A stretch of 54,019 nucleotides of DNA, taken from the IMG/VR virus record IMGVR_UViG_3300046804_002652, positions 1-54,019 of that record. One strand, given 5' to 3'. Below, in pieces: positions 1 through 54,019 of this stretch. The position numbers and the translations under genes were made by a program. The stretch comes from a virus. Lineage: Duplodnaviria; Caudoviricetes. Below the pieces are notes generated by a model, which had not been told where the DNA came from, made no database searches, and worked only from the letters and a program-made list of their open reading frames with translations. Within the stretch, counting starts at the first letter, position 1, and every line of letters begins with the position of its first letter.

Positions 1-319
1 GAGTGACAGGAATATCGTTTCTGAAAGCTAGCGCTCCGCCGCCACCAGCACCAAGATCGTTACATCCAGCACCGCCACCACCGACAGCAACAGCGCTGAT
101 TAAAGTAACTCCGGCCGGGCACGTCCAAGTATATGTTCCAGGAGTTGTAAAATAAACACCACCTGCCAATACATTGACACCAGTAGGAGGAGCAACTGTT
201 CCACCACCAAAATCAGCATAAGCTGAAAACCTCTTATTAGAGGTCTTCTTGTTAGTAGCAAGAGCAAGCGTTACTTTCTTGTTACTCCATTTTTTATTAG
301 AGGTTTTTATTGCCGTCAC
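1..319 (-). CDS. Glycine-rich-domain virion/adhesin protein, runs off the left edge (3' truncated)
   Basis: Not in the ORF track; translated by hand from GTG at 319: MTAIKTSNKKWSNKKVTLALATNKKTSNKRFSAYADFGGGTVAPPTGVNVLAGGVYFTTPGTYTWTCPAGVTLISAVAVGGGGAG..., open to base 1. FTTPGTYTWTCPAGVT..AVGGGG is the typical start of phage Gly-rich adhesin domains. Confidence 0.8.
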   Translation of the reverse strand, partial: MTAIKTSNKKWSNKKVTLALATNKKTSNKRFSAYADFGGGTVAPPTGVNVLAGGVYFTTPGTYTWTCPAGVTLISAVAVGGGGAGCNDLGAGGGGALAFRNDIPVT

Positions 320-355
320 GTTTAATCTCTCAGAGTATTAATAGATTCCAAAATA

Positions 356-1174
356 TTAACTCATACCAATGAAAAGGAATGGACTAATTGTTTGTGGAGC
401 TGTTAATGTTGTAACTTCAATTACAGCATTATTAACAACAGGTCCACCTAACGTTAATGTTTTTCCGGAAACCGAATATGTTGACTTGAGCTGTGCAACG
501 CCTCCAACCATCACAATTGTATGATTCTCATCAAGCGGAGTTGTCGAGAGAGTAAATTGAGAGTTGGCTCCATTGCCTGTAAATGTGTCGAACGTTACAC
601 TATAAGCACCTGTGCCACCTTGATCGCCCTTGTCGCCTTTTGCGGTTGCAGTACCAGGATCGCCCTTGTCTCCTTTTGTGCCCAAATCAGTGACATAGAT
701 CGTTCCACCCAAACTTGCATTGTTTGCGCTCTGATAGTACAAAGAAGCAGGAGCATTCAACGGTACAGTAAAATATTGAGTGCCGTTTGCATCCCCAGTA
801 ACACCGTTTGCAAAAGTGGCTCCACCGTTACTGACACGGATGCGCAAAGGATTAGTTGCACCGCTCGAGTTGACTAGTCGATACTTCAATCCTCTATAAA
901 CGTATAGCGATGGGTTACTTGCGTTTCCTGTCACTACGCCAGGGCCTGAAACAACCCAGTTAGTAGTACCGTTTGCAGTGAACGTCCATATCACTTCTGC
1001 GCTGGTAGATTCTGTCCAAAAGACATTAGCTCCATCAGAAGCAAGGATATATCCATTCGAACCAGCACTACCGTTGGCCACAATAGACTTAACCGTTACA
1101 CTATTTGCTGTAACATTGCTAAAGGCAAACTCTGTATTTGGGTCGATGTTAAATGATTTTATTTTTGTTGTCAT
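356..1174 (-). CDS. Fibre-associated structural protein with a short collagen segment and one FTGNG module
   Basis: 272 aa. N-terminal TTKIK..ID..ANGSAGSNG..W motif, central beta domain (LYVYRGLKY...PASLYYQ), [10 protein letters not shown] collagen stub, C-terminal DTFTGNGANSQFTLS..IEVTT module. Confidence 0.8.
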   Translation of the reverse strand: MTTKIKSFNIDPNTEFAFSNVTANSVTVKSIVANGSAGSNGYILASDGANVFWTESTSAEVIWTFTANGTTNWVVSGPGVVTGNASNPSLYVYRGLKYRLVNSSGATNPLRIRVSNGGATFANGVTGDANGTQYFTVPLNAPASLYYQSANNASLGGTIYVTDLGTKGDKGDPGTATAKGDKGDQGGTGAYSVTFDTFTGNGANSQFTLSTTPLDENHTIVMVGGVAQLKSTYSVSGKTLTLGGPVVNNAVIEVTTLTAPQTISPFLFIGMS

Positions 1175-1196
1175 AAGCGATCTCGTTAAGTCGTAT

Positions 1197-1221
1197 TATT
1201 TATTCTGCCGTAATATTTATT
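1197..1221 (-). promoter_or_regulatory. Two candidate T4-type late promoter motifs (AATAAATA)
   Basis: tatttatt at 1197-1204 and 1214-1221, intergenic and upstream of the ATG at 1174; one mismatch to TATAAATA. The context is AT-rich, so a chance match is possible. Confidence 0.45.
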
Positions 1222-1222
1222 T

Positions 1223-1453
1223 TTATCCCGTCGTCCAGACGGTCACTGAACTTGAACCACCCGTTCCGCCGCCAGTACCAGCTCCGTATCCAGACTTCTC
1301 GGTTGGAGGTTTAATAATATGAACAGCAGTGAACTTAGCCCCTATTTCAGATTCGACAATTGGGTACAAGTCTTCAGTAGAAGGCACAATACTACCAGAT
1401 AGCGTTGGAGCTAACGGATATCCTTGTGTGCGTTCTAGTAAAATTCTTGCCAT
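1223..1453 (-). CDS. Small hypothetical protein, probably virion-associated
   Basis: 76 aa, tightly packed in the minus-strand operon, Gly-rich C-terminus. Confidence 0.65.
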   Translation of the reverse strand: MARILLERTQGYPLAPTLSGSIVPSTEDLYPIVESEIGAKFTAVHIIKPPTEKSGYGAGTGGGTGGSSSVTVWTTG

Positions 1454-1454
1454 A

Positions 1455-2915
1455 TTATGCGTATCGTATTAAATACATTGTTTCGTTGAATACAACTGGC
1501 ATATAATCATCGTAGCCGATTGTAAACGTCTGGTTGTCAGCAAAGTAATTCTTCATCGATGCTATAGGCATATCCAAACTCTTATAAATTCCACGCACAG
1601 CGCCACCTGGATTCCACGTACCAGACGCTAGTCTTCTTATTACAATTGGCACAGCTGGCGGAACAAACGATCCTGTGTCAGGATCATATGCAGGCGGATA
1701 CAACTGATTTGTTACAGGCACCGAAGCTGTACCTGAACCATATCCAGTAGCTCTTGTATAGTAAAGGGGTACTTGCAAACCAAGATTTGTCGAAGCGATG
1801 TAGTTAGGGGCGCGCGCATAATCTTGATAAGGATATCCAGCAGTCTGTACTGTCGTATTAGCTACTATTGTCAATGATGTATCAAACGTGACGAAGTTTT
1901 TTGTATTAATATCGTTTGAAAAATACACAGAAGCATTAGCCGATGCAACGCCACTATCATTCAACGTCGTCATATACGCAGCAACGACGTTATCCATTCC
2001 TGGTGCTGTTGCCGATTGTAAGTTTGTATTAGCTACTCTGTGGTTAGTTAAGAAAGTTACCCACGGTGGATTATTATTCTTCGCATCTTCCCATGGCTGT
2101 GTTTCTCTTAAACCAGCATACAATAACTTACCATACGACCAATCGAATCTTGCATACGGTATAAGAGTGCTTGTTCCTGTTACGCCACTATAATTATTAG
2201 CGTAACTGTTATTGATCGGAACTTCCCAAAGGATACAGTAATCTGAAGTTACCGCCATTCTATACTTGACGCCAGGATTGTGAGGAACAAAAGCGGGCAC
2301 TGTCGGTACGCTTGCAGTCGACACAACTGCTTCATTGAGTGTGAATGATGTCGTTTGTGTACCTGTGTTATAAGCAGTGTTGCCGCCAACAGGCTGATAA
2401 CTTACGTTTGTCCAGTCCGTTGTATTGCTGCATCCAAATGTGCACATTACTTGCAAAAACGAAGTGTTAGCAACGTTTGTCAAATTTGTTACTTTGGCAC
2501 GAGGTGTTGCATACTGCAATGCGTTTATTGTACTAGCACTACTACCACCTGCAGAGTGGAAAGTCAGCTTCATGTAAGGATATGCGCCCTTGCCAGAAGA
2601 ATTATAGAAGTCTGCTTTATATGCACCTTGCAAAGTCGATCCAGTAATAATAGCAGCATCCCATCCACCAGGACTACCAGTCGGAATGAAGTGGGAGTTA
2701 CTTGTCGTCCATCCTCCTGCTTCCAGATTAGCATCAATGCTCGTGATACAATTTCTGGTTGAGTCAATTACACCGTTAGACACAAACGGGTTAATTGTCA
2801 GCGAAGTTGTTCCCGCACCGGCTGTAGCAATAGCGGTAACGCATCTCAAAAAATTCATGTAGGCTGAATGAGGATCAGAACTCGTATTCGCCATTGTGTT
2901 GAAAGTTACTATCAT
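1455..2915 (-). CDS. Hypothetical virion protein, possible fibre-tip/adhesin subunit
   Basis: 486 aa, T/S/N/A-rich, 1-2 nt gaps to its neighbours; no family recognised. Confidence 0.7.
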   Translation of the reverse strand: MIVTFNTMANTSSDPHSAYMNFLRCVTAIATAGAGTTSLTINPFVSNGVIDSTRNCITSIDANLEAGGWTTSNSHFIPTGSPGGWDAAIITGSTLQGAYKADFYNSSGKGAYPYMKLTFHSAGGSSASTINALQYATPRAKVTNLTNVANTSFLQVMCTFGCSNTTDWTNVSYQPVGGNTAYNTGTQTTSFTLNEAVVSTASVPTVPAFVPHNPGVKYRMAVTSDYCILWEVPINNSYANNYSGVTGTSTLIPYARFDWSYGKLLYAGLRETQPWEDAKNNNPPWVTFLTNHRVANTNLQSATAPGMDNVVAAYMTTLNDSGVASANASVYFSNDINTKNFVTFDTSLTIVANTTVQTAGYPYQDYARAPNYIASTNLGLQVPLYYTRATGYGSGTASVPVTNQLYPPAYDPDTGSFVPPAVPIVIRRLASGTWNPGGAVRGIYKSLDMPIASMKNYFADNQTFTIGYDDYMPVVFNETMYLIRYA

Positions 2916-2917
2916 GC

Positions 2918-3790
2918 TTAATCCACGAGAAAAGAAAAGTCTGAATATGTTAGACGGTACAATCCGTCTGCGTTTTGATATGTTTGTATTCCAGAGAACG
3001 TTCCAGTAGGAATTTTATACACGCCAAACATCAATTGACACGCAAAACCATGTCTTGTAGATACAGAGTATACTGGATTTTCAATTACTATCAGATCGCC
3101 GTTCGTTTTAACTTTACGGTTAGATCCTGTAGTCATTATCCCAGTACCAATACTTCCGTAAGATAGCGTATCGTAATTGTAGGAGTAAGGAATTGATCCA
3201 GTATTAGCAGTATAGAACATCGGTACAGCTGTCGCACTGTTATCATTCAATACTGTTGATAGTTTTTGGAAGCCCATCAACATACTGAGATCGTTATCTC
3301 TTGTAACACCACTGTGGCCTAAATCGACGACCCCAATTGCTTGACCATTAGCTGTTCGACTGCTCATTGGGGCAAAAAAGAATACCATCTTGTTATTGAC
3401 AACAATGTCAATGCCGTTTGGATACGTGTCTGTAAAAACTTCAGGCTGAATATCTACAACTTCAATTGAGGAATCTACCAAAGGCACCCCTTCTGTATAG
3501 ATATCGCCGTCTCTTGCCAACTGTATTTGATACAACCCAGAAGTATTGAACGTAAATCTAATATAGTGTCCAAGATACTCAGTATTATGACCTTTGGAAT
3601 ATGTGTACGTGGTAGAGTTAGCGCTTACTTGACTCAGGCCTCCAGTATAAGATCCGTAAAACGTAGTTAACGATTGGGCCGGAGTGCTCAAACCGCCTGG
3701 CGAAGTAATTGTGCCAGTGACAATACCATTAATGTCGCTCATGAACTCGTTAATAGTCGGTATACTCGTCAGTCTATATCTTGCTAACAT
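2918..3790 (-). CDS. Hypothetical virion protein
   Basis: 290 aa, start overlaps the upstream stop at 3790 (TAATG coupling). Confidence 0.7.
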   Translation of the reverse strand: MLARYRLTSIPTINEFMSDINGIVTGTITSPGGLSTPAQSLTTFYGSYTGGLSQVSANSTTYTYSKGHNTEYLGHYIRFTFNTSGLYQIQLARDGDIYTEGVPLVDSSIEVVDIQPEVFTDTYPNGIDIVVNNKMVFFFAPMSSRTANGQAIGVVDLGHSGVTRDNDLSMLMGFQKLSTVLNDNSATAVPMFYTANTGSIPYSYNYDTLSYGSIGTGIMTTGSNRKVKTNGDLIVIENPVYSVSTRHGFACQLMFGVYKIPTGTFSGIQTYQNADGLYRLTYSDFSFLVD

Positions 3791-4044
3791 TATTGCACCT
3801 CTGCTAAAGTTTCCAACAGTTCGAAGTTAGCTGAGGAGCTTATTGGAGTATTGAGACTTGTGTAAAGGAGCATATTTGTACCGTCATTCACTACAACGGT
3901 GCTTATATTATCTGTTTCTGCAGTTTGAAAGAACAATTTTGTAATAAACGTGGATGGGATTTTATCCTGCGGGACAGATCCCACAAACTTATAAACGCAA
4001 CCTTCCGTGGCGTTAAACATTGTCTGAAAATGCTGTTTTGTCAT
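3790..4044 (-). CDS. Small hypothetical protein
   Basis: 84 aa, coupled to the downstream gene, preceded by CATAAATA. Confidence 0.7.
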   Translation of the reverse strand: MTKQHFQTMFNATEGCVYKFVGSVPQDKIPSTFITKLFFQTAETDNISTVVVNDGTNMLLYTSLNTPISSSANFELLETLAEVQ

Positions 4045-4050
4045 ATATTT

Positions 4051-4058
4051 TATTTATG
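4051..4058 (-). promoter_or_regulatory. Candidate late promoter CATAAATA
   Basis: tatttatg in the 14-nt gap before the ATG at 4044. Confidence 0.45.
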
Positions 4059-6638
4059 TTACACAAAATTATACTTCAGTTGTATATGTGCATCAGTTGT
4101 TGAACCAGATAGGAAGCTCACCGTCAGGTAATCTGTGGTGTTTGCGGTAAACGAAGCCGCTGTCGCTGACAACGAATACTGTCCAGAAGATATAGTATAT
4201 ACCCCAACGTTTGCTCCATTTTTATTGATTCGGAATGTGAAAGCAGAGCTTGGAGCCGTACTAACAGATGCAGATACACTAGACACACTCATATTTTGTG
4301 GAGGATAGTACCTCACGTTGTCTGCATAAGGAGTAGTAATATTACCAGTTCTTGTGATTGTTAGGTACTTGGTCCCTTCGTCCCCTTTTTGGCCTTTTAC
4401 GCCAGTTGTTCCTAAATCTCCTTTTTGACCTTTTGCTCCGGTCACTCCAACATCGCCTTTGGAACCGAGGTCGCCCTTGTCTCCTTTGACAGTACTTGGC
4501 TCGCCTTTACTTCCTTTGTCGCCGATATCTCCTTTGTTGCCTAAAGGACCTACATCACCCTTTGGACCAATATCACCTTTATCGCCTTTACCAGCATAAT
4601 TTCCTGGCTCACCTTTTGCGCCACCTTGCATAACAAGCACTTCGACAGAAGAGTTGTTTGGCGGAGCTTGTGTAAAAATAATGTTGCTTCCCGACAGCGA
4701 GTAAGTAATCTTATGTTGTACGACACCGTACACAGTTACTATTGTGTGGTTCTTATCGAGAGGAGTAGAAGAAAGAGTGAACTGCGTATTCGAGCCGTTG
4801 CCAGTAAAGCTATTGATTGTAACATCAAACAAGTTAGCCGGACCATCTGCTCCAGCTGCTCCAGTATCTCCCTTGTCTCCTTTTGCAGCTGCTGTGCCTG
4901 GCTCTCCTTTGGCACCCTTATCTCCAAAACCTTGATCGCCTTTTGTGCCTAGCTCGCCTTTGTCACCTTTATCGCCTTTACCAGCATAGGTACCTGGGAT
5001 ACCCTTTTCACCAGTATCTCCCTTTTCGCCTTTATTGCCTTGAGCTTCAACGTTGCCTGGCGCACCCTTTTCTCCCTTAGATCCTCCAGTGAACGTCGTG
5101 ATTTCAAAAGGAGCTCCGCTAGCTATTGGCTCATTGAACGTAATAACATTGCCGACTATCGAATAATCAGTCTTAGATTGCGTGACACCGTTTACTATAA
5201 CAAGAGTGTAATTTTCATTATCAGGAGCAGCGGTCAACGTGAATTGAGTATTTGATCCATTACCTACAAACGAATCAAGCACCAACTCAATTGAGCTTGC
5301 ATCGCCTTTTTGACCTTTATCGCCTAGCGATCCTTTATCGCCTTTGATAGAATCGCCTTGAGATCCCTTATCGCCCTTATCGCCCTTAACGGTACTTGGA
5401 TCTCCCTTATCTCCTTTTGGACCGTTAGGATCGCCTTTGTCGCCTTTAGCACCTGGCGCACCATCGTTACCAATTACGCCATCAGTTCCTTTTTCGCCCT
5501 TATCGCCTTTAGAACCACCAATGTAAGAAGTTACTTCTAACGGAGCTCCATTTGGTATAGCTCCATTGAATGTGATAATATTTCCAACAACCGTATATTC
5601 TGATCTTAGTTGCGTGACGCCATTGAGTACTGCAACAGTATAATTTTTATTGACGGGTGTTGCAGATAACGTAAATTGTGTATTGGAACCATTGCCAGTA
5701 AATGTATCGACAGCGAGATTAATGGAGCTGATATCTCCTTTGTTCCCCTTATCACCTACATCACCCTTGTTACCTTTATCGCCCTGAAGACCTTGGAATC
5801 CAGGTATACCAACATCGCCCTTAGGACCGATGTCTCCTTTGTCGCCTTTAGGTCCGTTTGGTTCTCCCTTTTCACCTTTAGCACCGTCGGCACCTAACGT
5901 ACCATCCAATCCTTTAGCACCAACTTCTCCTTTAGGACCAACGTCGCCCTTGTCACCTTTTGCGCCACCCTCGAACGTTTGCACTTCGATTGGAGCACCG
6001 TTTGATACTGCGTCAGTAAAGATAAGAGTATTGCCGGATATACTATAGTCACTCTTTAATTGCACGACCCCGTTGATAACAACAACGGTATAGTTTTCAG
6101 ATATAGGGGTTTTTGATAATGTGAATTGAGTGTTTGTTCCATTGCCGATAAACGTATCGAGAGTAAGATCTAATACACCCGGCGTTCCTGGCTCACCCTT
6201 TTGACCATCAAAACCTTGATAACCATCTTGACCCTTATCGCCCTTATCGCCTTTGTTACCTTGTTGCTCGACGTCGCCCTTTTGACCTTTGTCACCAATA
6301 GATCCTTTTACGCCAGTCGCGCCAGTATCACCTTTATCACCTTTAGCACCATTGACACCAATAGTACCATCGACGCCCTTATCGCCCTTATCGCCTTTTG
6401 CACCATTGCTACCAATGATACCATCAATGCCTTTATCGCCCTTGTCACCCTTATCGCCATATCCTCCAACTATAGTACTCCAGTAAACGCCCGCACCGTT
6501 AGACATCAGCACGTTGCCGTTTGAACCAGCAGTGCCGTTAGCGGAAATACCTTTCAGGATTACTGTGTTGGCAGTAATATCATCAAAGATGAAATCTTGC
6601 GTTGCGTCTATGCCATGTGGCTTAATCTTCGTTACCAT
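4059..6638 (-). CDS. Collagen-like fibre protein (859 aa) with four FTGNG modules and a C-terminal globular domain
   Basis: Long Gly-X-Y tracts dominated by GDK/GEK/GAK/GQK, four (D/N)(T/S)FxGNG(S/T)NTQFTL..EV modules, and a ~100-aa non-collagen beta-rich C-terminus. Confidence 0.9.
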   Translation of the reverse strand: MVTKIKPHGIDATQDFIFDDITANTVILKGISANGTAGSNGNVLMSNGAGVYWSTIVGGYGDKGDKGDKGIDGIIGSNGAKGDKGDKGVDGTIGVNGAKGDKGDTGATGVKGSIGDKGQKGDVEQQGNKGDKGDKGQDGYQGFDGQKGEPGTPGVLDLTLDTFIGNGTNTQFTLSKTPISENYTVVVINGVVQLKSDYSISGNTLIFTDAVSNGAPIEVQTFEGGAKGDKGDVGPKGEVGAKGLDGTLGADGAKGEKGEPNGPKGDKGDIGPKGDVGIPGFQGLQGDKGNKGDVGDKGNKGDISSINLAVDTFTGNGSNTQFTLSATPVNKNYTVAVLNGVTQLRSEYTVVGNIITFNGAIPNGAPLEVTSYIGGSKGDKGEKGTDGVIGNDGAPGAKGDKGDPNGPKGDKGDPSTVKGDKGDKGSQGDSIKGDKGSLGDKGQKGDASSIELVLDSFVGNGSNTQFTLTAAPDNENYTLVIVNGVTQSKTDYSIVGNVITFNEPIASGAPFEITTFTGGSKGEKGAPGNVEAQGNKGEKGDTGEKGIPGTYAGKGDKGDKGELGTKGDQGFGDKGAKGEPGTAAAKGDKGDTGAAGADGPANLFDVTINSFTGNGSNTQFTLSSTPLDKNHTIVTVYGVVQHKITYSLSGSNIIFTQAPPNNSSVEVLVMQGGAKGEPGNYAGKGDKGDIGPKGDVGPLGNKGDIGDKGSKGEPSTVKGDKGDLGSKGDVGVTGAKGQKGDLGTTGVKGQKGDEGTKYLTITRTGNITTPYADNVRYYPPQNMSVSSVSASVSTAPSSAFTFRINKNGANVGVYTISSGQYSLSATAASFTANTTDYLTVSFLSGSTTDAHIQLKYNFV

Positions 6639-6641
6639 TGT

Positions 6642-6899
6642 TTATTCTTCTATGGTTTTAAGGTCGTTTCGTATATCTTGTTTAAAAGACACCACTCTTA
6701 TTCTACCAATTCCTTCTCTTGGATCCTTTACATAATCAATGATATAATCGACTGCATTGATTGGATCTAAGTCAACAGGAATTCCTTCCGAAAACCACAT
6801 CTCACGTTCTTCCGCGTAGGTGTATACACGCCCCATGTGGGAGTGGGTATCTTCATTGGAAGGGTTAGTTGGAAATCGGGAGTAGTCTGGCGCTTTCAT
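6642..6899 (-). CDS. Small hypothetical protein
   Basis: 85 aa in the operon; FPTNP..VYTY..W resembles the N-terminus of the 2416-aa fibre (FPATP..WIW..W). Confidence 0.7.
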   Translation of the reverse strand: MKAPDYSRFPTNPSNEDTHSHMGRVYTYAEEREMWFSEGIPVDLDPINAVDYIIDYVKDPREGIGRIRVVSFKQDIRNDLKTIEE

Positions 6900-6903
6900 A
6901 TAA

Positions 6904-9900
6904 TTATTTAGTAGGGTACAATCTTGTTGGTAGCGCTGGAGCCGTAGTACCGCGGTGCACCATGGTCGCTACACCGTTAACTAATTTAGTGTCATAGCGC
7001 GCTATTCTTGTTGCACGGAAATCTTGGATATATCCACACCACGCTGTTGCTTGAGTTTGATTATAATCACAACCAATATGAAAATTATCTATGCTGTAAA
7101 AATTGGGAGAATAATAATCGGTTCCGGTGAACCCGCCTGCTGTTACTGTTCCAGGGCTGTTGCCAAAAAACTCACCACGTTGTATTCCATTGACAAAAAA
7201 TTGGAAATTTCCACCTTTGCGTTGCACAACAAGATGATCCATTGTACCACCAGTTTTTGTAGCAGCTAGTACAGTCGTCGTAATGGTTTGTCTGTCTGTT
7301 GTACCGTCACACTGAGCACACACCCAATATCCTGAACTGTTTACTCTAATCTGTAGGTAGTTGGTCCAGTGCATCAATATGCTACCGCTGGCATTTATTG
7401 CTCGTCCACCTGCAGTTGCGTCCATGTAGCACGCCCACATCTCAAACGTCACGTCAGCTTGCTCAATATCCATTGCACGTACAGCCCAATAGTAATTGGT
7501 GCAGTACATACGGTCGACGAAGGTGCTTTCTTTGTTGGTAAATTTAATACTACCATTACCAAACTTCTTAACTTCTGTACTAGGCATCACACCATAGTGG
7601 AAGATACCGCTATTCATTGCTCTTTCCATGAACGGACTGTCTATTGTGCTTTGGAATACTGTATTTCCATCTAACAAATAATTCCGCGTCGGAATGGTGT
7701 ATGTTGCTTGGTCGTTGTCGTATCTTGCTGTTTTGCTTATACGCAACCCACCCTGACCTGCATTAGACTGAGAAAGTTTGTATGTGTTATATACTTTTTG
7801 ACCAGCACTAAAAGCAGCTGCAGTTGTCTTGCGGAATCCATTGACAAACAAAGCCATCTTGTTGGTTTTTGTTGGGTCATATTGAATAGCAATATGATTC
7901 CAACTATGGGACTGAATTGTCGTATTAGAAGTGTCAGACGTTACTAGCCATTGTACAGCTGAGTTATGAGCTGTGTAGAACGCAAAGCTGACGTTATTGT
8001 ATGAAGCTGCACCTGAGCCATATCCCATTCTAATATCAAATCCTTCATGGCCAGCACTTGTTGCAGTGTACGCATACTCACCATAAGCTGTTGGAGCGCT
8101 CGGGTTGCTATTGTGCCAGTACACAAACATTTCAATTGTCCATGGACCACTCATTCGAGTTATGAATGATGTGTCTTGTTGAATACTACTATCGTGCACT
8201 ACACCGTAACCACTATGCCCGCAATAATTATCGTGCACTATTCCGTGGATCAAAGCTGTCCGGTCGTACTCGACTCCTTGATAAGGAGTTTCTGTAGAAG
8301 CGTAGATGTCCCATCCTCCTCCTGTGCCATAATCGGCACGAGGCCACGTTACCATGTTTCCTCTACCTGAATAATCCCACAATATGGGTTTGTTCAATGT
8401 GAGTAGCGTTGTATTAGATATTGCTGTCAATGGAGACGTCGGTACTCTAATCGCATCCGGGTTTGTATTTCCCGTTGCTGTGTATACGCCGTATGCACTC
8501 GATCCCTTCAAAATTCTTAGATCACTCATCCAAGTGCCACTTTGACTACTGTTATAGTGTATGTTTGGATACGATCCGTTGAAAATATAAAGTTTGGCTT
8601 GGTTTGCTATACTGTTAGCATAAGCAGCTTCCTGTACCTTTCGGCCGTTCATATACAACGCCATATTACCCGCAGTGCGTTGCACCACTACGTGATTCCA
8701 CATATGGCGTTGGAACTGTACTGTATCATCGGTTAGTATAGGACGGTTAGCAGTGATTACACAAAAGCTTCGCGAGGTCCAGTTGTGAGTAATTGCTAGG
8801 CCTGTATCGTTAAAGTTGCTACGGCCATCTAATATTACCTTCATGTCCGCCGAGCCTCCGAACCCTCCCCCCCACTTATTTTTTATCCAAAATTCAATAC
8901 TAAAATCGCCTGTACCAAAATTCCAATCACTGTTAGCAGTGTTTGCAATTAGCTTTTCGTTATTGTTACCAACACAATAAAAAGAACCAGATCCTGTTCT
9001 GGTTGTAGGATGGTGCTGCCCATATCTTACTTCGTTTTCACGCCGCCAAGACGCTATATTTCTTGCCTTGCCTGTATTTAAGTAGTGTAAGTGGTGAGCT
9101 CTTAACTCCTCTGTTCCGCATGTGCATGTCAACAACGCAGTGTTAGCATCCACGGTACCGACAGTATCTAATATTGACTGACTAGACGTAAACGCAGCTG
9201 TGTATCTTGCATTGTTTGATACACGCAACATTGAACAATACCCCCACAAATAGTAATCGGATGTTCTCGTAGAAAACAAACGTGTTTCTTCTGTGCCTGA
9301 ATAGTTTGTTGCAACGGTACCTGTATAAACCAGAGCGCCATCAATATACATTTTAAATTGGTTCGTGCCGGTGCCTTCACGGACAGCTGCTATATGGTGC
9401 CATCCTCCTCGCATATCACCGACAGTGCTACTTGTAAGAGTAGTACCCACATCACTCCATGCAATGGTAGTATTGTTAATCCAGAAATTCCATCCTGTAC
9501 CAGCTACTCCAACGTTACCTGTGCCTTTGCCAATAATGCCGCCGTATGTGCCGCCACCTTGGTTTGTTATGTAAACCCATGCTTCGACGGTAAATGCGTT
9601 CAGACCAAAACGCATGTTAGTGACGCTTGGCTTTGCATCATACATCTTTAACCAACCGTTATCGGTGACGTTATAAATGCTAGTTGCTCCGTGCCCTGTA
9701 ATAATAGCAGCAGTGTTGGCAAGATATGGACTATCAATATCTCTCCACGTACTATTGTTTATGGTAACGGTTTTAGTTTGAGGTTGCACAGCAGGCACAA
9801 CTTGATGGTTGTATGAAGTTACACTCAAGGAATACAACGATCCAGTCATATCCAAAGCAGCAGAAGGCCTCGTGAACGCTGCTGAATACACCGCACTATT

Positions 9901-10689
9901 TTTTATTCGAATGTCGGTTATTCTTCCCCCGAAGAACGTCCCAGCCGTAGCTACCCTATCTCGGCCAATATACAAACTACTGGAATCAGAGAATGTTGCT
10001 GCGCATGTACCAGTACCGACGGCCGCACCGTCAATGTATATTACAAGGCCGTTTGCGGCAGTAGAACTTCTAACGATTGCAACATGATACCATTGATCTC
10101 TATTGAGAACGGTCGATCCCGTCGTAGTAAGGTTACCGACAGCATCGTAGAATGCTAATTGATACGATGTGTTGATTAATACTGTCCACCCTGTACCAGC
10201 TGTTGTTGCTGCAGCATTTCCACGTCCCATAACGTAGTTTTGCGTTGCATCCTGACGTTGCAATTTGATCCAAAACTCAATAGTAAATGGGTTAGCACCA
10301 AATTGAAGACCGGTCGTGTCTGTTACCGTTATGTAACCATCCTCGTGGAATGCAGTGCACCAATCAGTATAACGCGGACCAAAGTGAGATGGCATCGGAG
10401 TTTTGTTATATGCGGTCTGTCCCAACATTTCGTGCCAATTGCTTGCAGAATAATCTTTTAAAATCCAGTTGTTTGCATCTAGGCCAGTATATTGGAGAAA
10501 CACCTTATCGTAATAAGGATCAGCATCTCCATCTACCCATCTCACGTTAGTTCTGTTATTAGAAATTTCTAACGAAGGGCGTTGAATTGTTTCTATGGCG
10601 CTAATGTCATTGAGGTCGAATACCCCAGACGCTTGCATTCCATTTGTCTCATTGAGAGCACCAATAACTCTACCGTTTTTCCTTGTCAT
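6904..10689 (-). CDS. Multi-LamG (concanavalin A-like lectin/glucanase) domain protein, putative receptor-binding adhesin
   Basis: 1261 aa with five repeats of the LamG signature: FTIEFW..WYHVAIVR..YIDG, FTVEAW..WHHIAAVR..YIDG, FSIEFW..WNHVVVQR..YMNG, WTIEMF..WNHIAIQY..FVNG, VTFEMW..MDHLVVQR..FVNG. Confidence 0.85.
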   Translation of the reverse strand: MTRKNGRVIGALNETNGMQASGVFDLNDISAIETIQRPSLEISNNRTNVRWVDGDADPYYDKVFLQYTGLDANNWILKDYSASNWHEMLGQTAYNKTPMPSHFGPRYTDWCTAFHEDGYITVTDTTGLQFGANPFTIEFWIKLQRQDATQNYVMGRGNAAATTAGTGWTVLINTSYQLAFYDAVGNLTTTGSTVLNRDQWYHVAIVRSSTAANGLVIYIDGAAVGTGTCAATFSDSSSLYIGRDRVATAGTFFGGRITDIRIKNSAVYSAAFTRPSAALDMTGSLYSLSVTSYNHQVVPAVQPQTKTVTINNSTWRDIDSPYLANTAAIITGHGATSIYNVTDNGWLKMYDAKPSVTNMRFGLNAFTVEAWVYITNQGGGTYGGIIGKGTGNVGVAGTGWNFWINNTTIAWSDVGTTLTSSTVGDMRGGWHHIAAVREGTGTNQFKMYIDGALVYTGTVATNYSGTEETRLFSTRTSDYYLWGYCSMLRVSNNARYTAAFTSSQSILDTVGTVDANTALLTCTCGTEELRAHHLHYLNTGKARNIASWRRENEVRYGQHHPTTRTGSGSFYCVGNNNEKLIANTANSDWNFGTGDFSIEFWIKNKWGGGFGGSADMKVILDGRSNFNDTGLAITHNWTSRSFCVITANRPILTDDTVQFQRHMWNHVVVQRTAGNMALYMNGRKVQEAAYANSIANQAKLYIFNGSYPNIHYNSSQSGTWMSDLRILKGSSAYGVYTATGNTNPDAIRVPTSPLTAISNTTLLTLNKPILWDYSGRGNMVTWPRADYGTGGGWDIYASTETPYQGVEYDRTALIHGIVHDNYCGHSGYGVVHDSSIQQDTSFITRMSGPWTIEMFVYWHNSNPSAPTAYGEYAYTATSAGHEGFDIRMGYGSGAASYNNVSFAFYTAHNSAVQWLVTSDTSNTTIQSHSWNHIAIQYDPTKTNKMALFVNGFRKTTAAAFSAGQKVYNTYKLSQSNAGQGGLRISKTARYDNDQATYTIPTRNYLLDGNTVFQSTIDSPFMERAMNSGIFHYGVMPSTEVKKFGNGSIKFTNKESTFVDRMYCTNYYWAVRAMDIEQADVTFEMWACYMDATAGGRAINASGSILMHWTNYLQIRVNSSGYWVCAQCDGTTDRQTITTTVLAATKTGGTMDHLVVQRKGGNFQFFVNGIQRGEFFGNSPGTVTAGGFTGTDYYSPNFYSIDNFHIGCDYNQTQATAWCGYIQDFRATRIARYDTKLVNGVATMVHRGTTAPALPTRLYPTK

Positions 10690-11039
10690 TAGCTGATTAC
10701 CTCATAAGAGCAGGTTGCAATCAGCCCCGTGGCTGCTCCATATATTCTTAACGTATCGCTTTCTTCAAGATATATTGCCGTATCTTTTGCCAACAATACG
10801 ACTGTAGATTGTGCTGGAACTATAACATTATATGCAATTGGGTAAGATGTAGCACTACGGTAAAATTCAAGATAAACACCAATACCGGTACCTGTGTTAT
10901 TAGTCACCATTACAGTATTGATTTTATAAACGGAGTTAGCAACGCTGTTAGTCACTAGCGTTGCTGCAGTCGTTGTAACTGTATAAGGAGTAGTTCTTCC
11001 GTAGATCGTTGTTACGTTTACTATATTAGGTGCTGCCAT
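10689..11039 (-). CDS. Small virion adaptor-like protein (116 aa), paralog of 12057..12407
   Basis: The likely start is ATG 11039 (MAAPNIVNV), right after the upstream stop. It aligns by eye with 12057..12407 (KIN.VMVTN.TG...VPA.S....L.K...YL.E.D......S.E). Confidence 0.8.
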   Translation of the reverse strand: MAAPNIVNVTTIYGRTTPYTVTTTAATLVTNSVANSVYKINTVMVTNNTGTGIGVYLEFYRSATSYPIAYNVIVPAQSTVVLLAKDTAIYLEESDTLRIYGAATGLIATCSYEVIS

Positions 11040-11040
11040 T

Positions 11041-11250
11041 TTATCCCCCAAATACAATAGACATTGCTATTGCTTTTCCTGTTGTGAATCCCGGAGCCCA
11101 ATAGTTGTTTCCTGACGCATCCGATGTTAATACTTGTGTGTTGGACCCCAACGACCCGTTAGCCGCAATACCAGTCGATACTGTAACTCGATTGAACGTG
11201 TAGTTAGCAGTAGTGTCAATGTTGCTTGGTTTTATTCTCGTTGTTGTCAT
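11041..11250 (-). CDS. Minimal fibre-linker protein (69 aa)
   Basis: AGGA SD upstream. N-terminus shared with the 272- and 859-aa proteins; C-terminal AIAMSIVFGG matches the end of the 2416-aa fibre. Confidence 0.75.
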   Translation of the reverse strand: MTTTRIKPSNIDTTANYTFNRVTVSTGIAANGSLGSNTQVLTSDASGNNYWAPGFTTGKAIAMSIVFGG

Positions 11251-11259
11251 TTTATTTCC

Positions 11260-12057
11260 TTAGCCTACAAAGTTGTTAGCTGTCGTCGATGTGAATGTGT
11301 GTATAGTGAATCCGTTAGCAGAGGACACTGTGCCGCCTGTACCACGCTGCGCGCCTGCATAAGCGATTATCACAACTCCCGAACCTCCTGAGGTACTCGA
11401 TCCAGATCCTTGGCCACCACCGCCACCACCTAAACCATTGGTACCGTTTGTGGAGGCTGCACCACCGCCTCCGGTACCACCAGTACCAGCACTACCGCCA
11501 CCACCACCGCCACCATACGTGACTCCATTAACTGCAGCCCACGTATATCCAGGTCCTCCATTTGAACCTGATGGTGCATTACCGCCTGCTCCAGCGCCAC
11601 CACCAACTTGGTATTGTCCGGAAGGAGTAGTACCACCTAGATAATCTGCATTATTGGCTCCATAAAGAGATGTGCTATTGGAAGCAAGACCACCATAAGC
11701 TGTAATCGTAGTTATGTTTGGGCCAGAAAGAGTACTGTTACCTCCAGCACCAGGCGTCAACGTTTGAGCTGTTCCTCCTGCGCCGGCTGTAGCAACGTAT
11801 GTGTAACCAATACCTACGGTCATTGTACCAGCTCGTGCAACCCCTCCGGCACCTCCAGCACCGTAGTTGACCGCTGCGGTTCCTCCAGACGCTCCACCGC
11901 CTCCCCCAACGAGCAAGTAATTAACAATATATCCAGCACCAACCCATGCGGCAGAATTCAACTGCATCGTGACTTCATTGACGCCGTAGATTCCTTGAGC
12001 TCCCGTAACGGAAACGTTTGCTCGAGGTCCAATAATGCTGCCGTTAACACGTCTCAT
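11260..12057 (-). CDS. Glycine-rich-domain adhesin-like protein
   Basis: 265 aa with VNYLLVGGGGG..GAGGAGG...GGSGVVIIAY..TIHTFTS, a typical phage Gly-rich (polyglycine) domain. Confidence 0.8.
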   Translation of the reverse strand: MRRVNGSIIGPRANVSVTGAQGIYGVNEVTMQLNSAAWVGAGYIVNYLLVGGGGGASGGTAAVNYGAGGAGGVARAGTMTVGIGYTYVATAGAGGTAQTLTPGAGGNSTLSGPNITTITAYGGLASNSTSLYGANNADYLGGTTPSGQYQVGGGAGAGGNAPSGSNGGPGYTWAAVNGVTYGGGGGGGSAGTGGTGGGGAASTNGTNGLGGGGGGQGSGSSTSGGSGVVIIAYAGAQRGTGGTVSSANGFTIHTFTSTTANNFVG

Positions 12058-12407
12058 TAAGCCAATGCCTCCCAGCTAGCTGTAAGGTGGATTGTTGTAC
12101 CAGCAGAAGCTAATGCAGTAATCTTATCGCCTTCTTTTAAATAGAAGGCTTTATTGAGAACATCAATAGCAGCATATGCTGGTACGGCAGTAGTGTATAG
12201 CAAGTATATTGTAGTTGCCGAAACAGAGTCGTAGTACCCTACAGTCACGTTTGCTGAAGCACCAGTTATATTAGTCACCATCAAATGGTTCACCTTATTA
12301 ACCGTCGAAGTTGTAGTTGTAATTATATCTTGCGATGTTGTGGTAAGCACTTTACCAGTGCTCGAACCATTCAACGTACTCAACGACTTTATATTAAGCG
12401 TTGCCAT
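12057..12407 (-). CDS. Small virion adaptor-like protein (116 aa)
   Basis: Paralog of 10689..11039, TAATG-coupled to the downstream gene. Confidence 0.8.
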   Translation of the reverse strand: MATLNIKSLSTLNGSSTGKVLTTTSQDIITTTTSTVNKVNHLMVTNITGASANVTVGYYDSVSATTIYLLYTTAVPAYAAIDVLNKAFYLKEGDKITALASAGTTIHLTASWEALA

Positions 12408-12410
12408 TTA

Positions 12411-19661
<7,251 letters not shown>

Positions 19662-19706
19662 TCGTTTCCTACTTCAACATTATTATTGTTGTTCTGTCTA
19701 TCTGTA

Positions 19707-19714
19707 TATTTATT
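19707..19714 (-). promoter_or_regulatory. Candidate late promoter AATAAATA for the 2416-aa collagen fibre operon
   Basis: tatttatt in the intergenic gap, about 45 nt upstream of ATG 19661; AGGA SD precedes the ATG. Confidence 0.55.
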
Positions 19715-19719
19715 ACTTC

Positions 19720-20238
19720 TTATAACGACGGAACAAAAGCTGGAATTTCTGGCCAATTGTACGCCGTGCCGTCCAATGATAGGTCTTGATCTGGTATATT
19801 TCTTAGAGACTGTCTATAGTTGTGTAAATCTTGCATTTGTTGTTGCGTGAGGCTGGTAGGCTGGCTCATTAAAACTTGCTCACTGTGTCTCACGACTAAC
19901 CAATCGGTCGCAAAAAGTCTGCCCGTTCGAATGTCTCTCACCGTAACGGAAGGGGCTCCGCGCTCAATATCCTCTAAAGCAGCAGCGACAATCTCATCCT
20001 CATGTTCAAATAACCATGCGATTTCAGGTACATCTCTGCCAGATATTGTTTCCCCACCATCGCGTTCAACGACGAACATATTTCGACTTGATTCTATGGT
20101 GACAATTTTTGCTGTAGGAAATTCATGCGAAAACCCTGTTCCTAGTTCAAATATTTCCAAATTTGCAAATCCGTGGCTCACTTCATTAAGCCTAACGTAT
20201 ATATTTTTATTATAAAAATCAATTGTAATGAATGACAT
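19720..20238 (-). CDS. Tail fibre assembly chaperone-like protein
   Basis: The C-terminal R..R..L..TDW....YRQSLRNIP....WPEIP motif is characteristic of phage tail assembly chaperones; the gene follows a collar/HxH fibre gene. Confidence 0.75.
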   Translation of the reverse strand: MSFITIDFYNKNIYVRLNEVSHGFANLEIFELGTGFSHEFPTAKIVTIESSRNMFVVERDGGETISGRDVPEIAWLFEHEDEIVAAALEDIERGAPSVTVRDIRTGRLFATDWLVVRHSEQVLMSQPTSLTQQQMQDLHNYRQSLRNIPDQDLSLDGTAYNWPEIPAFVPSL

Positions 20239-21420
20239 TTATATTCCTTTGTATTGAATGAACGCTAGGTTGCATGTTCCTGGTTCAAAGCTATTCATAG
20301 TAGCAGTCCCTGTACCGCCGCCGTGATTGTGGTCTATAGAGAAGTTGGTATGAAGCGCATTGAACGCATTATCGCCGTTCCGATTACCGCCATAGTGAGT
20401 GTGGAGAAATGTATTATTAGCAATAGTCGCTGAAGTTACCTCTGCGTTGTGTGCAGAGGTAAGGACTATATCATGTGAGCCAGATACCTGGCCGTACCAA
20501 CCCCCAAGATAATAACCTCTCATGTCTGGAGTACCCAAAGTGCCGTCACATACACGCCAACCAGCTGGCAAATCTTTAGGCTGACCTCCGTATAAGATAA
20601 TCATACCGTATTCGATTGCTTCTTCAAACGGCGACACCCAGCCGTTTAGCATCTTACTTTTTAAGTACGTTCTCCACGTCATGCTTATAGCATGAGTGTG
20701 AGCTCCTCCATACTGCTCAAACCCCCACAAAGAAGCTGTACCTCCTGATGGAGGACGGCCGTTGTTTGTATTTCTGTGAGAGTGGTATCCCCCTGAAGTA
20801 GATGTTCCAGTCGTTGTAATTATTGCAGGGTCAAACGAATAAGATGAATTGTGCCCCCTGAAGTGAGCCTTATCTGCGGCTGTATCCGTATAATAAGTAG
20901 GCTTAACAAAATTCAGAGAGGATGGAGCAGTCTTGCGAAATACTATTGTGTAAGGAGGCAGCACATTTTTGATACTGCTGCACGTCACTACAGGAAATTT
21001 ATAATTAGGAGGGGGAGCGTAAGCAGCATCAATAGGTGCACCAAGCGTCAAAGAGTGGTTATGTGAGCCAGTAGTTAGATTTGCATTCCCTATTGTGTAG
21101 CTGTATATCGTCGACATTGTATACTCAGCAAACTGTACAATACCCATCGAAGCAGTACCATGACTTCCCGCTGATGCTGTTGTAAATGTAATAGAAACGT
21201 TTCCGCTAGCAACGTTCGTGGTGCCTATCTCTGTGTTACTACTAGCCCCTCTGACAAACATTCCAACGCAATTAGAATAATACGACCAACCTGTCGGTGC
21301 TGTAGCAGACGTGGACTGCAAGAACAATACTGCGTTTTTAGGAACGACGGCAGGCGTCTGCTGTATGTTTCTTCCATACGATCTAACAGAAGCGCCACCA
21401 AACGTTGATAATGTAGGCAT
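20239..21420 (-). CDS. Short fibre/needle protein with tail-collar-like domains and HxH motifs
   Basis: GMIILYGG..LPAGWRVCDGTLGTPDMRG collar motif, a degenerate N-terminal copy (APTGW..GMFVRG), and five HxH motifs (HNH, HSH, HTH, HTH, HNH) like those of T4 gp12/gp37 tips. Confidence 0.75.
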   Translation of the reverse strand: MPTLSTFGGASVRSYGRNIQQTPAVVPKNAVLFLQSTSATAPTGWSYYSNCVGMFVRGASSNTEIGTTNVASGNVSITFTTASAGSHGTASMGIVQFAEYTMSTIYSYTIGNANLTTGSHNHSLTLGAPIDAAYAPPPNYKFPVVTCSSIKNVLPPYTIVFRKTAPSSLNFVKPTYYTDTAADKAHFRGHNSSYSFDPAIITTTGTSTSGGYHSHRNTNNGRPPSGGTASLWGFEQYGGAHTHAISMTWRTYLKSKMLNGWVSPFEEAIEYGMIILYGGQPKDLPAGWRVCDGTLGTPDMRGYYLGGWYGQVSGSHDIVLTSAHNAEVTSATIANNTFLHTHYGGNRNGDNAFNALHTNFSIDHNHGGGTGTATMNSFEPGTCNLAFIQYKGI

Positions 21421-21421
21421 A

Positions 21422-24400
21422 TTAAATAAAGAATGTTTGAGTTGCTAGCACCAAATACGTTGGAGATGCAGAGGTCTTTATAATTGTCAAAGTATACACA
21501 TCCATAGCACTACCTGTACCAATCGTTGGAGCTTGACCACCTTGCCATTTTGGAGTTACCGCAACGTTATCAATACGATACGATGTGGGGAAGTATCCTG
21601 TCGTAGCGTTATTGACCATGAATGCTATGGTGATGGAATCTCCAACCTGTGTTATATTATTGAATGTCGTGACGGAGTCCCCACGAATATTTAATATCCA
21701 GTCGTTTGTTGTGGGTGTTGTATAGTATATTACTGCCTTGCTATTTACGTCAATGTTAGTGATTGCCGTAGGAGCACCAGTCGTAATTATATTGGTTCTT
21801 TCGACAATCTCTTCGACTGTTGTAGTATTGGTAATCGATATACCTTTTTTGGCCTCGATAAGAGAATTTGCCGATACAATAGTAGAGTTTGCAGTAAATA
21901 CACTATTGACACTAAACTCATTGACACGCAAGAAGCTATTCGCTGCTGTACTACTAATTGTAATACTTGTTGAGTTGACAATTAGATGTCCATTCACCGC
22001 AACGAGCGACGTTGTGTTAGCTGCCATTACGTTAGCTACATCATTACCGACTGCAATTCCTGAGGTACTGATGACCAGATTAGAAGCTGCAGTTCCAATA
22101 CGCAACTCGGTTGCGCTCATAACTGCATTAGATGTTGCATTTCCTATACGAAGATCGCTTGTTGTCAATCTTCCATTTGCTGTACTGTTACCAATACCAA
22201 GCGATGTTGTATTAACGACAAATGCACCACCTAGAGCAGACGCTTGGGTAGTATTAGCATTAAACGTATTGAAAGTTGCATTTGTGCTTAGTGTTATTGC
22301 AGCAACATCTAATATGACGTTGGCAGACGTATTACCGAACGCAATAGTCGTTGTGTTGGCCAGCAGTACACGAGCACCCGAGTTACCAACTTGAATAATG
22401 GATGTATTAATCACACCATTCGATGTAGTGTTACCAAACGCTATGGCAGCATTAGCAAGATTGACATTTGACGAAGATGTGCCGACAGAAATTTGAGTAC
22501 CGAACTGACCATTAGACACAGTTAACTTGTCTGTAGCTAGTACAGCGTTTGTTCCTGTAGAACCAATCGTAATGCTATCACCAGTTTGAATTTGAGATTT
22601 AGTAATGAATGTATTGACGGTTGTGTTACCGACTGTCAATCTAAACGCGCTAGAGTCAAAAACAAACTGCTCCGATCCGCCATGGAAGTTACTAGCATTG
22701 AACTGTACCATGCCGTTGCTGCCACCAGGACCACCTGACGATGCTCCAGTACCAGGAACAATACGTCCAAATTCTACCCACTGTGAGCTATCAGCATCAA
22801 CGAAGTATGTGTATATCTTACCATCATCAGCATCAATCCATTGATCGCCGTCTTGTGGATCCAAGTGCGGTAATGACCCAAGCGTAATTTTATTACTACC
22901 CTTGAATCCTTTTTCACCCTTTTGACCTTTTTCGCCCTTGAGGTTATCTACGGTAAATTGAGTAGAGTCGCTGTTGGTGAATGTTGTGGTGTTAGTAGCA
23001 TCATCGAATACGGCGCTAAGAATACGCTCGCCTTTTTCGCCCTTCTGACCTTTCTCACCCTTTTCACCCTTTTGACCCTTTTCACCCTTAACACCTTCAA
23101 CAGTAAATGTCGAATCGTCGGAGTTAGTAAAAGTAATGATTGCTGTTGCAGTATCGTACGTTGCTGTCGCGACGCGCTCACCCTTCTGACCCTTCTGACC
23201 TTTAACGCCTAATACACTGAAGGTACTTGTATCAGAGTTAGTGAAGGTAATTGAGTTCTCAATATCACTGAAAACAGCCGTCGATACACGCTCACCCTTT
23301 TGTCCCTTTTGGCCTTTGATACCAATAACAGTGAATGTAGATCCATCGCTGTTGGTGAATTCGAGACCGTTAGTAGCATCATTGAACGATGCAGAACTAA
23401 CACGTTCTCCTTTTTCACCCTTTTGGCCTTTTTGACCTTTGACGCCATTTACGGTAAATGTCGAACCATCACTATTAGTGAATGTAGTAATGTTTGTAGC
23501 ATCATCAAATACGGCAGTCTGTACGCGTTCACCTTTTTGACCTTTAATACCAGCAACCGTGAATGTGGATGCATCACTATTGGTGAAGGTCAGAGAGTTG
23601 GTTAGGTTATCGAACGCGACAGATGTAACTCGTTCGCCCTTTTGACCTTTCAGTCCACTTACGGTAAACGTTGTTGTGTCGGTGTTAGTGAACGTTGTTG
23701 TGTTGGTTAAGTTGTCAAAGACGGCAGTATCAATGCGCTCGCCTTTTTCACCCTTTTGTCCTTTTTGACCTTTAACACCAACAACCGTAAACGTACTACT
23801 ATCAGTATTTGTGAAGGTTAACTTATTTTCAGTATCATTATACGCAACGGAATTGACACGTTCACCTTTCTGACCTTTAACGCCAGTAACGTCATGCGTA
23901 CTACCATCGCTGTTCGTGAAAGTAAGAGTGTTGTTCGCATCCGTAAATGCGGAGGAACTTACACGTTCGCCTTTCTGTCCTTTATCGCCCTTGACGCCAG
24001 TAACACTGAATGTAGTATTATCAGTGTTAGTGAATGTTATTGAGTTTGTTCCATCAACATACGTTGCTGACTGAACGCGTTCACCTTTTTGGCCCTTTTG
24101 ACCGACATCGCCAGTCCTAGCAAAGGTAACTACAATAGATGCAGCATCATCAAACGATGCAACCGATCCTGACAAATAAACAACAGGTACACGAATATAT
24201 CCAGCAAATACAGACATAACGTCTGTGATTGCATACATTACAAACTGTGCAGGATTATTTGGGTTACTGATCTTTATATGGCCTTTGATCTCAGACGTAG
24301 AGTCGTCAATCGTTTGCAAATATGAAAGAATAGTAGTTGAATTTTTATCGACCGGATCAATGAAGATACGATCGCTTAACGGGAAAGTAATTCCGTTAAC

Positions 24401-27076
24401 TTTTAAGTTGCCTGGGCCTGGGTCCGCATCAGTTGTAAGAATGCTGAACACATATTCAAAAGTAGATCCGCCAAATTCCCCAGCGTTACCCTTTTGACCG
24501 ATTTCACCCTTCTGACCTTTTTGACCTTTAACGCCAGTAACAGTGAAGGTACTATTGTCACTGTTAGTGAACGTTGTAGTGTTAGTGGTATCATCAAATA
24601 GCGCGCTACTTACACGTTCGCCTTTTTCACCCTTTTCACCCTTTTGACCTTTTTGGCCTTTCAATCCAACGACAGTGAAAGTGCTATTATCGCTATTGGT
24701 GAAGGTAGTCGTGTTAGTACTATCATCAAACTGACCTTGATTGACGCGCTCGCCTTTCTGACCTTTGAGGCCAGAGACAGTGAACGTGCTCGTATCAGAG
24801 TTAGTAAACGTAGTTGTGTTAGTCTGGTCGTCATAGAGAGCAGAAGATATTCTCTCACCCTTCTCGCCCTTGTCACCCTTCTGACCTTTTTGACCCTTGA
24901 GTCCTAATACAGTAAATGTAGAATCGTCGCTGTTTGTGAACGTCGTGGTATTGGTAGCATCGGTAAATACAGCTGTAGATACTCGCTCGCCTTTCTCACC
25001 TTTCTGACCCTTCAAACCGACAATAGTAAATGTGCTGCTGTCTGTATTGGTTAGTGTTGTGGTGTTTGTGAGGTCGTCGTAGTAAGCGGTGTTGATACGC
25101 TCACCCTTTTGACCTTTAACGCCCTGCTCACCCTTTTGACCTTTATCGCCTTTGATGCCACTGACAGTGAATGTAGTTTGATCCTCGTTTACAAATGTAA
25201 CAACGTCGGTAAGAGGATTATAACTTGCAGATTGTAATTGTCCGCCTTTTTGTCCCTTCTCACCCTTATCGCCAGTCTGACCCTTTTCGCCCAAGTCACC
25301 AGTTCTAGCAAACGTGATCGAAACGTCATCGCCATCAGCAAATGTAGTAGTAGAGCTCGTTACATGCTGAATAGTGACGTTGAAATAACCAGGCGCAGCT
25401 GGGCTTGGCAATATAATAGTTTCGCCAACAATAGCAAAGAACGTAAACGTCTCTGGATTATTCTTCTTAGACATTCTGAAATGTCCACGAATACCAGAAG
25501 TCGAATCATCAATTGTTGCTAGGAACGCTGCGACCGAGACACCAAAGTCGTCCAGGTTGTCAATATACATTCTCGTCGAAGACGAAATAGTAGCAGCATT
25601 AAACCTAATATTTCCTTGACCAGGATCGGAGTTTGTTGTGATTGCGCTATATGTGTAGTCGAACGAAGCACCGCCGAAACTACCCGTACCGCCCTTATCA
25701 CCTTTATCGCCGGTAAATCCCAACTCTCCTTTAGGACCCACGTCGCCTTTATCGCCCTTGTTGCCCTTTTGGCCTTTAACGCCTAGAAGAGTAAATTCAG
25801 ACGAATCGCTATTGACAAACGTAACTGTATCGTTAGCGGCTGTGTAGAATGAGCTTGCGACTTGAGATCCTTTATCACCCTTAGATCCTACATCGCCCTT
25901 TTCGCCCTTTGTTCCTACACCATCTATACCTTTAACACCAGCAGGGCCCTTTTCGCCCTTTAGTCCATACACATCAAAAGAAGATGCATCAGAAACATAG
26001 AATGTAGTAGTATTGTTGGCGTTGTAGAATACACCACCAGTGATACCAGCACCAGTGATACCTTGATCACCTTTCTGTCCTTTATCCCCTTGAGTGCCGT
26101 CAGAACCTTTATCGCCTTTTTGACCCTTGTCGCCATTGACGCCAGAATCGCCTTTTTGACCTTTAGATCCGTCAACACCGATGATACCATCGAGGCCCTT
26201 CTCACCCTTATCGCCTTTCGATCCAGTGCCTCCAGTCGAACCAGATGCACCCTTTTCACCTTTGTCTCCTGTCCGTGTATATGTTACACTGAACGAAGAA
26301 CCGTTGGAATAAGAGTTAGCTCCCGTAACATAGCTGACGGGAATCTCGTAGTATTGAACATATTCGGTTGCAGTGCCTGTTATGCTGAATACAGTATAGT
26401 TGTTCGTAGTCTTGTTGTAGATCTGGAACAACCCTTTAGATACATCCGAAGTACTTCCTGTTGCATACTGGAAGAACCCTTGTGTATCAGCCGTCGATAC
26501 ATCTTTGCGGTGAATGTATAGTTTTGTGGCGTAATATAAGTCAGTGTTACTAAACTTTAATTTACCGTCCGATGGGTCGGTATTAGCAGTGTTAACCCGC
26601 ACATAATCATACGTGAAGGCAACTCCTCCAGGAGTACCTGTATCGCCTTTACTGCCTGAAGGTCCTGTAGATCCTTTATCTCCAGCTGGCCCTAGATCTC
26701 CCTTGCTACCAGAAACTCCCTTTTCGCCCTTGAAGTTAAATCCAATAATGGGAGCTCTATATGTCGTGACGCCATCCGAACTAACAACGAGAGTGTAACC
26801 CATCGCTCCAGCAAACGCTGTATTCGATTGGTCTTCTGGTAAAACATAATCGTAAGAGGCAACAACCCGCCACGTTTCACCTTTTTGTCCTTTTAACGTC
26901 TCACCTTTCTCTCCTTTTGTAGAGAGAGCGACAATTTCTCCTTTAGCATCTTTAGTGAAAAGGAGTTTGTCTGGGAAGTTGACCGCTAATTCACCTACTA
27001 ATAGGTCTTCACCTTTAGGTACTTTGCCAGCTTCCGATGAGCGTTTATGCTGATAAATAAACTTATCTGTTGCCAT
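21422..27076 (-). CDS. Long tail-fibre-like collagen protein (1884 aa) with a T4 gp37-like N-terminus
   Basis: N-terminal KRSSEAGKVP..L.VGELAVN..DK.LFTKD..G.I resembles the T4 gp37 start (KRSK.AG.RP..L.EGELAINL.DR.IFTKD). It carries KGQKGE collagen segments, 18 TFTNSD repeats, three FARTGD-type domains and an N/T/S-rich beta C-terminal part. Confidence 0.88.
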   Translation of the reverse strand: MATDKFIYQHKRSSEAGKVPKGEDLLVGELAVNFPDKLLFTKDAKGEIVALSTKGEKGETLKGQKGETWRVVASYDYVLPEDQSNTAFAGAMGYTLVVSSDGVTTYRAPIIGFNFKGEKGVSGSKGDLGPAGDKGSTGPSGSKGDTGTPGGVAFTYDYVRVNTANTDPSDGKLKFSNTDLYYATKLYIHRKDVSTADTQGFFQYATGSTSDVSKGLFQIYNKTTNNYTVFSITGTATEYVQYYEIPVSYVTGANSYSNGSSFSVTYTRTGDKGEKGASGSTGGTGSKGDKGEKGLDGIIGVDGSKGQKGDSGVNGDKGQKGDKGSDGTQGDKGQKGDQGITGAGITGGVFYNANNTTTFYVSDASSFDVYGLKGEKGPAGVKGIDGVGTKGEKGDVGSKGDKGSQVASSFYTAANDTVTFVNSDSSEFTLLGVKGQKGNKGDKGDVGPKGELGFTGDKGDKGGTGSFGGASFDYTYSAITTNSDPGQGNIRFNAATISSSTRMYIDNLDDFGVSVAAFLATIDDSTSGIRGHFRMSKKNNPETFTFFAIVGETIILPSPAAPGYFNVTIQHVTSSTTTFADGDDVSITFARTGDLGEKGQTGDKGEKGQKGGQLQSASYNPLTDVVTFVNEDQTTFTVSGIKGDKGQKGEQGVKGQKGERINTAYYDDLTNTTTLTNTDSSTFTIVGLKGQKGEKGERVSTAVFTDATNTTTFTNSDDSTFTVLGLKGQKGQKGDKGEKGERISSALYDDQTNTTTFTNSDTSTFTVSGLKGQKGERVNQGQFDDSTNTTTFTNSDNSTFTVVGLKGQKGQKGEKGEKGERVSSALFDDTTNTTTFTNSDNSTFTVTGVKGQKGQKGEIGQKGNAGEFGGSTFEYVFSILTTDADPGPGNLKVNGITFPLSDRIFIDPVDKNSTTILSYLQTIDDSTSEIKGHIKISNPNNPAQFVMYAITDVMSVFAGYIRVPVVYLSGSVASFDDAASIVVTFARTGDVGQKGQKGERVQSATYVDGTNSITFTNTDNTTFSVTGVKGDKGQKGERVSSSAFTDANNTLTFTNSDGSTHDVTGVKGQKGERVNSVAYNDTENKLTFTNTDSSTFTVVGVKGQKGQKGEKGERIDTAVFDNLTNTTTFTNTDTTTFTVSGLKGQKGERVTSVAFDNLTNSLTFTNSDASTFTVAGIKGQKGERVQTAVFDDATNITTFTNSDGSTFTVNGVKGQKGQKGEKGERVSSASFNDATNGLEFTNSDGSTFTVIGIKGQKGQKGERVSTAVFSDIENSITFTNSDTSTFSVLGVKGQKGQKGERVATATYDTATAIITFTNSDDSTFTVEGVKGEKGQKGEKGEKGQKGEKGERILSAVFDDATNTTTFTNSDSTQFTVDNLKGEKGQKGEKGFKGSNKITLGSLPHLDPQDGDQWIDADDGKIYTYFVDADSSQWVEFGRIVPGTGASSGGPGGSNGMVQFNASNFHGGSEQFVFDSSAFRLTVGNTTVNTFITKSQIQTGDSITIGSTGTNAVLATDKLTVSNGQFGTQISVGTSSSNVNLANAAIAFGNTTSNGVINTSIIQVGNSGARVLLANTTTIAFGNTSANVILDVAAITLSTNATFNTFNANTTQASALGGAFVVNTTSLGIGNSTANGRLTTSDLRIGNATSNAVMSATELRIGTAASNLVISTSGIAVGNDVANVMAANTTSLVAVNGHLIVNSTSITISSTAANSFLRVNEFSVNSVFTANSTIVSANSLIEAKKGISITNTTTVEEIVERTNIITTGAPTAITNIDVNSKAVIYYTTPTTNDWILNIRGDSVTTFNNITQVGDSITIAFMVNNATTGYFPTSYRIDNVAVTPKWQGGQAPTIGTGSAMDVYTLTIIKTSASPTYLVLATQTFFI
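22935..26050 (-). repeat. Eighteen ~30-aa TFTNSD repeats joined by KGQKG(EKG) collagen linkers
   Basis: Counted in the 1884-aa translation; boundaries approximate. Confidence 0.85.
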
Positions 27077-27090
27077 TAATGCCTCTTATG

Positions 27091-27108
27091 GGGCGGTTTT
27101 ACCCGCCC
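27091..27108. promoter_or_regulatory. GC-rich hairpin GGGCGG-6-nt loop-CCGCCC in the leader of the 1884-aa fibre gene
   Basis: Perfect 6-bp GC stem between the late promoter (27134-27141) and the GAGG SD (27082-27085). There is no U-tract on the coding strand, so a terminator role is uncertain. Confidence 0.55.
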
Positions 27109-27133
27109 TTATAATTATTGTAATTCTAAGAGA

Positions 27134-27141
27134 TATTTATA
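27134..27141 (-). promoter_or_regulatory. T4-type late promoter TATAAATA
   Basis: Exact consensus (tatttata on +), intergenic, about 60 nt upstream of ATG 27076. Confidence 0.8.
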
Positions 27142-27152
27142 CGAAGGCAAAA

Positions 27153-29111
27153 TCAATAATTAATGTCGCCAGGACGGCGAGCTGTCCAAACAACCAGCGC
27201 ATACTTAGTCCCACTAGTTACTTCCCTACCCTCGTGGCCATGCGTCACTTGCCCGGGCCAAAGAGCAATCTTCCCTACAGGAACATTCTCGGTACTAAAC
27301 TTTTGACGTGGGAAATACGTATCTCCACCGGTATAGTCGTCGTTTAAATATGTTATTGTTGAAACTAACGAAGCATCATGGTGGCATGCAAGACTTCGTT
27401 GGGTTTCAGGAGTATATTTAATAATAAATGCATCTCTCAATCCGTACATCTGCAGCGGCCACCAGTATTTTTCTATTACTGGGTTTATATGTTGAGCAAA
27501 ATGCTGTTCAAGTTGATTGAACAATTCAACGTCGAGAACGCGAATTCTCAACTCCTGGCCAGGAAACTTATCTCCATACATCGATTCCCATTTGCCATAT
27601 GCTTCTGCTTTTTCAATCAGTTTTTGGCAGTTTTCACGATCCATAAAGTCTAACATCAATACTTCAGGACCAATGACCTCCAGATTGCCGGGATGCAGCA
27701 TCTCAATTTCTCTTGGCACCAAACCTAGTGCAGCAGTGACTCTCTCAAAACGCGCTTTATCTTCACCACCTCCGTTGCCATGCAAGATGCATGGGCAGCA
27801 ACGAGTAGCCACGTTCAATAATTGCTTGTTTGGTTTGACTCTAACATCTTCTCCTGTTCGAGCTAGACATTGGAAGAGATAGTTTTCATAATCAAGAACG
27901 CACGTGATTCCTGCTTCTGCAAGGAAACGTTTGTCTAAAAACTTCTTCTGCATGTATAGTTGATCGTCAGCAGCATCTTCAATAGGATCAGCAAAAATCT
28001 TTTTAAGAGCGCCTGCTTTACCAATATAAAGACCACTATTGAGATATTTGTACTCTGTGCCGGTATCTGGGAACTCGGAAGCTAGAGATTGTGTTGGCCA
28101 GCAGGTCTTTTCAGCAGCAAACACAACATCTACCGCCATATCTTTATGTCGCTCGAGAATTGTGGTGAGGTCATCGTTAATTACAACATCATACCCATCC
28201 ACAAAAAGAACATTATCATTATCTTTCAAGTCAGCCAAGAAGGCCTTGACGAGATTTATTTTTTGGCCACCGCCTGGGCCTTCCATTGTTCCGCCCTTCC
28301 ACTCAACATTCTTACCTATGTTGACAATAGGAATGTTGAAGCGAGCAGCAGATGTCATTAGCATCTGAGCTTTTGATTCGTCTGTAGCGACTGTAATAAC
28401 ATACGTTTGCGCATCATTCATAATATTTCCACCTTCTATATCCGACCCTAATACTTTTCTCGAGATCTGCGTCACATAAGGGTCTTTAAATGCAGCGACA
28501 GACAGTTTTGAATACTGCTGATATTCCCGAACATGCTTATGCATATTTTCATTAGCGTCCGGGTTGTCTTGATGATCATATCCAATCATGATTGGCACAT
28601 ACTCATCGGCAGGTATAACGTTTGTTTTAATGTGGGTGCTTATTAGTTTCTTCGCACCAGAAGGTGATAGACAATAAGAGCTCAGCAGGTATGGGTACTT
28701 AGGTCGCTGCAAAACTTCGTTTATGGAATCGGCTCCAATCATTTCCCTATATCCCAAATACAACAGCTCATACTGTTCCATTATCTGTTCTATTTGGTTT
28801 AAATTTAATGCTTTTTCTATTTGGATGTCATCTTCAAAAATAATTGCTGGATTTCCACGTTTAACAATTGTATTCCAACATTCAAAGTGACTAATGAAAC
28901 ATCCCACTTCCGTAGTTGTTAAAGGCCTCTTTAATAAAGGATCTCTCCAGATCATATCTGGATTCCATCCCTGCAGTCGAAATTGTTTTAGTCCAATTGC
29001 TCTTCCATCAATTGCAGGAAATCTATTCCACTCATAACCAGCAAGCTGGCGCTCAATGTGAGCTAACCGGTCTGGCCGACGATCCAAATTTATAACAAAA
29101 ATATCAATCAC
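27153..29111 (-). CDS. Putative trifunctional collagen-modifying enzyme: GT25 (COLGALT-like) + PLOD/LH3-like glycosyltransferase + PLOD-like 2OG-Fe(II) lysyl hydroxylase
   Basis: aa 1-228: INLDRRPDR, AIDG, WRDP..RPLT..EVGCFISH..W, FEDD, LLYLG, IPADEY. aa 231-465: VITVAT, EWKGG..GGGQK, LFVDGYDVV, FAAE..CWP, YLNSGLYIG, DDQL, ILHGNG. aa 475-652: FIIKY.P..Q.SL..HHDAS, YTGG, PG..TH.HEG....GTKY. GTG start with a GGAG SD. Confidence 0.9.
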   Translation of the reverse strand: MIDIFVINLDRRPDRLAHIERQLAGYEWNRFPAIDGRAIGLKQFRLQGWNPDMIWRDPLLKRPLTTTEVGCFISHFECWNTIVKRGNPAIIFEDDIQIEKALNLNQIEQIMEQYELLYLGYREMIGADSINEVLQRPKYPYLLSSYCLSPSGAKKLISTHIKTNVIPADEYVPIMIGYDHQDNPDANENMHKHVREYQQYSKLSVAAFKDPYVTQISRKVLGSDIEGGNIMNDAQTYVITVATDESKAQMLMTSAARFNIPIVNIGKNVEWKGGTMEGPGGGQKINLVKAFLADLKDNDNVLFVDGYDVVINDDLTTILERHKDMAVDVVFAAEKTCWPTQSLASEFPDTGTEYKYLNSGLYIGKAGALKKIFADPIEDAADDQLYMQKKFLDKRFLAEAGITCVLDYENYLFQCLARTGEDVRVKPNKQLLNVATRCCPCILHGNGGGEDKARFERVTAALGLVPREIEMLHPGNLEVIGPEVLMLDFMDRENCQKLIEKAEAYGKWESMYGDKFPGQELRIRVLDVELFNQLEQHFAQHINPVIEKYWWPLQMYGLRDAFIIKYTPETQRSLACHHDASLVSTITYLNDDYTGGDTYFPRQKFSTENVPVGKIALWPGQVTHGHEGREVTSGTKYALVVWTARRPGDINY

Positions 29112-29124
29112 TTATAACTCCATT

Positions 29125-31302
29125 TCAATATTCACCAGCATCTAGCGACGACACAAAGGTAGGGACACCCCCTACTATACTTAGCACTTGCATATCAGCA
29201 GTAGCTGTGGCAGTTTTAACTGCTCCTGCTCCATTGCCAACCATTACCGCATTCGTCGGCACAAAGCTTCTTCCCAATCCTCCAGAGCCAACTGCTAGCG
29301 CACTACTCAACGTTAATGTGTTTGCTGCAATCGTTACCGACCATGAACTGTTGGCATTCAGTGTAAGAGATTCTCTTCCCGAGAATAAGCCTCCACTCTC
29401 TAAATAGGAAACAAGCGTTGATAGTGTGAATGATGGACTTGTTCGTAGAACTGTTGTGGTCGGAACTGCTGTTGAGTGTAAGTTTGCAAATAGTACATAC
29501 TTACCGCCATCGCTTGCATCTCTAAACAAACCTGTATATCGGCCTACTAGTCCATCATTATAGTTACCGAAGAAACCAATATCAACAGCATCTGATGTGT
29601 TGTTTGACGATAACTGGAATAGCGGATCTTCGATTTCCATCTTTGCGACGGAGATACGAGTGAAATCACCATCAACGTAAAGATTTCCAGATACAGTCAC
29701 ATCTCCACTAAAGCTACCTCCAGTAGCAATCACGTTGTTGGAGTATACGTTAGCAAAACGTAACGTTGGGCTACCCAAATCATATGTGGTGTTGGCGTTT
29801 GGAACTATATTGCTTGCAAGCGAACCATTGATCGTCAACTTATCACCAGCGCTATCGCCTATAACAACATTGCCAGACAATAGTGCTGTTTGCGCAACCG
29901 ATAGACTACCTTCTACTGTAGCATTGGCTTGGAATGTGGCGTCCCCCGCTTGTACAGAATCGGTATCAACCGTGAAAGTGCCTTCTTGGGTCGATATCGT
30001 GACCCCACCCAAAATAAGAGTTGTACCAGACAAGTACAAATCTTTAAATCGATTATCCGGACTACCAAGCGATTGGATATTGTTTCCTTGAGGAAGAATA
30101 TCCCCAACGACCCGAGCATCAAATCTGATTGTACTAGAAGAATTCCCAAATACAATATTGCCCGAAGTGGTTAATGTATTATTAACTACTAAATTTCCTG
30201 TACTTACCTGTTGACCTACAGACACGTTTCCGTGTATTGTCAATGTATTGGCTTCTACGGTATTAGATTCAATACTAGACACCGTAATGGCATTTGCATT
30301 AATTCCATTAGCTGTAACTGTGCCAACAAACGAAGCCGTGTTACCGAAGGTTGCGGCGCGCGCAACACTGATTGTGTTTCCAAAAGCAACAGTCTTATCA
30401 AAAATAGTTGTGTTCGATACAACTAAATTTACTATCTCCGCGTTAGCAATGATTGCTCTTGGAACGGTCAGCGTGTTAGCAATAACAATATTGTTTGATA
30501 GAGCGACTACAATATCGTTGTTCGAATTTGTAGTCATCCATATATTGTTGTCTGCACCGTGAATGTCTTTATTGACCCACTCGTTGATAGTAGCATCATA
30601 AGCAAGAACTTGTCTATTGACAAGGCCTCCGGCTCCACCAAGTGTGACATCTAATAAGCCATTGAGGTTAATTGCTCCGCCACTGCCGCCTCCTCCACCG
30701 CTATTCAACGTTACCACACTGTCAACGTAGTCTTTTACTGCTTTTGCAGTGACTAGTTCATACGGCGATCCAGCTGGATCTGATCCAAGCTGGGAAGTAT
30801 TGGAGAATAGACTTATCGAGTTGACGGTGACTGAGCCGCCAAGCTGAATACTGCCAAAAGAAGCAAGCTCTGTTGTATTAAGAGCTGGTAAATGTAGATA
30901 AGAATTGGTATCGCTGTTGTATGTTAGGACGGCACCGTTGACGCGGCCTGCATAATCCACATCAAGCATATCGCGAATGTGACGTGCCTGAGCATAAAAG
31001 AATGTGTTTGAGGTATTATCAAAGAATATTGTATCGTTATTGGCTGGTGTACCAATAACATCGCTCATGTCCTCAAGTTTGAGCGGTCTCACGTCATACA
31101 TCTGTGTGTCGACGTTGAAGATCAGGGTGCTGCCTGGTGCACCAACAGACACTGGGTTAATATTGCCCAGGCTTTCGAGGTTTGGACGCTCGCTGACGGT
31201 ATTTTTTAGAACGACAGGCTGTTTGTTTTGAGGTACAAGGCTGCCATCAAGTGGATTGACCTTGACCTTTATTATTTGCTGTGTTGTTAAATTAGTTGCC
31301 AT
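29125..31302 (-). CDS. Tail fibre-like structural protein (725 aa)
   Basis: L.DV..(L/F).Y short repeats, GDILP...LGSP..RF..(L/V)Y repeats, DIGFFG..TGLFRDASD domain, ends LDAGEY; typical of T4-like fibre proteins. Confidence 0.75.
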   Translation of the reverse strand: MATNLTTQQIIKVKVNPLDGSLVPQNKQPVVLKNTVSERPNLESLGNINPVSVGAPGSTLIFNVDTQMYDVRPLKLEDMSDVIGTPANNDTIFFDNTSNTFFYAQARHIRDMLDVDYAGRVNGAVLTYNSDTNSYLHLPALNTTELASFGSIQLGGSVTVNSISLFSNTSQLGSDPAGSPYELVTAKAVKDYVDSVVTLNSGGGGGSGGAINLNGLLDVTLGGAGGLVNRQVLAYDATINEWVNKDIHGADNNIWMTTNSNNDIVVALSNNIVIANTLTVPRAIIANAEIVNLVVSNTTIFDKTVAFGNTISVARAATFGNTASFVGTVTANGINANAITVSSIESNTVEANTLTIHGNVSVGQQVSTGNLVVNNTLTTSGNIVFGNSSSTIRFDARVVGDILPQGNNIQSLGSPDNRFKDLYLSGTTLILGGVTISTQEGTFTVDTDSVQAGDATFQANATVEGSLSVAQTALLSGNVVIGDSAGDKLTINGSLASNIVPNANTTYDLGSPTLRFANVYSNNVIATGGSFSGDVTVSGNLYVDGDFTRISVAKMEIEDPLFQLSSNNTSDAVDIGFFGNYNDGLVGRYTGLFRDASDGGKYVLFANLHSTAVPTTTVLRTSPSFTLSTLVSYLESGGLFSGRESLTLNANSSWSVTIAANTLTLSSALAVGSGGLGRSFVPTNAVMVGNGAGAVKTATATADMQVLSIVGGVPTFVSSLDAGEY

Positions 31303-31304
31303 AT

Positions 31305-31634
31305 TTACCGAGTGACGTTAGGTGTTACTGTTACGATTCCCTCAACAATTCTGGATATCACACCATCTAAACTAGTCAACTCAACATCATAAACATACCG
31401 ACCTGCGACCAAATTTGCCGTTGTATCGGAAGATAGCGATAATTTAATAGATCCGGTGGACGGAACGATTTGCACCACAAAAGGTGTATAAGTGGTCGAA
31501 GTATAATGTTTTCTCATCTGCGCAGCGCCTTGAAACCCGGTCAAGTCAATTGCGTCTTCCGATGTGTCTGTCAGGTTGATTGACGTCGAAAATGACGATC
31601 CCTGATCTATAATAATGTTAGCTTTAATGGCCAT
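31305..31634 (-). CDS. Small conserved virion structural protein (Ig-like; DLTG..AQMRK..GRYVYDV..RIVEG..V.P.VT)
   Basis: Likely start is ATG 31634 (MAIKANIIIDQG) after a GAG SD. The motif pattern is common in non-enteric T4-like phages. Confidence 0.75.
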   Translation of the reverse strand: MAIKANIIIDQGSSFSTSINLTDTSEDAIDLTGFQGAAQMRKHYTSTTYTPFVVQIVPSTGSIKLSLSSDTTANLVAGRYVYDVELTSLDGVISRIVEGIVTVTPNVTR

Positions 31635-31681
31635 AAGCAACTCTTTTATGAAATATACATACAAATAACAGTTTCACAATT

Positions 31682-31689
31682 TATTTATA
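31682..31689 (-). promoter_or_regulatory. T4-type late promoter TATAAATA heading the unit 31634 -> 31302 -> 29111
   Basis: Exact consensus on the minus strand, overlapping the ATG of the divergent plus-strand gene by one base. Confidence 0.7.
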
Positions 31690-32270
31690 TGCCCTTATTT
31701 GACGTGAATTTAATGGACGGAATTGCGCGAGCTTGCAGAAAATATCCCGAGCGAGCCGTCGATATTACACAATCTTTCAAACACAACCAGTTAATATCCA
31801 AACACGAGGTTGTTAAAAACATCCCCAAGTCGAGTAACGTGTGTGTTTTGGGGGGATGGTATGGGGTTGGATTCATGATGATGCGCCACGACAATCAAAC
31901 CAAATACACGTGTATTGATCGAGATTTTATGTGCAAACTGATCGGGGAAGAGATTGATTGCAAACAATTTTCCTTCCAAACCGCTGATGCTCTCACCTTC
32001 AACACCAATCCATACAACCTCATCGTGAACTGCTCGACGGAGCACATGGATAACGAACTATTAAAACAATCGTTTAAAAATATCAACTTCCATAAGCTGT
32101 GCATTTTTCAAAACAACAATAATTTCAACGTACCCGACCATATTAATTGCTTTCACACTTTGAGTGAGTTTGAGGAATATTTAGGAGAAGACTTTTCCAT
32201 TCATAGTGCAACAGAGACTATAATGGATAACAACACAAAAAGGTATACGGTCGTATGCAGAAAAATGTAA
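31689..32270 (+). CDS. Class I SAM-dependent methyltransferase-like protein
   Basis: VCVLGGWYG motif I, acidic CIDRD, TADA, LIVNCSTEHM, FQNNN, RYTVV final strand. Confidence 0.7.
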   Translation: MPLFDVNLMDGIARACRKYPERAVDITQSFKHNQLISKHEVVKNIPKSSNVCVLGGWYGVGFMMMRHDNQTKYTCIDRDFMCKLIGEEIDCKQFSFQTADALTFNTNPYNLIVNCSTEHMDNELLKQSFKNINFHKLCIFQNNNNFNVPDHINCFHTLSEFEEYLGEDFSIHSATETIMDNNTKRYTVVCRKM

Positions 32271-32923
32271 TAGTATGCCTGCTGGTTGGCGACAAATACG
32301 ATCCTCTGTACGTGCGCAATCTTTTTAATATGACAAAACGCTGGTGCAGTGCATCATTCGATTTTGTGTGTTACACGGACGTTCCTCTTAGTGGAATCGA
32401 CTGCATCAAAATAGACGACCCTAACAAGTACGAGCCTGTCTGGTTCAAATTAGAAATATTATCCTTAAAAGAACTTTCAACGTATACACACAAAGCCTTT
32501 TTCGATTTGGATGTTGTAATACACAACAATATAGACTGGATATTTGAAGGAAGCAGGGATCCTAATCTTCATGTCATCCAATCTAAATGGAAGCATCCAG
32601 AAGAAATCAATTCTTTTCGGAATACAGGCTGCAACTCTAGCGTAATGCTTTGGCAACAGGCTAGCGATATATTCAATCAATTCAACGCCTCGCCAGACTT
32701 GTATATGTCAAAATACACAGGAATGGATAGATTCTTGTGGCACGAAACAAAAGCGTGGTCTTTTTTGAAAGAAGAACAAGTATATTCTTACAGCGGCGGA
32801 GCATCATTAGAAGATAATACTCCACATATTATGCGAGCAAACCGAAGCGTTTGCATATACAACCAGTATCCTAAACCCCACGAACAACTTGGATTAGAAC
32901 CAGCAAGGACTTTTTGGAAATGA
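32255..32923 (+). CDS. GT-A fold glycosyltransferase
   Basis: VCLLVGDKY..YV..L, FVCYTD, WFKL, FFDLDVVI (DxD), NSSVMLW, YTGMDRFL. Confidence 0.75.
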   Translation: MQKNVIVCLLVGDKYDPLYVRNLFNMTKRWCSASFDFVCYTDVPLSGIDCIKIDDPNKYEPVWFKLEILSLKELSTYTHKAFFDLDVVIHNNIDWIFEGSRDPNLHVIQSKWKHPEEINSFRNTGCNSSVMLWQQASDIFNQFNASPDLYMSKYTGMDRFLWHETKAWSFLKEEQVYSYSGGASLEDNTPHIMRANRSVCIYNQYPKPHEQLGLEPARTFWK

Positions 32924-33636
32924 AAGTATACACTGTTTGCACCCTTCCGAAATACCATCCTTACGATGTGTATAGACTACACCAACAACTGCAAGTTTTT
33001 TATACAAAGCCTGTGGAGATGTATTGCTATACAGATCGTCCTGATCTTTTTAATTCTACCATCAACGTTATTCCTATTAATCACCAATTATGTGAAAGAC
33101 AGTGGTATAAAATTGATTTCTTCAAACCTGGGTTTGTGCAAGGAGAGGATCCTATTATTATAATGGATCTAGACTGGACAATATATGATGAGGTAGATTC
33201 TATTCTCGACGTCCCAATCGAGAAGAACGAGTTTTATGCGGTCGATAGATGGTGGCGAGGTGAAGACGATCCATTAGAGATTAATGGAGGAATGTATAAA
33301 GTTTATCCTAATACGTGTACGGAGCTTTATAATATCTTTTATAAAGACCCTACCCACTGGCAATCAACATACAAACAAAAACATGATATCACTGCAGTAA
33401 TAGGTGAACAAAATTTTGTATTTGAACATATACGCAACACCCACACGCTAAAGAAATTTCCTGGCATACATTTGGGTAGGAACGCATATACGCTACCGCT
33501 GCGTACTCATTCGTCTCCTACAAGAGCTCGACACTTAATGATAGAGTATGCGGAAATCTATATGAAAAAATTTAACCAATCCTTTTATTACGGCGATGAG
33601 GATTGGAATCCCAACATAATCATGATGCATGGATAG
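32920..33636 (+). CDS. GT-A fold glycosyltransferase, same family as the preceding gene
   Basis: ATG 32920 overlaps the upstream TGA (ATGA). Motifs TVCT.PKY, YCYTD, WYKIDFF, IMDLD (DxD), INGG, GEQNF. Confidence 0.72.
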   Translation: MKVYTVCTLPKYHPYDVYRLHQQLQVFYTKPVEMYCYTDRPDLFNSTINVIPINHQLCERQWYKIDFFKPGFVQGEDPIIIMDLDWTIYDEVDSILDVPIEKNEFYAVDRWWRGEDDPLEINGGMYKVYPNTCTELYNIFYKDPTHWQSTYKQKHDITAVIGEQNFVFEHIRNTHTLKKFPGIHLGRNAYTLPLRTHSSPTRARHLMIEYAEIYMKKFNQSFYYGDEDWNPNIIMMHG

Positions 33637-34312
33637 AGCTGAATTTGTGGCGCATCTTAAAATCTGGAAGACCGCTGTACATTTCTTCAAGTGGCGTGAG
33701 ATCCACGCCCAATTCATCTACAAGGCTATGCCAGCCGCGCTGATCCAATATGTAACCCCACGTAAGCCTCTCGCAATGGGTATAAGCAGCGTGCCATAGT
33801 GGATTACCACCATCCACATCATACAAACCAATTTTCATGTTCCACCCTGGATGGTCGTGTATTGTGACGACCTCTTTCGTCTTCGGATTCTGATACAGGA
33901 AAGCTCCGTCTCCGTTGACTGAGTAAGAGAACAAAACATTATAACCAAACGCATTAGCGTTCGTGTGCCAATCTATGAATCCTCCTGCAGGATAGTACAT
34001 TTTAAGAGCGCACGACCTTGCTCCAAGAAATGTTTTGATCGCATTGTCGGCGTTTCTTATTGCAGGGTAGAATTTTTCAAGATCGAACCCTTTCATGGAG
34101 TTAAAATCAATTCCATCAGAGCACACAGGGAACCCTTCCAAGTTCTTACCTTGCTGGCGACGTAGATACTCGACCGAAACGGCTTCCTGCTGGGTTATTG
34201 GTTCTTCGCCACGTTGCATGACGAAGTTTGATCGGTCTTGTTGAAAAAACCAATCCGAAAAATTATTTAATTCTTCCAGAATCTCTTCTGGAATAACATC
34301 AATTGCAATCAT
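33620..34312 (-). CDS. DSBH/2OG-Fe(II) oxygenase-like protein
   Basis: YYPAGGFIDWHTN...LWHAA..CERLT pattern (His, distal His, Arg), with Asn in place of the usual Asp/Glu ligand. Confidence 0.55.
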   Translation of the reverse strand: MIAIDVIPEEILEELNNFSDWFFQQDRSNFVMQRGEEPITQQEAVSVEYLRRQQGKNLEGFPVCSDGIDFNSMKGFDLEKFYPAIRNADNAIKTFLGARSCALKMYYPAGGFIDWHTNANAFGYNVLFSYSVNGDGAFLYQNPKTKEVVTIHDHPGWNMKIGLYDVDGGNPLWHAAYTHCERLTWGYILDQRGWHSLVDELGVDLTPLEEMYSGLPDFKMRHKFSSIHAS

Positions 34313-35001
34313 AATGAAGTACCTTCTTTTTTGCGTCCTATTGTGCAGTGCCTAATAATTTCTGGTTTCCCTTGTAGCTCAAACGACAAGTATCCAGCCA
34401 CGTTGTTCCATCGAGCATCATCCTTAAATACACCAACGTTGAGTCCGTGATCTGTAAATTTTAAAATATAATACAAATAAAATTGATCCCAATGTCTAAA
34501 GTTAGCAGTATAAGGATAATCCCACTCAGTCTGTCCGCGCTGCCATCTGTCCCACCATTCAGCCATCATTGGAATACATTTGCGGTTGTATAAAAATACA
34601 CCACCGTGATATTGATAATCTGGATCATCGACGACGCCACGTGGATTGGAATTATACAGCCTTATCTTAGTAAACATTATATCGTGATCTTCTATCTGAT
34701 CCCACACAGTACTAATCTCTTCCGACATACATTGTGTGTCTGCGTCCAAGTACATTGTCAGATCATATGGAGTCCTCGCTAACGCCCACAACTTTGTTCT
34801 GATACTATCAGGCGTATGTTCATTGCTAATGATATTATCAAATATCTCCTTGCACTCCGCATCAACCATTCTTGGCGGTGCACACAAAGTAATATTAGCT
34901 TCTGGATAATGATCTTTTACCGAAAGCGCAGACATCTTAGCAGCCTTTAGAAAGCTGTCTTGTGCTCCTACCCCGTAAATGAAACCCTTGGAATTATACA
35001 T
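34309..35001 (-). CDS. GT-A nucleotide-diphospho-sugar transferase (GT8-like)
   Basis: SALSVK.H.P, TKLWAL..TPYD.TMYLDADT (DxD), HGGVFLY, WDQF, RWN, IIRH. Confidence 0.75.
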   Translation of the reverse strand: MYNSKGFIYGVGAQDSFLKAAKMSALSVKDHYPEANITLCAPPRMVDAECKEIFDNIISNEHTPDSIRTKLWALARTPYDLTMYLDADTQCMSEEISTVWDQIEDHDIMFTKIRLYNSNPRGVVDDPDYQYHGGVFLYNRKCIPMMAEWWDRWQRGQTEWDYPYTANFRHWDQFYLYYILKFTDHGLNVGVFKDDARWNNVAGYLSFELQGKPEIIRHCTIGRKKEGTSL

Positions 35002-35431
35002 TTGACTGTTGTTCAGCTTTCTCAGCTTCTAATAAGCAGATCGTGACCTGAGCAAGAACTTCAGTAACGCTCTTAGCTTTTCTTATTTTAGATTTACGTG
35101 CAGACGACGCATTAGCTACTTGAGGTATGTCAAACGCTTCAATCTTAGTATTGAAAAGAGTATTGTGCTTTGATTGCATCTCTCTTTCTTGCGCCCTATA
35201 CTCATCGAGTTTGCGCTTCTCGCGAGTAGCCTGAGCAACCTCCTCGGTGTGCTGATCTATTTGCTCCACAGGTATATTTTCTTTTATATACTGCCAAAAC
35301 GGACTTGTCTCGCTTTCAGCAATCGAAAGTAATTCTGTCGTACCATCATCGTAACTTACAATTGCTGACACTCGTGTCTTTGTATCATTGACCCAGTATA
35401 CATTTTTAACTTCTGTTATATTCATGTTCAA
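34994..35431 (-). CDS. Hypothetical protein
   Basis: 145 aa, AGGA SD, helical C-terminus (KSKIRKAKS), follows a structural gene; possibly a chaperone. Confidence 0.7.
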   Translation of the reverse strand: MNMNITEVKNVYWVNDTKTRVSAIVSYDDGTTELLSIAESETSPFWQYIKENIPVEQIDQHTEEVAQATREKRKLDEYRAQEREMQSKHNTLFNTKIEAFDIPQVANASSARKSKIRKAKSVTEVLAQVTICLLEAEKAEQQSNV

Positions 35432-35434
35432 TCC

Positions 35435-36712
35435 TTAGTTTGCTCTCTTGACATACAAATAATCGTCGTTCTCTATAAGAGTGGCTTCAGTAATGGCAGG
35501 AGCCGTAAACGCTACTAAAGTAATGGTAACGTAATTTTTATTGACGACGCTGCTTTCTGGTCGCGCAAAATCCTTGTATATCGGGGACGTAAAATATCTC
35601 GTGAAGTAACGATCGCTTCGCGTTAATCCGAGTTTAGATCCTGCATAATTTTGTGTGCGCGTTGTCGTTGATACTTTGGTATATGTTCCCGTGTAAGTAC
35701 TATTATAATATCCGGTAAACGCTCCAGTATAAAAACGAGCATACCCCCACTGATAATATCCAGTACCAACGACGTTTAATAGATCGAGAATTCGGTCACC
35801 ACGTCTCGCCCACGTTCCAGTCGAAGGTGCCGCTGACTGGAAGCGATATCTACCTTTTCCGCTACCGTTCACTATCTCATTTCTGAAAGGAATTAACAAC
35901 GTCAATATATCAGCATTTGTCATTTCAATAATGTGCTTACCATTTTCAGCTGTGTTTGCCCACTTCAGCGGACGATACTGAGTGGATGGGACAGAGGCCT
36001 CTTCTGTTTTCCTCCACAACGTGTATGTCGTCGATAAATCAGTGTTGGTAGCAGCAATTGTATAAGACTTTCCAGAAGTAGTGGGAGGTTGAACCGTATT
36101 ATCCACAAATCCTTGAGCAGATGTATTTGCTATATTTCCACCACGGTACGTATCCTTGAGAGTAAACACGGATGTCCATGTGCCTGGTAAGGCGGTACCT
36201 GTGCCAGGATCTACAGGAGTTCCCACACTCATGTGGTAAGATCCAAGACCCCTATTCGTCATTCTGTCGAGAGCAGGATCGATAATAGTATCAAGTATTT
36301 GCTGGTCGGTCATCTCATACAATCCACCACTATCATAATACAACGGTCGAACAACTGTACCGCTTACAGCATTAAGGACTTGATAGACGGAGGTAGAGGA
36401 TGAAGTTGTGCCAGATATTGTTTGAGTGTCTCCACGTGTACCAACTACCTTTGATCGATTAGTATCAACATAGTCGCCAGTGAGTGTAGTTGATTTGTCT
36501 CCTACAGTATCAAGTAACGTTAAGTCTCCTGTTTTGGGAGTAGTCGTATCTACTGTACAAAACTCTTTTAGCAACTTATAAATTATACCGTCCCCTATTT
36601 CTGCAGACGACATTTCTTGCAGAGCATACACCGATATGCCTGCTGGAAGACTTGGATTATCTGATCCCGGACCAGAAGTCTCAGATCCTTTTAAACGTAC
36701 AGGTTGAACCAT
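35435..36712 (-). CDS. Hypothetical virion structural protein
   Basis: 425 aa, GGAG SD, internal repeats (RPL...EMT..(Q/D)IL; PGTW/TGTW) and a Y/T/G-rich tail. Confidence 0.7.
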   Translation of the reverse strand: MVQPVRLKGSETSGPGSDNPSLPAGISVYALQEMSSAEIGDGIIYKLLKEFCTVDTTTPKTGDLTLLDTVGDKSTTLTGDYVDTNRSKVVGTRGDTQTISGTTSSSTSVYQVLNAVSGTVVRPLYYDSGGLYEMTDQQILDTIIDPALDRMTNRGLGSYHMSVGTPVDPGTGTALPGTWTSVFTLKDTYRGGNIANTSAQGFVDNTVQPPTTSGKSYTIAATNTDLSTTYTLWRKTEEASVPSTQYRPLKWANTAENGKHIIEMTNADILTLLIPFRNEIVNGSGKGRYRFQSAAPSTGTWARRGDRILDLLNVVGTGYYQWGYARFYTGAFTGYYNSTYTGTYTKVSTTTRTQNYAGSKLGLTRSDRYFTRYFTSPIYKDFARPESSVVNKNYVTITLVAFTAPAITEATLIENDDYLYVKRAN

Positions 36713-36727
36713 TCACCACTCCAATTA

Positions 36728-37348
36728 TTACGGAAATACTTTAGTACCTGCAACATTATACACTTTTAATACAGGAACGGAACCTGTCGCTGTATTCAAA
36801 TCGTCTAAATCATAATAATTACCTTCCGCGCCGGTCTTAATAGTGCCTTTGATCCAAACATTACCTTCAATCACAGTGTTTGGTGTCGTGCCACTACCGA
36901 TGGAGATTGAGTTTCCACTAACTGTCAAGTTACCGCCAATAGTAGCCTTCGTTTTGAGAGTAGTATCGCCCCATACGGTCAGGGTCTTTGGAGTACCATC
37001 AACTCCTACCGTGACGCTATCATTAAACTGAGAAGTACCGCCAACTTTAATACTAGACGAAAAGTTAGTTTTACCGGTAACCTCAAAGGCCCAGTCGGTT
37101 GTATCAGACGCCGTACTTGTTGCTGATGCATTGACGGCTACGCGTTTGTTGGTAGCATTGACAAACAACGTGCCTGAGCCAAAGTTTGTGTTACCTTTAA
37201 ACGTATGTGGGCCTGCTCCCTCAAAATCAATTACACCATCACTATTGACAGTTAGGTCATCATTGAGTGTTGTAAGACCACCAACATATGTGTTGCCAGT
37301 CACGTGAAGTCCGTTGCGGACTCTAAAATTAGTACTGTTTATTGCCAT
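36728..37348 (-). CDS. Fibre-like structural protein
   Basis: 206 aa, N-terminal FRVRNGLHVTG, beta-repeat composition. Confidence 0.7.
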   Translation of the reverse strand: MAINSTNFRVRNGLHVTGNTYVGGLTTLNDDLTVNSDGVIDFEGAGPHTFKGNTNFGSGTLFVNATNKRVAVNASATSTASDTTDWAFEVTGKTNFSSSIKVGGTSQFNDSVTVGVDGTPKTLTVWGDTTLKTKATIGGNLTVSGNSISIGSGTTPNTVIEGNVWIKGTIKTGAEGNYYDLDDLNTATGSVPVLKVYNVAGTKVFP

Positions 37349-37367
37349 TAGTTTCCCTTTCCACTAA

Positions 37368-38192
37368 TTAAACAATCATTTCTTTTATATATGATATGTC
37401 AATCTTATTGTTTGCAGCGTATGCAACTAAACGATATACGCCAGTACCAGTTGCTGCGCTGTATGTCATGAATGGTGCACCGTTTGTATCGCTACTCATT
37501 ACGCTGTGTTCAGTTAAATATACATCTGTTCCGTCCCACATTAATACCACAACGGAGGATTGAACCTTTGCTGTGTCGATACGTTTTGCATATATTGTGT
37601 ATCTTACCAGCTTATAGTTTGACGCAGTCGTAGTATCGTCAATTGCCGTCGGAGAGTTTGAGTTGGTCGATATATCAAAGTTTGTGCTGTTACTGACAAA
37701 CACAGCCATCGCCCCTCCTTTGAGGCTTAGCTTTGATCCACCAAGGGCTAAGTTACTTCCCATAGCCACGGAGGTAGAATTTACCTGCAAGTATGGATCA
37801 CCAGATGTGCCAGCAACTTTGAGAGTATCGTATATAAACGTATTAGAGGAATAAACTATTGCAGTCGCTGTTGTGTTGCCAATACTATAACCGTTAGCTT
37901 TAAATTCGACGTTGGCTTCTAAGTATACACCACCGTAAAGACTGGACTTATTTGTAACTTCTAAAGTATCCGAAAACTTACCCTGCTCAAAATAAGCATT
38001 CCTCCAGCGCATTGCTGCTGTACCCATATCATACGACACGTTGGATGTAGGATGGATGTTTCCTCCAACGTTTGCGCCCGATACAACATTTGCTTCTAGT
38101 TTTAGAGTGCCGCCAATGACAGTATTACCAGTAATATTTGCCTGTCCGCGTACTAGCAGACCATCTTCTACTTTAAATCTTGTTTGTGTCAT
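37368..38192 (-). CDS. Fibre-like structural protein
   Basis: 274 aa, N-terminal FKVEDGLLVRG, GNIHP..YDMG...RW repeat, C-terminal QSS..LMWDG domain. Confidence 0.72.
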   Translation of the reverse strand: MTQTRFKVEDGLLVRGQANITGNTVIGGTLKLEANVVSGANVGGNIHPTSNVSYDMGTAAMRWRNAYFEQGKFSDTLEVTNKSSLYGGVYLEANVEFKANGYSIGNTTATAIVYSSNTFIYDTLKVAGTSGDPYLQVNSTSVAMGSNLALGGSKLSLKGGAMAVFVSNSTNFDISTNSNSPTAIDDTTTASNYKLVRYTIYAKRIDTAKVQSSVVVLMWDGTDVYLTEHSVMSSDTNGAPFMTYSAATGTGVYRLVAYAANNKIDISYIKEMIV

Positions 38193-38195
38193 TTA

Positions 38196-39377
38196 TTACA
38201 CCTTTATAAACTGAACAGTACCGACAACAGCGGAGTTGGGAGCTCCCGTCGGTTGTGCCACAAGGACACGTACATTAGAGCCACTAATATCAGCTGTATA
38301 GACATACGCATTTGCTGTTGTGTTTGTGCTTAGTGTGGCATATGTCGTAACGAATGGTGTACTGCCATCATGAACCAGCAACATTTCTGACGTCGACCAC
38401 GTATTGATTGTTGTGTTTCTCATTTGCACAATCAATTTAAGAGATCGTGCTACTGTTTTTTCAATTGTGAATACAGGAACAGGATCAAATACACCCGCGG
38501 TGTTTGCATTTCCTATATTATCATTACTGAATGAACGCATCTCCGTAAAGGTTCCAACGGAAATTGTATTCGTTGAAATGGCATTAACGGATGCAAGATC
38601 GCCTTCATAGTCAATACCAGTAGCCTTGATATTAACGACGTAAAGATTTGCCCACTGCTTTGTTTCACTTCCCAAATCCCTACGGTTATCCTGGTCGGGT
38701 ATAATGCTTGTATTAACCGACGCTTTAATAGCGACCGTATTAGCAACGGTGTTACCGATAACGACATCGCCTCTCAACGTACTTGTACCAACAACAGTCA
38801 ATCCCCCATCAAAGTTGACGGTGCCGTTGAAGAATACGTTTGAATCAAATACGGTATTTGTTCCTCCAACAGTAACGTTGGATGATATCGAAGTGTTTGT
38901 TCCTTGTACAATAACATTTGCACTAGACACCTGAAATTTAGACGTAGTGTCTGCAATTGTAATGTTATTGCTAGTAATACTAATTGTATTGCCAGAGAAC
39001 GATACGTTTGAGCTGATGTTTGCAGACCCACCTGTGATATACATCACAGAAGTGTTTACGTATGTGTTGCTATTAACAGCATTGATATTAGTATTGTTAA
39101 AATAAAATACACTAGCATCTCTAATAATTGTATTTGTGCTAATGTTAAGATTGCTGGAGGTAGTCATTGTACCACCTCTCAATGTATTAGCAATCGTTAC
39201 GGTATTAGACGTAAAGATACCTTGCAGTACCGCATTGCCGGTGGTAACTGACCCAGCAGTAGTTAACTCAGCAGTAAGTGCTTGTGTTGATATTACATAC
39301 AACCCTTGATTTGTTTTATCGAGCCAATTCTGAAACGAATTGATCGCAGGATTGACGTTTGCTATTTGTACAGACAT
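38196..39377 (-). CDS. Fibre-like structural protein
   Basis: 393 aa, N-terminal NSFQNWLDKTN, N/T/S-rich shaft, IIP..DLGS..W repeat, C-terminal TSEMLLVHDG domain. Confidence 0.72.
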   Translation of the reverse strand: MSVQIANVNPAINSFQNWLDKTNQGLYVISTQALTAELTTAGSVTTGNAVLQGIFTSNTVTIANTLRGGTMTTSSNLNISTNTIIRDASVFYFNNTNINAVNSNTYVNTSVMYITGGSANISSNVSFSGNTISITSNNITIADTTSKFQVSSANVIVQGTNTSISSNVTVGGTNTVFDSNVFFNGTVNFDGGLTVVGTSTLRGDVVIGNTVANTVAIKASVNTSIIPDQDNRRDLGSETKQWANLYVVNIKATGIDYEGDLASVNAISTNTISVGTFTEMRSFSNDNIGNANTAGVFDPVPVFTIEKTVARSLKLIVQMRNTTINTWSTSEMLLVHDGSTPFVTTYATLSTNTTANAYVYTADISGSNVRVLVAQPTGAPNSAVVGTVQFIKV

Positions 39378-39378
39378 T

Positions 39379-39591
39379 TTACAAACCTATCTTTTTAATT
39401 GCTTGTTTCATCATATTTAGTTCCGCTTCTAAACGGTTCATTTTGTCGTTTAGTGTGTTTAATTCCAACTGCTTAGCGCGCTGAATCTTATACCCTTTCA
39501 GCGCTTCCGCATTATTATTGACTAGACCGAGAGAATCCATGTCTCGATATAGTCCTTCTACATTAGTGCGAATCTGTTGTTGTTGCATCAT
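39379..39591 (-). CDS. Small coiled-coil protein
   Basis: 70 aa, GLYRD..S.GLVN then a heptad pattern; ATGA overlap with the upstream giant gene. Confidence 0.7.
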   Translation of the reverse strand: MMQQQQIRTNVEGLYRDMDSLGLVNNNAEALKGYKIQRAKQLELNTLNDKMNRLEAELNMMKQAIKKIGL

Positions 39592-42500
39592 ACTGAAATT
39601 GCGATTGCTCTGATGTCTTGTACAGTTGGTACTACAGCGCTTGTAGCCGCACGCAGCACGATCTTAATAGCCATATATTTGTAACCATCAAAATATGCAC
39701 CTGCATCATTATAGTAGCGAACGATACCATCATTGTGCTTGTACTTAAACGCAGTATAAGGCTCTAGTACTTTTTGCAACACTATTCCGTCAGCAGTGAA
39801 AGATGGAGCTTGGTTAAGAACAATGGTGTTGTAGTCTGTTATAGAAGCGATCCTACGAACATCATACAACTCGTTATCAGTCGTTCTGATCAACTTGATT
39901 GTGTCTCCTACTGACAACTGAGAATCGAACTCTGTACCAAACCCTTCTAGTGTAGTGTTAGAAGCGTTTACACTTACATCAGTTCTTCCAGTACCCGTAA
40001 TATTTACAGCAGGAGGAGAGCTATCGAAGGTGTACTCGAATTCTCTATAATCATTTGGGTTTAACGAATCGCTGTATAAACCGTTGTTTGTAACTTGGAC
40101 CAATTTAGACCAGTCCTTATCGTTAAACACATCACCATCCACACCGTTTAATATCTTAGCATATACTTCCACGTCTGTAGAATCAGGCTTGTATGCGGTT
40201 ATCAATACGCGAAGATCTTCTGCATCCATTCCATCGGAAAGCGCAAGACGTTTGGAGATGTATCTGTTTTTCGAAATACCATAACGCTTGTTGTCATTCG
40301 ATGTAAATCTTACAGTACCGCTATCGACGGTTCGTGCTGCAGCAATCGATAGTGTCACGTTGGCACCATTGATACCAGTAACAATCGTACCTTCTGCTAT
40401 ACCAAGGCCTTGCACGCCCATACCAAGCGTCACATTAGTTGTCGTTGTTTGCAACAACGTATTGCTAAACGTGTTAGCAGTTTGTGTAAACGCTGTGTAA
40501 TTATCGATAATGTTTTCAATAATTACAATTGAGCCAGGGTTCACGTCAACTAGAGGAGACAGCGCCTCTTCTGCAGTATTAATGTTTTGCAAGAAGATCA
40601 ACGAGTCATCAATTGCGGTGCCTGTAATCTCATTCGATCTACTACGCAGCTTTGCAGTGAATGGAATTCTGTTGGCAGTGCCTTGCTGGCCAGAAATACT
40701 AACAATCTGGTTGTTAGATGATCTCATTACCTGCAAATCAAATGTCGTAGTAGTGGCTGGAGGTATAAATGTCTGTACGTGGGGCTCAATGTAGCTCACA
40801 TTAACATCTTCCACGGACGTTATCGTTGCTTGTGCTTGAGATATAGAGCCAACAACACCACGACCAGTAGCGAAGCGGAAGTTACTATTTGCAGCCGTCG
40901 ATTGTTTGACGGTCAACATTCCAGTACTTGTGTTATGGTTGCTCACAATACCGCTCACTACTTTTTGATAGTTTGCAATAATTGAATCCGTTGGTCCTGA
41001 ATTTAAAGGAGGATATGTGTCGAGTGTAATTTGAGTACTTGAACCAATATTTAACACCTTAGCAACACAGAATGCTGGATCGATACCATAGTGGCTTGCT
41101 CCACTGAGAACTTCACCTAGCGCTCCGCTGACAGCCATAGATGTATCTGACGACACAGTCTCTACTTGACGGATATAGTTACCTATCTGCACATAGTCCC
41201 CAACAGCATAATCCGTCAAGAACTGCGTACCAGTACCGGTAATCGTGCCAGAAGAAGTGCCTCCTGAAACATACCCTTGACGAGCTACGGTTTTGTTTGT
41301 GCCGTAAGTAATCAATATTCTATCGTTCAACGACACATATGTTGTGAAGGCTGAATTCAACCCGTTCAGCACTCTGCTAGATGTGTTAGCGTATACAATG
41401 CCAGTACCATAAGAAAGAGCTTTCTGAGCAACTACTTCACCTGGCGTAAAGCTGCCTACTAATCCTTGGATTTTCAAGAACTCATATGCGTTTGGCGTCA
41501 AGGTAGCGGTTGCACTAGTGCTTGTAAATTTAGCACGATTCAATGTAAACTTAACGTCTTCAAATTGATATGCTGACCAAGTAGATCCGTTGGTAGATAA
41601 GAACATGGCACCAAGACCCCAGTCACTTTTCTTAACTAGCGTAGGATCAGTAACATCGATGCCCCCTGCTTCACCAGTCCATAGTAAGTATTCTGGTGAA
41701 CCAGCTTCTGGATACACCACAAATGCATACTCTGTATCTGCTTTGAGGTATACAGGAGAGTCAAATGTAAATGTTGTTTTTACGCTCGCATCATCTGACA
41801 CGTTAACCATAGAGGCAGGCAAACGAGCAACTGCGTTTGGAAGTACAGTTGTAGTTGGGATGCCATAATTGACTGTACGTATTTCAACAACTACACCTTG
41901 AGCGGCATCTTTTCTGCTAAAATACAAATCGATGCTTGTCGCAACAACCCCATCGACTCCTTTGTCTGGACCTTGCACTTTAAACGATTGAGCGATTGGG
42001 TCAGATGGAGGAATTGCAACAAACGAAGTACGAGTGACGGTACCTCGTGTTGTAGAAGTATATGGTGTGATCTCTTCAGTCATTTTAACAGAAGAGAATG
42101 TTTTTGTATTCAAGCTGAGAGCTTGTTTTTCGACAGAGAAATTATATGCACTGAATGCACCAATTGCTTTGGACACAGCTGCTGTTTGAGACTCGATATT
42201 ATCGACGTCTAATACAATTATTTCACGCTCTCCAACTTGGAATGTTGCTGCTGGCAAATACAATACACAAGAAACAACACCTTGCTCAGTAGCATACAAA
42301 GCATCTCCGACCGCACCTTTTACGAAGAAACCATCTTCGCTGAAAGTCGTTGTGGAAGATACAGTAGCTGGCTGACAGAAGCTAGAAACATCCCTCTTGT
42401 CAAACCACACATAGTGGCGAGCTCCTGGACGCAATCCTACAGCCACGACCTTAATTGCTTGAGATCTGATGTATGGCTGTAGTGAGAAGTTGGTGACATA

Positions 42501-45500
42501 ATCACCAATCTTTTCGGTAGTAGTACCTTGAGTAGCAGAGATCGATTGTTTGGTTAACGTGCCGGTAGAAGTGATTGTTTGGTCAAACACGTTCGTGGTC
42601 GTTATTCCCCCGTTGCCACGGCTTGAGCTGGTACGCAGAAGGTTTTCTGCTGTAGATGTATTGGTGATAGTTACCTTACCGCCCAACGAATCGAATGCGT
42701 CGTTGATAGAGCTGACAAGTGGATCCAATGCTCCAGCAAGATCAACATCGATTGTCTGCGGAGATACTTTGGTATCAGGCTGGTTATCATATTGTGGGAA
42801 AGTAAACAGCTTGCCTTTGTAGTTGTAAGCATTCTCCACACAGTTACGGACCTTTGTTGCAAATGGTTGTGCTACAAAAGGAATCTCTGTATAAGCCAAT
42901 GAGACTAGATCGCCCGTTAACGTGGTGTTAGCAGTATTTTTAGATGCGGCGTATTCTAACTCCACATCATACTGATTGATAACAGGCCTTGCTTCGCTGT
43001 TATACACATCAATAAACATACGATACTCTGGATCGTTTACGTTGGCGATATTATAATCGTCAAATGGATCAACAAAGAAGCCGTGTTTAAAACGATCGAT
43101 AGTAGCGTCGAGTTCGCTAGGAATTACAATATTCTTAGTTTGTTGCTCAAGGGTATTCAATAATGAGTAATATTCGAGACGGGCAATTCTGCCTTCAATG
43201 TCTTGAATATCTTTCATTGTGTACCGACGTTGTTGTTGCAACGACACGCTAGTAATCAAATCTGGACGTTTATAGTTACGTGCCTCAGATTGAGCTAGCG
43301 TTGGGTATGGAGGAACACTAACAATAGCTAGCGTCATCGAACCTAACGGCTCGACTGGAGCTGATGGACGGTTAGACGGGGTACCCTCAGCAATTCGAAT
43401 TTGTCCTGTAGAATCTAACGTGACTCTATCCATGCGAGGCATATAGGATAATATGTCTGCTTGGAACGTTTGGTTCGGCGAAGGGAAATATTTCGTGCCC
43501 GATGATAATGTCGTTGAGTATGTTGGGTTGATCGTTGCGCCAGCAATTGTCGTTGAGATAGCTGCAGTGTTTGCAGCCGCTGGACGGAAATCAATACAAT
43601 CACGCAAGTCAAACAACTTACCAGCTGCAGAAGAATTAAACAACTCAATCTCTTGAGTTCTAATTTTGTTTCCTGGCAACGTTACAGTAGCATCATCAAC
43701 TGGATAGGATTCTGCAGAAATATAATATCCTGTAGAGGATCTAGTATATACATCCAACTTAATTAATAAGTTATCAGTGCTGGAAAGAATAGTTCCTATA
43801 CCTGACTTCTTATTCAAGAAGGCAAGTCCGTACAGATTATCGGTTTGACCGTTGTCTAATTCAAACGACGATGTAATATCGGTTGTTTCGTTGTATGTGG
43901 TGCTAGTGCCTTTGTATACGCCAACAATTTTGTGAACATCAGGCAATCCAAGACACCAAGGACCGTTTGGATTAGTTGCAAGTTGAGCGCCTGATATTTT
44001 AACATAGGCATTCTTTGTTATGCCTTTTGTAACGTGTGCGCCAACTTGAATGTTGCCCCCAGCGACTTTAGAATTGTAATGGATGACAGCATCCATCTCA
44101 GTATTCAATGTACCGACAGTAGTACCTAAGTTAATAGTTGCAATCGTTCCAGTACTATCAATCGTGATTCCGGCACCAACTCGCTTAAATGTGTTGACTG
44201 GAACATACGCAGGGAATCCAATTCTGTGTGCTTGGCTTGTTCCGGCACCAATGCTAGAGGATACTTCTAGACGTGTGTCACTTATCACTCGAGTAATTAC
44301 TCGATAATTACCGCCAATATAAATCGATTCACCAGCATTATAGTCTGTCAAAAACGTTGTAGTAGACCCAGTGTTAGCTTGAATGGTAGTGTTGCCAAAC
44401 GTTTGCACGGTGCCTGCTTTTGTGCCGCCATATGTCGAATTTGTAGGAATGATAACAAAATCGCGCTCTTGTGTGTTGTTGAGTGTAGAGCTTGGCGTGT
44501 AAGGAAACTCTTCATCACCGGCCAATTCAATTGTTGCAACGCCCGATGTAGAGAAGCGGTCTTGACTAGAGACTGTAGCTCTGTAAATAAAATTCTCATT
44601 GTTCAATTGCTTGATTGCTTGCGTACCAAGATTAAACACGAGAGAGCTGTAACCTGGCTCGAGTAATTCAGCTTTACTGAATGCGTTCAATACCACGTCA
44701 GCGCATGCAACCCCCGCGACAGATATTGCACGGACGTCACCGAATGTCTTGCCAGCCGACATCTGAATATCAAACAAATACAGTCTATACTGGCATGTAG
44801 GAGTACCAACGTCTCCACTTTCATACACGACTGCTCGTACTTTTGCAGTACCGATTTGCGATCCAGCGCTTGATCCGTTCGGTGTGCCATTAACGTTTGT
44901 AGTTAAGTTTTGGCCAGCTGCACTTCTTAGAGACACACTGACCCCAGCACTCGCTTCAAATGAACCAGCCATCTCTTGAACCAAAACATAGTTACCGTAA
45001 TTGGTAGAGATGCTCTGACCGTAATCGGTTGTTACGTCCGTTGCCTTGCGCAATGGTACGCGAATGTTATCTAAGTTTTCAACACGGAAACCATCAACGT
45101 ATCCAGTACCAGCTCCCACAGCAACATTAATGTGTGTTGTGTTACCTGATATTGGTTCTGTTATTACTGGGAACCGGCTGACAACATAATTGCCACTTTG
45201 CTCATATGTGCGCTTAGCCATTTGATTACCAATAACATTATATTGCGTATCTTCCGACTGACGTACTTTATGACCGTTCTCAAATTCTACAATACCGAAG
45301 AAACTATTATTGGAGGAAGCTTCTTGCTTGGTCTTTACAACCAATGTAGGTGTCAATTTGAGACGATGAGCTCCTGGCGCTTTGTAATTCAAAGATCCTG
45401 TAGAGTTATCTAACAACGAATCGTCGCTTGTCGCGTTGACAATTGCTTCAGTCGTGGAGAATCCAATTACGGCGTTGTTTGGTGCAGTGCTATACTTTGC

Positions 45501-46343
45501 AGCAATTGCAGTGCCACCTTCAAACCGGACAAAATGTCCCTTTTGAAAAATGATACCATCGCTTACGCGAACAGCATATCCGGCACCTACTGGGGCTGTG
45601 TAAAAATTACCCGCAACAGTCAACTGAGCAATTTGAATTGTAGCTGTTAGCTGAGCTCCTTGACCTGCAGATGTGCCAACAGGAGTAACTGTCGGTACAT
45701 CGACGTACCCTGATCCTTTTTCGTTCAACAGTACTTCTTTAATTGTACCATTCGCATATGTTACAATTGTTCCAACTGCACCGGAGCCGCCTGTACCAGC
45801 AGCTGTAAATGTGACCGTATCTGTATTAGAATATCCTGAACCGCCTTGCAATACAGTGATTGACTCGACGCGCCGGTCTCTATGATAGATTGTCAAAACA
45901 TCATCGGACGCAAATGTTTTTTCGCCTGAAGTGCCTGTATTTAAATACTTAACGTATAGTGTATTTAAATCTGGATTCTGGGTTTGCAAACCAGTCACAG
46001 CATTGACGGAATACGCGCGCAAATTTGCTGTACCAACGACAAGCGTATTTGCATACAGACTCATGTTGCACGGCTGACCATCAACTTGATTGTCAAGAAT
46101 TTTTACGTATTGATAGTTCGAGTCGAATGACTGAGTACATCCTTTAATGACGGTACCAGTCTTATAGATGTTTTCACCAAAACGCTCAATTTGGTTTTGC
46201 AAAATAGTTTGCAATTGCGTCAGCTCACGGGCTTGTACTGCGACTCCAGGTCTGAACAACACGCGGTGAAAGTTTTTATCTTCCGCGAAATCGTCAAAGT
46301 ATGGGGATTCGTTTAATGTGCCGTCTTGTAGCTCTAATGCCAT
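39588..46343 (-). CDS. Large VrlC-like / DUF4815-like virion structural protein (2251 aa)
   Basis: N-terminal SPYFDDF...KNFHRVLFRPG.AVQARELTQLQTILQNQIERFG, APGAHRLK, RTYEQSGNY, RYTMKDI..IE.RI..LEYY, RFKHGFFVDPF, DPIAQSF; located downstream of gp8. Confidence 0.85.
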   Translation of the reverse strand: MALELQDGTLNESPYFDDFAEDKNFHRVLFRPGVAVQARELTQLQTILQNQIERFGENIYKTGTVIKGCTQSFDSNYQYVKILDNQVDGQPCNMSLYANTLVVGTANLRAYSVNAVTGLQTQNPDLNTLYVKYLNTGTSGEKTFASDDVLTIYHRDRRVESITVLQGGSGYSNTDTVTFTAAGTGGSGAVGTIVTYANGTIKEVLLNEKGSGYVDVPTVTPVGTSAGQGAQLTATIQIAQLTVAGNFYTAPVGAGYAVRVSDGIIFQKGHFVRFEGGTAIAAKYSTAPNNAVIGFSTTEAIVNATSDDSLLDNSTGSLNYKAPGAHRLKLTPTLVVKTKQEASSNNSFFGIVEFENGHKVRQSEDTQYNVIGNQMAKRTYEQSGNYVVSRFPVITEPISGNTTHINVAVGAGTGYVDGFRVENLDNIRVPLRKATDVTTDYGQSISTNYGNYVLVQEMAGSFEASAGVSVSLRSAAGQNLTTNVNGTPNGSSAGSQIGTAKVRAVVYESGDVGTPTCQYRLYLFDIQMSAGKTFGDVRAISVAGVACADVVLNAFSKAELLEPGYSSLVFNLGTQAIKQLNNENFIYRATVSSQDRFSTSGVATIELAGDEEFPYTPSSTLNNTQERDFVIIPTNSTYGGTKAGTVQTFGNTTIQANTGSTTTFLTDYNAGESIYIGGNYRVITRVISDTRLEVSSSIGAGTSQAHRIGFPAYVPVNTFKRVGAGITIDSTGTIATINLGTTVGTLNTEMDAVIHYNSKVAGGNIQVGAHVTKGITKNAYVKISGAQLATNPNGPWCLGLPDVHKIVGVYKGTSTTYNETTDITSSFELDNGQTDNLYGLAFLNKKSGIGTILSSTDNLLIKLDVYTRSSTGYYISAESYPVDDATVTLPGNKIRTQEIELFNSSAAGKLFDLRDCIDFRPAAANTAAISTTIAGATINPTYSTTLSSGTKYFPSPNQTFQADILSYMPRMDRVTLDSTGQIRIAEGTPSNRPSAPVEPLGSMTLAIVSVPPYPTLAQSEARNYKRPDLITSVSLQQQRRYTMKDIQDIEGRIARLEYYSLLNTLEQQTKNIVIPSELDATIDRFKHGFFVDPFDDYNIANVNDPEYRMFIDVYNSEARPVINQYDVELEYAASKNTANTTLTGDLVSLAYTEIPFVAQPFATKVRNCVENAYNYKGKLFTFPQYDNQPDTKVSPQTIDVDLAGALDPLVSSINDAFDSLGGKVTITNTSTAENLLRTSSSRGNGGITTTNVFDQTITSTGTLTKQSISATQGTTTEKIGDYVTNFSLQPYIRSQAIKVVAVGLRPGARHYVWFDKRDVSSFCQPATVSSTTTFSEDGFFVKGAVGDALYATEQGVVSCVLYLPAATFQVGEREIIVLDVDNIESQTAAVSKAIGAFSAYNFSVEKQALSLNTKTFSSVKMTEEITPYTSTTRGTVTRTSFVAIPPSDPIAQSFKVQGPDKGVDGVVATSIDLYFSRKDAAQGVVVEIRTVNYGIPTTTVLPNAVARLPASMVNVSDDASVKTTFTFDSPVYLKADTEYAFVVYPEAGSPEYLLWTGEAGGIDVTDPTLVKKSDWGLGAMFLSTNGSTWSAYQFEDVKFTLNRAKFTSTSATATLTPNAYEFLKIQGLVGSFTPGEVVAQKALSYGTGIVYANTSSRVLNGLNSAFTTYVSLNDRILITYGTNKTVARQGYVSGGTSSGTITGTGTQFLTDYAVGDYVQIGNYIRQVETVSSDTSMAVSGALGEVLSGASHYGIDPAFCVAKVLNIGSSTQITLDTYPPLNSGPTDSIIANYQKVVSGIVSNHNTSTGMLTVKQSTAANSNFRFATGRGVVGSISQAQATITSVEDVNVSYIEPHVQTFIPPATTTTFDLQVMRSSNNQIVSISGQQGTANRIPFTAKLRSRSNEITGTAIDDSLIFLQNINTAEEALSPLVDVNPGSIVIIENIIDNYTAFTQTANTFSNTLLQTTTTNVTLGMGVQGLGIAEGTIVTGINGANVTLSIAAARTVDSGTVRFTSNDNKRYGISKNRYISKRLALSDGMDAEDLRVLITAYKPDSTDVEVYAKILNGVDGDVFNDKDWSKLVQVTNNGLYSDSLNPNDYREFEYTFDSSPPAVNITGTGRTDVSVNASNTTLEGFGTEFDSQLSVGDTIKLIRTTDNELYDVRRIASITDYNTIVLNQAPSFTADGIVLQKVLEPYTAFKYKHNDGIVRYYNDAGAYFDGYKYMAIKIVLRAATSAVVPTVQDIRAIAISV

Positions 46344-46352
46344 AGTTTCCTC

Positions 46353-48116
46353 TTAGAATTGCAATATCAACTTTAATGTTTCTGATTGTTGATTATATCT
46401 TTTAACTGGCTTCACATTTTCAATGTACATCACTTGACCCGAATTGGGCACCAAATCACCAGCGACTACGTCTGTTACTTTAGATGTGGAAGAGGAGGTT
46501 GTGCCTGTAACTGTTTCAACCGTACCAACAACATCATCAGAAACGTTGATTACTCCTTTTTTACCGGTAATCCTCATCACTGTATTATTAGCAAAATACA
46601 TAATGCCATTTGCATGGCTGCCCTGCGTTACCAATTCATCTTCTTGAAATTGCCCTGCAGGATTATCGATAATTAATTTATATGTTTGATCTATGTAGGT
46701 CGTTGGTCCAGCGACACTATCAACTCGAGCCGTCACGCCGCCACTTGAATGTATTAGGTTATAAGAACTATTACCTGATCCAAAAAATTTCGATACGTTA
46801 GTGAGCTTGAGTGTAGTTTCGGTGACTCTTACTATTTCACCGCTAGCTCCACTATCCGCTTGGGTAACAATTTCCCCATCAGCAAATCCTGTCGTGCTAG
46901 AAGAATAAGTTATTACGACATTCGACAATAATGGATTGCGAATTAAACCAATATTTCTATAATCGTTTGCATCCAATAATTTGTTATTGTTATCTACATC
47001 ATCAGCATTGAAATTAGCACTTACACACATATGACGAGCGCCTAACTCAGCAGCTACGTCAGATCCATGGCCACCTGGAGGGCTGTACACAGGAGTCAGT
47101 ACTGCAGCGTTAGAAGTGCCGCCAGTGTTAGCTAGAATTGTAGTAGTAGCGTAAGTGAAAGAATTACCCTGGTTTGTAATCTCAATTTTATAAATGGAGT
47201 TACTGCTTGCAGCGTTAACTAACGCTCTGCCAACAAAACCATCTCCATCTCCAGTTACTACAACGGCAGGAGAAATTTCATACGTGGAATATACGTCAGG
47301 CAATATATCAAAAGGTTGCGTCAATATTACACTACGCAAACTTCCAGATACAACATACTCACTGATCAATCGTTGCTGTCCCGCTCCAACTCCGCTTGTA
47401 ATTTTGAATGCACAATTCTTGAAGAAGTCAGTATTTGCGGATTTATTTCCTTCAACTTGGAATACCGTCGCATCACCATTTACCGCACTAACTTGAATGA
47501 CGCCGCTGCCATATGAATTATAATGAGATCCTTGATATGGGATACTAATGTGGCTGATTGTCCCAGACACTGCGTTTGCAACAACGTTTGCATTTGGAAC
47601 TACGGGAATGAATCGAGGAGTAGAGAATTTCTTAAACACAGAATCTTCAATGGAGTACATATACTTCCACTTGTAACCATCGCTTGTGCTGTATTCCTCA
47701 TCTTGCGGAGAAGTTGAATAAACATCCGGAGGGACGCTCGATGGGCTTCCGTTGTTATTATCTAAACATTTAAAGATCGAGTGGTTTGTACCCTGCGACA
47801 CTAGCACATAAAACTGCTTGTCGTACAACTCAACATCATCATGTGAATAAACAGCATATACTGTATTTGCTGTCCAGTTGTATCTCGGTACCATTAACTT
47901 TGCATCATTCACACCAACTCGGCGGCCGGCAATCATAGATTGATAAGCGTCTGTGCTTATTTGTTGGACCGTATCGTAAGGCTGTGGAGGGGTGTTATCA
48001 TCTGCATACGGATCAGGACGGCCAATAAAAACGTAATACACGTCCTCACCGGACGTGATATTGTCTATAAATTGTTGTGCTGCTTGCCGACGAAGGTTGC
48101 GTGTTATTAAATTCAT
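46353..48116 (-). CDS. gp8: Baseplate wedge subunit, T4 gp8-like
   Basis: YYVFIGRP..DDNTPPQP, VPRYNW, FYV..FKCLDN, DGYKWKYMY, SPPGGHG, YRNIGLIRNP, SGQVMYIEN..Q.ETLKLILQF. Confidence 0.88.
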   Translation of the reverse strand: MNLITRNLRRQAAQQFIDNITSGEDVYYVFIGRPDPYADDNTPPQPYDTVQQISTDAYQSMIAGRRVGVNDAKLMVPRYNWTANTVYAVYSHDDVELYDKQFYVLVSQGTNHSIFKCLDNNNGSPSSVPPDVYSTSPQDEEYSTSDGYKWKYMYSIEDSVFKKFSTPRFIPVVPNANVVANAVSGTISHISIPYQGSHYNSYGSGVIQVSAVNGDATVFQVEGNKSANTDFFKNCAFKITSGVGAGQQRLISEYVVSGSLRSVILTQPFDILPDVYSTYEISPAVVVTGDGDGFVGRALVNAASSNSIYKIEITNQGNSFTYATTTILANTGGTSNAAVLTPVYSPPGGHGSDVAAELGARHMCVSANFNADDVDNNNKLLDANDYRNIGLIRNPLLSNVVITYSSSTTGFADGEIVTQADSGASGEIVRVTETTLKLTNVSKFFGSGNSSYNLIHSSGGVTARVDSVAGPTTYIDQTYKLIIDNPAGQFQEDELVTQGSHANGIMYFANNTVMRITGKKGVINVSDDVVGTVETVTGTTSSSTSKVTDVVAGDLVPNSGQVMYIENVKPVKRYNQQSETLKLILQF

Positions 48117-48117
48117 C

Positions 48118-51100
48118 TTAGTATGCTTGGATTTCTACAGAAACAATGGTTGCGTTAGCGCTTGAATTTGCACCCAACACAGTACTGTTATACAAAAACT
48201 GTCCCGAAACGTTAGCGACTCCAAATGTATTTAGGGCGCCAATACCTGAGTTGATCGCGAGTGTTGTAACTACGCTGGTTTGTTCAATTGCTGTGATGAC
48301 GGCGTTAGCGCCAGAAGTTGAGCCGTATATCGAGAATGGGCCATTCACACGAGACACAGTTGCTTGAACTCCGGATGTCATTCCTATGACGGGACCTGAA
48401 GACGGATTGAACGTGCCTGAGGTATTCCCCACACTAACGGTCGAGGTGTTACCGATATTAACATATCCTTGCGCTCCTGTGGAAGGCTGACGCAAGATTT
48501 CACCGTCTTGGAATCCGATGTCTGACAAATTGCCGATAGATAACACGACGGTGTTGGATCTTGTAAACAACGAAGATTTGCCACCGATTGCAAGTATGCT
48601 GGCATTTCCCGATATCGTGAATGCCATTTTACCTGAAACAAACTGTCCTCTTGGATCTATGACTTCAACAACGGTCGAATTGGACATACCAACAACCCCT
48701 ACGGCATTGTTTGGCGAAGAAGAATCGTCGCGCTGATATATCGTTTGACCTACTGCAATGGTGCCGGTAATATGTGATACAAGCAATTTAGTGGCTGGCT
48801 TCACAATCAAGTGAGTGCTGTTCGAGGAAGTGATATTTCCTACACCAACGTTGGCAGTTCCGTTCGATTGGTATACAACTTCTTGATATTGGAAGTTGAT
48901 TGGATCGCCGCTACCAACAGCATACGATGTTAAATTGTAAGCAAGCTGCGTACGATCGAACCTAGTTTGCACTTGGCCAACTGATGGGAACAATCCACTT
49001 ACATTGTCTACAGCTATGGTCGTTGTGTTGGCGTTGTAATCGTACGTCACACCAATAATATTTCCTGAGCTCGTGTTGCTGAAGAAAGTTGGATATGACA
49101 ATTGGTTTCCAATTACAGCTTCGGTATTGGCGCCATCCACACCAATGTAACATATGATGGAATCCAAAGTTCCATTTGCCGTCTTTGTCGTTCCATCAAA
49201 CTCAATTAGTTCTTCTCCTAAATTGAATTTAACGTTGTTTCCACCAGTTACAACGAGGGTTGATGAGCGGTCCAGTAAATCTTCTGATACGATGTCTTCG
49301 ACGGCTGTAACGCTACGTTCTACGCTACCAAACAATTTACGTCCAGCAATATGAACTGTATCTTTAATGATATCGGCATATCGATCAAGCGATAAGCTGC
49401 TACGAACTTCATATGAAAAATCTTGGTAGAAGTCGCTGTCTTGTATAACTTTATCTGAGCTTGCAAACCCGCCGTTATCTTCCCAATATCCCTCACCAGT
49501 TCCTTGTCTAATTAGTTTAGCAACCCCCGTCGCGACATATACGTTGTTGTCGCTTTTGAGAGTAACAATTTCGCTGTTCGTATATGCAAACCCTGAGTCT
49601 ATGACTTCCACTTTACCAATAGTACCTTGAGCAGATCGAGCAGGGGAATCTATGACTGCGTTCTTACCGTAAATGGGAGAATCAGGAATGTCCACAATAC
49701 TATTGATTGTTGCTTGTGCACCCGACGTTTCGCCAAAGATTTGATTGTTGTTTGCAAAAGATGTATTGAACCTTGTCCGGAATACGTTTATTGAGGCGCC
49801 ATCATTTGCAATTACTCTGCCTTTTGCTAACTGCGATACCGTGGTAGTTGTCTTGGATCCAACGTTGGCTGTTGAGGTAGACGTCAGTCCTTGGAAAGTG
49901 TTTGATGAGTTGAATGTGTTTGATATATCATCTACACGTATACGCAACACGCCCGTATGAGTAGAAGAATTGTACGTTGCTGTTAACAATTCTCCGTAAA
50001 CGGTATTTCCGTCTGCGCGTACTTGTTTGATAGTTTCGCGTTGACCTGCATTAAACGCGCCGCTCATATTTGTTGCATTTATTGTAACGACAGGATCATA
50101 TACTAGCTGAGTCAAGTTTTCGCCTATTGAAAAAGGCTTTGTGTTACCGCTTATATTCAGCTTATAATTACGCTTACCGAACCCTGCTGTCGCTGGATTA
50201 ATTACTCGCACAAAAGGTGATGCTGTGTTATTTGACCCTGGATCAATGTTCGTCAACGATGCAATTGTTCCCACCGTTTGCTGCAATTTTGTCAAGCACG
50301 TATCAATGATACTATTCAAATCTCCATTAGGATTCTTAACAAATCCGTATCCTGGATCGATTTGTGGATCCAAAACTGCGCTGGTACCTAATGTACCAGG
50401 GCCTGCGTGACTCAAAGTGATTGTTGGTTTAACATCATACCCTGAGCCTATATTTGTAACAGTAACGGAAGTTATTACTCCAGAGCTGTTTGTTCGAACA
50501 TAGGCATTTGCTATCGATGTAGGATTTCCTCCATTGAAGGTCACGATCGTACCTAACCATGGATCGGATATAATATCAGTATTCGTATAACCAGAACCTC
50601 CTGATATTACAGCAACATTGCCAACAAATCCAACATTAGAGGATATACCGTTACCCGACCATGTCGGTCCATCGCCGCTTATTGTCATTGCCAAGAACGC
50701 AACGTTGGCTGAATTATTAGATCCAATTATGTCGGTGTTAATATAAATCTGTTCTTCATCTGTAATGCTACCAACATCAAATCCTCCGATGCTACCGGTG
50801 CTTACTCCAAGAACATTGGCATGCGAATTGGATCCGACAGCATACACATACGCATGTGGCCCCGCTTTGAAAGCTTTAGATGCATCTACGTTAACCAAAC
50901 CGAGGTAATGGGTATTCGAGCCAACAACATATCCTGATGCTGAGCGATCTTCAACATCATTGGTAACAATCAATGCAGATATTGCAGATGGCAGCAATCC
51001 TGTTTGTAGGGTATCGATATTGGGGTCTGTAAACGACCCGTTCACGGTGGATTGTGAGGCTATATTAGCAGAACAACCGGAGCTAGCTCCTATCAGTCGC

Positions 51101-52473
51101 TCGCCTGTTGTATATTCTCCGAACGTAGCATCGATTAGCGCTACCGTACTATTAGCCTTCAGAACATATCCAGTTGTTTTTCTGAAATTAGTATTAGCTT
51201 TGATTTGGTATACAACTTCGCCAACATTGAACGACCCTGTTGTGTTGGCAAGTGATATGGAAGATAAGTTAATTGTTTTGACAGGTAGCTCATTTACCAA
51301 CACCCAGCCAGTAGTTGAAGATGTTAAATTTTTCTCTAGCACATACCCAGCAGAGACGATAAGATCTGGATTTTGGGCGGTATTGATTCCATACACGAAG
51401 TGGCCAGCGTCAAAGCTACCGCTTGCTGCTGTGAACGGCACATATGTTAATCTCTGCTCAACTTCCTCTTCTTCTCTGAACGCCGTTGTGTATGGTGTGT
51501 TACTTACAAAGTTGTCGATGGTCAACACTTTGTTGGAAATGACAACGTTGGAGCCTAGAATATAACCTGCTCCTCCGTCGAGAAGCTTATAGTCAATCTT
51601 ACCAGTCGCTGGAACAATTTGCAACACTCGAGCTTTTGCATGTCTTCCAGTAGCGTCCGATAAAACAGAGACTACATCTCCTATTTCAAAATCTTGACCT
51701 GGATTCTCAATAACGATTTCATTGAGAGAACCGATGATAGTAGGACTTCCTTCAATTAATCCATCATACGTTACGATCTCGCCTACTTTAAAATTGCCTT
51801 CAATGTTTGTAAGATATGCTACGTCGAACGTCTTTCCAGACATCGTTCTCTTGGCTACACGAGCAACAACAGCTGTCGCACCACTCGTTTGTCCTTTTAC
51901 AATGTTGCCTGGAAATACGTTATTTTTTGATGCTTGAGAGAGCTCAATGTAAACAGGCAGCATCCATTTGCCAGTAGACGGTCTGAATATATCAGAAGTA
52001 GGATAGTATACCTCAATATCTTCATTGAACAGCAATCTAAACAATAGCTCGACAGCGCGTTGTGATCCTTTAGATCTATACAGCTCGCTAGCCTTCTTAA
52101 TAAACGTGGCTTGGTCGATAGACTGCTGGTTACCTGTCGTGCTAACCGACGTGTTGGATGACGTGTTCGAAGATACCACGTTCGAAGATGTATTAGACGA
52201 GGTATTTGAAGACGTGCTTGTTGATGTGTTGGCTGAAGCTACCAACGGAAAATTAACGAGGTATTTTTGTTTAAAGTTAGCAATAAAAGAATCGACGGAC
52301 TTATCGACGTCGATCATATTCAATAGCTGGCGAGACGCTCCGACAGGATTATCTGGTTGCTCTAACCACTCATAATACGCTTTAACAAAAGCAACAAAAT
52401 TCTTTCCCTCTTCCCTATAAAAAGCAGGAAAGTGAGTCTCGACTAAATGGGATATTTTTTGAAGATCCGACAT
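48118..52473 (-). CDS. gp7: Baseplate wedge initiator, T4 gp7-like
   Basis: FP.FYREE...F..FVKAYYEWLE, LYRSKGS..A..LLFRLLF..YYP, IQDSDFYQDFSYEV..Y...K..VH.AG.KLFG; lies between gp6 and gp8. Confidence 0.82.
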   Translation of the reverse strand: MSDLQKISHLVETHFPAFYREEGKNFVAFVKAYYEWLEQPDNPVGASRQLLNMIDVDKSVDSFIANFKQKYLVNFPLVASANTSTSTSSNTSSNTSSNVVSSNTSSNTSVSTTGNQQSIDQATFIKKASELYRSKGSQRAVELLFRLLFNEDIEVYYPTSDIFRPSTGKWMLPVYIELSQASKNNVFPGNIVKGQTSGATAVVARVAKRTMSGKTFDVAYLTNIEGNFKVGEIVTYDGLIEGSPTIIGSLNEIVIENPGQDFEIGDVVSVLSDATGRHAKARVLQIVPATGKIDYKLLDGGAGYILGSNVVISNKVLTIDNFVSNTPYTTAFREEEEVEQRLTYVPFTAASGSFDAGHFVYGINTAQNPDLIVSAGYVLEKNLTSSTTGWVLVNELPVKTINLSSISLANTTGSFNVGEVVYQIKANTNFRKTTGYVLKANSTVALIDATFGEYTTGERLIGASSGCSANIASQSTVNGSFTDPNIDTLQTGLLPSAISALIVTNDVEDRSASGYVVGSNTHYLGLVNVDASKAFKAGPHAYVYAVGSNSHANVLGVSTGSIGGFDVGSITDEEQIYINTDIIGSNNSANVAFLAMTISGDGPTWSGNGISSNVGFVGNVAVISGGSGYTNTDIISDPWLGTIVTFNGGNPTSIANAYVRTNSSGVITSVTVTNIGSGYDVKPTITLSHAGPGTLGTSAVLDPQIDPGYGFVKNPNGDLNSIIDTCLTKLQQTVGTIASLTNIDPGSNNTASPFVRVINPATAGFGKRNYKLNISGNTKPFSIGENLTQLVYDPVVTINATNMSGAFNAGQRETIKQVRADGNTVYGELLTATYNSSTHTGVLRIRVDDISNTFNSSNTFQGLTSTSTANVGSKTTTTVSQLAKGRVIANDGASINVFRTRFNTSFANNNQIFGETSGAQATINSIVDIPDSPIYGKNAVIDSPARSAQGTIGKVEVIDSGFAYTNSEIVTLKSDNNVYVATGVAKLIRQGTGEGYWEDNGGFASSDKVIQDSDFYQDFSYEVRSSLSLDRYADIIKDTVHIAGRKLFGSVERSVTAVEDIVSEDLLDRSSTLVVTGGNNVKFNLGEELIEFDGTTKTANGTLDSIICYIGVDGANTEAVIGNQLSYPTFFSNTSSGNIIGVTYDYNANTTTIAVDNVSGLFPSVGQVQTRFDRTQLAYNLTSYAVGSGDPINFQYQEVVYQSNGTANVGVGNITSSNSTHLIVKPATKLLVSHITGTIAVGQTIYQRDDSSSPNNAVGVVGMSNSTVVEVIDPRGQFVSGKMAFTISGNASILAIGGKSSLFTRSNTVVLSIGNLSDIGFQDGEILRQPSTGAQGYVNIGNTSTVSVGNTSGTFNPSSGPVIGMTSGVQATVSRVNGPFSIYGSTSGANAVITAIEQTSVVTTLAINSGIGALNTFGVANVSGQFLYNSTVLGANSSANATIVSVEIQAY

Positions 52474-54019
52474 TATAGAATTCTTTCCCCTGTCACATTG
52501 ACGCCAATATCATTGCTCTGTATACTGATAATTTGATTACGGGACGCTTTAATATCACGCGCCAGCGATAGAGCGTACACAGATATACCATTACCCTCGT
52601 AGCTGGTAGGAGCAAAATTAGTTAATGTGACTACGCCAGTCTTATAATCTACCGTACCAGCGTTTGGCTTAACCACAAGGTGATTTGTGCCTGAAACCTG
52701 TACGATTCTAATATTACCATCCCCATCATCTTCAAAAGAGCACACGCCCCCTTCATAGACGAACGAAGAAGATCTAATTGTGTGTTCATCTTCGTAGATA
52801 TGAATACGATTAGAGTAAGGTAAGCGACGCATCTCATTATAGAAACGCAGCACGTAAGTGTTTTGTTGATTGATCGCTGGTACAAATTTTATCATTGGTT
52901 TGACATACAAGTCATTACTAATGATACTACCATCACTCAAGTCAATTTGTTTAACGAGGTTACTGAAATACAGTGTCTTTTCAAAATCATTAAGATTTGT
53001 TTGGCTGTATTGAAGAATGTTTCTACGGACAGCTGTTTCAATGTCCAAAGCAGACTTGGTTGTGCTTCCAGTATTGTACTTAATATCAACGTCCACATCA
53101 ACATACAATTGTACCGGCTCTACGAATACAGGATCGCTAGAAAGCGAAGTTCTATTCTTCAAATAGTTTGTGTACTCGAGTTTCTTATAATCTGGTACCT
53201 GCTGAGATCCAGCGACAGCAAGCGCAATTACGACAGTACTATATTGAGGAGGATCAGCATCCTCACCGCCATATACGTTAATTGCTGTGATTTCAGGATA
53301 AGTTGCTTGCAATAACACTCTATAGTCGTTAGCTGTAACAGCACGTTCTTGTGTCTGATAGAAACGTGGTGCGTTAAATTTGATCGACTCTACCGATTCA
53401 TGTACAGCACCATCTGCAGCAGAGATAGCTGTAACGACTTTCACGTTTGCGTGCCCGTCAATTGATCCTGTAGGAACGAACACTGATGCACCGTTTGGAT
53501 CGCTTCCATTTGACAATCTATAACGCGTAAAGATAAGAGATCCGTCTGATGGAGGACGGCCGGAGATGCCGTTACCGAACATTAACTCATATTTGTCGTT
53601 CTCAGCAGCCTGGATGAAACACATAGCGGTGTTAGAAGACACATCAAACAACGAACTGCGCACTTCATAAAAATATACGTTTGTGCCGGAGTTTTCGCTA
53701 ACAATTACATTTAAGCTGGTGGTGTCAATTGTTGGGTTGGATAAAATGTACCGCTGATAACCGTTAGCTGTATCAACGACAAATGTATCTTCAATGTAAT
53801 TTCCTTCGTACACAGGAATATTCTTTGCTACGAAAGAGGTTGTATTCGAAAGAATTGTAATGTCTTGGTCTGTGCTGAAAGTATATGTGTTAGAACCAAC
53901 ACGAGAGATGAATTCCGTACCGCTTGGAATGAAAACACTTTGTACGTTTGCTTCAGGGGTGATGGTTAAGTCTATCAACGCTTTTGCCGAGCGGTAGGAC
54001 CTCGGTAAGTAGTTAAGAG
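52473..54019 (-). CDS. gp6: Baseplate wedge subunit, T4 gp6-like (5' truncated by the window edge)
   Basis: The frame stays open to the window end (LNYLPRSYRSAKA...). Motifs YELMFGNGISG, ESVESIKFNAP..Y..Q.RAVTANDY, YGGEDADPPQY, GTVDYKTG. Confidence 0.92.
   Translation of the reverse strand, partial: LNYLPRSYRSAKALIDLTITPEANVQSVFIPSGTEFISRVGSNTYTFSTDQDITILSNTTSFVAKNIPVYEGNYIEDTFVVDTANGYQRYILSNPTIDTTSLNVIVSENSGTNVYFYEVRSSLFDVSSNTAMCFIQAAENDKYELMFGNGISGRPPSDGSLIFTRYRLSNGSDPNGASVFVPTGSIDGHANVKVVTAISAADGAVHESVESIKFNAPRFYQTQERAVTANDYRVLLQATYPEITAINVYGGEDADPPQYSTVVIALAVAGSQQVPDYKKLEYTNYLKNRTSLSSDPVFVEPVQLYVDVDVDIKYNTGSTTKSALDIETAVRRNILQYSQTNLNDFEKTLYFSNLVKQIDLSDGSIISNDLYVKPMIKFVPAINQQNTYVLRFYNEMRRLPYSNRIHIYEDEHTIRSSSFVYEGGVCSFEDDGDGNIRIVQVSGTNHLVVKPNAGTVDYKTGVVTLTNFAPTSYEGNGISVYALSLARDIKASRNQIISIQSNDIGVNVTGERIL

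Follow-up and report, generated by a model that had tools for sequence, protein, structure and literature searches.

A candidate single-chain collagen lysine-modifying enzyme encoded beside lysine-rich collagen-like fibers in a T4-like phage

Organization of the fiber locus

The window, meaning the whole stretch of DNA analyzed here (54,019 nt), is a 54-kb piece of a T4-like phage genome and has a fiber module on its minus strand (Table 1). The unit that ends in the enzyme is headed by a 119-aa ORF, which also matches phrog_3304 ("L-shaped tail fiber protein assembly") at 4.8e-25. The tail-fiber-like protein encoded next has no collagen repeats and is poor in lysine (K fraction, 0.019). A 13-nt gap separates its gene from the enzyme ORF, which has a GTG start preceded by GGAG. 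The sequence-only reading of this DNA described three collagen genes that begin 76 nt downstream of the enzyme on the same strand. The distance, strand, and direction hold for the first of these genes; the three are not contiguous, however, as noncollagen genes of the fiber module are interspersed among them. One such group (second-to-last gene entry of Table 1) encodes a Gly-rich 265-aa protein, a 122-aa ORF, and a 1,261-aa protein with five ConA/LamG lectin-like domains.

Late-promoter motifs had also been assigned to the head of the enzyme unit and to the fiber genes. Exact copies of TATAAATA do occur at the unit head and in the 76-nt gap, whereas the third site, AATAAATA, matches at only 7 of 8 positions, although it retains the core ATAAATA. 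The two exact copies are the only ones in the window, and both are intergenic and lie upstream of genes on their own (minus) strand. The core is skewed toward the same strand (6 occurrences, versus 1 on the plus strand). Over the whole window, exact TATAAATA is not enriched (2 observed versus 3.6 expected; 92 of 100 shuffles gave at least 2). As this count is at chance level, it is placement that suggests late co-expression, and the promoter reading draws only on placement and on the strand bias of the core. The hairpin in the 76-nt gap has no T-run after it.

Table 1. Coordinates of genes, enzyme domains, and other features of the fiber locus
Feature	Position in window	Strand	Evidence or remark
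TATAAATA, T4-type late-promoter-like motif	31682..31689	-	Exact; intergenic; 18 nt upstream of 119-aa ORF
119-aa tail-fiber-assembly-like protein	31305..31664	-	phrog_1084, 4.5e-29
725-aa tail-fiber-like protein	29125..31302	-	phrog_25747 "tail fiber protein", 8.9e-9
652-aa predicted fused enzyme (GT25, PLOD-GT, lysyl hydroxylase)	27153..29111	-	Pfam, PDB, phrog_61
Predicted GT25 domain (aa 1 to ~220)	28452..29111	-	Like COLGALT1 catalytic GalT-C
Predicted PLOD-type glucosyltransferase domain (aa 227-448)	27768..28433	-	Aligns to LH3 GT residues
Predicted lysyl-hydroxylase (2OG/Fe2+) domain (aa 476-642)	27186..27686	-	Aligns to LH3 LH and mimivirus L230
TATAAATA, late-promoter-like motif in 76-nt gap	27134..27141	-	Exact; 58 nt upstream of first collagen gene
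GC-rich hairpin, 7-bp stem	27090..27108	-	Between TATAAATA motif and collagen start
1,884-aa collagen-like fiber protein	21422..27076	-	PF01391, 9.8e-30; tail-fiber PHROGs
393-aa protein, weakly tail-protein-like, between collagen genes	20239..21420	-	phrog_5795, 5.8e-8
172-aa phage tail assembly chaperone	19720..20238	-	PF16778, 6.6e-8
AATAAATA, late-promoter-like motif	19707..19714	-	46 nt upstream of 2,416-aa collagen gene
2,416-aa collagen-like fiber protein	12411..19661	-	PF01391, 1.6e-143; PF13799
Noncollagen genes, same fiber module	6904..12057	-	PF21722, 2.6e-11; PF13385, 9.1e-50
859-aa collagen-like fiber protein	4059..6638	-	PF01391, 7.3e-45; PF13799

Domains and active sites of the enzyme

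The enzyme had been related to PLOD. This identification stands, with PLOD-type glucosyltransferase (GT) and lysyl-hydroxylase (LH) domains, and is enriched by a further domain, a GT25 domain of the COLGALT1 type. Pfam searches of the chain returned PF25342 (187.7 bits at aa 234 to 448, against a cutoff of 27; 190.7 bits in a second search), PF01755 (85.6 bits; cutoff of 24), and PF13640 (27.6 bits). The best PDB matches are all collagen enzymes, namely, LH3 (7e-45, over the GT and LH stretches), mimivirus R699 (7e-29), COLGALT1 (5e-23), and mimivirus L230 (1.7e-9), and phrog_61 is matched over the full length at 1.6e-109.

Residues 3 to 177 align to COLGALT1 chains, within GalT-C only (chain positions 302 to 490, or 370 to 558 in another construct). 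The predicted GT25 domain has a P-A-D169-E170-Y motif and an FEDD motif (E93-D94-D95) that is identical in COLGALT1, where the GalT-C Mn2+ site is given as E435-x-D437 (PMC11897130). The LH3 GT domain is described as binding Mn2+ through a noncanonical DxxD with a stacking Tyr and a distal His (D112, Y114, D115, and H253), further residues being W75 (in a loop), W145, D190, and D191 (PMC6082870). The phage residues that align with these are, respectively, D305, Y307, and D308 (as D305-x-Y307-D308), H444, W271, W338, and D382-D383. In the predicted LH domain, the triad H577-x-D579 and H626 aligns with H667, D669, and H719 of LH3, and Y566 aligns with Y656. Arg729, which forms a salt bridge with 2-oxoglutarate in LH3 (PMC6082870), is replaced by K636, a residue that is basic, yet not Arg. 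Of the aligned phage residues, E93, D95, D305, Y307, D308, H444, W271, D382-D383, Y566, and the iron triad correspond to ones that the COLGALT1 and LH3 structure papers list as ligands of metal, UDP, or 2OG.

These positions are strongly conserved among 73 distinct full-length relatives of the enzyme. All 73 keep E93 and D95 of the GT25 domain; D305, D308, H444, W271, and D382-D383 of the PLOD-GT domain; and the iron triad, Y566, and the Lys at position 636 of the LH domain. Conservation is less strict at Y307 (Tyr in 66/73) and W338 (Trp in 62/73). All three metal or cofactor sites are intact as judged by alignment. Because GT25, PLOD-GT, and LH domains are combined, one chain is predicted to encode all three steps from Lys to dihexosyl-hydroxylysine.

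Lysine pattern of the collagen-like fibers

Counted over G-X-Y runs of at least four triplets, 338 of the 666 triplets in the three fibers carry Lys at Y, and none carries it at X. In the 1,884-aa fiber, 19 short tracts (138 triplets, 85 with Lys at Y) alternate with ~27-aa "TFTNSD" modules, present in 16 copies, and KGQKGE occurs 19 times. The 2,416-aa fiber has 33 tracts and 407 triplets, 194 with Lys at Y and 0 with Lys at X, together with five DUF4183-like and five TFTNSD modules. The 859-aa fiber has 13 tracts, four DUF4183-like modules, and 121 triplets, 59 with Lys at Y. Its first tract is as the sequence-only reading described it: from the first GDK to GQK, 11 of 20 triplets have Lys at Y and none contains Pro. 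Across the fibers the commonest triplets are GDK (104), GQK (67), GDT (41), GEK (39), and GAK (28), and Lys density beyond the G-X-Y tracts is merely 0.030 to 0.044. All three proteins exceed the Pfam cutoff for PF01391 and contain uninterrupted G-X-Y runs, from which a triple helix is predicted.

Association of the enzyme with lysine at Y

Co-occurrence of the enzyme with a high Lys-at-Y fraction, proposed earlier as a check across phage genomes, was found in all three designs used: enzyme loci from IMG/VR against viral collagens sampled blind to Lys, complete genomes of isolates that have or lack the enzyme, and a comparison by enzyme clade. Relatives of the enzyme are encoded by 473 IMG/VR stretches, and 82 of these loci made up the sample for the locus analysis. 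A collagen ORF is present in 48 of the 82, the nearest on the same strand lying 16 to 8,338 nt from the enzyme. In 19 loci the flanks extend for 8 kb or more to either side of the enzyme, and 15 of these include a collagen ORF on its strand; three of the other four were searched across the whole contig, and all three hold Lys-rich collagens farther off.

Sixty distinct enzyme-linked ORFs have a median Lys-at-Y fraction of 0.29, versus 0.002 for 149 control viral collagen ORFs (Mann-Whitney p=1.3e-17, a value that, like the Fisher p given below, overstates independence because the enzyme-bearing loci are mutually related). At X the order is reversed (0.0 in enzyme-linked versus 0.037 in control ORFs). 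KGQKGE occurs in 42/60 enzyme-linked ORFs versus 2/149 controls; one of these two (L183) is on the sole enzyme-bearing contig among the 106 control contigs searched, and the other (L167) is on a 38%-complete fragment. At least 0.20 Lys at Y was found in 14 of 117 control loci. The enzyme was detected in only one of the 11 searchable records among these 14.

All four enzyme-positive isolates have Lys-rich collagens (Lys-at-Y, 0.26 to 0.44). Collagens are present in only 2 of 15 enzyme-negative T4-like isolates (Fisher p=0.004), with Lys-at-Y fractions of 0.00 (215 triplets) and 0.02 (645 triplets). At 55% identity the enzymes form 15 clusters, 12 of which have a collagen in the locus. In 10 of these 12 the pooled Lys-at-Y fraction is at least 0.21, while X usage varies (Pro-, Asp-, or Ala-rich). 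The other two clusters lie near Lys-poor collagens (0.03 at L015, a locus with <1 kb of downstream flank, and 0.10 pooled over L017 and L018). Overall, the Lys-at-Y bias of the window's fibers is far above chance and above that of typical viral collagens, and the association of the enzyme with Lys-at-Y collagens spans lineages, with conserved gene linkage.

Proposed mechanism and alternatives

We propose that the phage produces the enzyme together with its tail fiber proteins late in infection and that it serves as a single-chain machine for modifying collagen lysines; we give this reading a probability of roughly 0.75. The C-terminal 2-oxoglutarate/Fe2+ domain would hydroxylate Lys in -X-Lys-Gly- of unfolded fiber chains, the N-terminal GT25 domain would attach a first hexose to the hydroxylysine (galactose by analogy), and the central PLOD-type domain would add a second (glucose by analogy). 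The chains would then trimerize, giving collagen segments that bear hydroxylysine-linked sugars. The fibers have probably co-evolved with the enzyme. They carry Lys solely at Y, often within G-x-K-G-Q-K-G-E/D. Mimivirus L230 is reported to hydroxylate the collagen L71 upon co-expression in E. coli, which indicates that the chemistry works in a bacterial cytoplasm, and to attach glucose, not galactose, straight to hydroxylysine (PMC9546862). We infer the modification of the fiber lysines, its occupancy, and its benefit, and the identities of the sugars by analogy. The benefit could be stabilization or hydration of a triple helix devoid of hydroxyproline, shielding of the many lysines from proteases, or adhesion.

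An alternative that we consider unlikely is that Lys at Y is purely electrostatic, forming K-G-D or K-G-E interchain salt bridges in a hydroxyproline-free helix, with the enzyme acting on something else or on few sites. Gly-Asp or Gly-Glu comes directly after 225 of the 338 Y-position lysines, and Asp or Glu is the most frequent X residue. Moreover, the enzyme was not detected in 10 of the 11 Lys-rich control records searched, including a complete 217-kb viral genome (L171) that has no PLOD-GT match and whose 29 triplets include 11 with Lys at Y (0.38). However, viral collagens at large dispense with Lys (control median, 0.002 to 0.03) and use Thr, Gln, and Pro instead, and those of enzyme-negative cyanophages all but lack it at Y (0.00 and 0.02). 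In the common GxK-GQK-GE motif, it is Gln and not an acid that comes after the first Lys. Salt bridges also leave unexplained why the Lys-rich collagen type tracks the enzyme in 10/12 clusters. The two ideas are compatible, because hydroxylation keeps the amine, and given the 225 acid-flanked lysines, salt bridges may act as a cofactor.

It is considerably less probable that the enzyme merely hitchhikes with a homologous Lys-rich fiber module, the two traveling as a cassette and the Lys bias reflecting shared fiber descent rather than substrate need. The enzyme loci are indeed related, GxKGQKGE recurs, and 45 of the 73 enzymes fall into one 55% cluster. Yet the linked collagens are diverse in length (~500 to >2,400 aa), in their noncollagen modules, and in X-position usage (Pro at 0.22 to 0.55, Asp at 0.18 to 0.41, or Ala at 0.46), and the genomes that carry them include those of T4-like myoviruses, that of roseophage CRP-6 (45 kb), and a complete one of 54 kb. 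Across all this diversity, Lys is confined to Y and never found at X, and lasting co-transfer of an enzyme with its neighbor in itself speaks for a functional link.

Least probable of all is an auxiliary role in which the enzyme alters the host envelope (LPS, O-antigen, or some host protein), perhaps as a barrier to superinfection, as is assumed in databases and papers for GT25 and other glycosyltransferases encoded near phage tail fibers. The label [quoted passage not shown] is given to relatives, the PHROGs category of the family is "moron, auxiliary metabolic gene and host takeover," and a pelagimyophage study takes glycosyltransferases of the fiber region as modifiers of the host O-chain (PMC7029224), but such a role explains neither the fused, conserved LH and PLOD-GT domains, nor best PDB matches that are all collagen enzymes, nor the tight linkage to Lys-at-Y collagen genes across unrelated phage types.

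We return to the collagen lysine-modifying machine. Because a fused enzyme with three predicted activities accompanies Lys exactly at its target position, the fibers of many marine phages are probably animal-style glycosylated collagen. A more far-reaching picture, which we offer tentatively and think somewhat less likely than not, is that of a large marine phage group (cyanophages, roseophages, and the T4-like phage of the window) with fibers of animal-type collagen bearing glycosylated hydroxylysine. In the bacterial cytoplasm, a "minimal KOGG" made of one polypeptide would hydroxylate nascent chains and add the first and second sugars in a processive manner, with G-x-K-G-Q-K-G-E/D as its sequon, and a dense coat of hydroxylysine-linked sugar, not bare protein, would stabilize the hydroxyproline-free helix and meet the environment or host surface.

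Significance

To our knowledge, hydroxylysine glycosylation of collagen is regarded as an animal trait, with mimivirus (for whose collagen system Luther 2011 is cited) as the lone viral exception. What is new is the fused, phage-borne form of the collagen-modifying system of animals and mimivirus; our literature search found no paper describing such a system in phages. Hundreds of phage contigs, as well as cultured phages, encode the complete enzyme set fused in one small protein, along with substrates that have apparently co-evolved. If the more far-reaching picture is true, collagen chemistry usually deemed a metazoan invention also belongs to the phage and bacterial world, and the fusion serves as a "Rosetta stone" from which the partnership of LH3 and COLGALT1 could be predicted independently.

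Databases annotate the enzyme as an LPS glycosyltransferase or a 2OG oxygenase. The proposal thus assigns a candidate function to a widespread marine phage gene (PHROG 61) labeled "hypothetical," "2OG-Fe(II) oxygenase," or "LPS glycosyltransferase"; glycosyltransferases in phage tail fiber regions would have to be read differently, and abundant ocean viruses are predicted to bear glycoprotein fibers. Guo and co-workers state that hydroxylated and glycosylated recombinant collagen is not yet achievable in E. coli (PMC9546862), and the phage gene is a potential single-gene tool for making it, compatible with the bacterial cytoplasm. Cultured phages exist both with the enzyme (S-PRM1, S-CAM9, S-8S55, and CRP-6) and without it, so the proposal is directly testable.

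Comparison with known systems

PHROG 61 ("2OG-Fe(II) oxygenase") includes the window's enzyme, and cyanomyoviruses are reported to carry many 2OG-Fe(II) oxygenase genes (PMC2938197). In the same paper, Iyer et al. (2010) suggested that collagen-like proteins of bacteria are hydroxylated by dioxygenases whose genes lie next to theirs. That proposal concerns JmjC and other 2OG dioxygenases, paired with sulfotransferases, in bacteria; a PLOD/GT25 fusion, a lysine target, glycosylation, and phage fibers do not figure in the sections of it that we consulted (PMC2938197).

DUF4183-type modules, which occur in the window's fibers, are a point of likeness to collagens of the BclA type. The sugars of BclA are O-linked to Thr by unrelated enzymes, and we know of neither a lysyl hydroxylase nor a Lys-at-Y signature in that system. 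BclA of the Bacillus exosporium and other glycosylated bacterial collagen-like proteins resemble the phage fibers as filaments of the prokaryotic world without hydroxyproline; according to a 2022 review, prokaryotic collagens are mostly unhydroxylated and unglycosylated (PMC8968730).

Mimivirus has L230 (GT and LH), R699 (galactosyl-hydroxylysine glucosyltransferase; PDB 9dyt), the GT25-like R655, and collagens including L71 (PMC9546862, PMC12279948). In mimivirus, as predicted for the phage, a viral lysyl hydroxylase and hydroxylysine glycosyltransferases act on the virus's own collagen-like fiber proteins. Mimivirus, a giant virus that infects amoebae, distributes these activities over separate genes, in contrast to the tailed phages (T4-like cyanophages, a roseophage, and the window), in which all three domains are fused and encoded in a tail fiber operon.

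A close counterpart is the human LH3 (PLOD3)/COLGALT1 "KOGG" complex (PDB 8zgc), as described in PMC11897130 and PMC6082870, which has the same three catalytic modules. The phage enzyme conserves ligand residues of the complex: the E-x-D Mn2+ site of GalT-C; the D-x-x-D and His Mn2+ site, the W75 loop, and D190/D191 of the LH3 GT domain; and the His-x-Asp...His triad and Tyr656 of the LH domain. The human system is made of two proteins of ~620 and ~740 aa and acts in the ER, whereas the phage enzyme is one 652-aa chain that would work in the bacterial cytoplasm, on fibers without Pro or hydroxyproline at Y. The GalT-N domain of COLGALT1, on which the integrity of the human enzyme depends, is missing, the phage protein starting with its GalT-C-like domain. 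The order is GT25-GT-LH instead of the GT-AC-LH of LH3, with Lys in place of Arg729, and the spacer between GT and LH is only a short unmatched stretch (aa 449 to 475) where LH3 has its central accessory (AC) Rossmann-like domain. Given the missing AC domain and a length of 652 aa versus 738 in LH3, we conclude that the phage enzyme represents a fusion of another kind and is no orthologue of LH3. The predicted target context is common to the KOGG complex and the phage system: Lys at Y, followed by Gly.

Collagen-like fiber genes beside the enzyme

We consider it probable, at about three chances in four, that the 652-aa enzyme encoded in the window, a fusion of GT25, PLOD-type glycosyltransferase (PLOD-GT), and lysyl hydroxylase (LH) domains, modifies lysines at the Y position of G-X-Y triplets in the neighboring fiber proteins. 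The sequence-only reading had placed Lys-rich collagen genes next to this enzyme, and this holds: all three proteins match Pfam Collagen. When triplets are counted in G-X-Y runs of at least four, Lys occupies Y in 338/666 (85/138, 194/407, and 59/121 in the 1884-, 2416-, and 859-aa proteins) and X in none of the 666. GAK is among the commonest triplets, and Lys is scarce outside the collagen tracts (0.030 to 0.044). The reported count for the first tract of the 859-aa protein (Lys at Y in 11 of 20 triplets, no Pro) was exact. The reported spacing describes one gene: that for the 1884-aa protein begins 76 nt downstream of the enzyme, and the other two lie farther away. A tblastn search of the phage collection with the 859-aa protein gave no match, which is not evidence of uniqueness because a low-complexity filter is the probable cause.

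The 1884-aa protein has a beads-on-a-string layout, in which tracts of four to eight triplets (typically G[VLI]K GQK GEK GER) alternate with a module of about 27 aa present in 16 copies; five further copies occur in the 2416-aa protein. Between the collagen genes lies a protein of 1261 aa that carries five ConA/LamG lectin-like domains and is likely a carbohydrate-binding receptor-recognition protein of the same fiber module. A weak Pfam match of this protein to the receptor-binding domain of a clostridial neurotoxin is due only to the lectin fold that the two share. The module also contains a glycine-rich protein of 265 aa.

The T4-type late-promoter-like motifs ascribed to the enzyme unit and the first collagen gene are exact copies of TATAAATA, whereas the one ascribed to the 2416-aa gene is a 7-of-8 match, AATAAATA; the two exact sites in the window, against 3.6 expected, are not above chance. 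The core ATAAATA occurs six times on the minus strand versus once on the plus strand, a bias that fits gene orientation. What supports a putative promoter role for the TATAAATA sites is their placement and this strand bias. The ATAAATA site at 4051 falls immediately past the stop codon of the 859-aa gene. The unit headed by the 31682 motif encodes a fiber-assembly-like protein, a fiber protein, and the enzyme, whose ORF has a GTG start preceded by GGAG and follows a 725-aa fiber-like gene by 13 nt. The hairpin ahead of the first collagen gene is not followed by a T-run and could be a 5'-UTR stabilizer or processing site rather than a terminator.

Nearly all long ORFs of the window are on the minus strand, and the IMG/VR completeness estimate for its 54,019 bases is about 31%. 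The first of two T4-type baseplate wedge proteins matched 452 phage records, mostly cyanomyoviruses, with Sinorhizobium phage phiM19 the best match (34% identity, full length). A megablast search with 24 kb of window sequence against the phage collection found no match, which indicates a phage without a close sequenced relative. Together, the wedge matches and the lack of a DNA match mark the window as coming from an unsequenced T4-like phage, of which it represents the tail-fiber and baseplate region. The plus-strand ORFs at 31689-33636 were considered as further glycosyltransferases and left off the parts list because they gave one weak PHROG match (3.4e-5) and no Pfam match.

Features of the window and of the encoded enzyme (nt positions in the window; aa positions in the enzyme)
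Feature	Position	Strand	Match or remark
Exact TATAAATA	31682-31689	-	Intergenic, just upstream of a minus-strand gene; heads the unit
Exact TATAAATA	27134-27141	-	Intergenic, 58 nt upstream of first collagen gene
AATAAATA, 7-of-8 motif	19707	-	Belongs to 2416-aa collagen gene
Core ATAAATA sites	1197, 1214, 4051, 19707, 27134, 31682	-	
GC-rich hairpin GGGCGGG-TAAAA-CCGCCCC	27090-27108	-	Between 27134 TATAAATA and first collagen gene start
Enzyme, 652 aa	27153..29111	-	
Collagen fiber protein, 1884 aa	21422..27076	-	Pfam Collagen 9.8e-30; tail-fiber PHROGs
Collagen fiber protein, 2416 aa	12411..19661	-	Pfam Collagen 1.6e-143; tail-fiber PHROGs
Collagen fiber protein, 859 aa	4059..6638	-	Pfam Collagen 7.3e-45; tail-fiber PHROGs
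Lectin-like protein, 1261 aa	6904-10689	-	PF13385, 9.1e-50
Glycine-rich protein, 265 aa	11260-12057	-	PF21722 Gly_rich_2, 2.6e-11
Baseplate wedge family ORF, T4-type	46353-48116		phrog_438, 8.6e-89
Baseplate wedge family ORF, T4-type	52473-53978		phrog_219, 1.1e-112
Glyco_transf_25	aa 1-119 of profile match		Pfam, 85.6 bits
GT_PLOD	aa 234-448		Pfam, 187.7 bits
2OG-Fe(II) oxygenase	aa 565-643		Pfam
Human LH3/PLOD3 structure	GT domain aa 227-448, LH domain aa 476-642		7e-45
Mimivirus R699 structure			7e-29
Human COLGALT1 GalT-C structure	aa 3-177		5e-23
Mimivirus L230 LH domain structure			1.7e-9
GalT-C E435-x-D437	E93-D94-D95		Inside identical FEDD
LH3 GT D112, Y114, D115, H253	D305, Y307, D308, H444		
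LH3 GT W75	W271		
LH3 GT W145	W338		
LH3 GT D190/D191	D382/D383		
LH Y656	Y566		
LH H667, D669, H719	H577, D579, H626		
LH R729	K636		Lys, not Arg

Domain architecture and catalytic residues

Among solved structures, the top matches of the enzyme are without exception collagen-modifying enzymes. Catalytic residues named in parts of the LH3 structure paper (PMC6082870) and of the paper on the LH3/COLGALT1 complex (PMC11897130, for GalT-C) were located in the enzyme. We assessed conservation in 73 distinct full-length sequences, drawn from the window and the 86 of 88 loci at which the ORF was complete. Ligands of the metals and cofactors are invariant in 73/73, Y307 is Tyr in 66/73, and W338 is Trp in 62/73. 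In contrast to COLGALT1, the phage enzyme has no GalT-N domain, and in contrast to LH3, it has no accessory (AC) domain. It is therefore a compact fusion of three catalytic modules alone and, by architecture, an orthologue of neither.

Some relatives depart from the norm of about 650 aa. The longest enzyme ORFs at two IMG/VR loci, L074 (the highest best-segment identity among the IMG/VR relatives, 57%) and L070, are 420 and 480 aa, and these genes may be split, frameshifted, or truncated. Three enzyme-related proteins (P0073, P0076, and P0078) are some 300 aa longer, at 942 to 956 aa.

Linkage and co-occurrence with Lys at Y

Among 82 fetched IMG/VR enzyme loci, 48 contain a collagen ORF of at least 10 triplets, the nearest lying 16 to 8,338 nt from the enzyme (39 upstream, 9 downstream). 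In closer relatives of the window (44 to 51% identity), the gene order is as in the window, and the collagen gene begins 16 to 24 nt past the enzyme. Where at least 8 kb of flank was available on both sides, a same-strand collagen ORF was found in 15/19 loci; the full-flank loci lacking a collagen ORF are L002, L003, L052, and L076. Whole-contig searches of three of these, plus the enzyme loci L061 and L065, found collagen matches elsewhere on 4/5 contigs, all Lys-rich. One of these contigs is a complete 53.8-kb genome with the collagen gene at the opposite end of the record, making it a neighbor of the enzyme on the circle.

An alternative is that Lys at Y serves helix stability without modification. 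K-G-E and K-G-D form the most stabilizing collagen salt bridges, and in the window Y-Lys is followed by Gly-Asp or Gly-Glu in two thirds of cases (225/338). This is the layout expected of such bridges and cuts against the modification reading.

Support for a modification of Y-Lys by the enzyme comes from a wider comparison, in which the proposed tracking of the enzyme with a high fraction of triplets carrying Lys at Y (Lys-at-Y) is borne out across phages. As a Lys-blind control, IMG/VR was scanned for twelve GG dinucleotides at a 9-base period; of the 118 loci recovered, 117 had a G-X-Y ORF (L160 had none). After deduplication, median Lys-at-Y was 0.29 in 60 enzyme-linked ORFs versus 0.002 in 149 control ORFs (Mann-Whitney p=1.3e-17, a value that overstates independence because the loci are related), with median Lys-at-X of 0.0 and 0.037, respectively. 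The pooled count over the 82 loci, 2160/6850, precedes deduplication and includes six antisense artifact ORFs (X = Pro 1.00); these six are among the ten of the 60 enzyme-linked ORFs with Lys-at-Y below 0.1. Enzyme-linked tracts share the motif G-x-K-G-Q-K-G-E, and KGQKGE occurs in 42/60 enzyme-linked ORFs versus 2/149 controls.

Per locus, the 117 controls had a median Lys-at-Y of 0.027 and a mean of 0.065, with at least 0.3 in just 3 and at least 0.20 in 14. The enzyme was found in one alone of the 11 high-Lys records searched from these 14, and those lacking it include a complete 217-kb genome. PF25342 was present in 1 of the 106 control records searched (of 118); since many control records are fragments, such absence says little. 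Of the two KGQKGE-bearing control ORFs, one is on the positive record and the second on L167, a 21.5-kb IMG/VR fragment (38% complete) without an enzyme match, whose 2235-aa collagen ORF has 44 KGQKGE motifs and a Lys-at-Y of 0.52; we predict that the enzyme of this phage is encoded on the missing part of its genome.

Complete isolates give a similar picture. Each of the four enzyme-positive phages carries collagens, and these have a high Lys-at-Y (0.31, 0.44, 0.26, and 0.39), whereas 13/15 enzyme-negative T4-like isolates have no collagen match, and the values for enzyme-negative S-CRM01 (215 triplets) and S-CAM7 (645 triplets) are 0.00 and 0.02. To gauge independence, enzymes were clustered at 55% identity into 15 clusters, 12 with collagen in a fetched locus. 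Pooled Lys-at-Y is at least 0.21 in 10/12, with differing X usage (Pro, Asp, or Ala); two clusters are low in Lys, that of L015 at 0.03, where hardly any downstream flank is available, and that of L017/L018 at 0.10.

Distribution of the enzyme

The family is widespread. A protein search with 8,000 candidates scored returned at least 536 proteins at E <= 1e-10, and most of the 120 matches listed combine PF25342 with PF01755, which is absent from some shorter ones. An alignment-based search of IMG/VR recovered 473 stretches encoding a relative, versus 2 loci when a single protein was used. The phage collection contains 11 records with a relative, annotated as hypothetical or 2OG oxygenase; these include S-PRM1, S-CAM9, S-8S53/55/56, Roseobacter phage CRP-6, and a contig from a single-cell virus. 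Proteins from the protein search are labeled by their sources as "hypothetical protein" or [quoted passage not shown] and the PHROGs entry is phrog_61, "2OG-Fe(II) oxygenase."

A bacterial home for the enzyme was rejected. Among prokaryotes (one genome per species, 185,579 species), 168 stretches matched, and in just 4 of the best 80 did the match extend beyond the LH domain. These are Streptomyces kronopolitis, Kaistia terrae, and two short MAG contigs, one of which has a Lys-rich collagen (19/42) alongside. The remaining 76 of the best 80 are LH-domain-only genes, mostly from Ilumatobacteraceae and other actinobacterial MAGs. On this basis, the three-domain fusion is essentially phage-borne.

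The chromosomal relative in S. kronopolitis (L217) covers aa 62-650; some 500 nt upstream of this match is the end of a small collagen-like ORF with 16 triplets, 11 of which have Pro at Y. That in K. terrae (L218) covers aa 226-652, with a 499-aa collagen ORF of 37 triplets, 15 having Pro and 5 having Lys at Y, about 7.4 kb upstream. Freshwater actinobacterial MAGs commonly carry stand-alone LH-domain homologues (L219-L294), about 37 to 43% identical to aa 475-642; no Lys-rich collagen ORF was found within 10 kb of these genes.

Proposed mechanism and comparison with known systems

The enzyme and fiber genes would be co-expressed late, and the LH domain would hydroxylate Y-Lys on unfolded fiber chains. 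By analogy with the animal cascade, described in part of PMC11897130, the first hexose would come from the GT25 domain and the second from the PLOD-GT domain. A section of PMC9546862 provides a mimivirus precedent, with the hydroxylation step functioning in E. coli. The fiber chains would trimerize after modification.

The sugars of BclA are attached on Thr. Part of a review (PMC8968730) describes hydroxylation and glycosylation as mostly missing from prokaryotic collagens, and a passage of the pelagimyophage paper (PMC7029224) takes glycosyltransferases of the fiber region as modifiers of host LPS. Our literature search, largely outside subscription journals and supplements, found no description of a phage system for lysyl hydroxylation or collagen glycosylation, and an earlier report may exist; the words collagen, oxygenase, and glycosyl are absent from the CRP-6 paper. 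The conceptual forerunner is the proposal, in a portion of Iyer et al. 2010 (PMC2938197), that other dioxygenases hydroxylate bacterial collagen-like proteins.

The phage enzyme may be likened in its working to the animal LH3/COLGALT1 complex and to the mimivirus L230/R699/R655 set. Collagen modification of this kind is already known from both systems; what we rate as new is its fused, phage-borne, and widely distributed form, with substrates that appear to have co-evolved.

Follow-up and report, generated by a model that had tools for sequence, protein, structure and literature searches.

Hydroxylysine O-glycosylation is seen as a hallmark of animal collagen, and outside animals we know of it as shown only for two giant-virus enzymes, L230 and R699. 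Human LH3/PLOD3 (structures 6fxk and 8zgc) carries a glycosyltransferase (GT) domain and a lysyl hydroxylase (LH) domain that are both homologous to the phage protein described below (E 7e-45), and human COLGALT1/GLT25D1 (9evj; 8zgc chain U) shares with it the catalytic GT2 domain. Mimivirus R699 (9dyt), a collagen galactosylhydroxylysyl glucosyltransferase whose PLOD-type GT is likewise shared (E 7.2e-29 by sequence), differs from the phage protein in consisting of that GT and an accessory domain only, with neither hydroxylase nor GT25. In Mimivirus L230, a viral protein that acts on lysines of viral collagen, a GLT25D1-like GT (E106-D107-D108) is linked with a PLOD-like part; according to the review PMC9614988, its GLT25D1-like N-terminal domain adds Glc, not Gal, and the activities reported there are LH and Glc-T only. 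In the L230-like long forms, of ca. 830-1190 aa, a GT25 is combined with a complete PLOD, in which GT, accessory domain and LH are all present; among them, the metagenomic P0173 (899 aa) matches COLGALT1 at 4e-40, LH3 residues 14-714 at 5e-102 and the LH domain of L230 at 2e-53, and Megavirus K7YEL3 aligns over 948 columns. Bacterial LPS/LOS GT25 galactosyltransferases (8xlz, 8xkd) have the GT-A/GT25 fold in common with it, but neither an oxygenase nor a PLOD GT is fused to them, and their substrate is lipo-oligosaccharide.

A tailed-phage sequence of 54,019 nucleotides (IMG/VR record IMGVR_UViG_3300046804_002652), hereafter called the window, contains on its minus strand, at 27153..29111 with the stop codon included, a gene for a 652-aa protein that joins a COLGALT1-type GT25, an LH3/R699-type PLOD GT and an LH3/L230-type lysyl hydroxylase, without accessory domain. 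The gene starts with GTG, 13 bases beyond the stop of the preceding fibre gene, and a ribosome-binding site GGAG, read directly, lies six bases before this codon (29118..29121, minus strand); homologues share the start point, with the consensus MKxFVINL. A sequence-only reading had proposed this three-domain layout, and it is confirmed by Pfam, in which Glyco_transf_25, GT_PLOD and 2OG-FeII_Oxy_3 are all matched, as well as by PDB sequence matches of the whole enzyme (LH3, 7e-45; R699, 7e-29; COLGALT1, 5e-23; L230, 1.7e-09). The open reading frame is as read, and each motif named is found at its residue in the translation, far beyond chance. No NCBIfam model matched the protein. The structural comparison points the same way, LH3, COLGALT1, R699 and L230 standing on top in Foldseek and PDB sequence searches and bacterial GT25s and prolyl hydroxylases being much weaker. 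The sequence-only reading was to be refuted by best structural matches to LPS GT25s and prolyl or nucleotide hydroxylases, and this comparison has come out in its favour. The AF2 model has a mean pLDDT of 91.2 and a pTM of 0.51, so that the inter-domain arrangement is uncertain, and its best fold match is LH3 (E 3.3e-33). The domain limits in this model agree with the claim that the accessory domain is missing: GT_PLOD ends at ca. 460 and the LH fold starts at ca. 476, and a single helix (449-461) is followed directly by LH strands. On inspection of the sequence the N-terminus was without a signal-like segment, which fits a cytoplasmic action of the enzyme. Compared with LH3, this phage-encoded and probably cytoplasmic protein lacks the accessory domain and the signal peptide and has an extra GT25 domain in front; compared with COLGALT1, it has neither the non-catalytic GT1 domain nor the dimer contacts.

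The sequence-only reading had allowed that homologues may stand under generic database labels, and they do: the compact family, with a format of ca. 620-650 aa, is large and mostly of phage origin, and it goes by automatic names only, GT25/LPS or 'procollagen-lysine 5-dioxygenase', several members bearing the JGI label 'GR25 family glycosyltransferase involved in LPS biosynthesis'. We classified 274 proteins, a biased census in that all were picked by similarity to the query; the gap between GT_PLOD and LH was shorter than 50 aa in 179 of the 225 with both domains, the enzyme included. There are also phage variants with a single GT, either GT25 plus an OGFOD2-like/2OG domain or PLOD-GT plus 2OG. 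Catalytic residues of the three domains are kept in 156-167 of 167 compact members, and those that bind metal in 163-167.

The first domain (residues 1-226; 28434..29111, minus strand) is a COLGALT1-type GT25 with the GT-A fold, bearing R12, H75 and E93-D94-D95; residues 55-75 read WRDPLLKRPLTTTEVGCFISH. Pfam Glyco_transf_25 (PF01755) matches residues 1-119 (E 5.5e-24). When this domain alone was compared with PDB sequences by phmmer, only procollagen galactosyltransferase 1 was found (four of four distinct sequences, E ca. 4e-23), no bacterial GT25 in the PDB being matched at E up to 0.01. The aligned part, residues 3-177, covers the catalytic GT2 domain in COLGALT1, FEDD falling on FEDD, and the COLGALT1 motif YRDP..RPLTKGELGCFLSH..FEDD, named in the sequence-only reading, is indeed present in the printed alignment. 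By fold, COLGALT1 (9evj) is matched at E 2.8e-18 with an rmsd of 2.9 over 247 columns, and a bacterial GT25 beta-1,4-galactosyltransferase at E 2.5e-09. In COLGALT1, the EDD motif (E435-D436-D437) binds Mn2+/UDP (PMC12003778), and an Arg351-Asp570 salt bridge closes the C-terminal loop over the donor. E93, D94 and D95 are kept in 164, 163 and 164 of 167 compact members, the rest being mostly alignment gaps, with one D94-to-E change. By hand count on the printed alignment, R12 falls on R351 (R in 129/167 compact members) and G70-C71 on G411-C412. The region of Asp570 lies outside the sequence alignment, and the almost invariant D224 is a mere candidate for its equivalent.

The second domain (residues 232-462; 27726..28418, minus strand) is a PLOD/LH3-type, glucosyltransferase-like GT, assigned by LH3 alignment and conserved residues, with GT_PLOD matched at residues 234-448 (E 2.6e-55). 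Its translation contains D305/D308, C337-W338-P339, D382-D383-Q384 and H444-G-N-G447. Residues 227-448 align with LH3 30-257, and a column count equates W271, K284, D305, Y307, D308, E334 and W338 with LH3 W75, K89, D112, Y114, D115, E141 and W145, and N358, D382, D383, Q384, H444 and N446 with N165, D190, D191, Q192, H253 and N255. LH3 D112, D115 and H253 form the Mn2+ site of the PLOD-type GT, a DxxD with a His; D305, D308 and H444 are kept in 167, 166 and 166 of 167 compact members. Mutants described in PMC10342707 show that LH3 E141, W145, D190 and D191 are required for Glc-T activity; the equivalents of these four and of N165, Q192 and N255 are kept in 157-166 of the 167, and each of the residues equated above in 156-167. 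LH3 W92 and W148 are not kept, L287 and Q341 occupying those columns of the alignment; in the same source W92A retains 43-71% and W148A 13-70% of activity, so that neither is essential. The fold comparison gave a TM by target of 0.87 and an rmsd of 2.0 with the LH3 GT domain (6wfv), and E 1.9e-19 with an rmsd of 2.5 with R699.

The third domain (residues 472-652; 27156..27698, minus strand) is a lysyl-hydroxylase-type 2OG/Fe(II) oxygenase. The Pfam match to 2OG-FeII_Oxy_3 (residues 565-643, E 6e-06) is marginal, with 27.6 bits against a cut-off of 27, yet residues 470-652 alone matched among PDB sequences only LH3 and L230 (six of six), with E-values of 1.3e-12 for the LH domain of LH3 and 2.4e-10 for that of L230. 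Residues 476-642 align with LH3 558-735, and Foldseek gave a TM by target of 0.76 for L230 (6ax6), prolyl hydroxylases reaching ca. 1e-07. The iron triad, H577, D579 and H626, equivalent to the Fe2+ triad of LH3, is kept in all 167 compact members. The LH3 alignment also bears out that Lys636 occupies the position of the 2OG-binding Arg of human PLODs: it aligns with the Arg of 'GTRYIMVSF' (729 in the numbering of 8zgc_A), and in L230 the Arg that binds the C5 carboxylate of 2OG is R887 (PMC5802723), so that the 2OG-site Arg of LH3 and L230 is replaced here by Lys. Of the 167 compact members, 152 have K and 15 have R here, whereas of 38 L230-type long forms 35 have R and only three have K. Since a basic residue is kept, the function of the 2OG site is probably retained. 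A homodimer of the LH domain was predicted (ipSAE 0.68, against 0.00 for the best of three controls); in calibration, this mark was reached by 20 of 30 proteins whose solved structure is a pair of one and the same chain and by 1 of 23 solved as a single chain, counts that apply here only roughly because a custom alignment was used. At least 82% of the contacts are shared between runs, the partner pLDDT is at least 87, and the predicted interface includes residues 619-623. V622, the form in which the LH3 dimer-contact position is kept, lies four residues before H626. In the L230 homodimer, L873, four residues before H877, is inserted in an aromatic pocket (PMC5802723). The predicted dimer may, however, merely mirror a likeness to, or a memory of, the solved LH3 and L230 dimers.

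The enzyme is encoded within a block of tail-fibre genes on the minus strand, a context that the sequence-only reading had left unused and that, together with the co-occurrence in phages and bacteria described below, backs its choice of collagen as the substrate. The first gene of the block encodes a 119-aa tail-fibre-assembly-like protein (31305..31664; phrog_1084, 4.5e-29; phrog_3304, which is L-shaped tail fibre protein assembly, 4.8e-25). It is followed, directly upstream of the enzyme gene, by that of a 725-aa non-collagen fibre protein (29125..31302; PHROG tail fibre, 8.9e-09) with no G-X-K-G site. Directly downstream lies the gene of a 1884-aa collagen-like fibre (21422..27076, minus strand; Pfam Collagen, 9.8e-30), the likeliest substrate of the enzyme, in which short collagen segments (GxKGQKGEKGER) alternate with a ca. 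27-aa module (..TFTNSDxSTFTV..). It has 96 G-X-K-G sites and K at 85 of 138 Y positions and at no X position. Two further collagen-like fibres are encoded on the minus strand, one of 2416 aa (12411..19661), whose runs comprise 407 triplets, 194 with K at Y and none with K at X, and which has 209 G-X-K-G sites that hold 209 of its 230 lysines, and one of 859 aa (4059..6638; PHROG tail-fibre and collagen-like minor-tail families), where 59 of the 121 triplets carry K at Y and 63 of the 81 lysines lie within its 63 G-X-K-G sites. Thus, in the three fibres together 368 of 440 lysines lie in G-X-K-G and K is never found at X. For most neighbouring ORFs no family was found in Pfam, PHROGs or NCBIfam, and with the same collections no UDP-glucose 4-epimerase or other UDP-Gal-forming enzyme was recognised in the window. 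An 'NAD dependent epimerase' near cyanophage homologues was rejected as GalE; it is uninformative because its 63 bits are far below the cut-off of 262 and heptose epimerase scores about equally. The octamer TATAAATA, presumably the T4 late-promoter consensus, occurs twice in the window, both times in minus-strand gaps ahead of gene starts. One copy (31682..31689) precedes the block 31664..27153 and may be a late promoter of T4 type, and the other (27134..27141) lies between the enzyme gene and that of the 1884-aa fibre; two matches are not above chance (mean of 3.6 in shuffles), and promoter and terminator scans of the window gave nothing reliable above shuffles.

Among complete cultured phage genomes, PF01391 was present in all four with the full-length enzyme and in one of the 16 without it, a comparison that is not phylogenetically independent, as S-PRM1, S-CAM9 and S-8S55 share one module. 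In ACG-2014f, the sole enzyme-free phage with collagen, which makes up the whole collagen-without-enzyme control, just 3 of 132 Y positions are occupied by K. These 16 genomes served as control instead of 80 IMG/VR loci related to the baseplate wedge protein of the window, which were discarded as mostly short fragments and distantly related. Of 80 IMG/VR enzyme loci, many of them near-duplicates, 48 have a collagen-like frame in the fetched flank, and in 46 of these K ranks first, second or third at Y (the exceptions being L017 and L019); the other 32 have none within the flank. Five records without a collagen frame within 10 kb were looked at as a whole: four carry PF01391 elsewhere and one, a 70-kb record 42% complete, has none anywhere. 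In bacterial genomes, 14 of 16 loci matching at least two domains have collagen-like frames next to them, as does none of the 63 loci with a single-domain match; 12 of the 14 have at least five K at Y, and L214 and L217 have only Pro-rich frames with at most one. Lys at Y was rejected as a decisive discriminator on the figures of PMC3368898 (Table 4), where Arg plus Lys amount to 38.1% at Y in viral collagens and to 31.0% in E. coli prophage collagens; the latter are without such an enzyme, so that Lys at Y does not set phages with the enzyme apart.

We consider it likely that the enzyme is a cytoplasmic, self-contained collagen-lysine modifier produced late in infection, at the same time as the tail fibres, its most likely function being the hydroxylation and O-glycosylation of fibre lysines. 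From homology we infer the chemical steps, the sugars and the purpose as follows, with Glc-Gal-Hyl as the product. The C-terminal domain, probably as a homodimer, would use Fe2+, 2-oxoglutarate and O2 to convert the Y-position Lys of G-X-K-G into 5-hydroxylysine on fibre chains still unfolded. The N-terminal GT25, with Mn2+ on E93/D95, would then use a UDP-sugar to place a hexose on the hydroxyl so formed, beta-Gal by its likeness to COLGALT1 or possibly Glc, the first sugar being uncertain because the GT25-like domain of L230 adds Glc. Finally, the middle PLOD-type GT, with Mn2+ on D305, D308 and H444, would add a second hexose, presumably alpha-1,2-Glc by likeness to LH3 and R699. In this way as many as 368 candidate sites on the fibres would come to bear Hyl or glycosyl-Hyl, which might stabilise or solubilise proline-poor triple helices, shield lysines from proteases, or take part in host recognition.

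It is also conceivable, though in our opinion rather unlikely, that the fibres are the substrate of a chemistry unlike that of animals, the GT25 adding Glc, the GTs adding alternative single sugars, or one GT being structural. This would be in line with the Glc transfer by L230 (PMC9614988), with the non-catalytic, nucleotide-sugar-binding GT1 domain that PMC12003778 describes in COLGALT1, with the lack of a recognised UDP-glucose 4-epimerase in the window and with the existence of one-GT phage variants; however, the metal and catalytic sets of the two GT domains are complete throughout the 167 members, which argues that both are catalytic, and in PMC9546862 R699 acted on Gal-Hyl and the data were unsupportive of action on Glc-Hyl. 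An enzyme directed at non-collagen targets, either host LPS/envelope glycans or lysines of other proteins, seems to us improbable. The LPS-biosynthesis name given by JGI to several members, the 32 viral loci without a collagen-like frame in the flank and the proposal of a pelagimyophage study (PMC7029224) that glycosyltransferases of a tail-fibre hypervariable region alter the host surface could be taken in its favour. Against this, the GT25 domain matches COLGALT1, bacterial GT25s being absent from the PDB sequence matches at E up to 0.01 and much weaker by fold, a fused lysyl-hydroxylase-type oxygenase has no role in LPS synthesis, and collagen co-occurs with the enzyme in phages, IMG/VR records and bacteria.

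An oxygenase acting together with glycosyltransferases is also the logic of DNA modification, as in the glucosyl-hmC of T-even phages and in base J. In a T4-like phage only this general logic would suggest that the oxygenase hydroxylates a base that the two GTs glycosylate, and we give that reading hardly any credence, since Tet_JBP was unmatched in the Pfam search of the enzyme, the top folds are LH3 and L230 rather than nucleic-acid oxygenases, and the gene lies in a fibre module, the same fusion being found beside collagen genes in bacterial chromosomes. It is very improbable, too, that the protein is a relic that has lost its activity, or that it serves fibre assembly purely as a structural component or chaperone; nothing specific points to this beyond the uncertain inter-domain arrangement (pTM 0.51), and ca. 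20 catalytic positions are near-invariant over 167 members only 30-70% identical.

Collagen-lysine modification by the phage enzyme, if true, means that a compact family carries this chemistry into tailed phages and some bacteria, in a minimal format without accessory domain, ER signal or partner protein and linked to hundreds of potential fibre sites. It raises the question of whether phage fibres are glycosylated on hydroxylysine, with effects on adsorption, stability or protease evasion, and that of how the LH, Gal-T and Glc-T steps cooperate when fused without an accessory domain. Glycosylated human collagen is not yet makeable in bacteria, partly because human glycosyltransferases are hard to express there, as stated in PMC9546862; for this reason an enzyme that would naturally be at work in the bacterial cytoplasm is an obvious candidate for the production of glycosylated recombinant collagen.

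A bolder interpretation, which we put forward tentatively, is that the compact fusion is a self-sufficient trifunctional enzyme making Glc-Gal-Hyl, or a near analogue, on phage fibres in the bacterial cytoplasm, that, with its bacterial relatives beside collagen-like genes, it would make the 'animal' pathway part of an older or horizontally shared fibre-modification system of prokaryotes and viruses, and that it may provide a one-gene tool for glycosylated collagen in E. coli. The fusion had been read as one without a characterised phage example, and in open-access papers and bioRxiv neither a lysyl hydroxylase nor a collagen glycosyltransferase of a bacteriophage was found described; as a fusion, however, it is preceded by the L230-type giant-virus proteins, which have the accessory domain in addition, and it belongs to a large family. 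The origin of the PLOD/COLGALT system is thereby raised as a question. A FastTree phylogeny of the GT_PLOD domain was built from 156 of 265 rows, with all other classes and 57 of the 167 compact members (every third, plus the query). The tree is unrooted, with rows without taxon names, so that no direction of transfer is readable from it; compact and accessory-bearing forms are split with a support of 96. The L230-type long forms, which keep the accessory domain, fall on the opposite side from the compact enzyme, and the single long-form Atlas cluster is mostly viral, Nucleocytoviricota being the commonest.

The gene at 27153..29111 (minus strand), which has a GTG start with GGAG ahead of it, encodes a 652-residue enzyme that, as the most likely reading of its sequence, is predicted to hydroxylate and glycosylate lysines at the Y position of the G-X-Y triplets in the collagen-like fibres of the phage. 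Pfam places Glyco_transf_25 at residues 1-119 (5.5e-24), GT_PLOD at residues 234-448 (2.6e-55) and 2OG-FeII_Oxy_3 at residues 565-643 (6e-06). Searched against PDB sequences, the whole enzyme matched human LH3 (7e-45), in two stretches corresponding to the GT and LH domains, as well as mimivirus R699 (7.2e-29), COLGALT1 (5e-23) and the LH domain of mimivirus L230 (1.7e-09), while residues 1-233 searched alone retrieved only COLGALT1 (4/4 sequences) and residues 470-652 only LH3 and L230 (6/6). A structure model built from a 37-member alignment gave a mean pLDDT of 91.2 but a pTM of 0.51, so that confidence is high for the individual domains but not for how they are placed relative to one another.

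The domains might instead have been closest to LPS-type GT25 transferases and to prolyl hydroxylases. In a Foldseek search of the PDB with the enzyme model, LH3 ranked first (E 3.3e-33), followed by the isolated LH3 GT domain (TM by target 0.87, rmsd 2.0), R699 (1.9e-19), COLGALT1 (2.8e-18) and the L230 LH domain (TM by target 0.76). Far weaker matches were a GT25 galactosyltransferase from bacteria (2.5e-09) and prolyl hydroxylases (ca. 1e-07), which argues for the relationship with the collagen enzymes. The three-domain architecture proposed in the sequence-only reading is therefore correct and the feature real by Pfam, PDB sequence searches and Foldseek, and all the motifs named in that reading were found in the 652-residue translation at the residues assigned to them.

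The active sites are also preserved. In the GT25 domain, FEDD of the enzyme aligned on FEDD of COLGALT1; the Glu435-Asp436-Asp437 motif there is the Mn2+/UDP site of GT2, the catalytic domain (PMC12003778). By column count on the printed alignment, W271, K284, D305, Y307, D308, E334, W338, N358, D382, D383, Q384, H444 and N446 of the PLOD-type GT domain correspond to LH3 W75, K89, D112, Y114, D115, E141, W145, N165, D190, D191, Q192, H253 and N255, respectively. Glucosyltransferase activity is lost in the LH3 mutants E141A, W145A, D190A and D191A, and mutants of W92 and W148, two residues not conserved in the phage enzyme, keep much of their activity (PMC10342707). H577, D579 and H626 align with the iron triad of the LH domain, and K636 stands at the position of the 2OG-binding Arg (Arg887 in L230; PMC5802723). 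Among 167 compact three-domain members, drawn from similarity searches with the enzyme, the active-site positions of the three domains are kept in 156-167; at residue 636, 152 of them have K and 15 have R, and at the same position 35 of 38 long forms have R and three have K. A homodimer of the LH domain was predicted (ipSAE 0.68, against 0.00 for the best control), with an interface at residues 619-625 that matches the site of the L230 dimer leucine. Since solved LH dimers exist, this prediction may reflect likeness to them only.

The putative substrates are encoded beside and downstream of the gene. Nearly all large ORFs of the window are on the minus strand, and their products are proteins of the baseplate wedge, tail-fibre, fibre-assembly and collagen-like types. 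The window, a 54-kb IMG/VR virus record with an estimated completeness of 31%, is therefore a tail module, belonging to a large myovirus of the T4-like kind. The baseplate wedge protein encoded in it shares only ca. 33-34% identity with the counterparts in Sinorhizobium phage phiM19 and Caulobacter phage Cr30; cyanophage matches cover part of its length only. The enzyme gene is placed between the genes of a 725-aa fibre and an 1884-aa collagen-like fibre, downstream of which two further collagen-like fibres (2416 and 859 aa) are encoded. Lysine occupies 85/138, 194/407 and 59/121 Y positions of the 1884-, 2416- and 859-aa fibres, respectively, and no X position in any of them; 368 of their 440 lysines combined lie in G-X-K-G, a site found neither in the adjoining non-collagen 725-aa fibre nor in the enzyme. 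The lysine pattern is consistent with the predicted activity rather than proof of it, because Lys or Arg is common at Y in viral collagens in general (38.1%; PMC3368898).

The 1884-aa fibre (21422-27076, minus strand) has a beads-on-string layout, in which ca. 20 very short collagen segments of 3-8 triplets each, e.g. GLKGQKGEKGER, alternate with a ca. 27-aa module (..TFTNSDxSTFTV..; 12 copies by strict pattern). A plus-strand island (31689-33636) interrupts the minus-strand fibre module with three ORFs of 193, 222 and 240 aa. None of them has a Pfam or NCBIfam match, the last one matches the PHROG glycosyltransferase phrog_1962 (1.3e-12), and they may be additional glycosylation genes. The only two copies of TATAAATA, the T4 late-promoter consensus, in the window, a number not above chance, are at 27134-27141 and 31682-31689 (minus strand), in the two minus-strand gaps that precede the fibre gene and the enzyme-bearing block, respectively.

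The association with collagen genes extends to other phages. Cultured phages encode full-length homologues (34-42% identity), labelled hypothetical or 2OG oxygenase, within their fibre modules, next to a collagen run in which K takes 26-44% of the Y positions. Among 20 complete phage genomes, a collagen family was present in 4/4 with the enzyme versus 1/16 without it, although these represent few independent events, as the three cyanophage cases have one module in common. The sole collagen-bearing phage without the enzyme, Synechococcus phage ACG-2014f, has a Thr-rich collagen with K at 3/132 Y positions. Lacking the fusion, it carries a separate 362-aa 2OG oxygenase and a separate 292-aa GT25 (loci L209, 1035-2123, and L210, 1646-2524), and the oxygenase matches the profile over its entire LH-domain portion (7.5e-12). 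Of 80 IMG/VR loci, 48 have a flanking collagen-like frame, and of these 48, 27 have K as the commonest Y residue and 46 have it as one of the three commonest. A pelagimyophage-like group has no collagen-like frame within 10 kb, and 4/5 such records carry collagen repeats elsewhere. In a pelagimyophage-like group made up of L078 (42-8756) and its relatives L045, L054-L056 and L077, eight clustered ORFs of ca. 350 aa precede the fusion gene, four of which match radical-SAM or SPASM weakly, and genes for the tail sheath are found downstream. In S-CAM9 (L003, 8830-9995) and S-8S55 (L005, 8815-9995), the two genes immediately preceding the fusion are small and annotated as 2OG-Fe(II) oxygenases; a collagen run nearby has Pro at about half of X, and the two genes may encode extra fibre hydroxylases.

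The enzyme family comprised 5712 representatives at E <=1e-3 and 241 at 1e-30, and 487 IMG/VR stretches encode relatives. The closest Atlas clusters (52-262 members, ca. 617-623 aa) consist of 98-100% viral proteins, the majority from Uroviricota. As had been guessed, database labels are generic automatic names, such as 'GR25 family glycosyltransferase involved in LPS biosynthesis' or 'hypothetical'; one uncultured-phage relative is named 'procollagen-lysine 5-dioxygenase' in UniProt, NCBIfam has no model for the enzyme, and no earlier characterisation of the family was found in the open-access literature searched. The fusion principle is already known from long forms of ca. 830-1190 aa (38/274 proteins collected), which combine GT25, GT_PLOD, an accessory region and LH. 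The metagenomic proteins P0161, P0166, P0173, P0183 and 34 more are long L230-like fusions of 829-1541 aa, in which GT25 and GT_PLOD are joined to a region of accessory or OGFOD2-like type and to a 2OG oxygenase. P0173 matches COLGALT1, full-length LH3 and L230, and a Megavirus L230 homologue aligned along the entire enzyme. The N-terminal GT of L230 is GLT25D1-like, has an EDD motif and adds Glc (PMC9614988); the portions of the L230 descriptions examined make no mention of a middle PLOD-type GT domain. The sole long-form Atlas cluster listed (881 aa) is mostly viral, most commonly Nucleocytoviricota. Compared with known collagen-lysine systems, the phage and bacterial enzyme is a compact variant that, as claimed from the sequence, lacks the accessory domain, and a FastTree of GT_PLOD separates compact from accessory-bearing forms, i.e. 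long fusions and animal-type PLODs (SH-like support 96), being unrooted and unlabelled and thus giving no direction of transfer.

In a genome collection, 63 bacterial loci match a single domain, nearly always LH alone and mostly in Ilumatobacteraceae, and none has a collagen-like frame. A stand-alone LH-like domain (L229-L290; 37-43% identity to residues ca. 475-642) occurs widely across actinobacterial MAGs from freshwater, mostly of Ilumatobacteraceae plus other Actinomycetota, and its substrate is probably different, since no collagen-like frame lies within 8 kb. Sixteen loci match across at least two domains, some of them on complete chromosomes from Arenicellales and further Gammaproteobacteria. 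Of these 16, 14 are accompanied by collagen-like frames, which in most cases share the strand and terminate immediately before the gene, and 12 of the 14 have at least five K at Y. In L224 (a Gammaproteobacteria MAG chromosome, 6005-13998), L218-L223 and L227, between one and three collagen-like genes, with K as their commonest Y residue, flank a gene for GT25 plus GT_PLOD, in which LH is present or absent; loci of this type seem to be a cellular form of the phage system.
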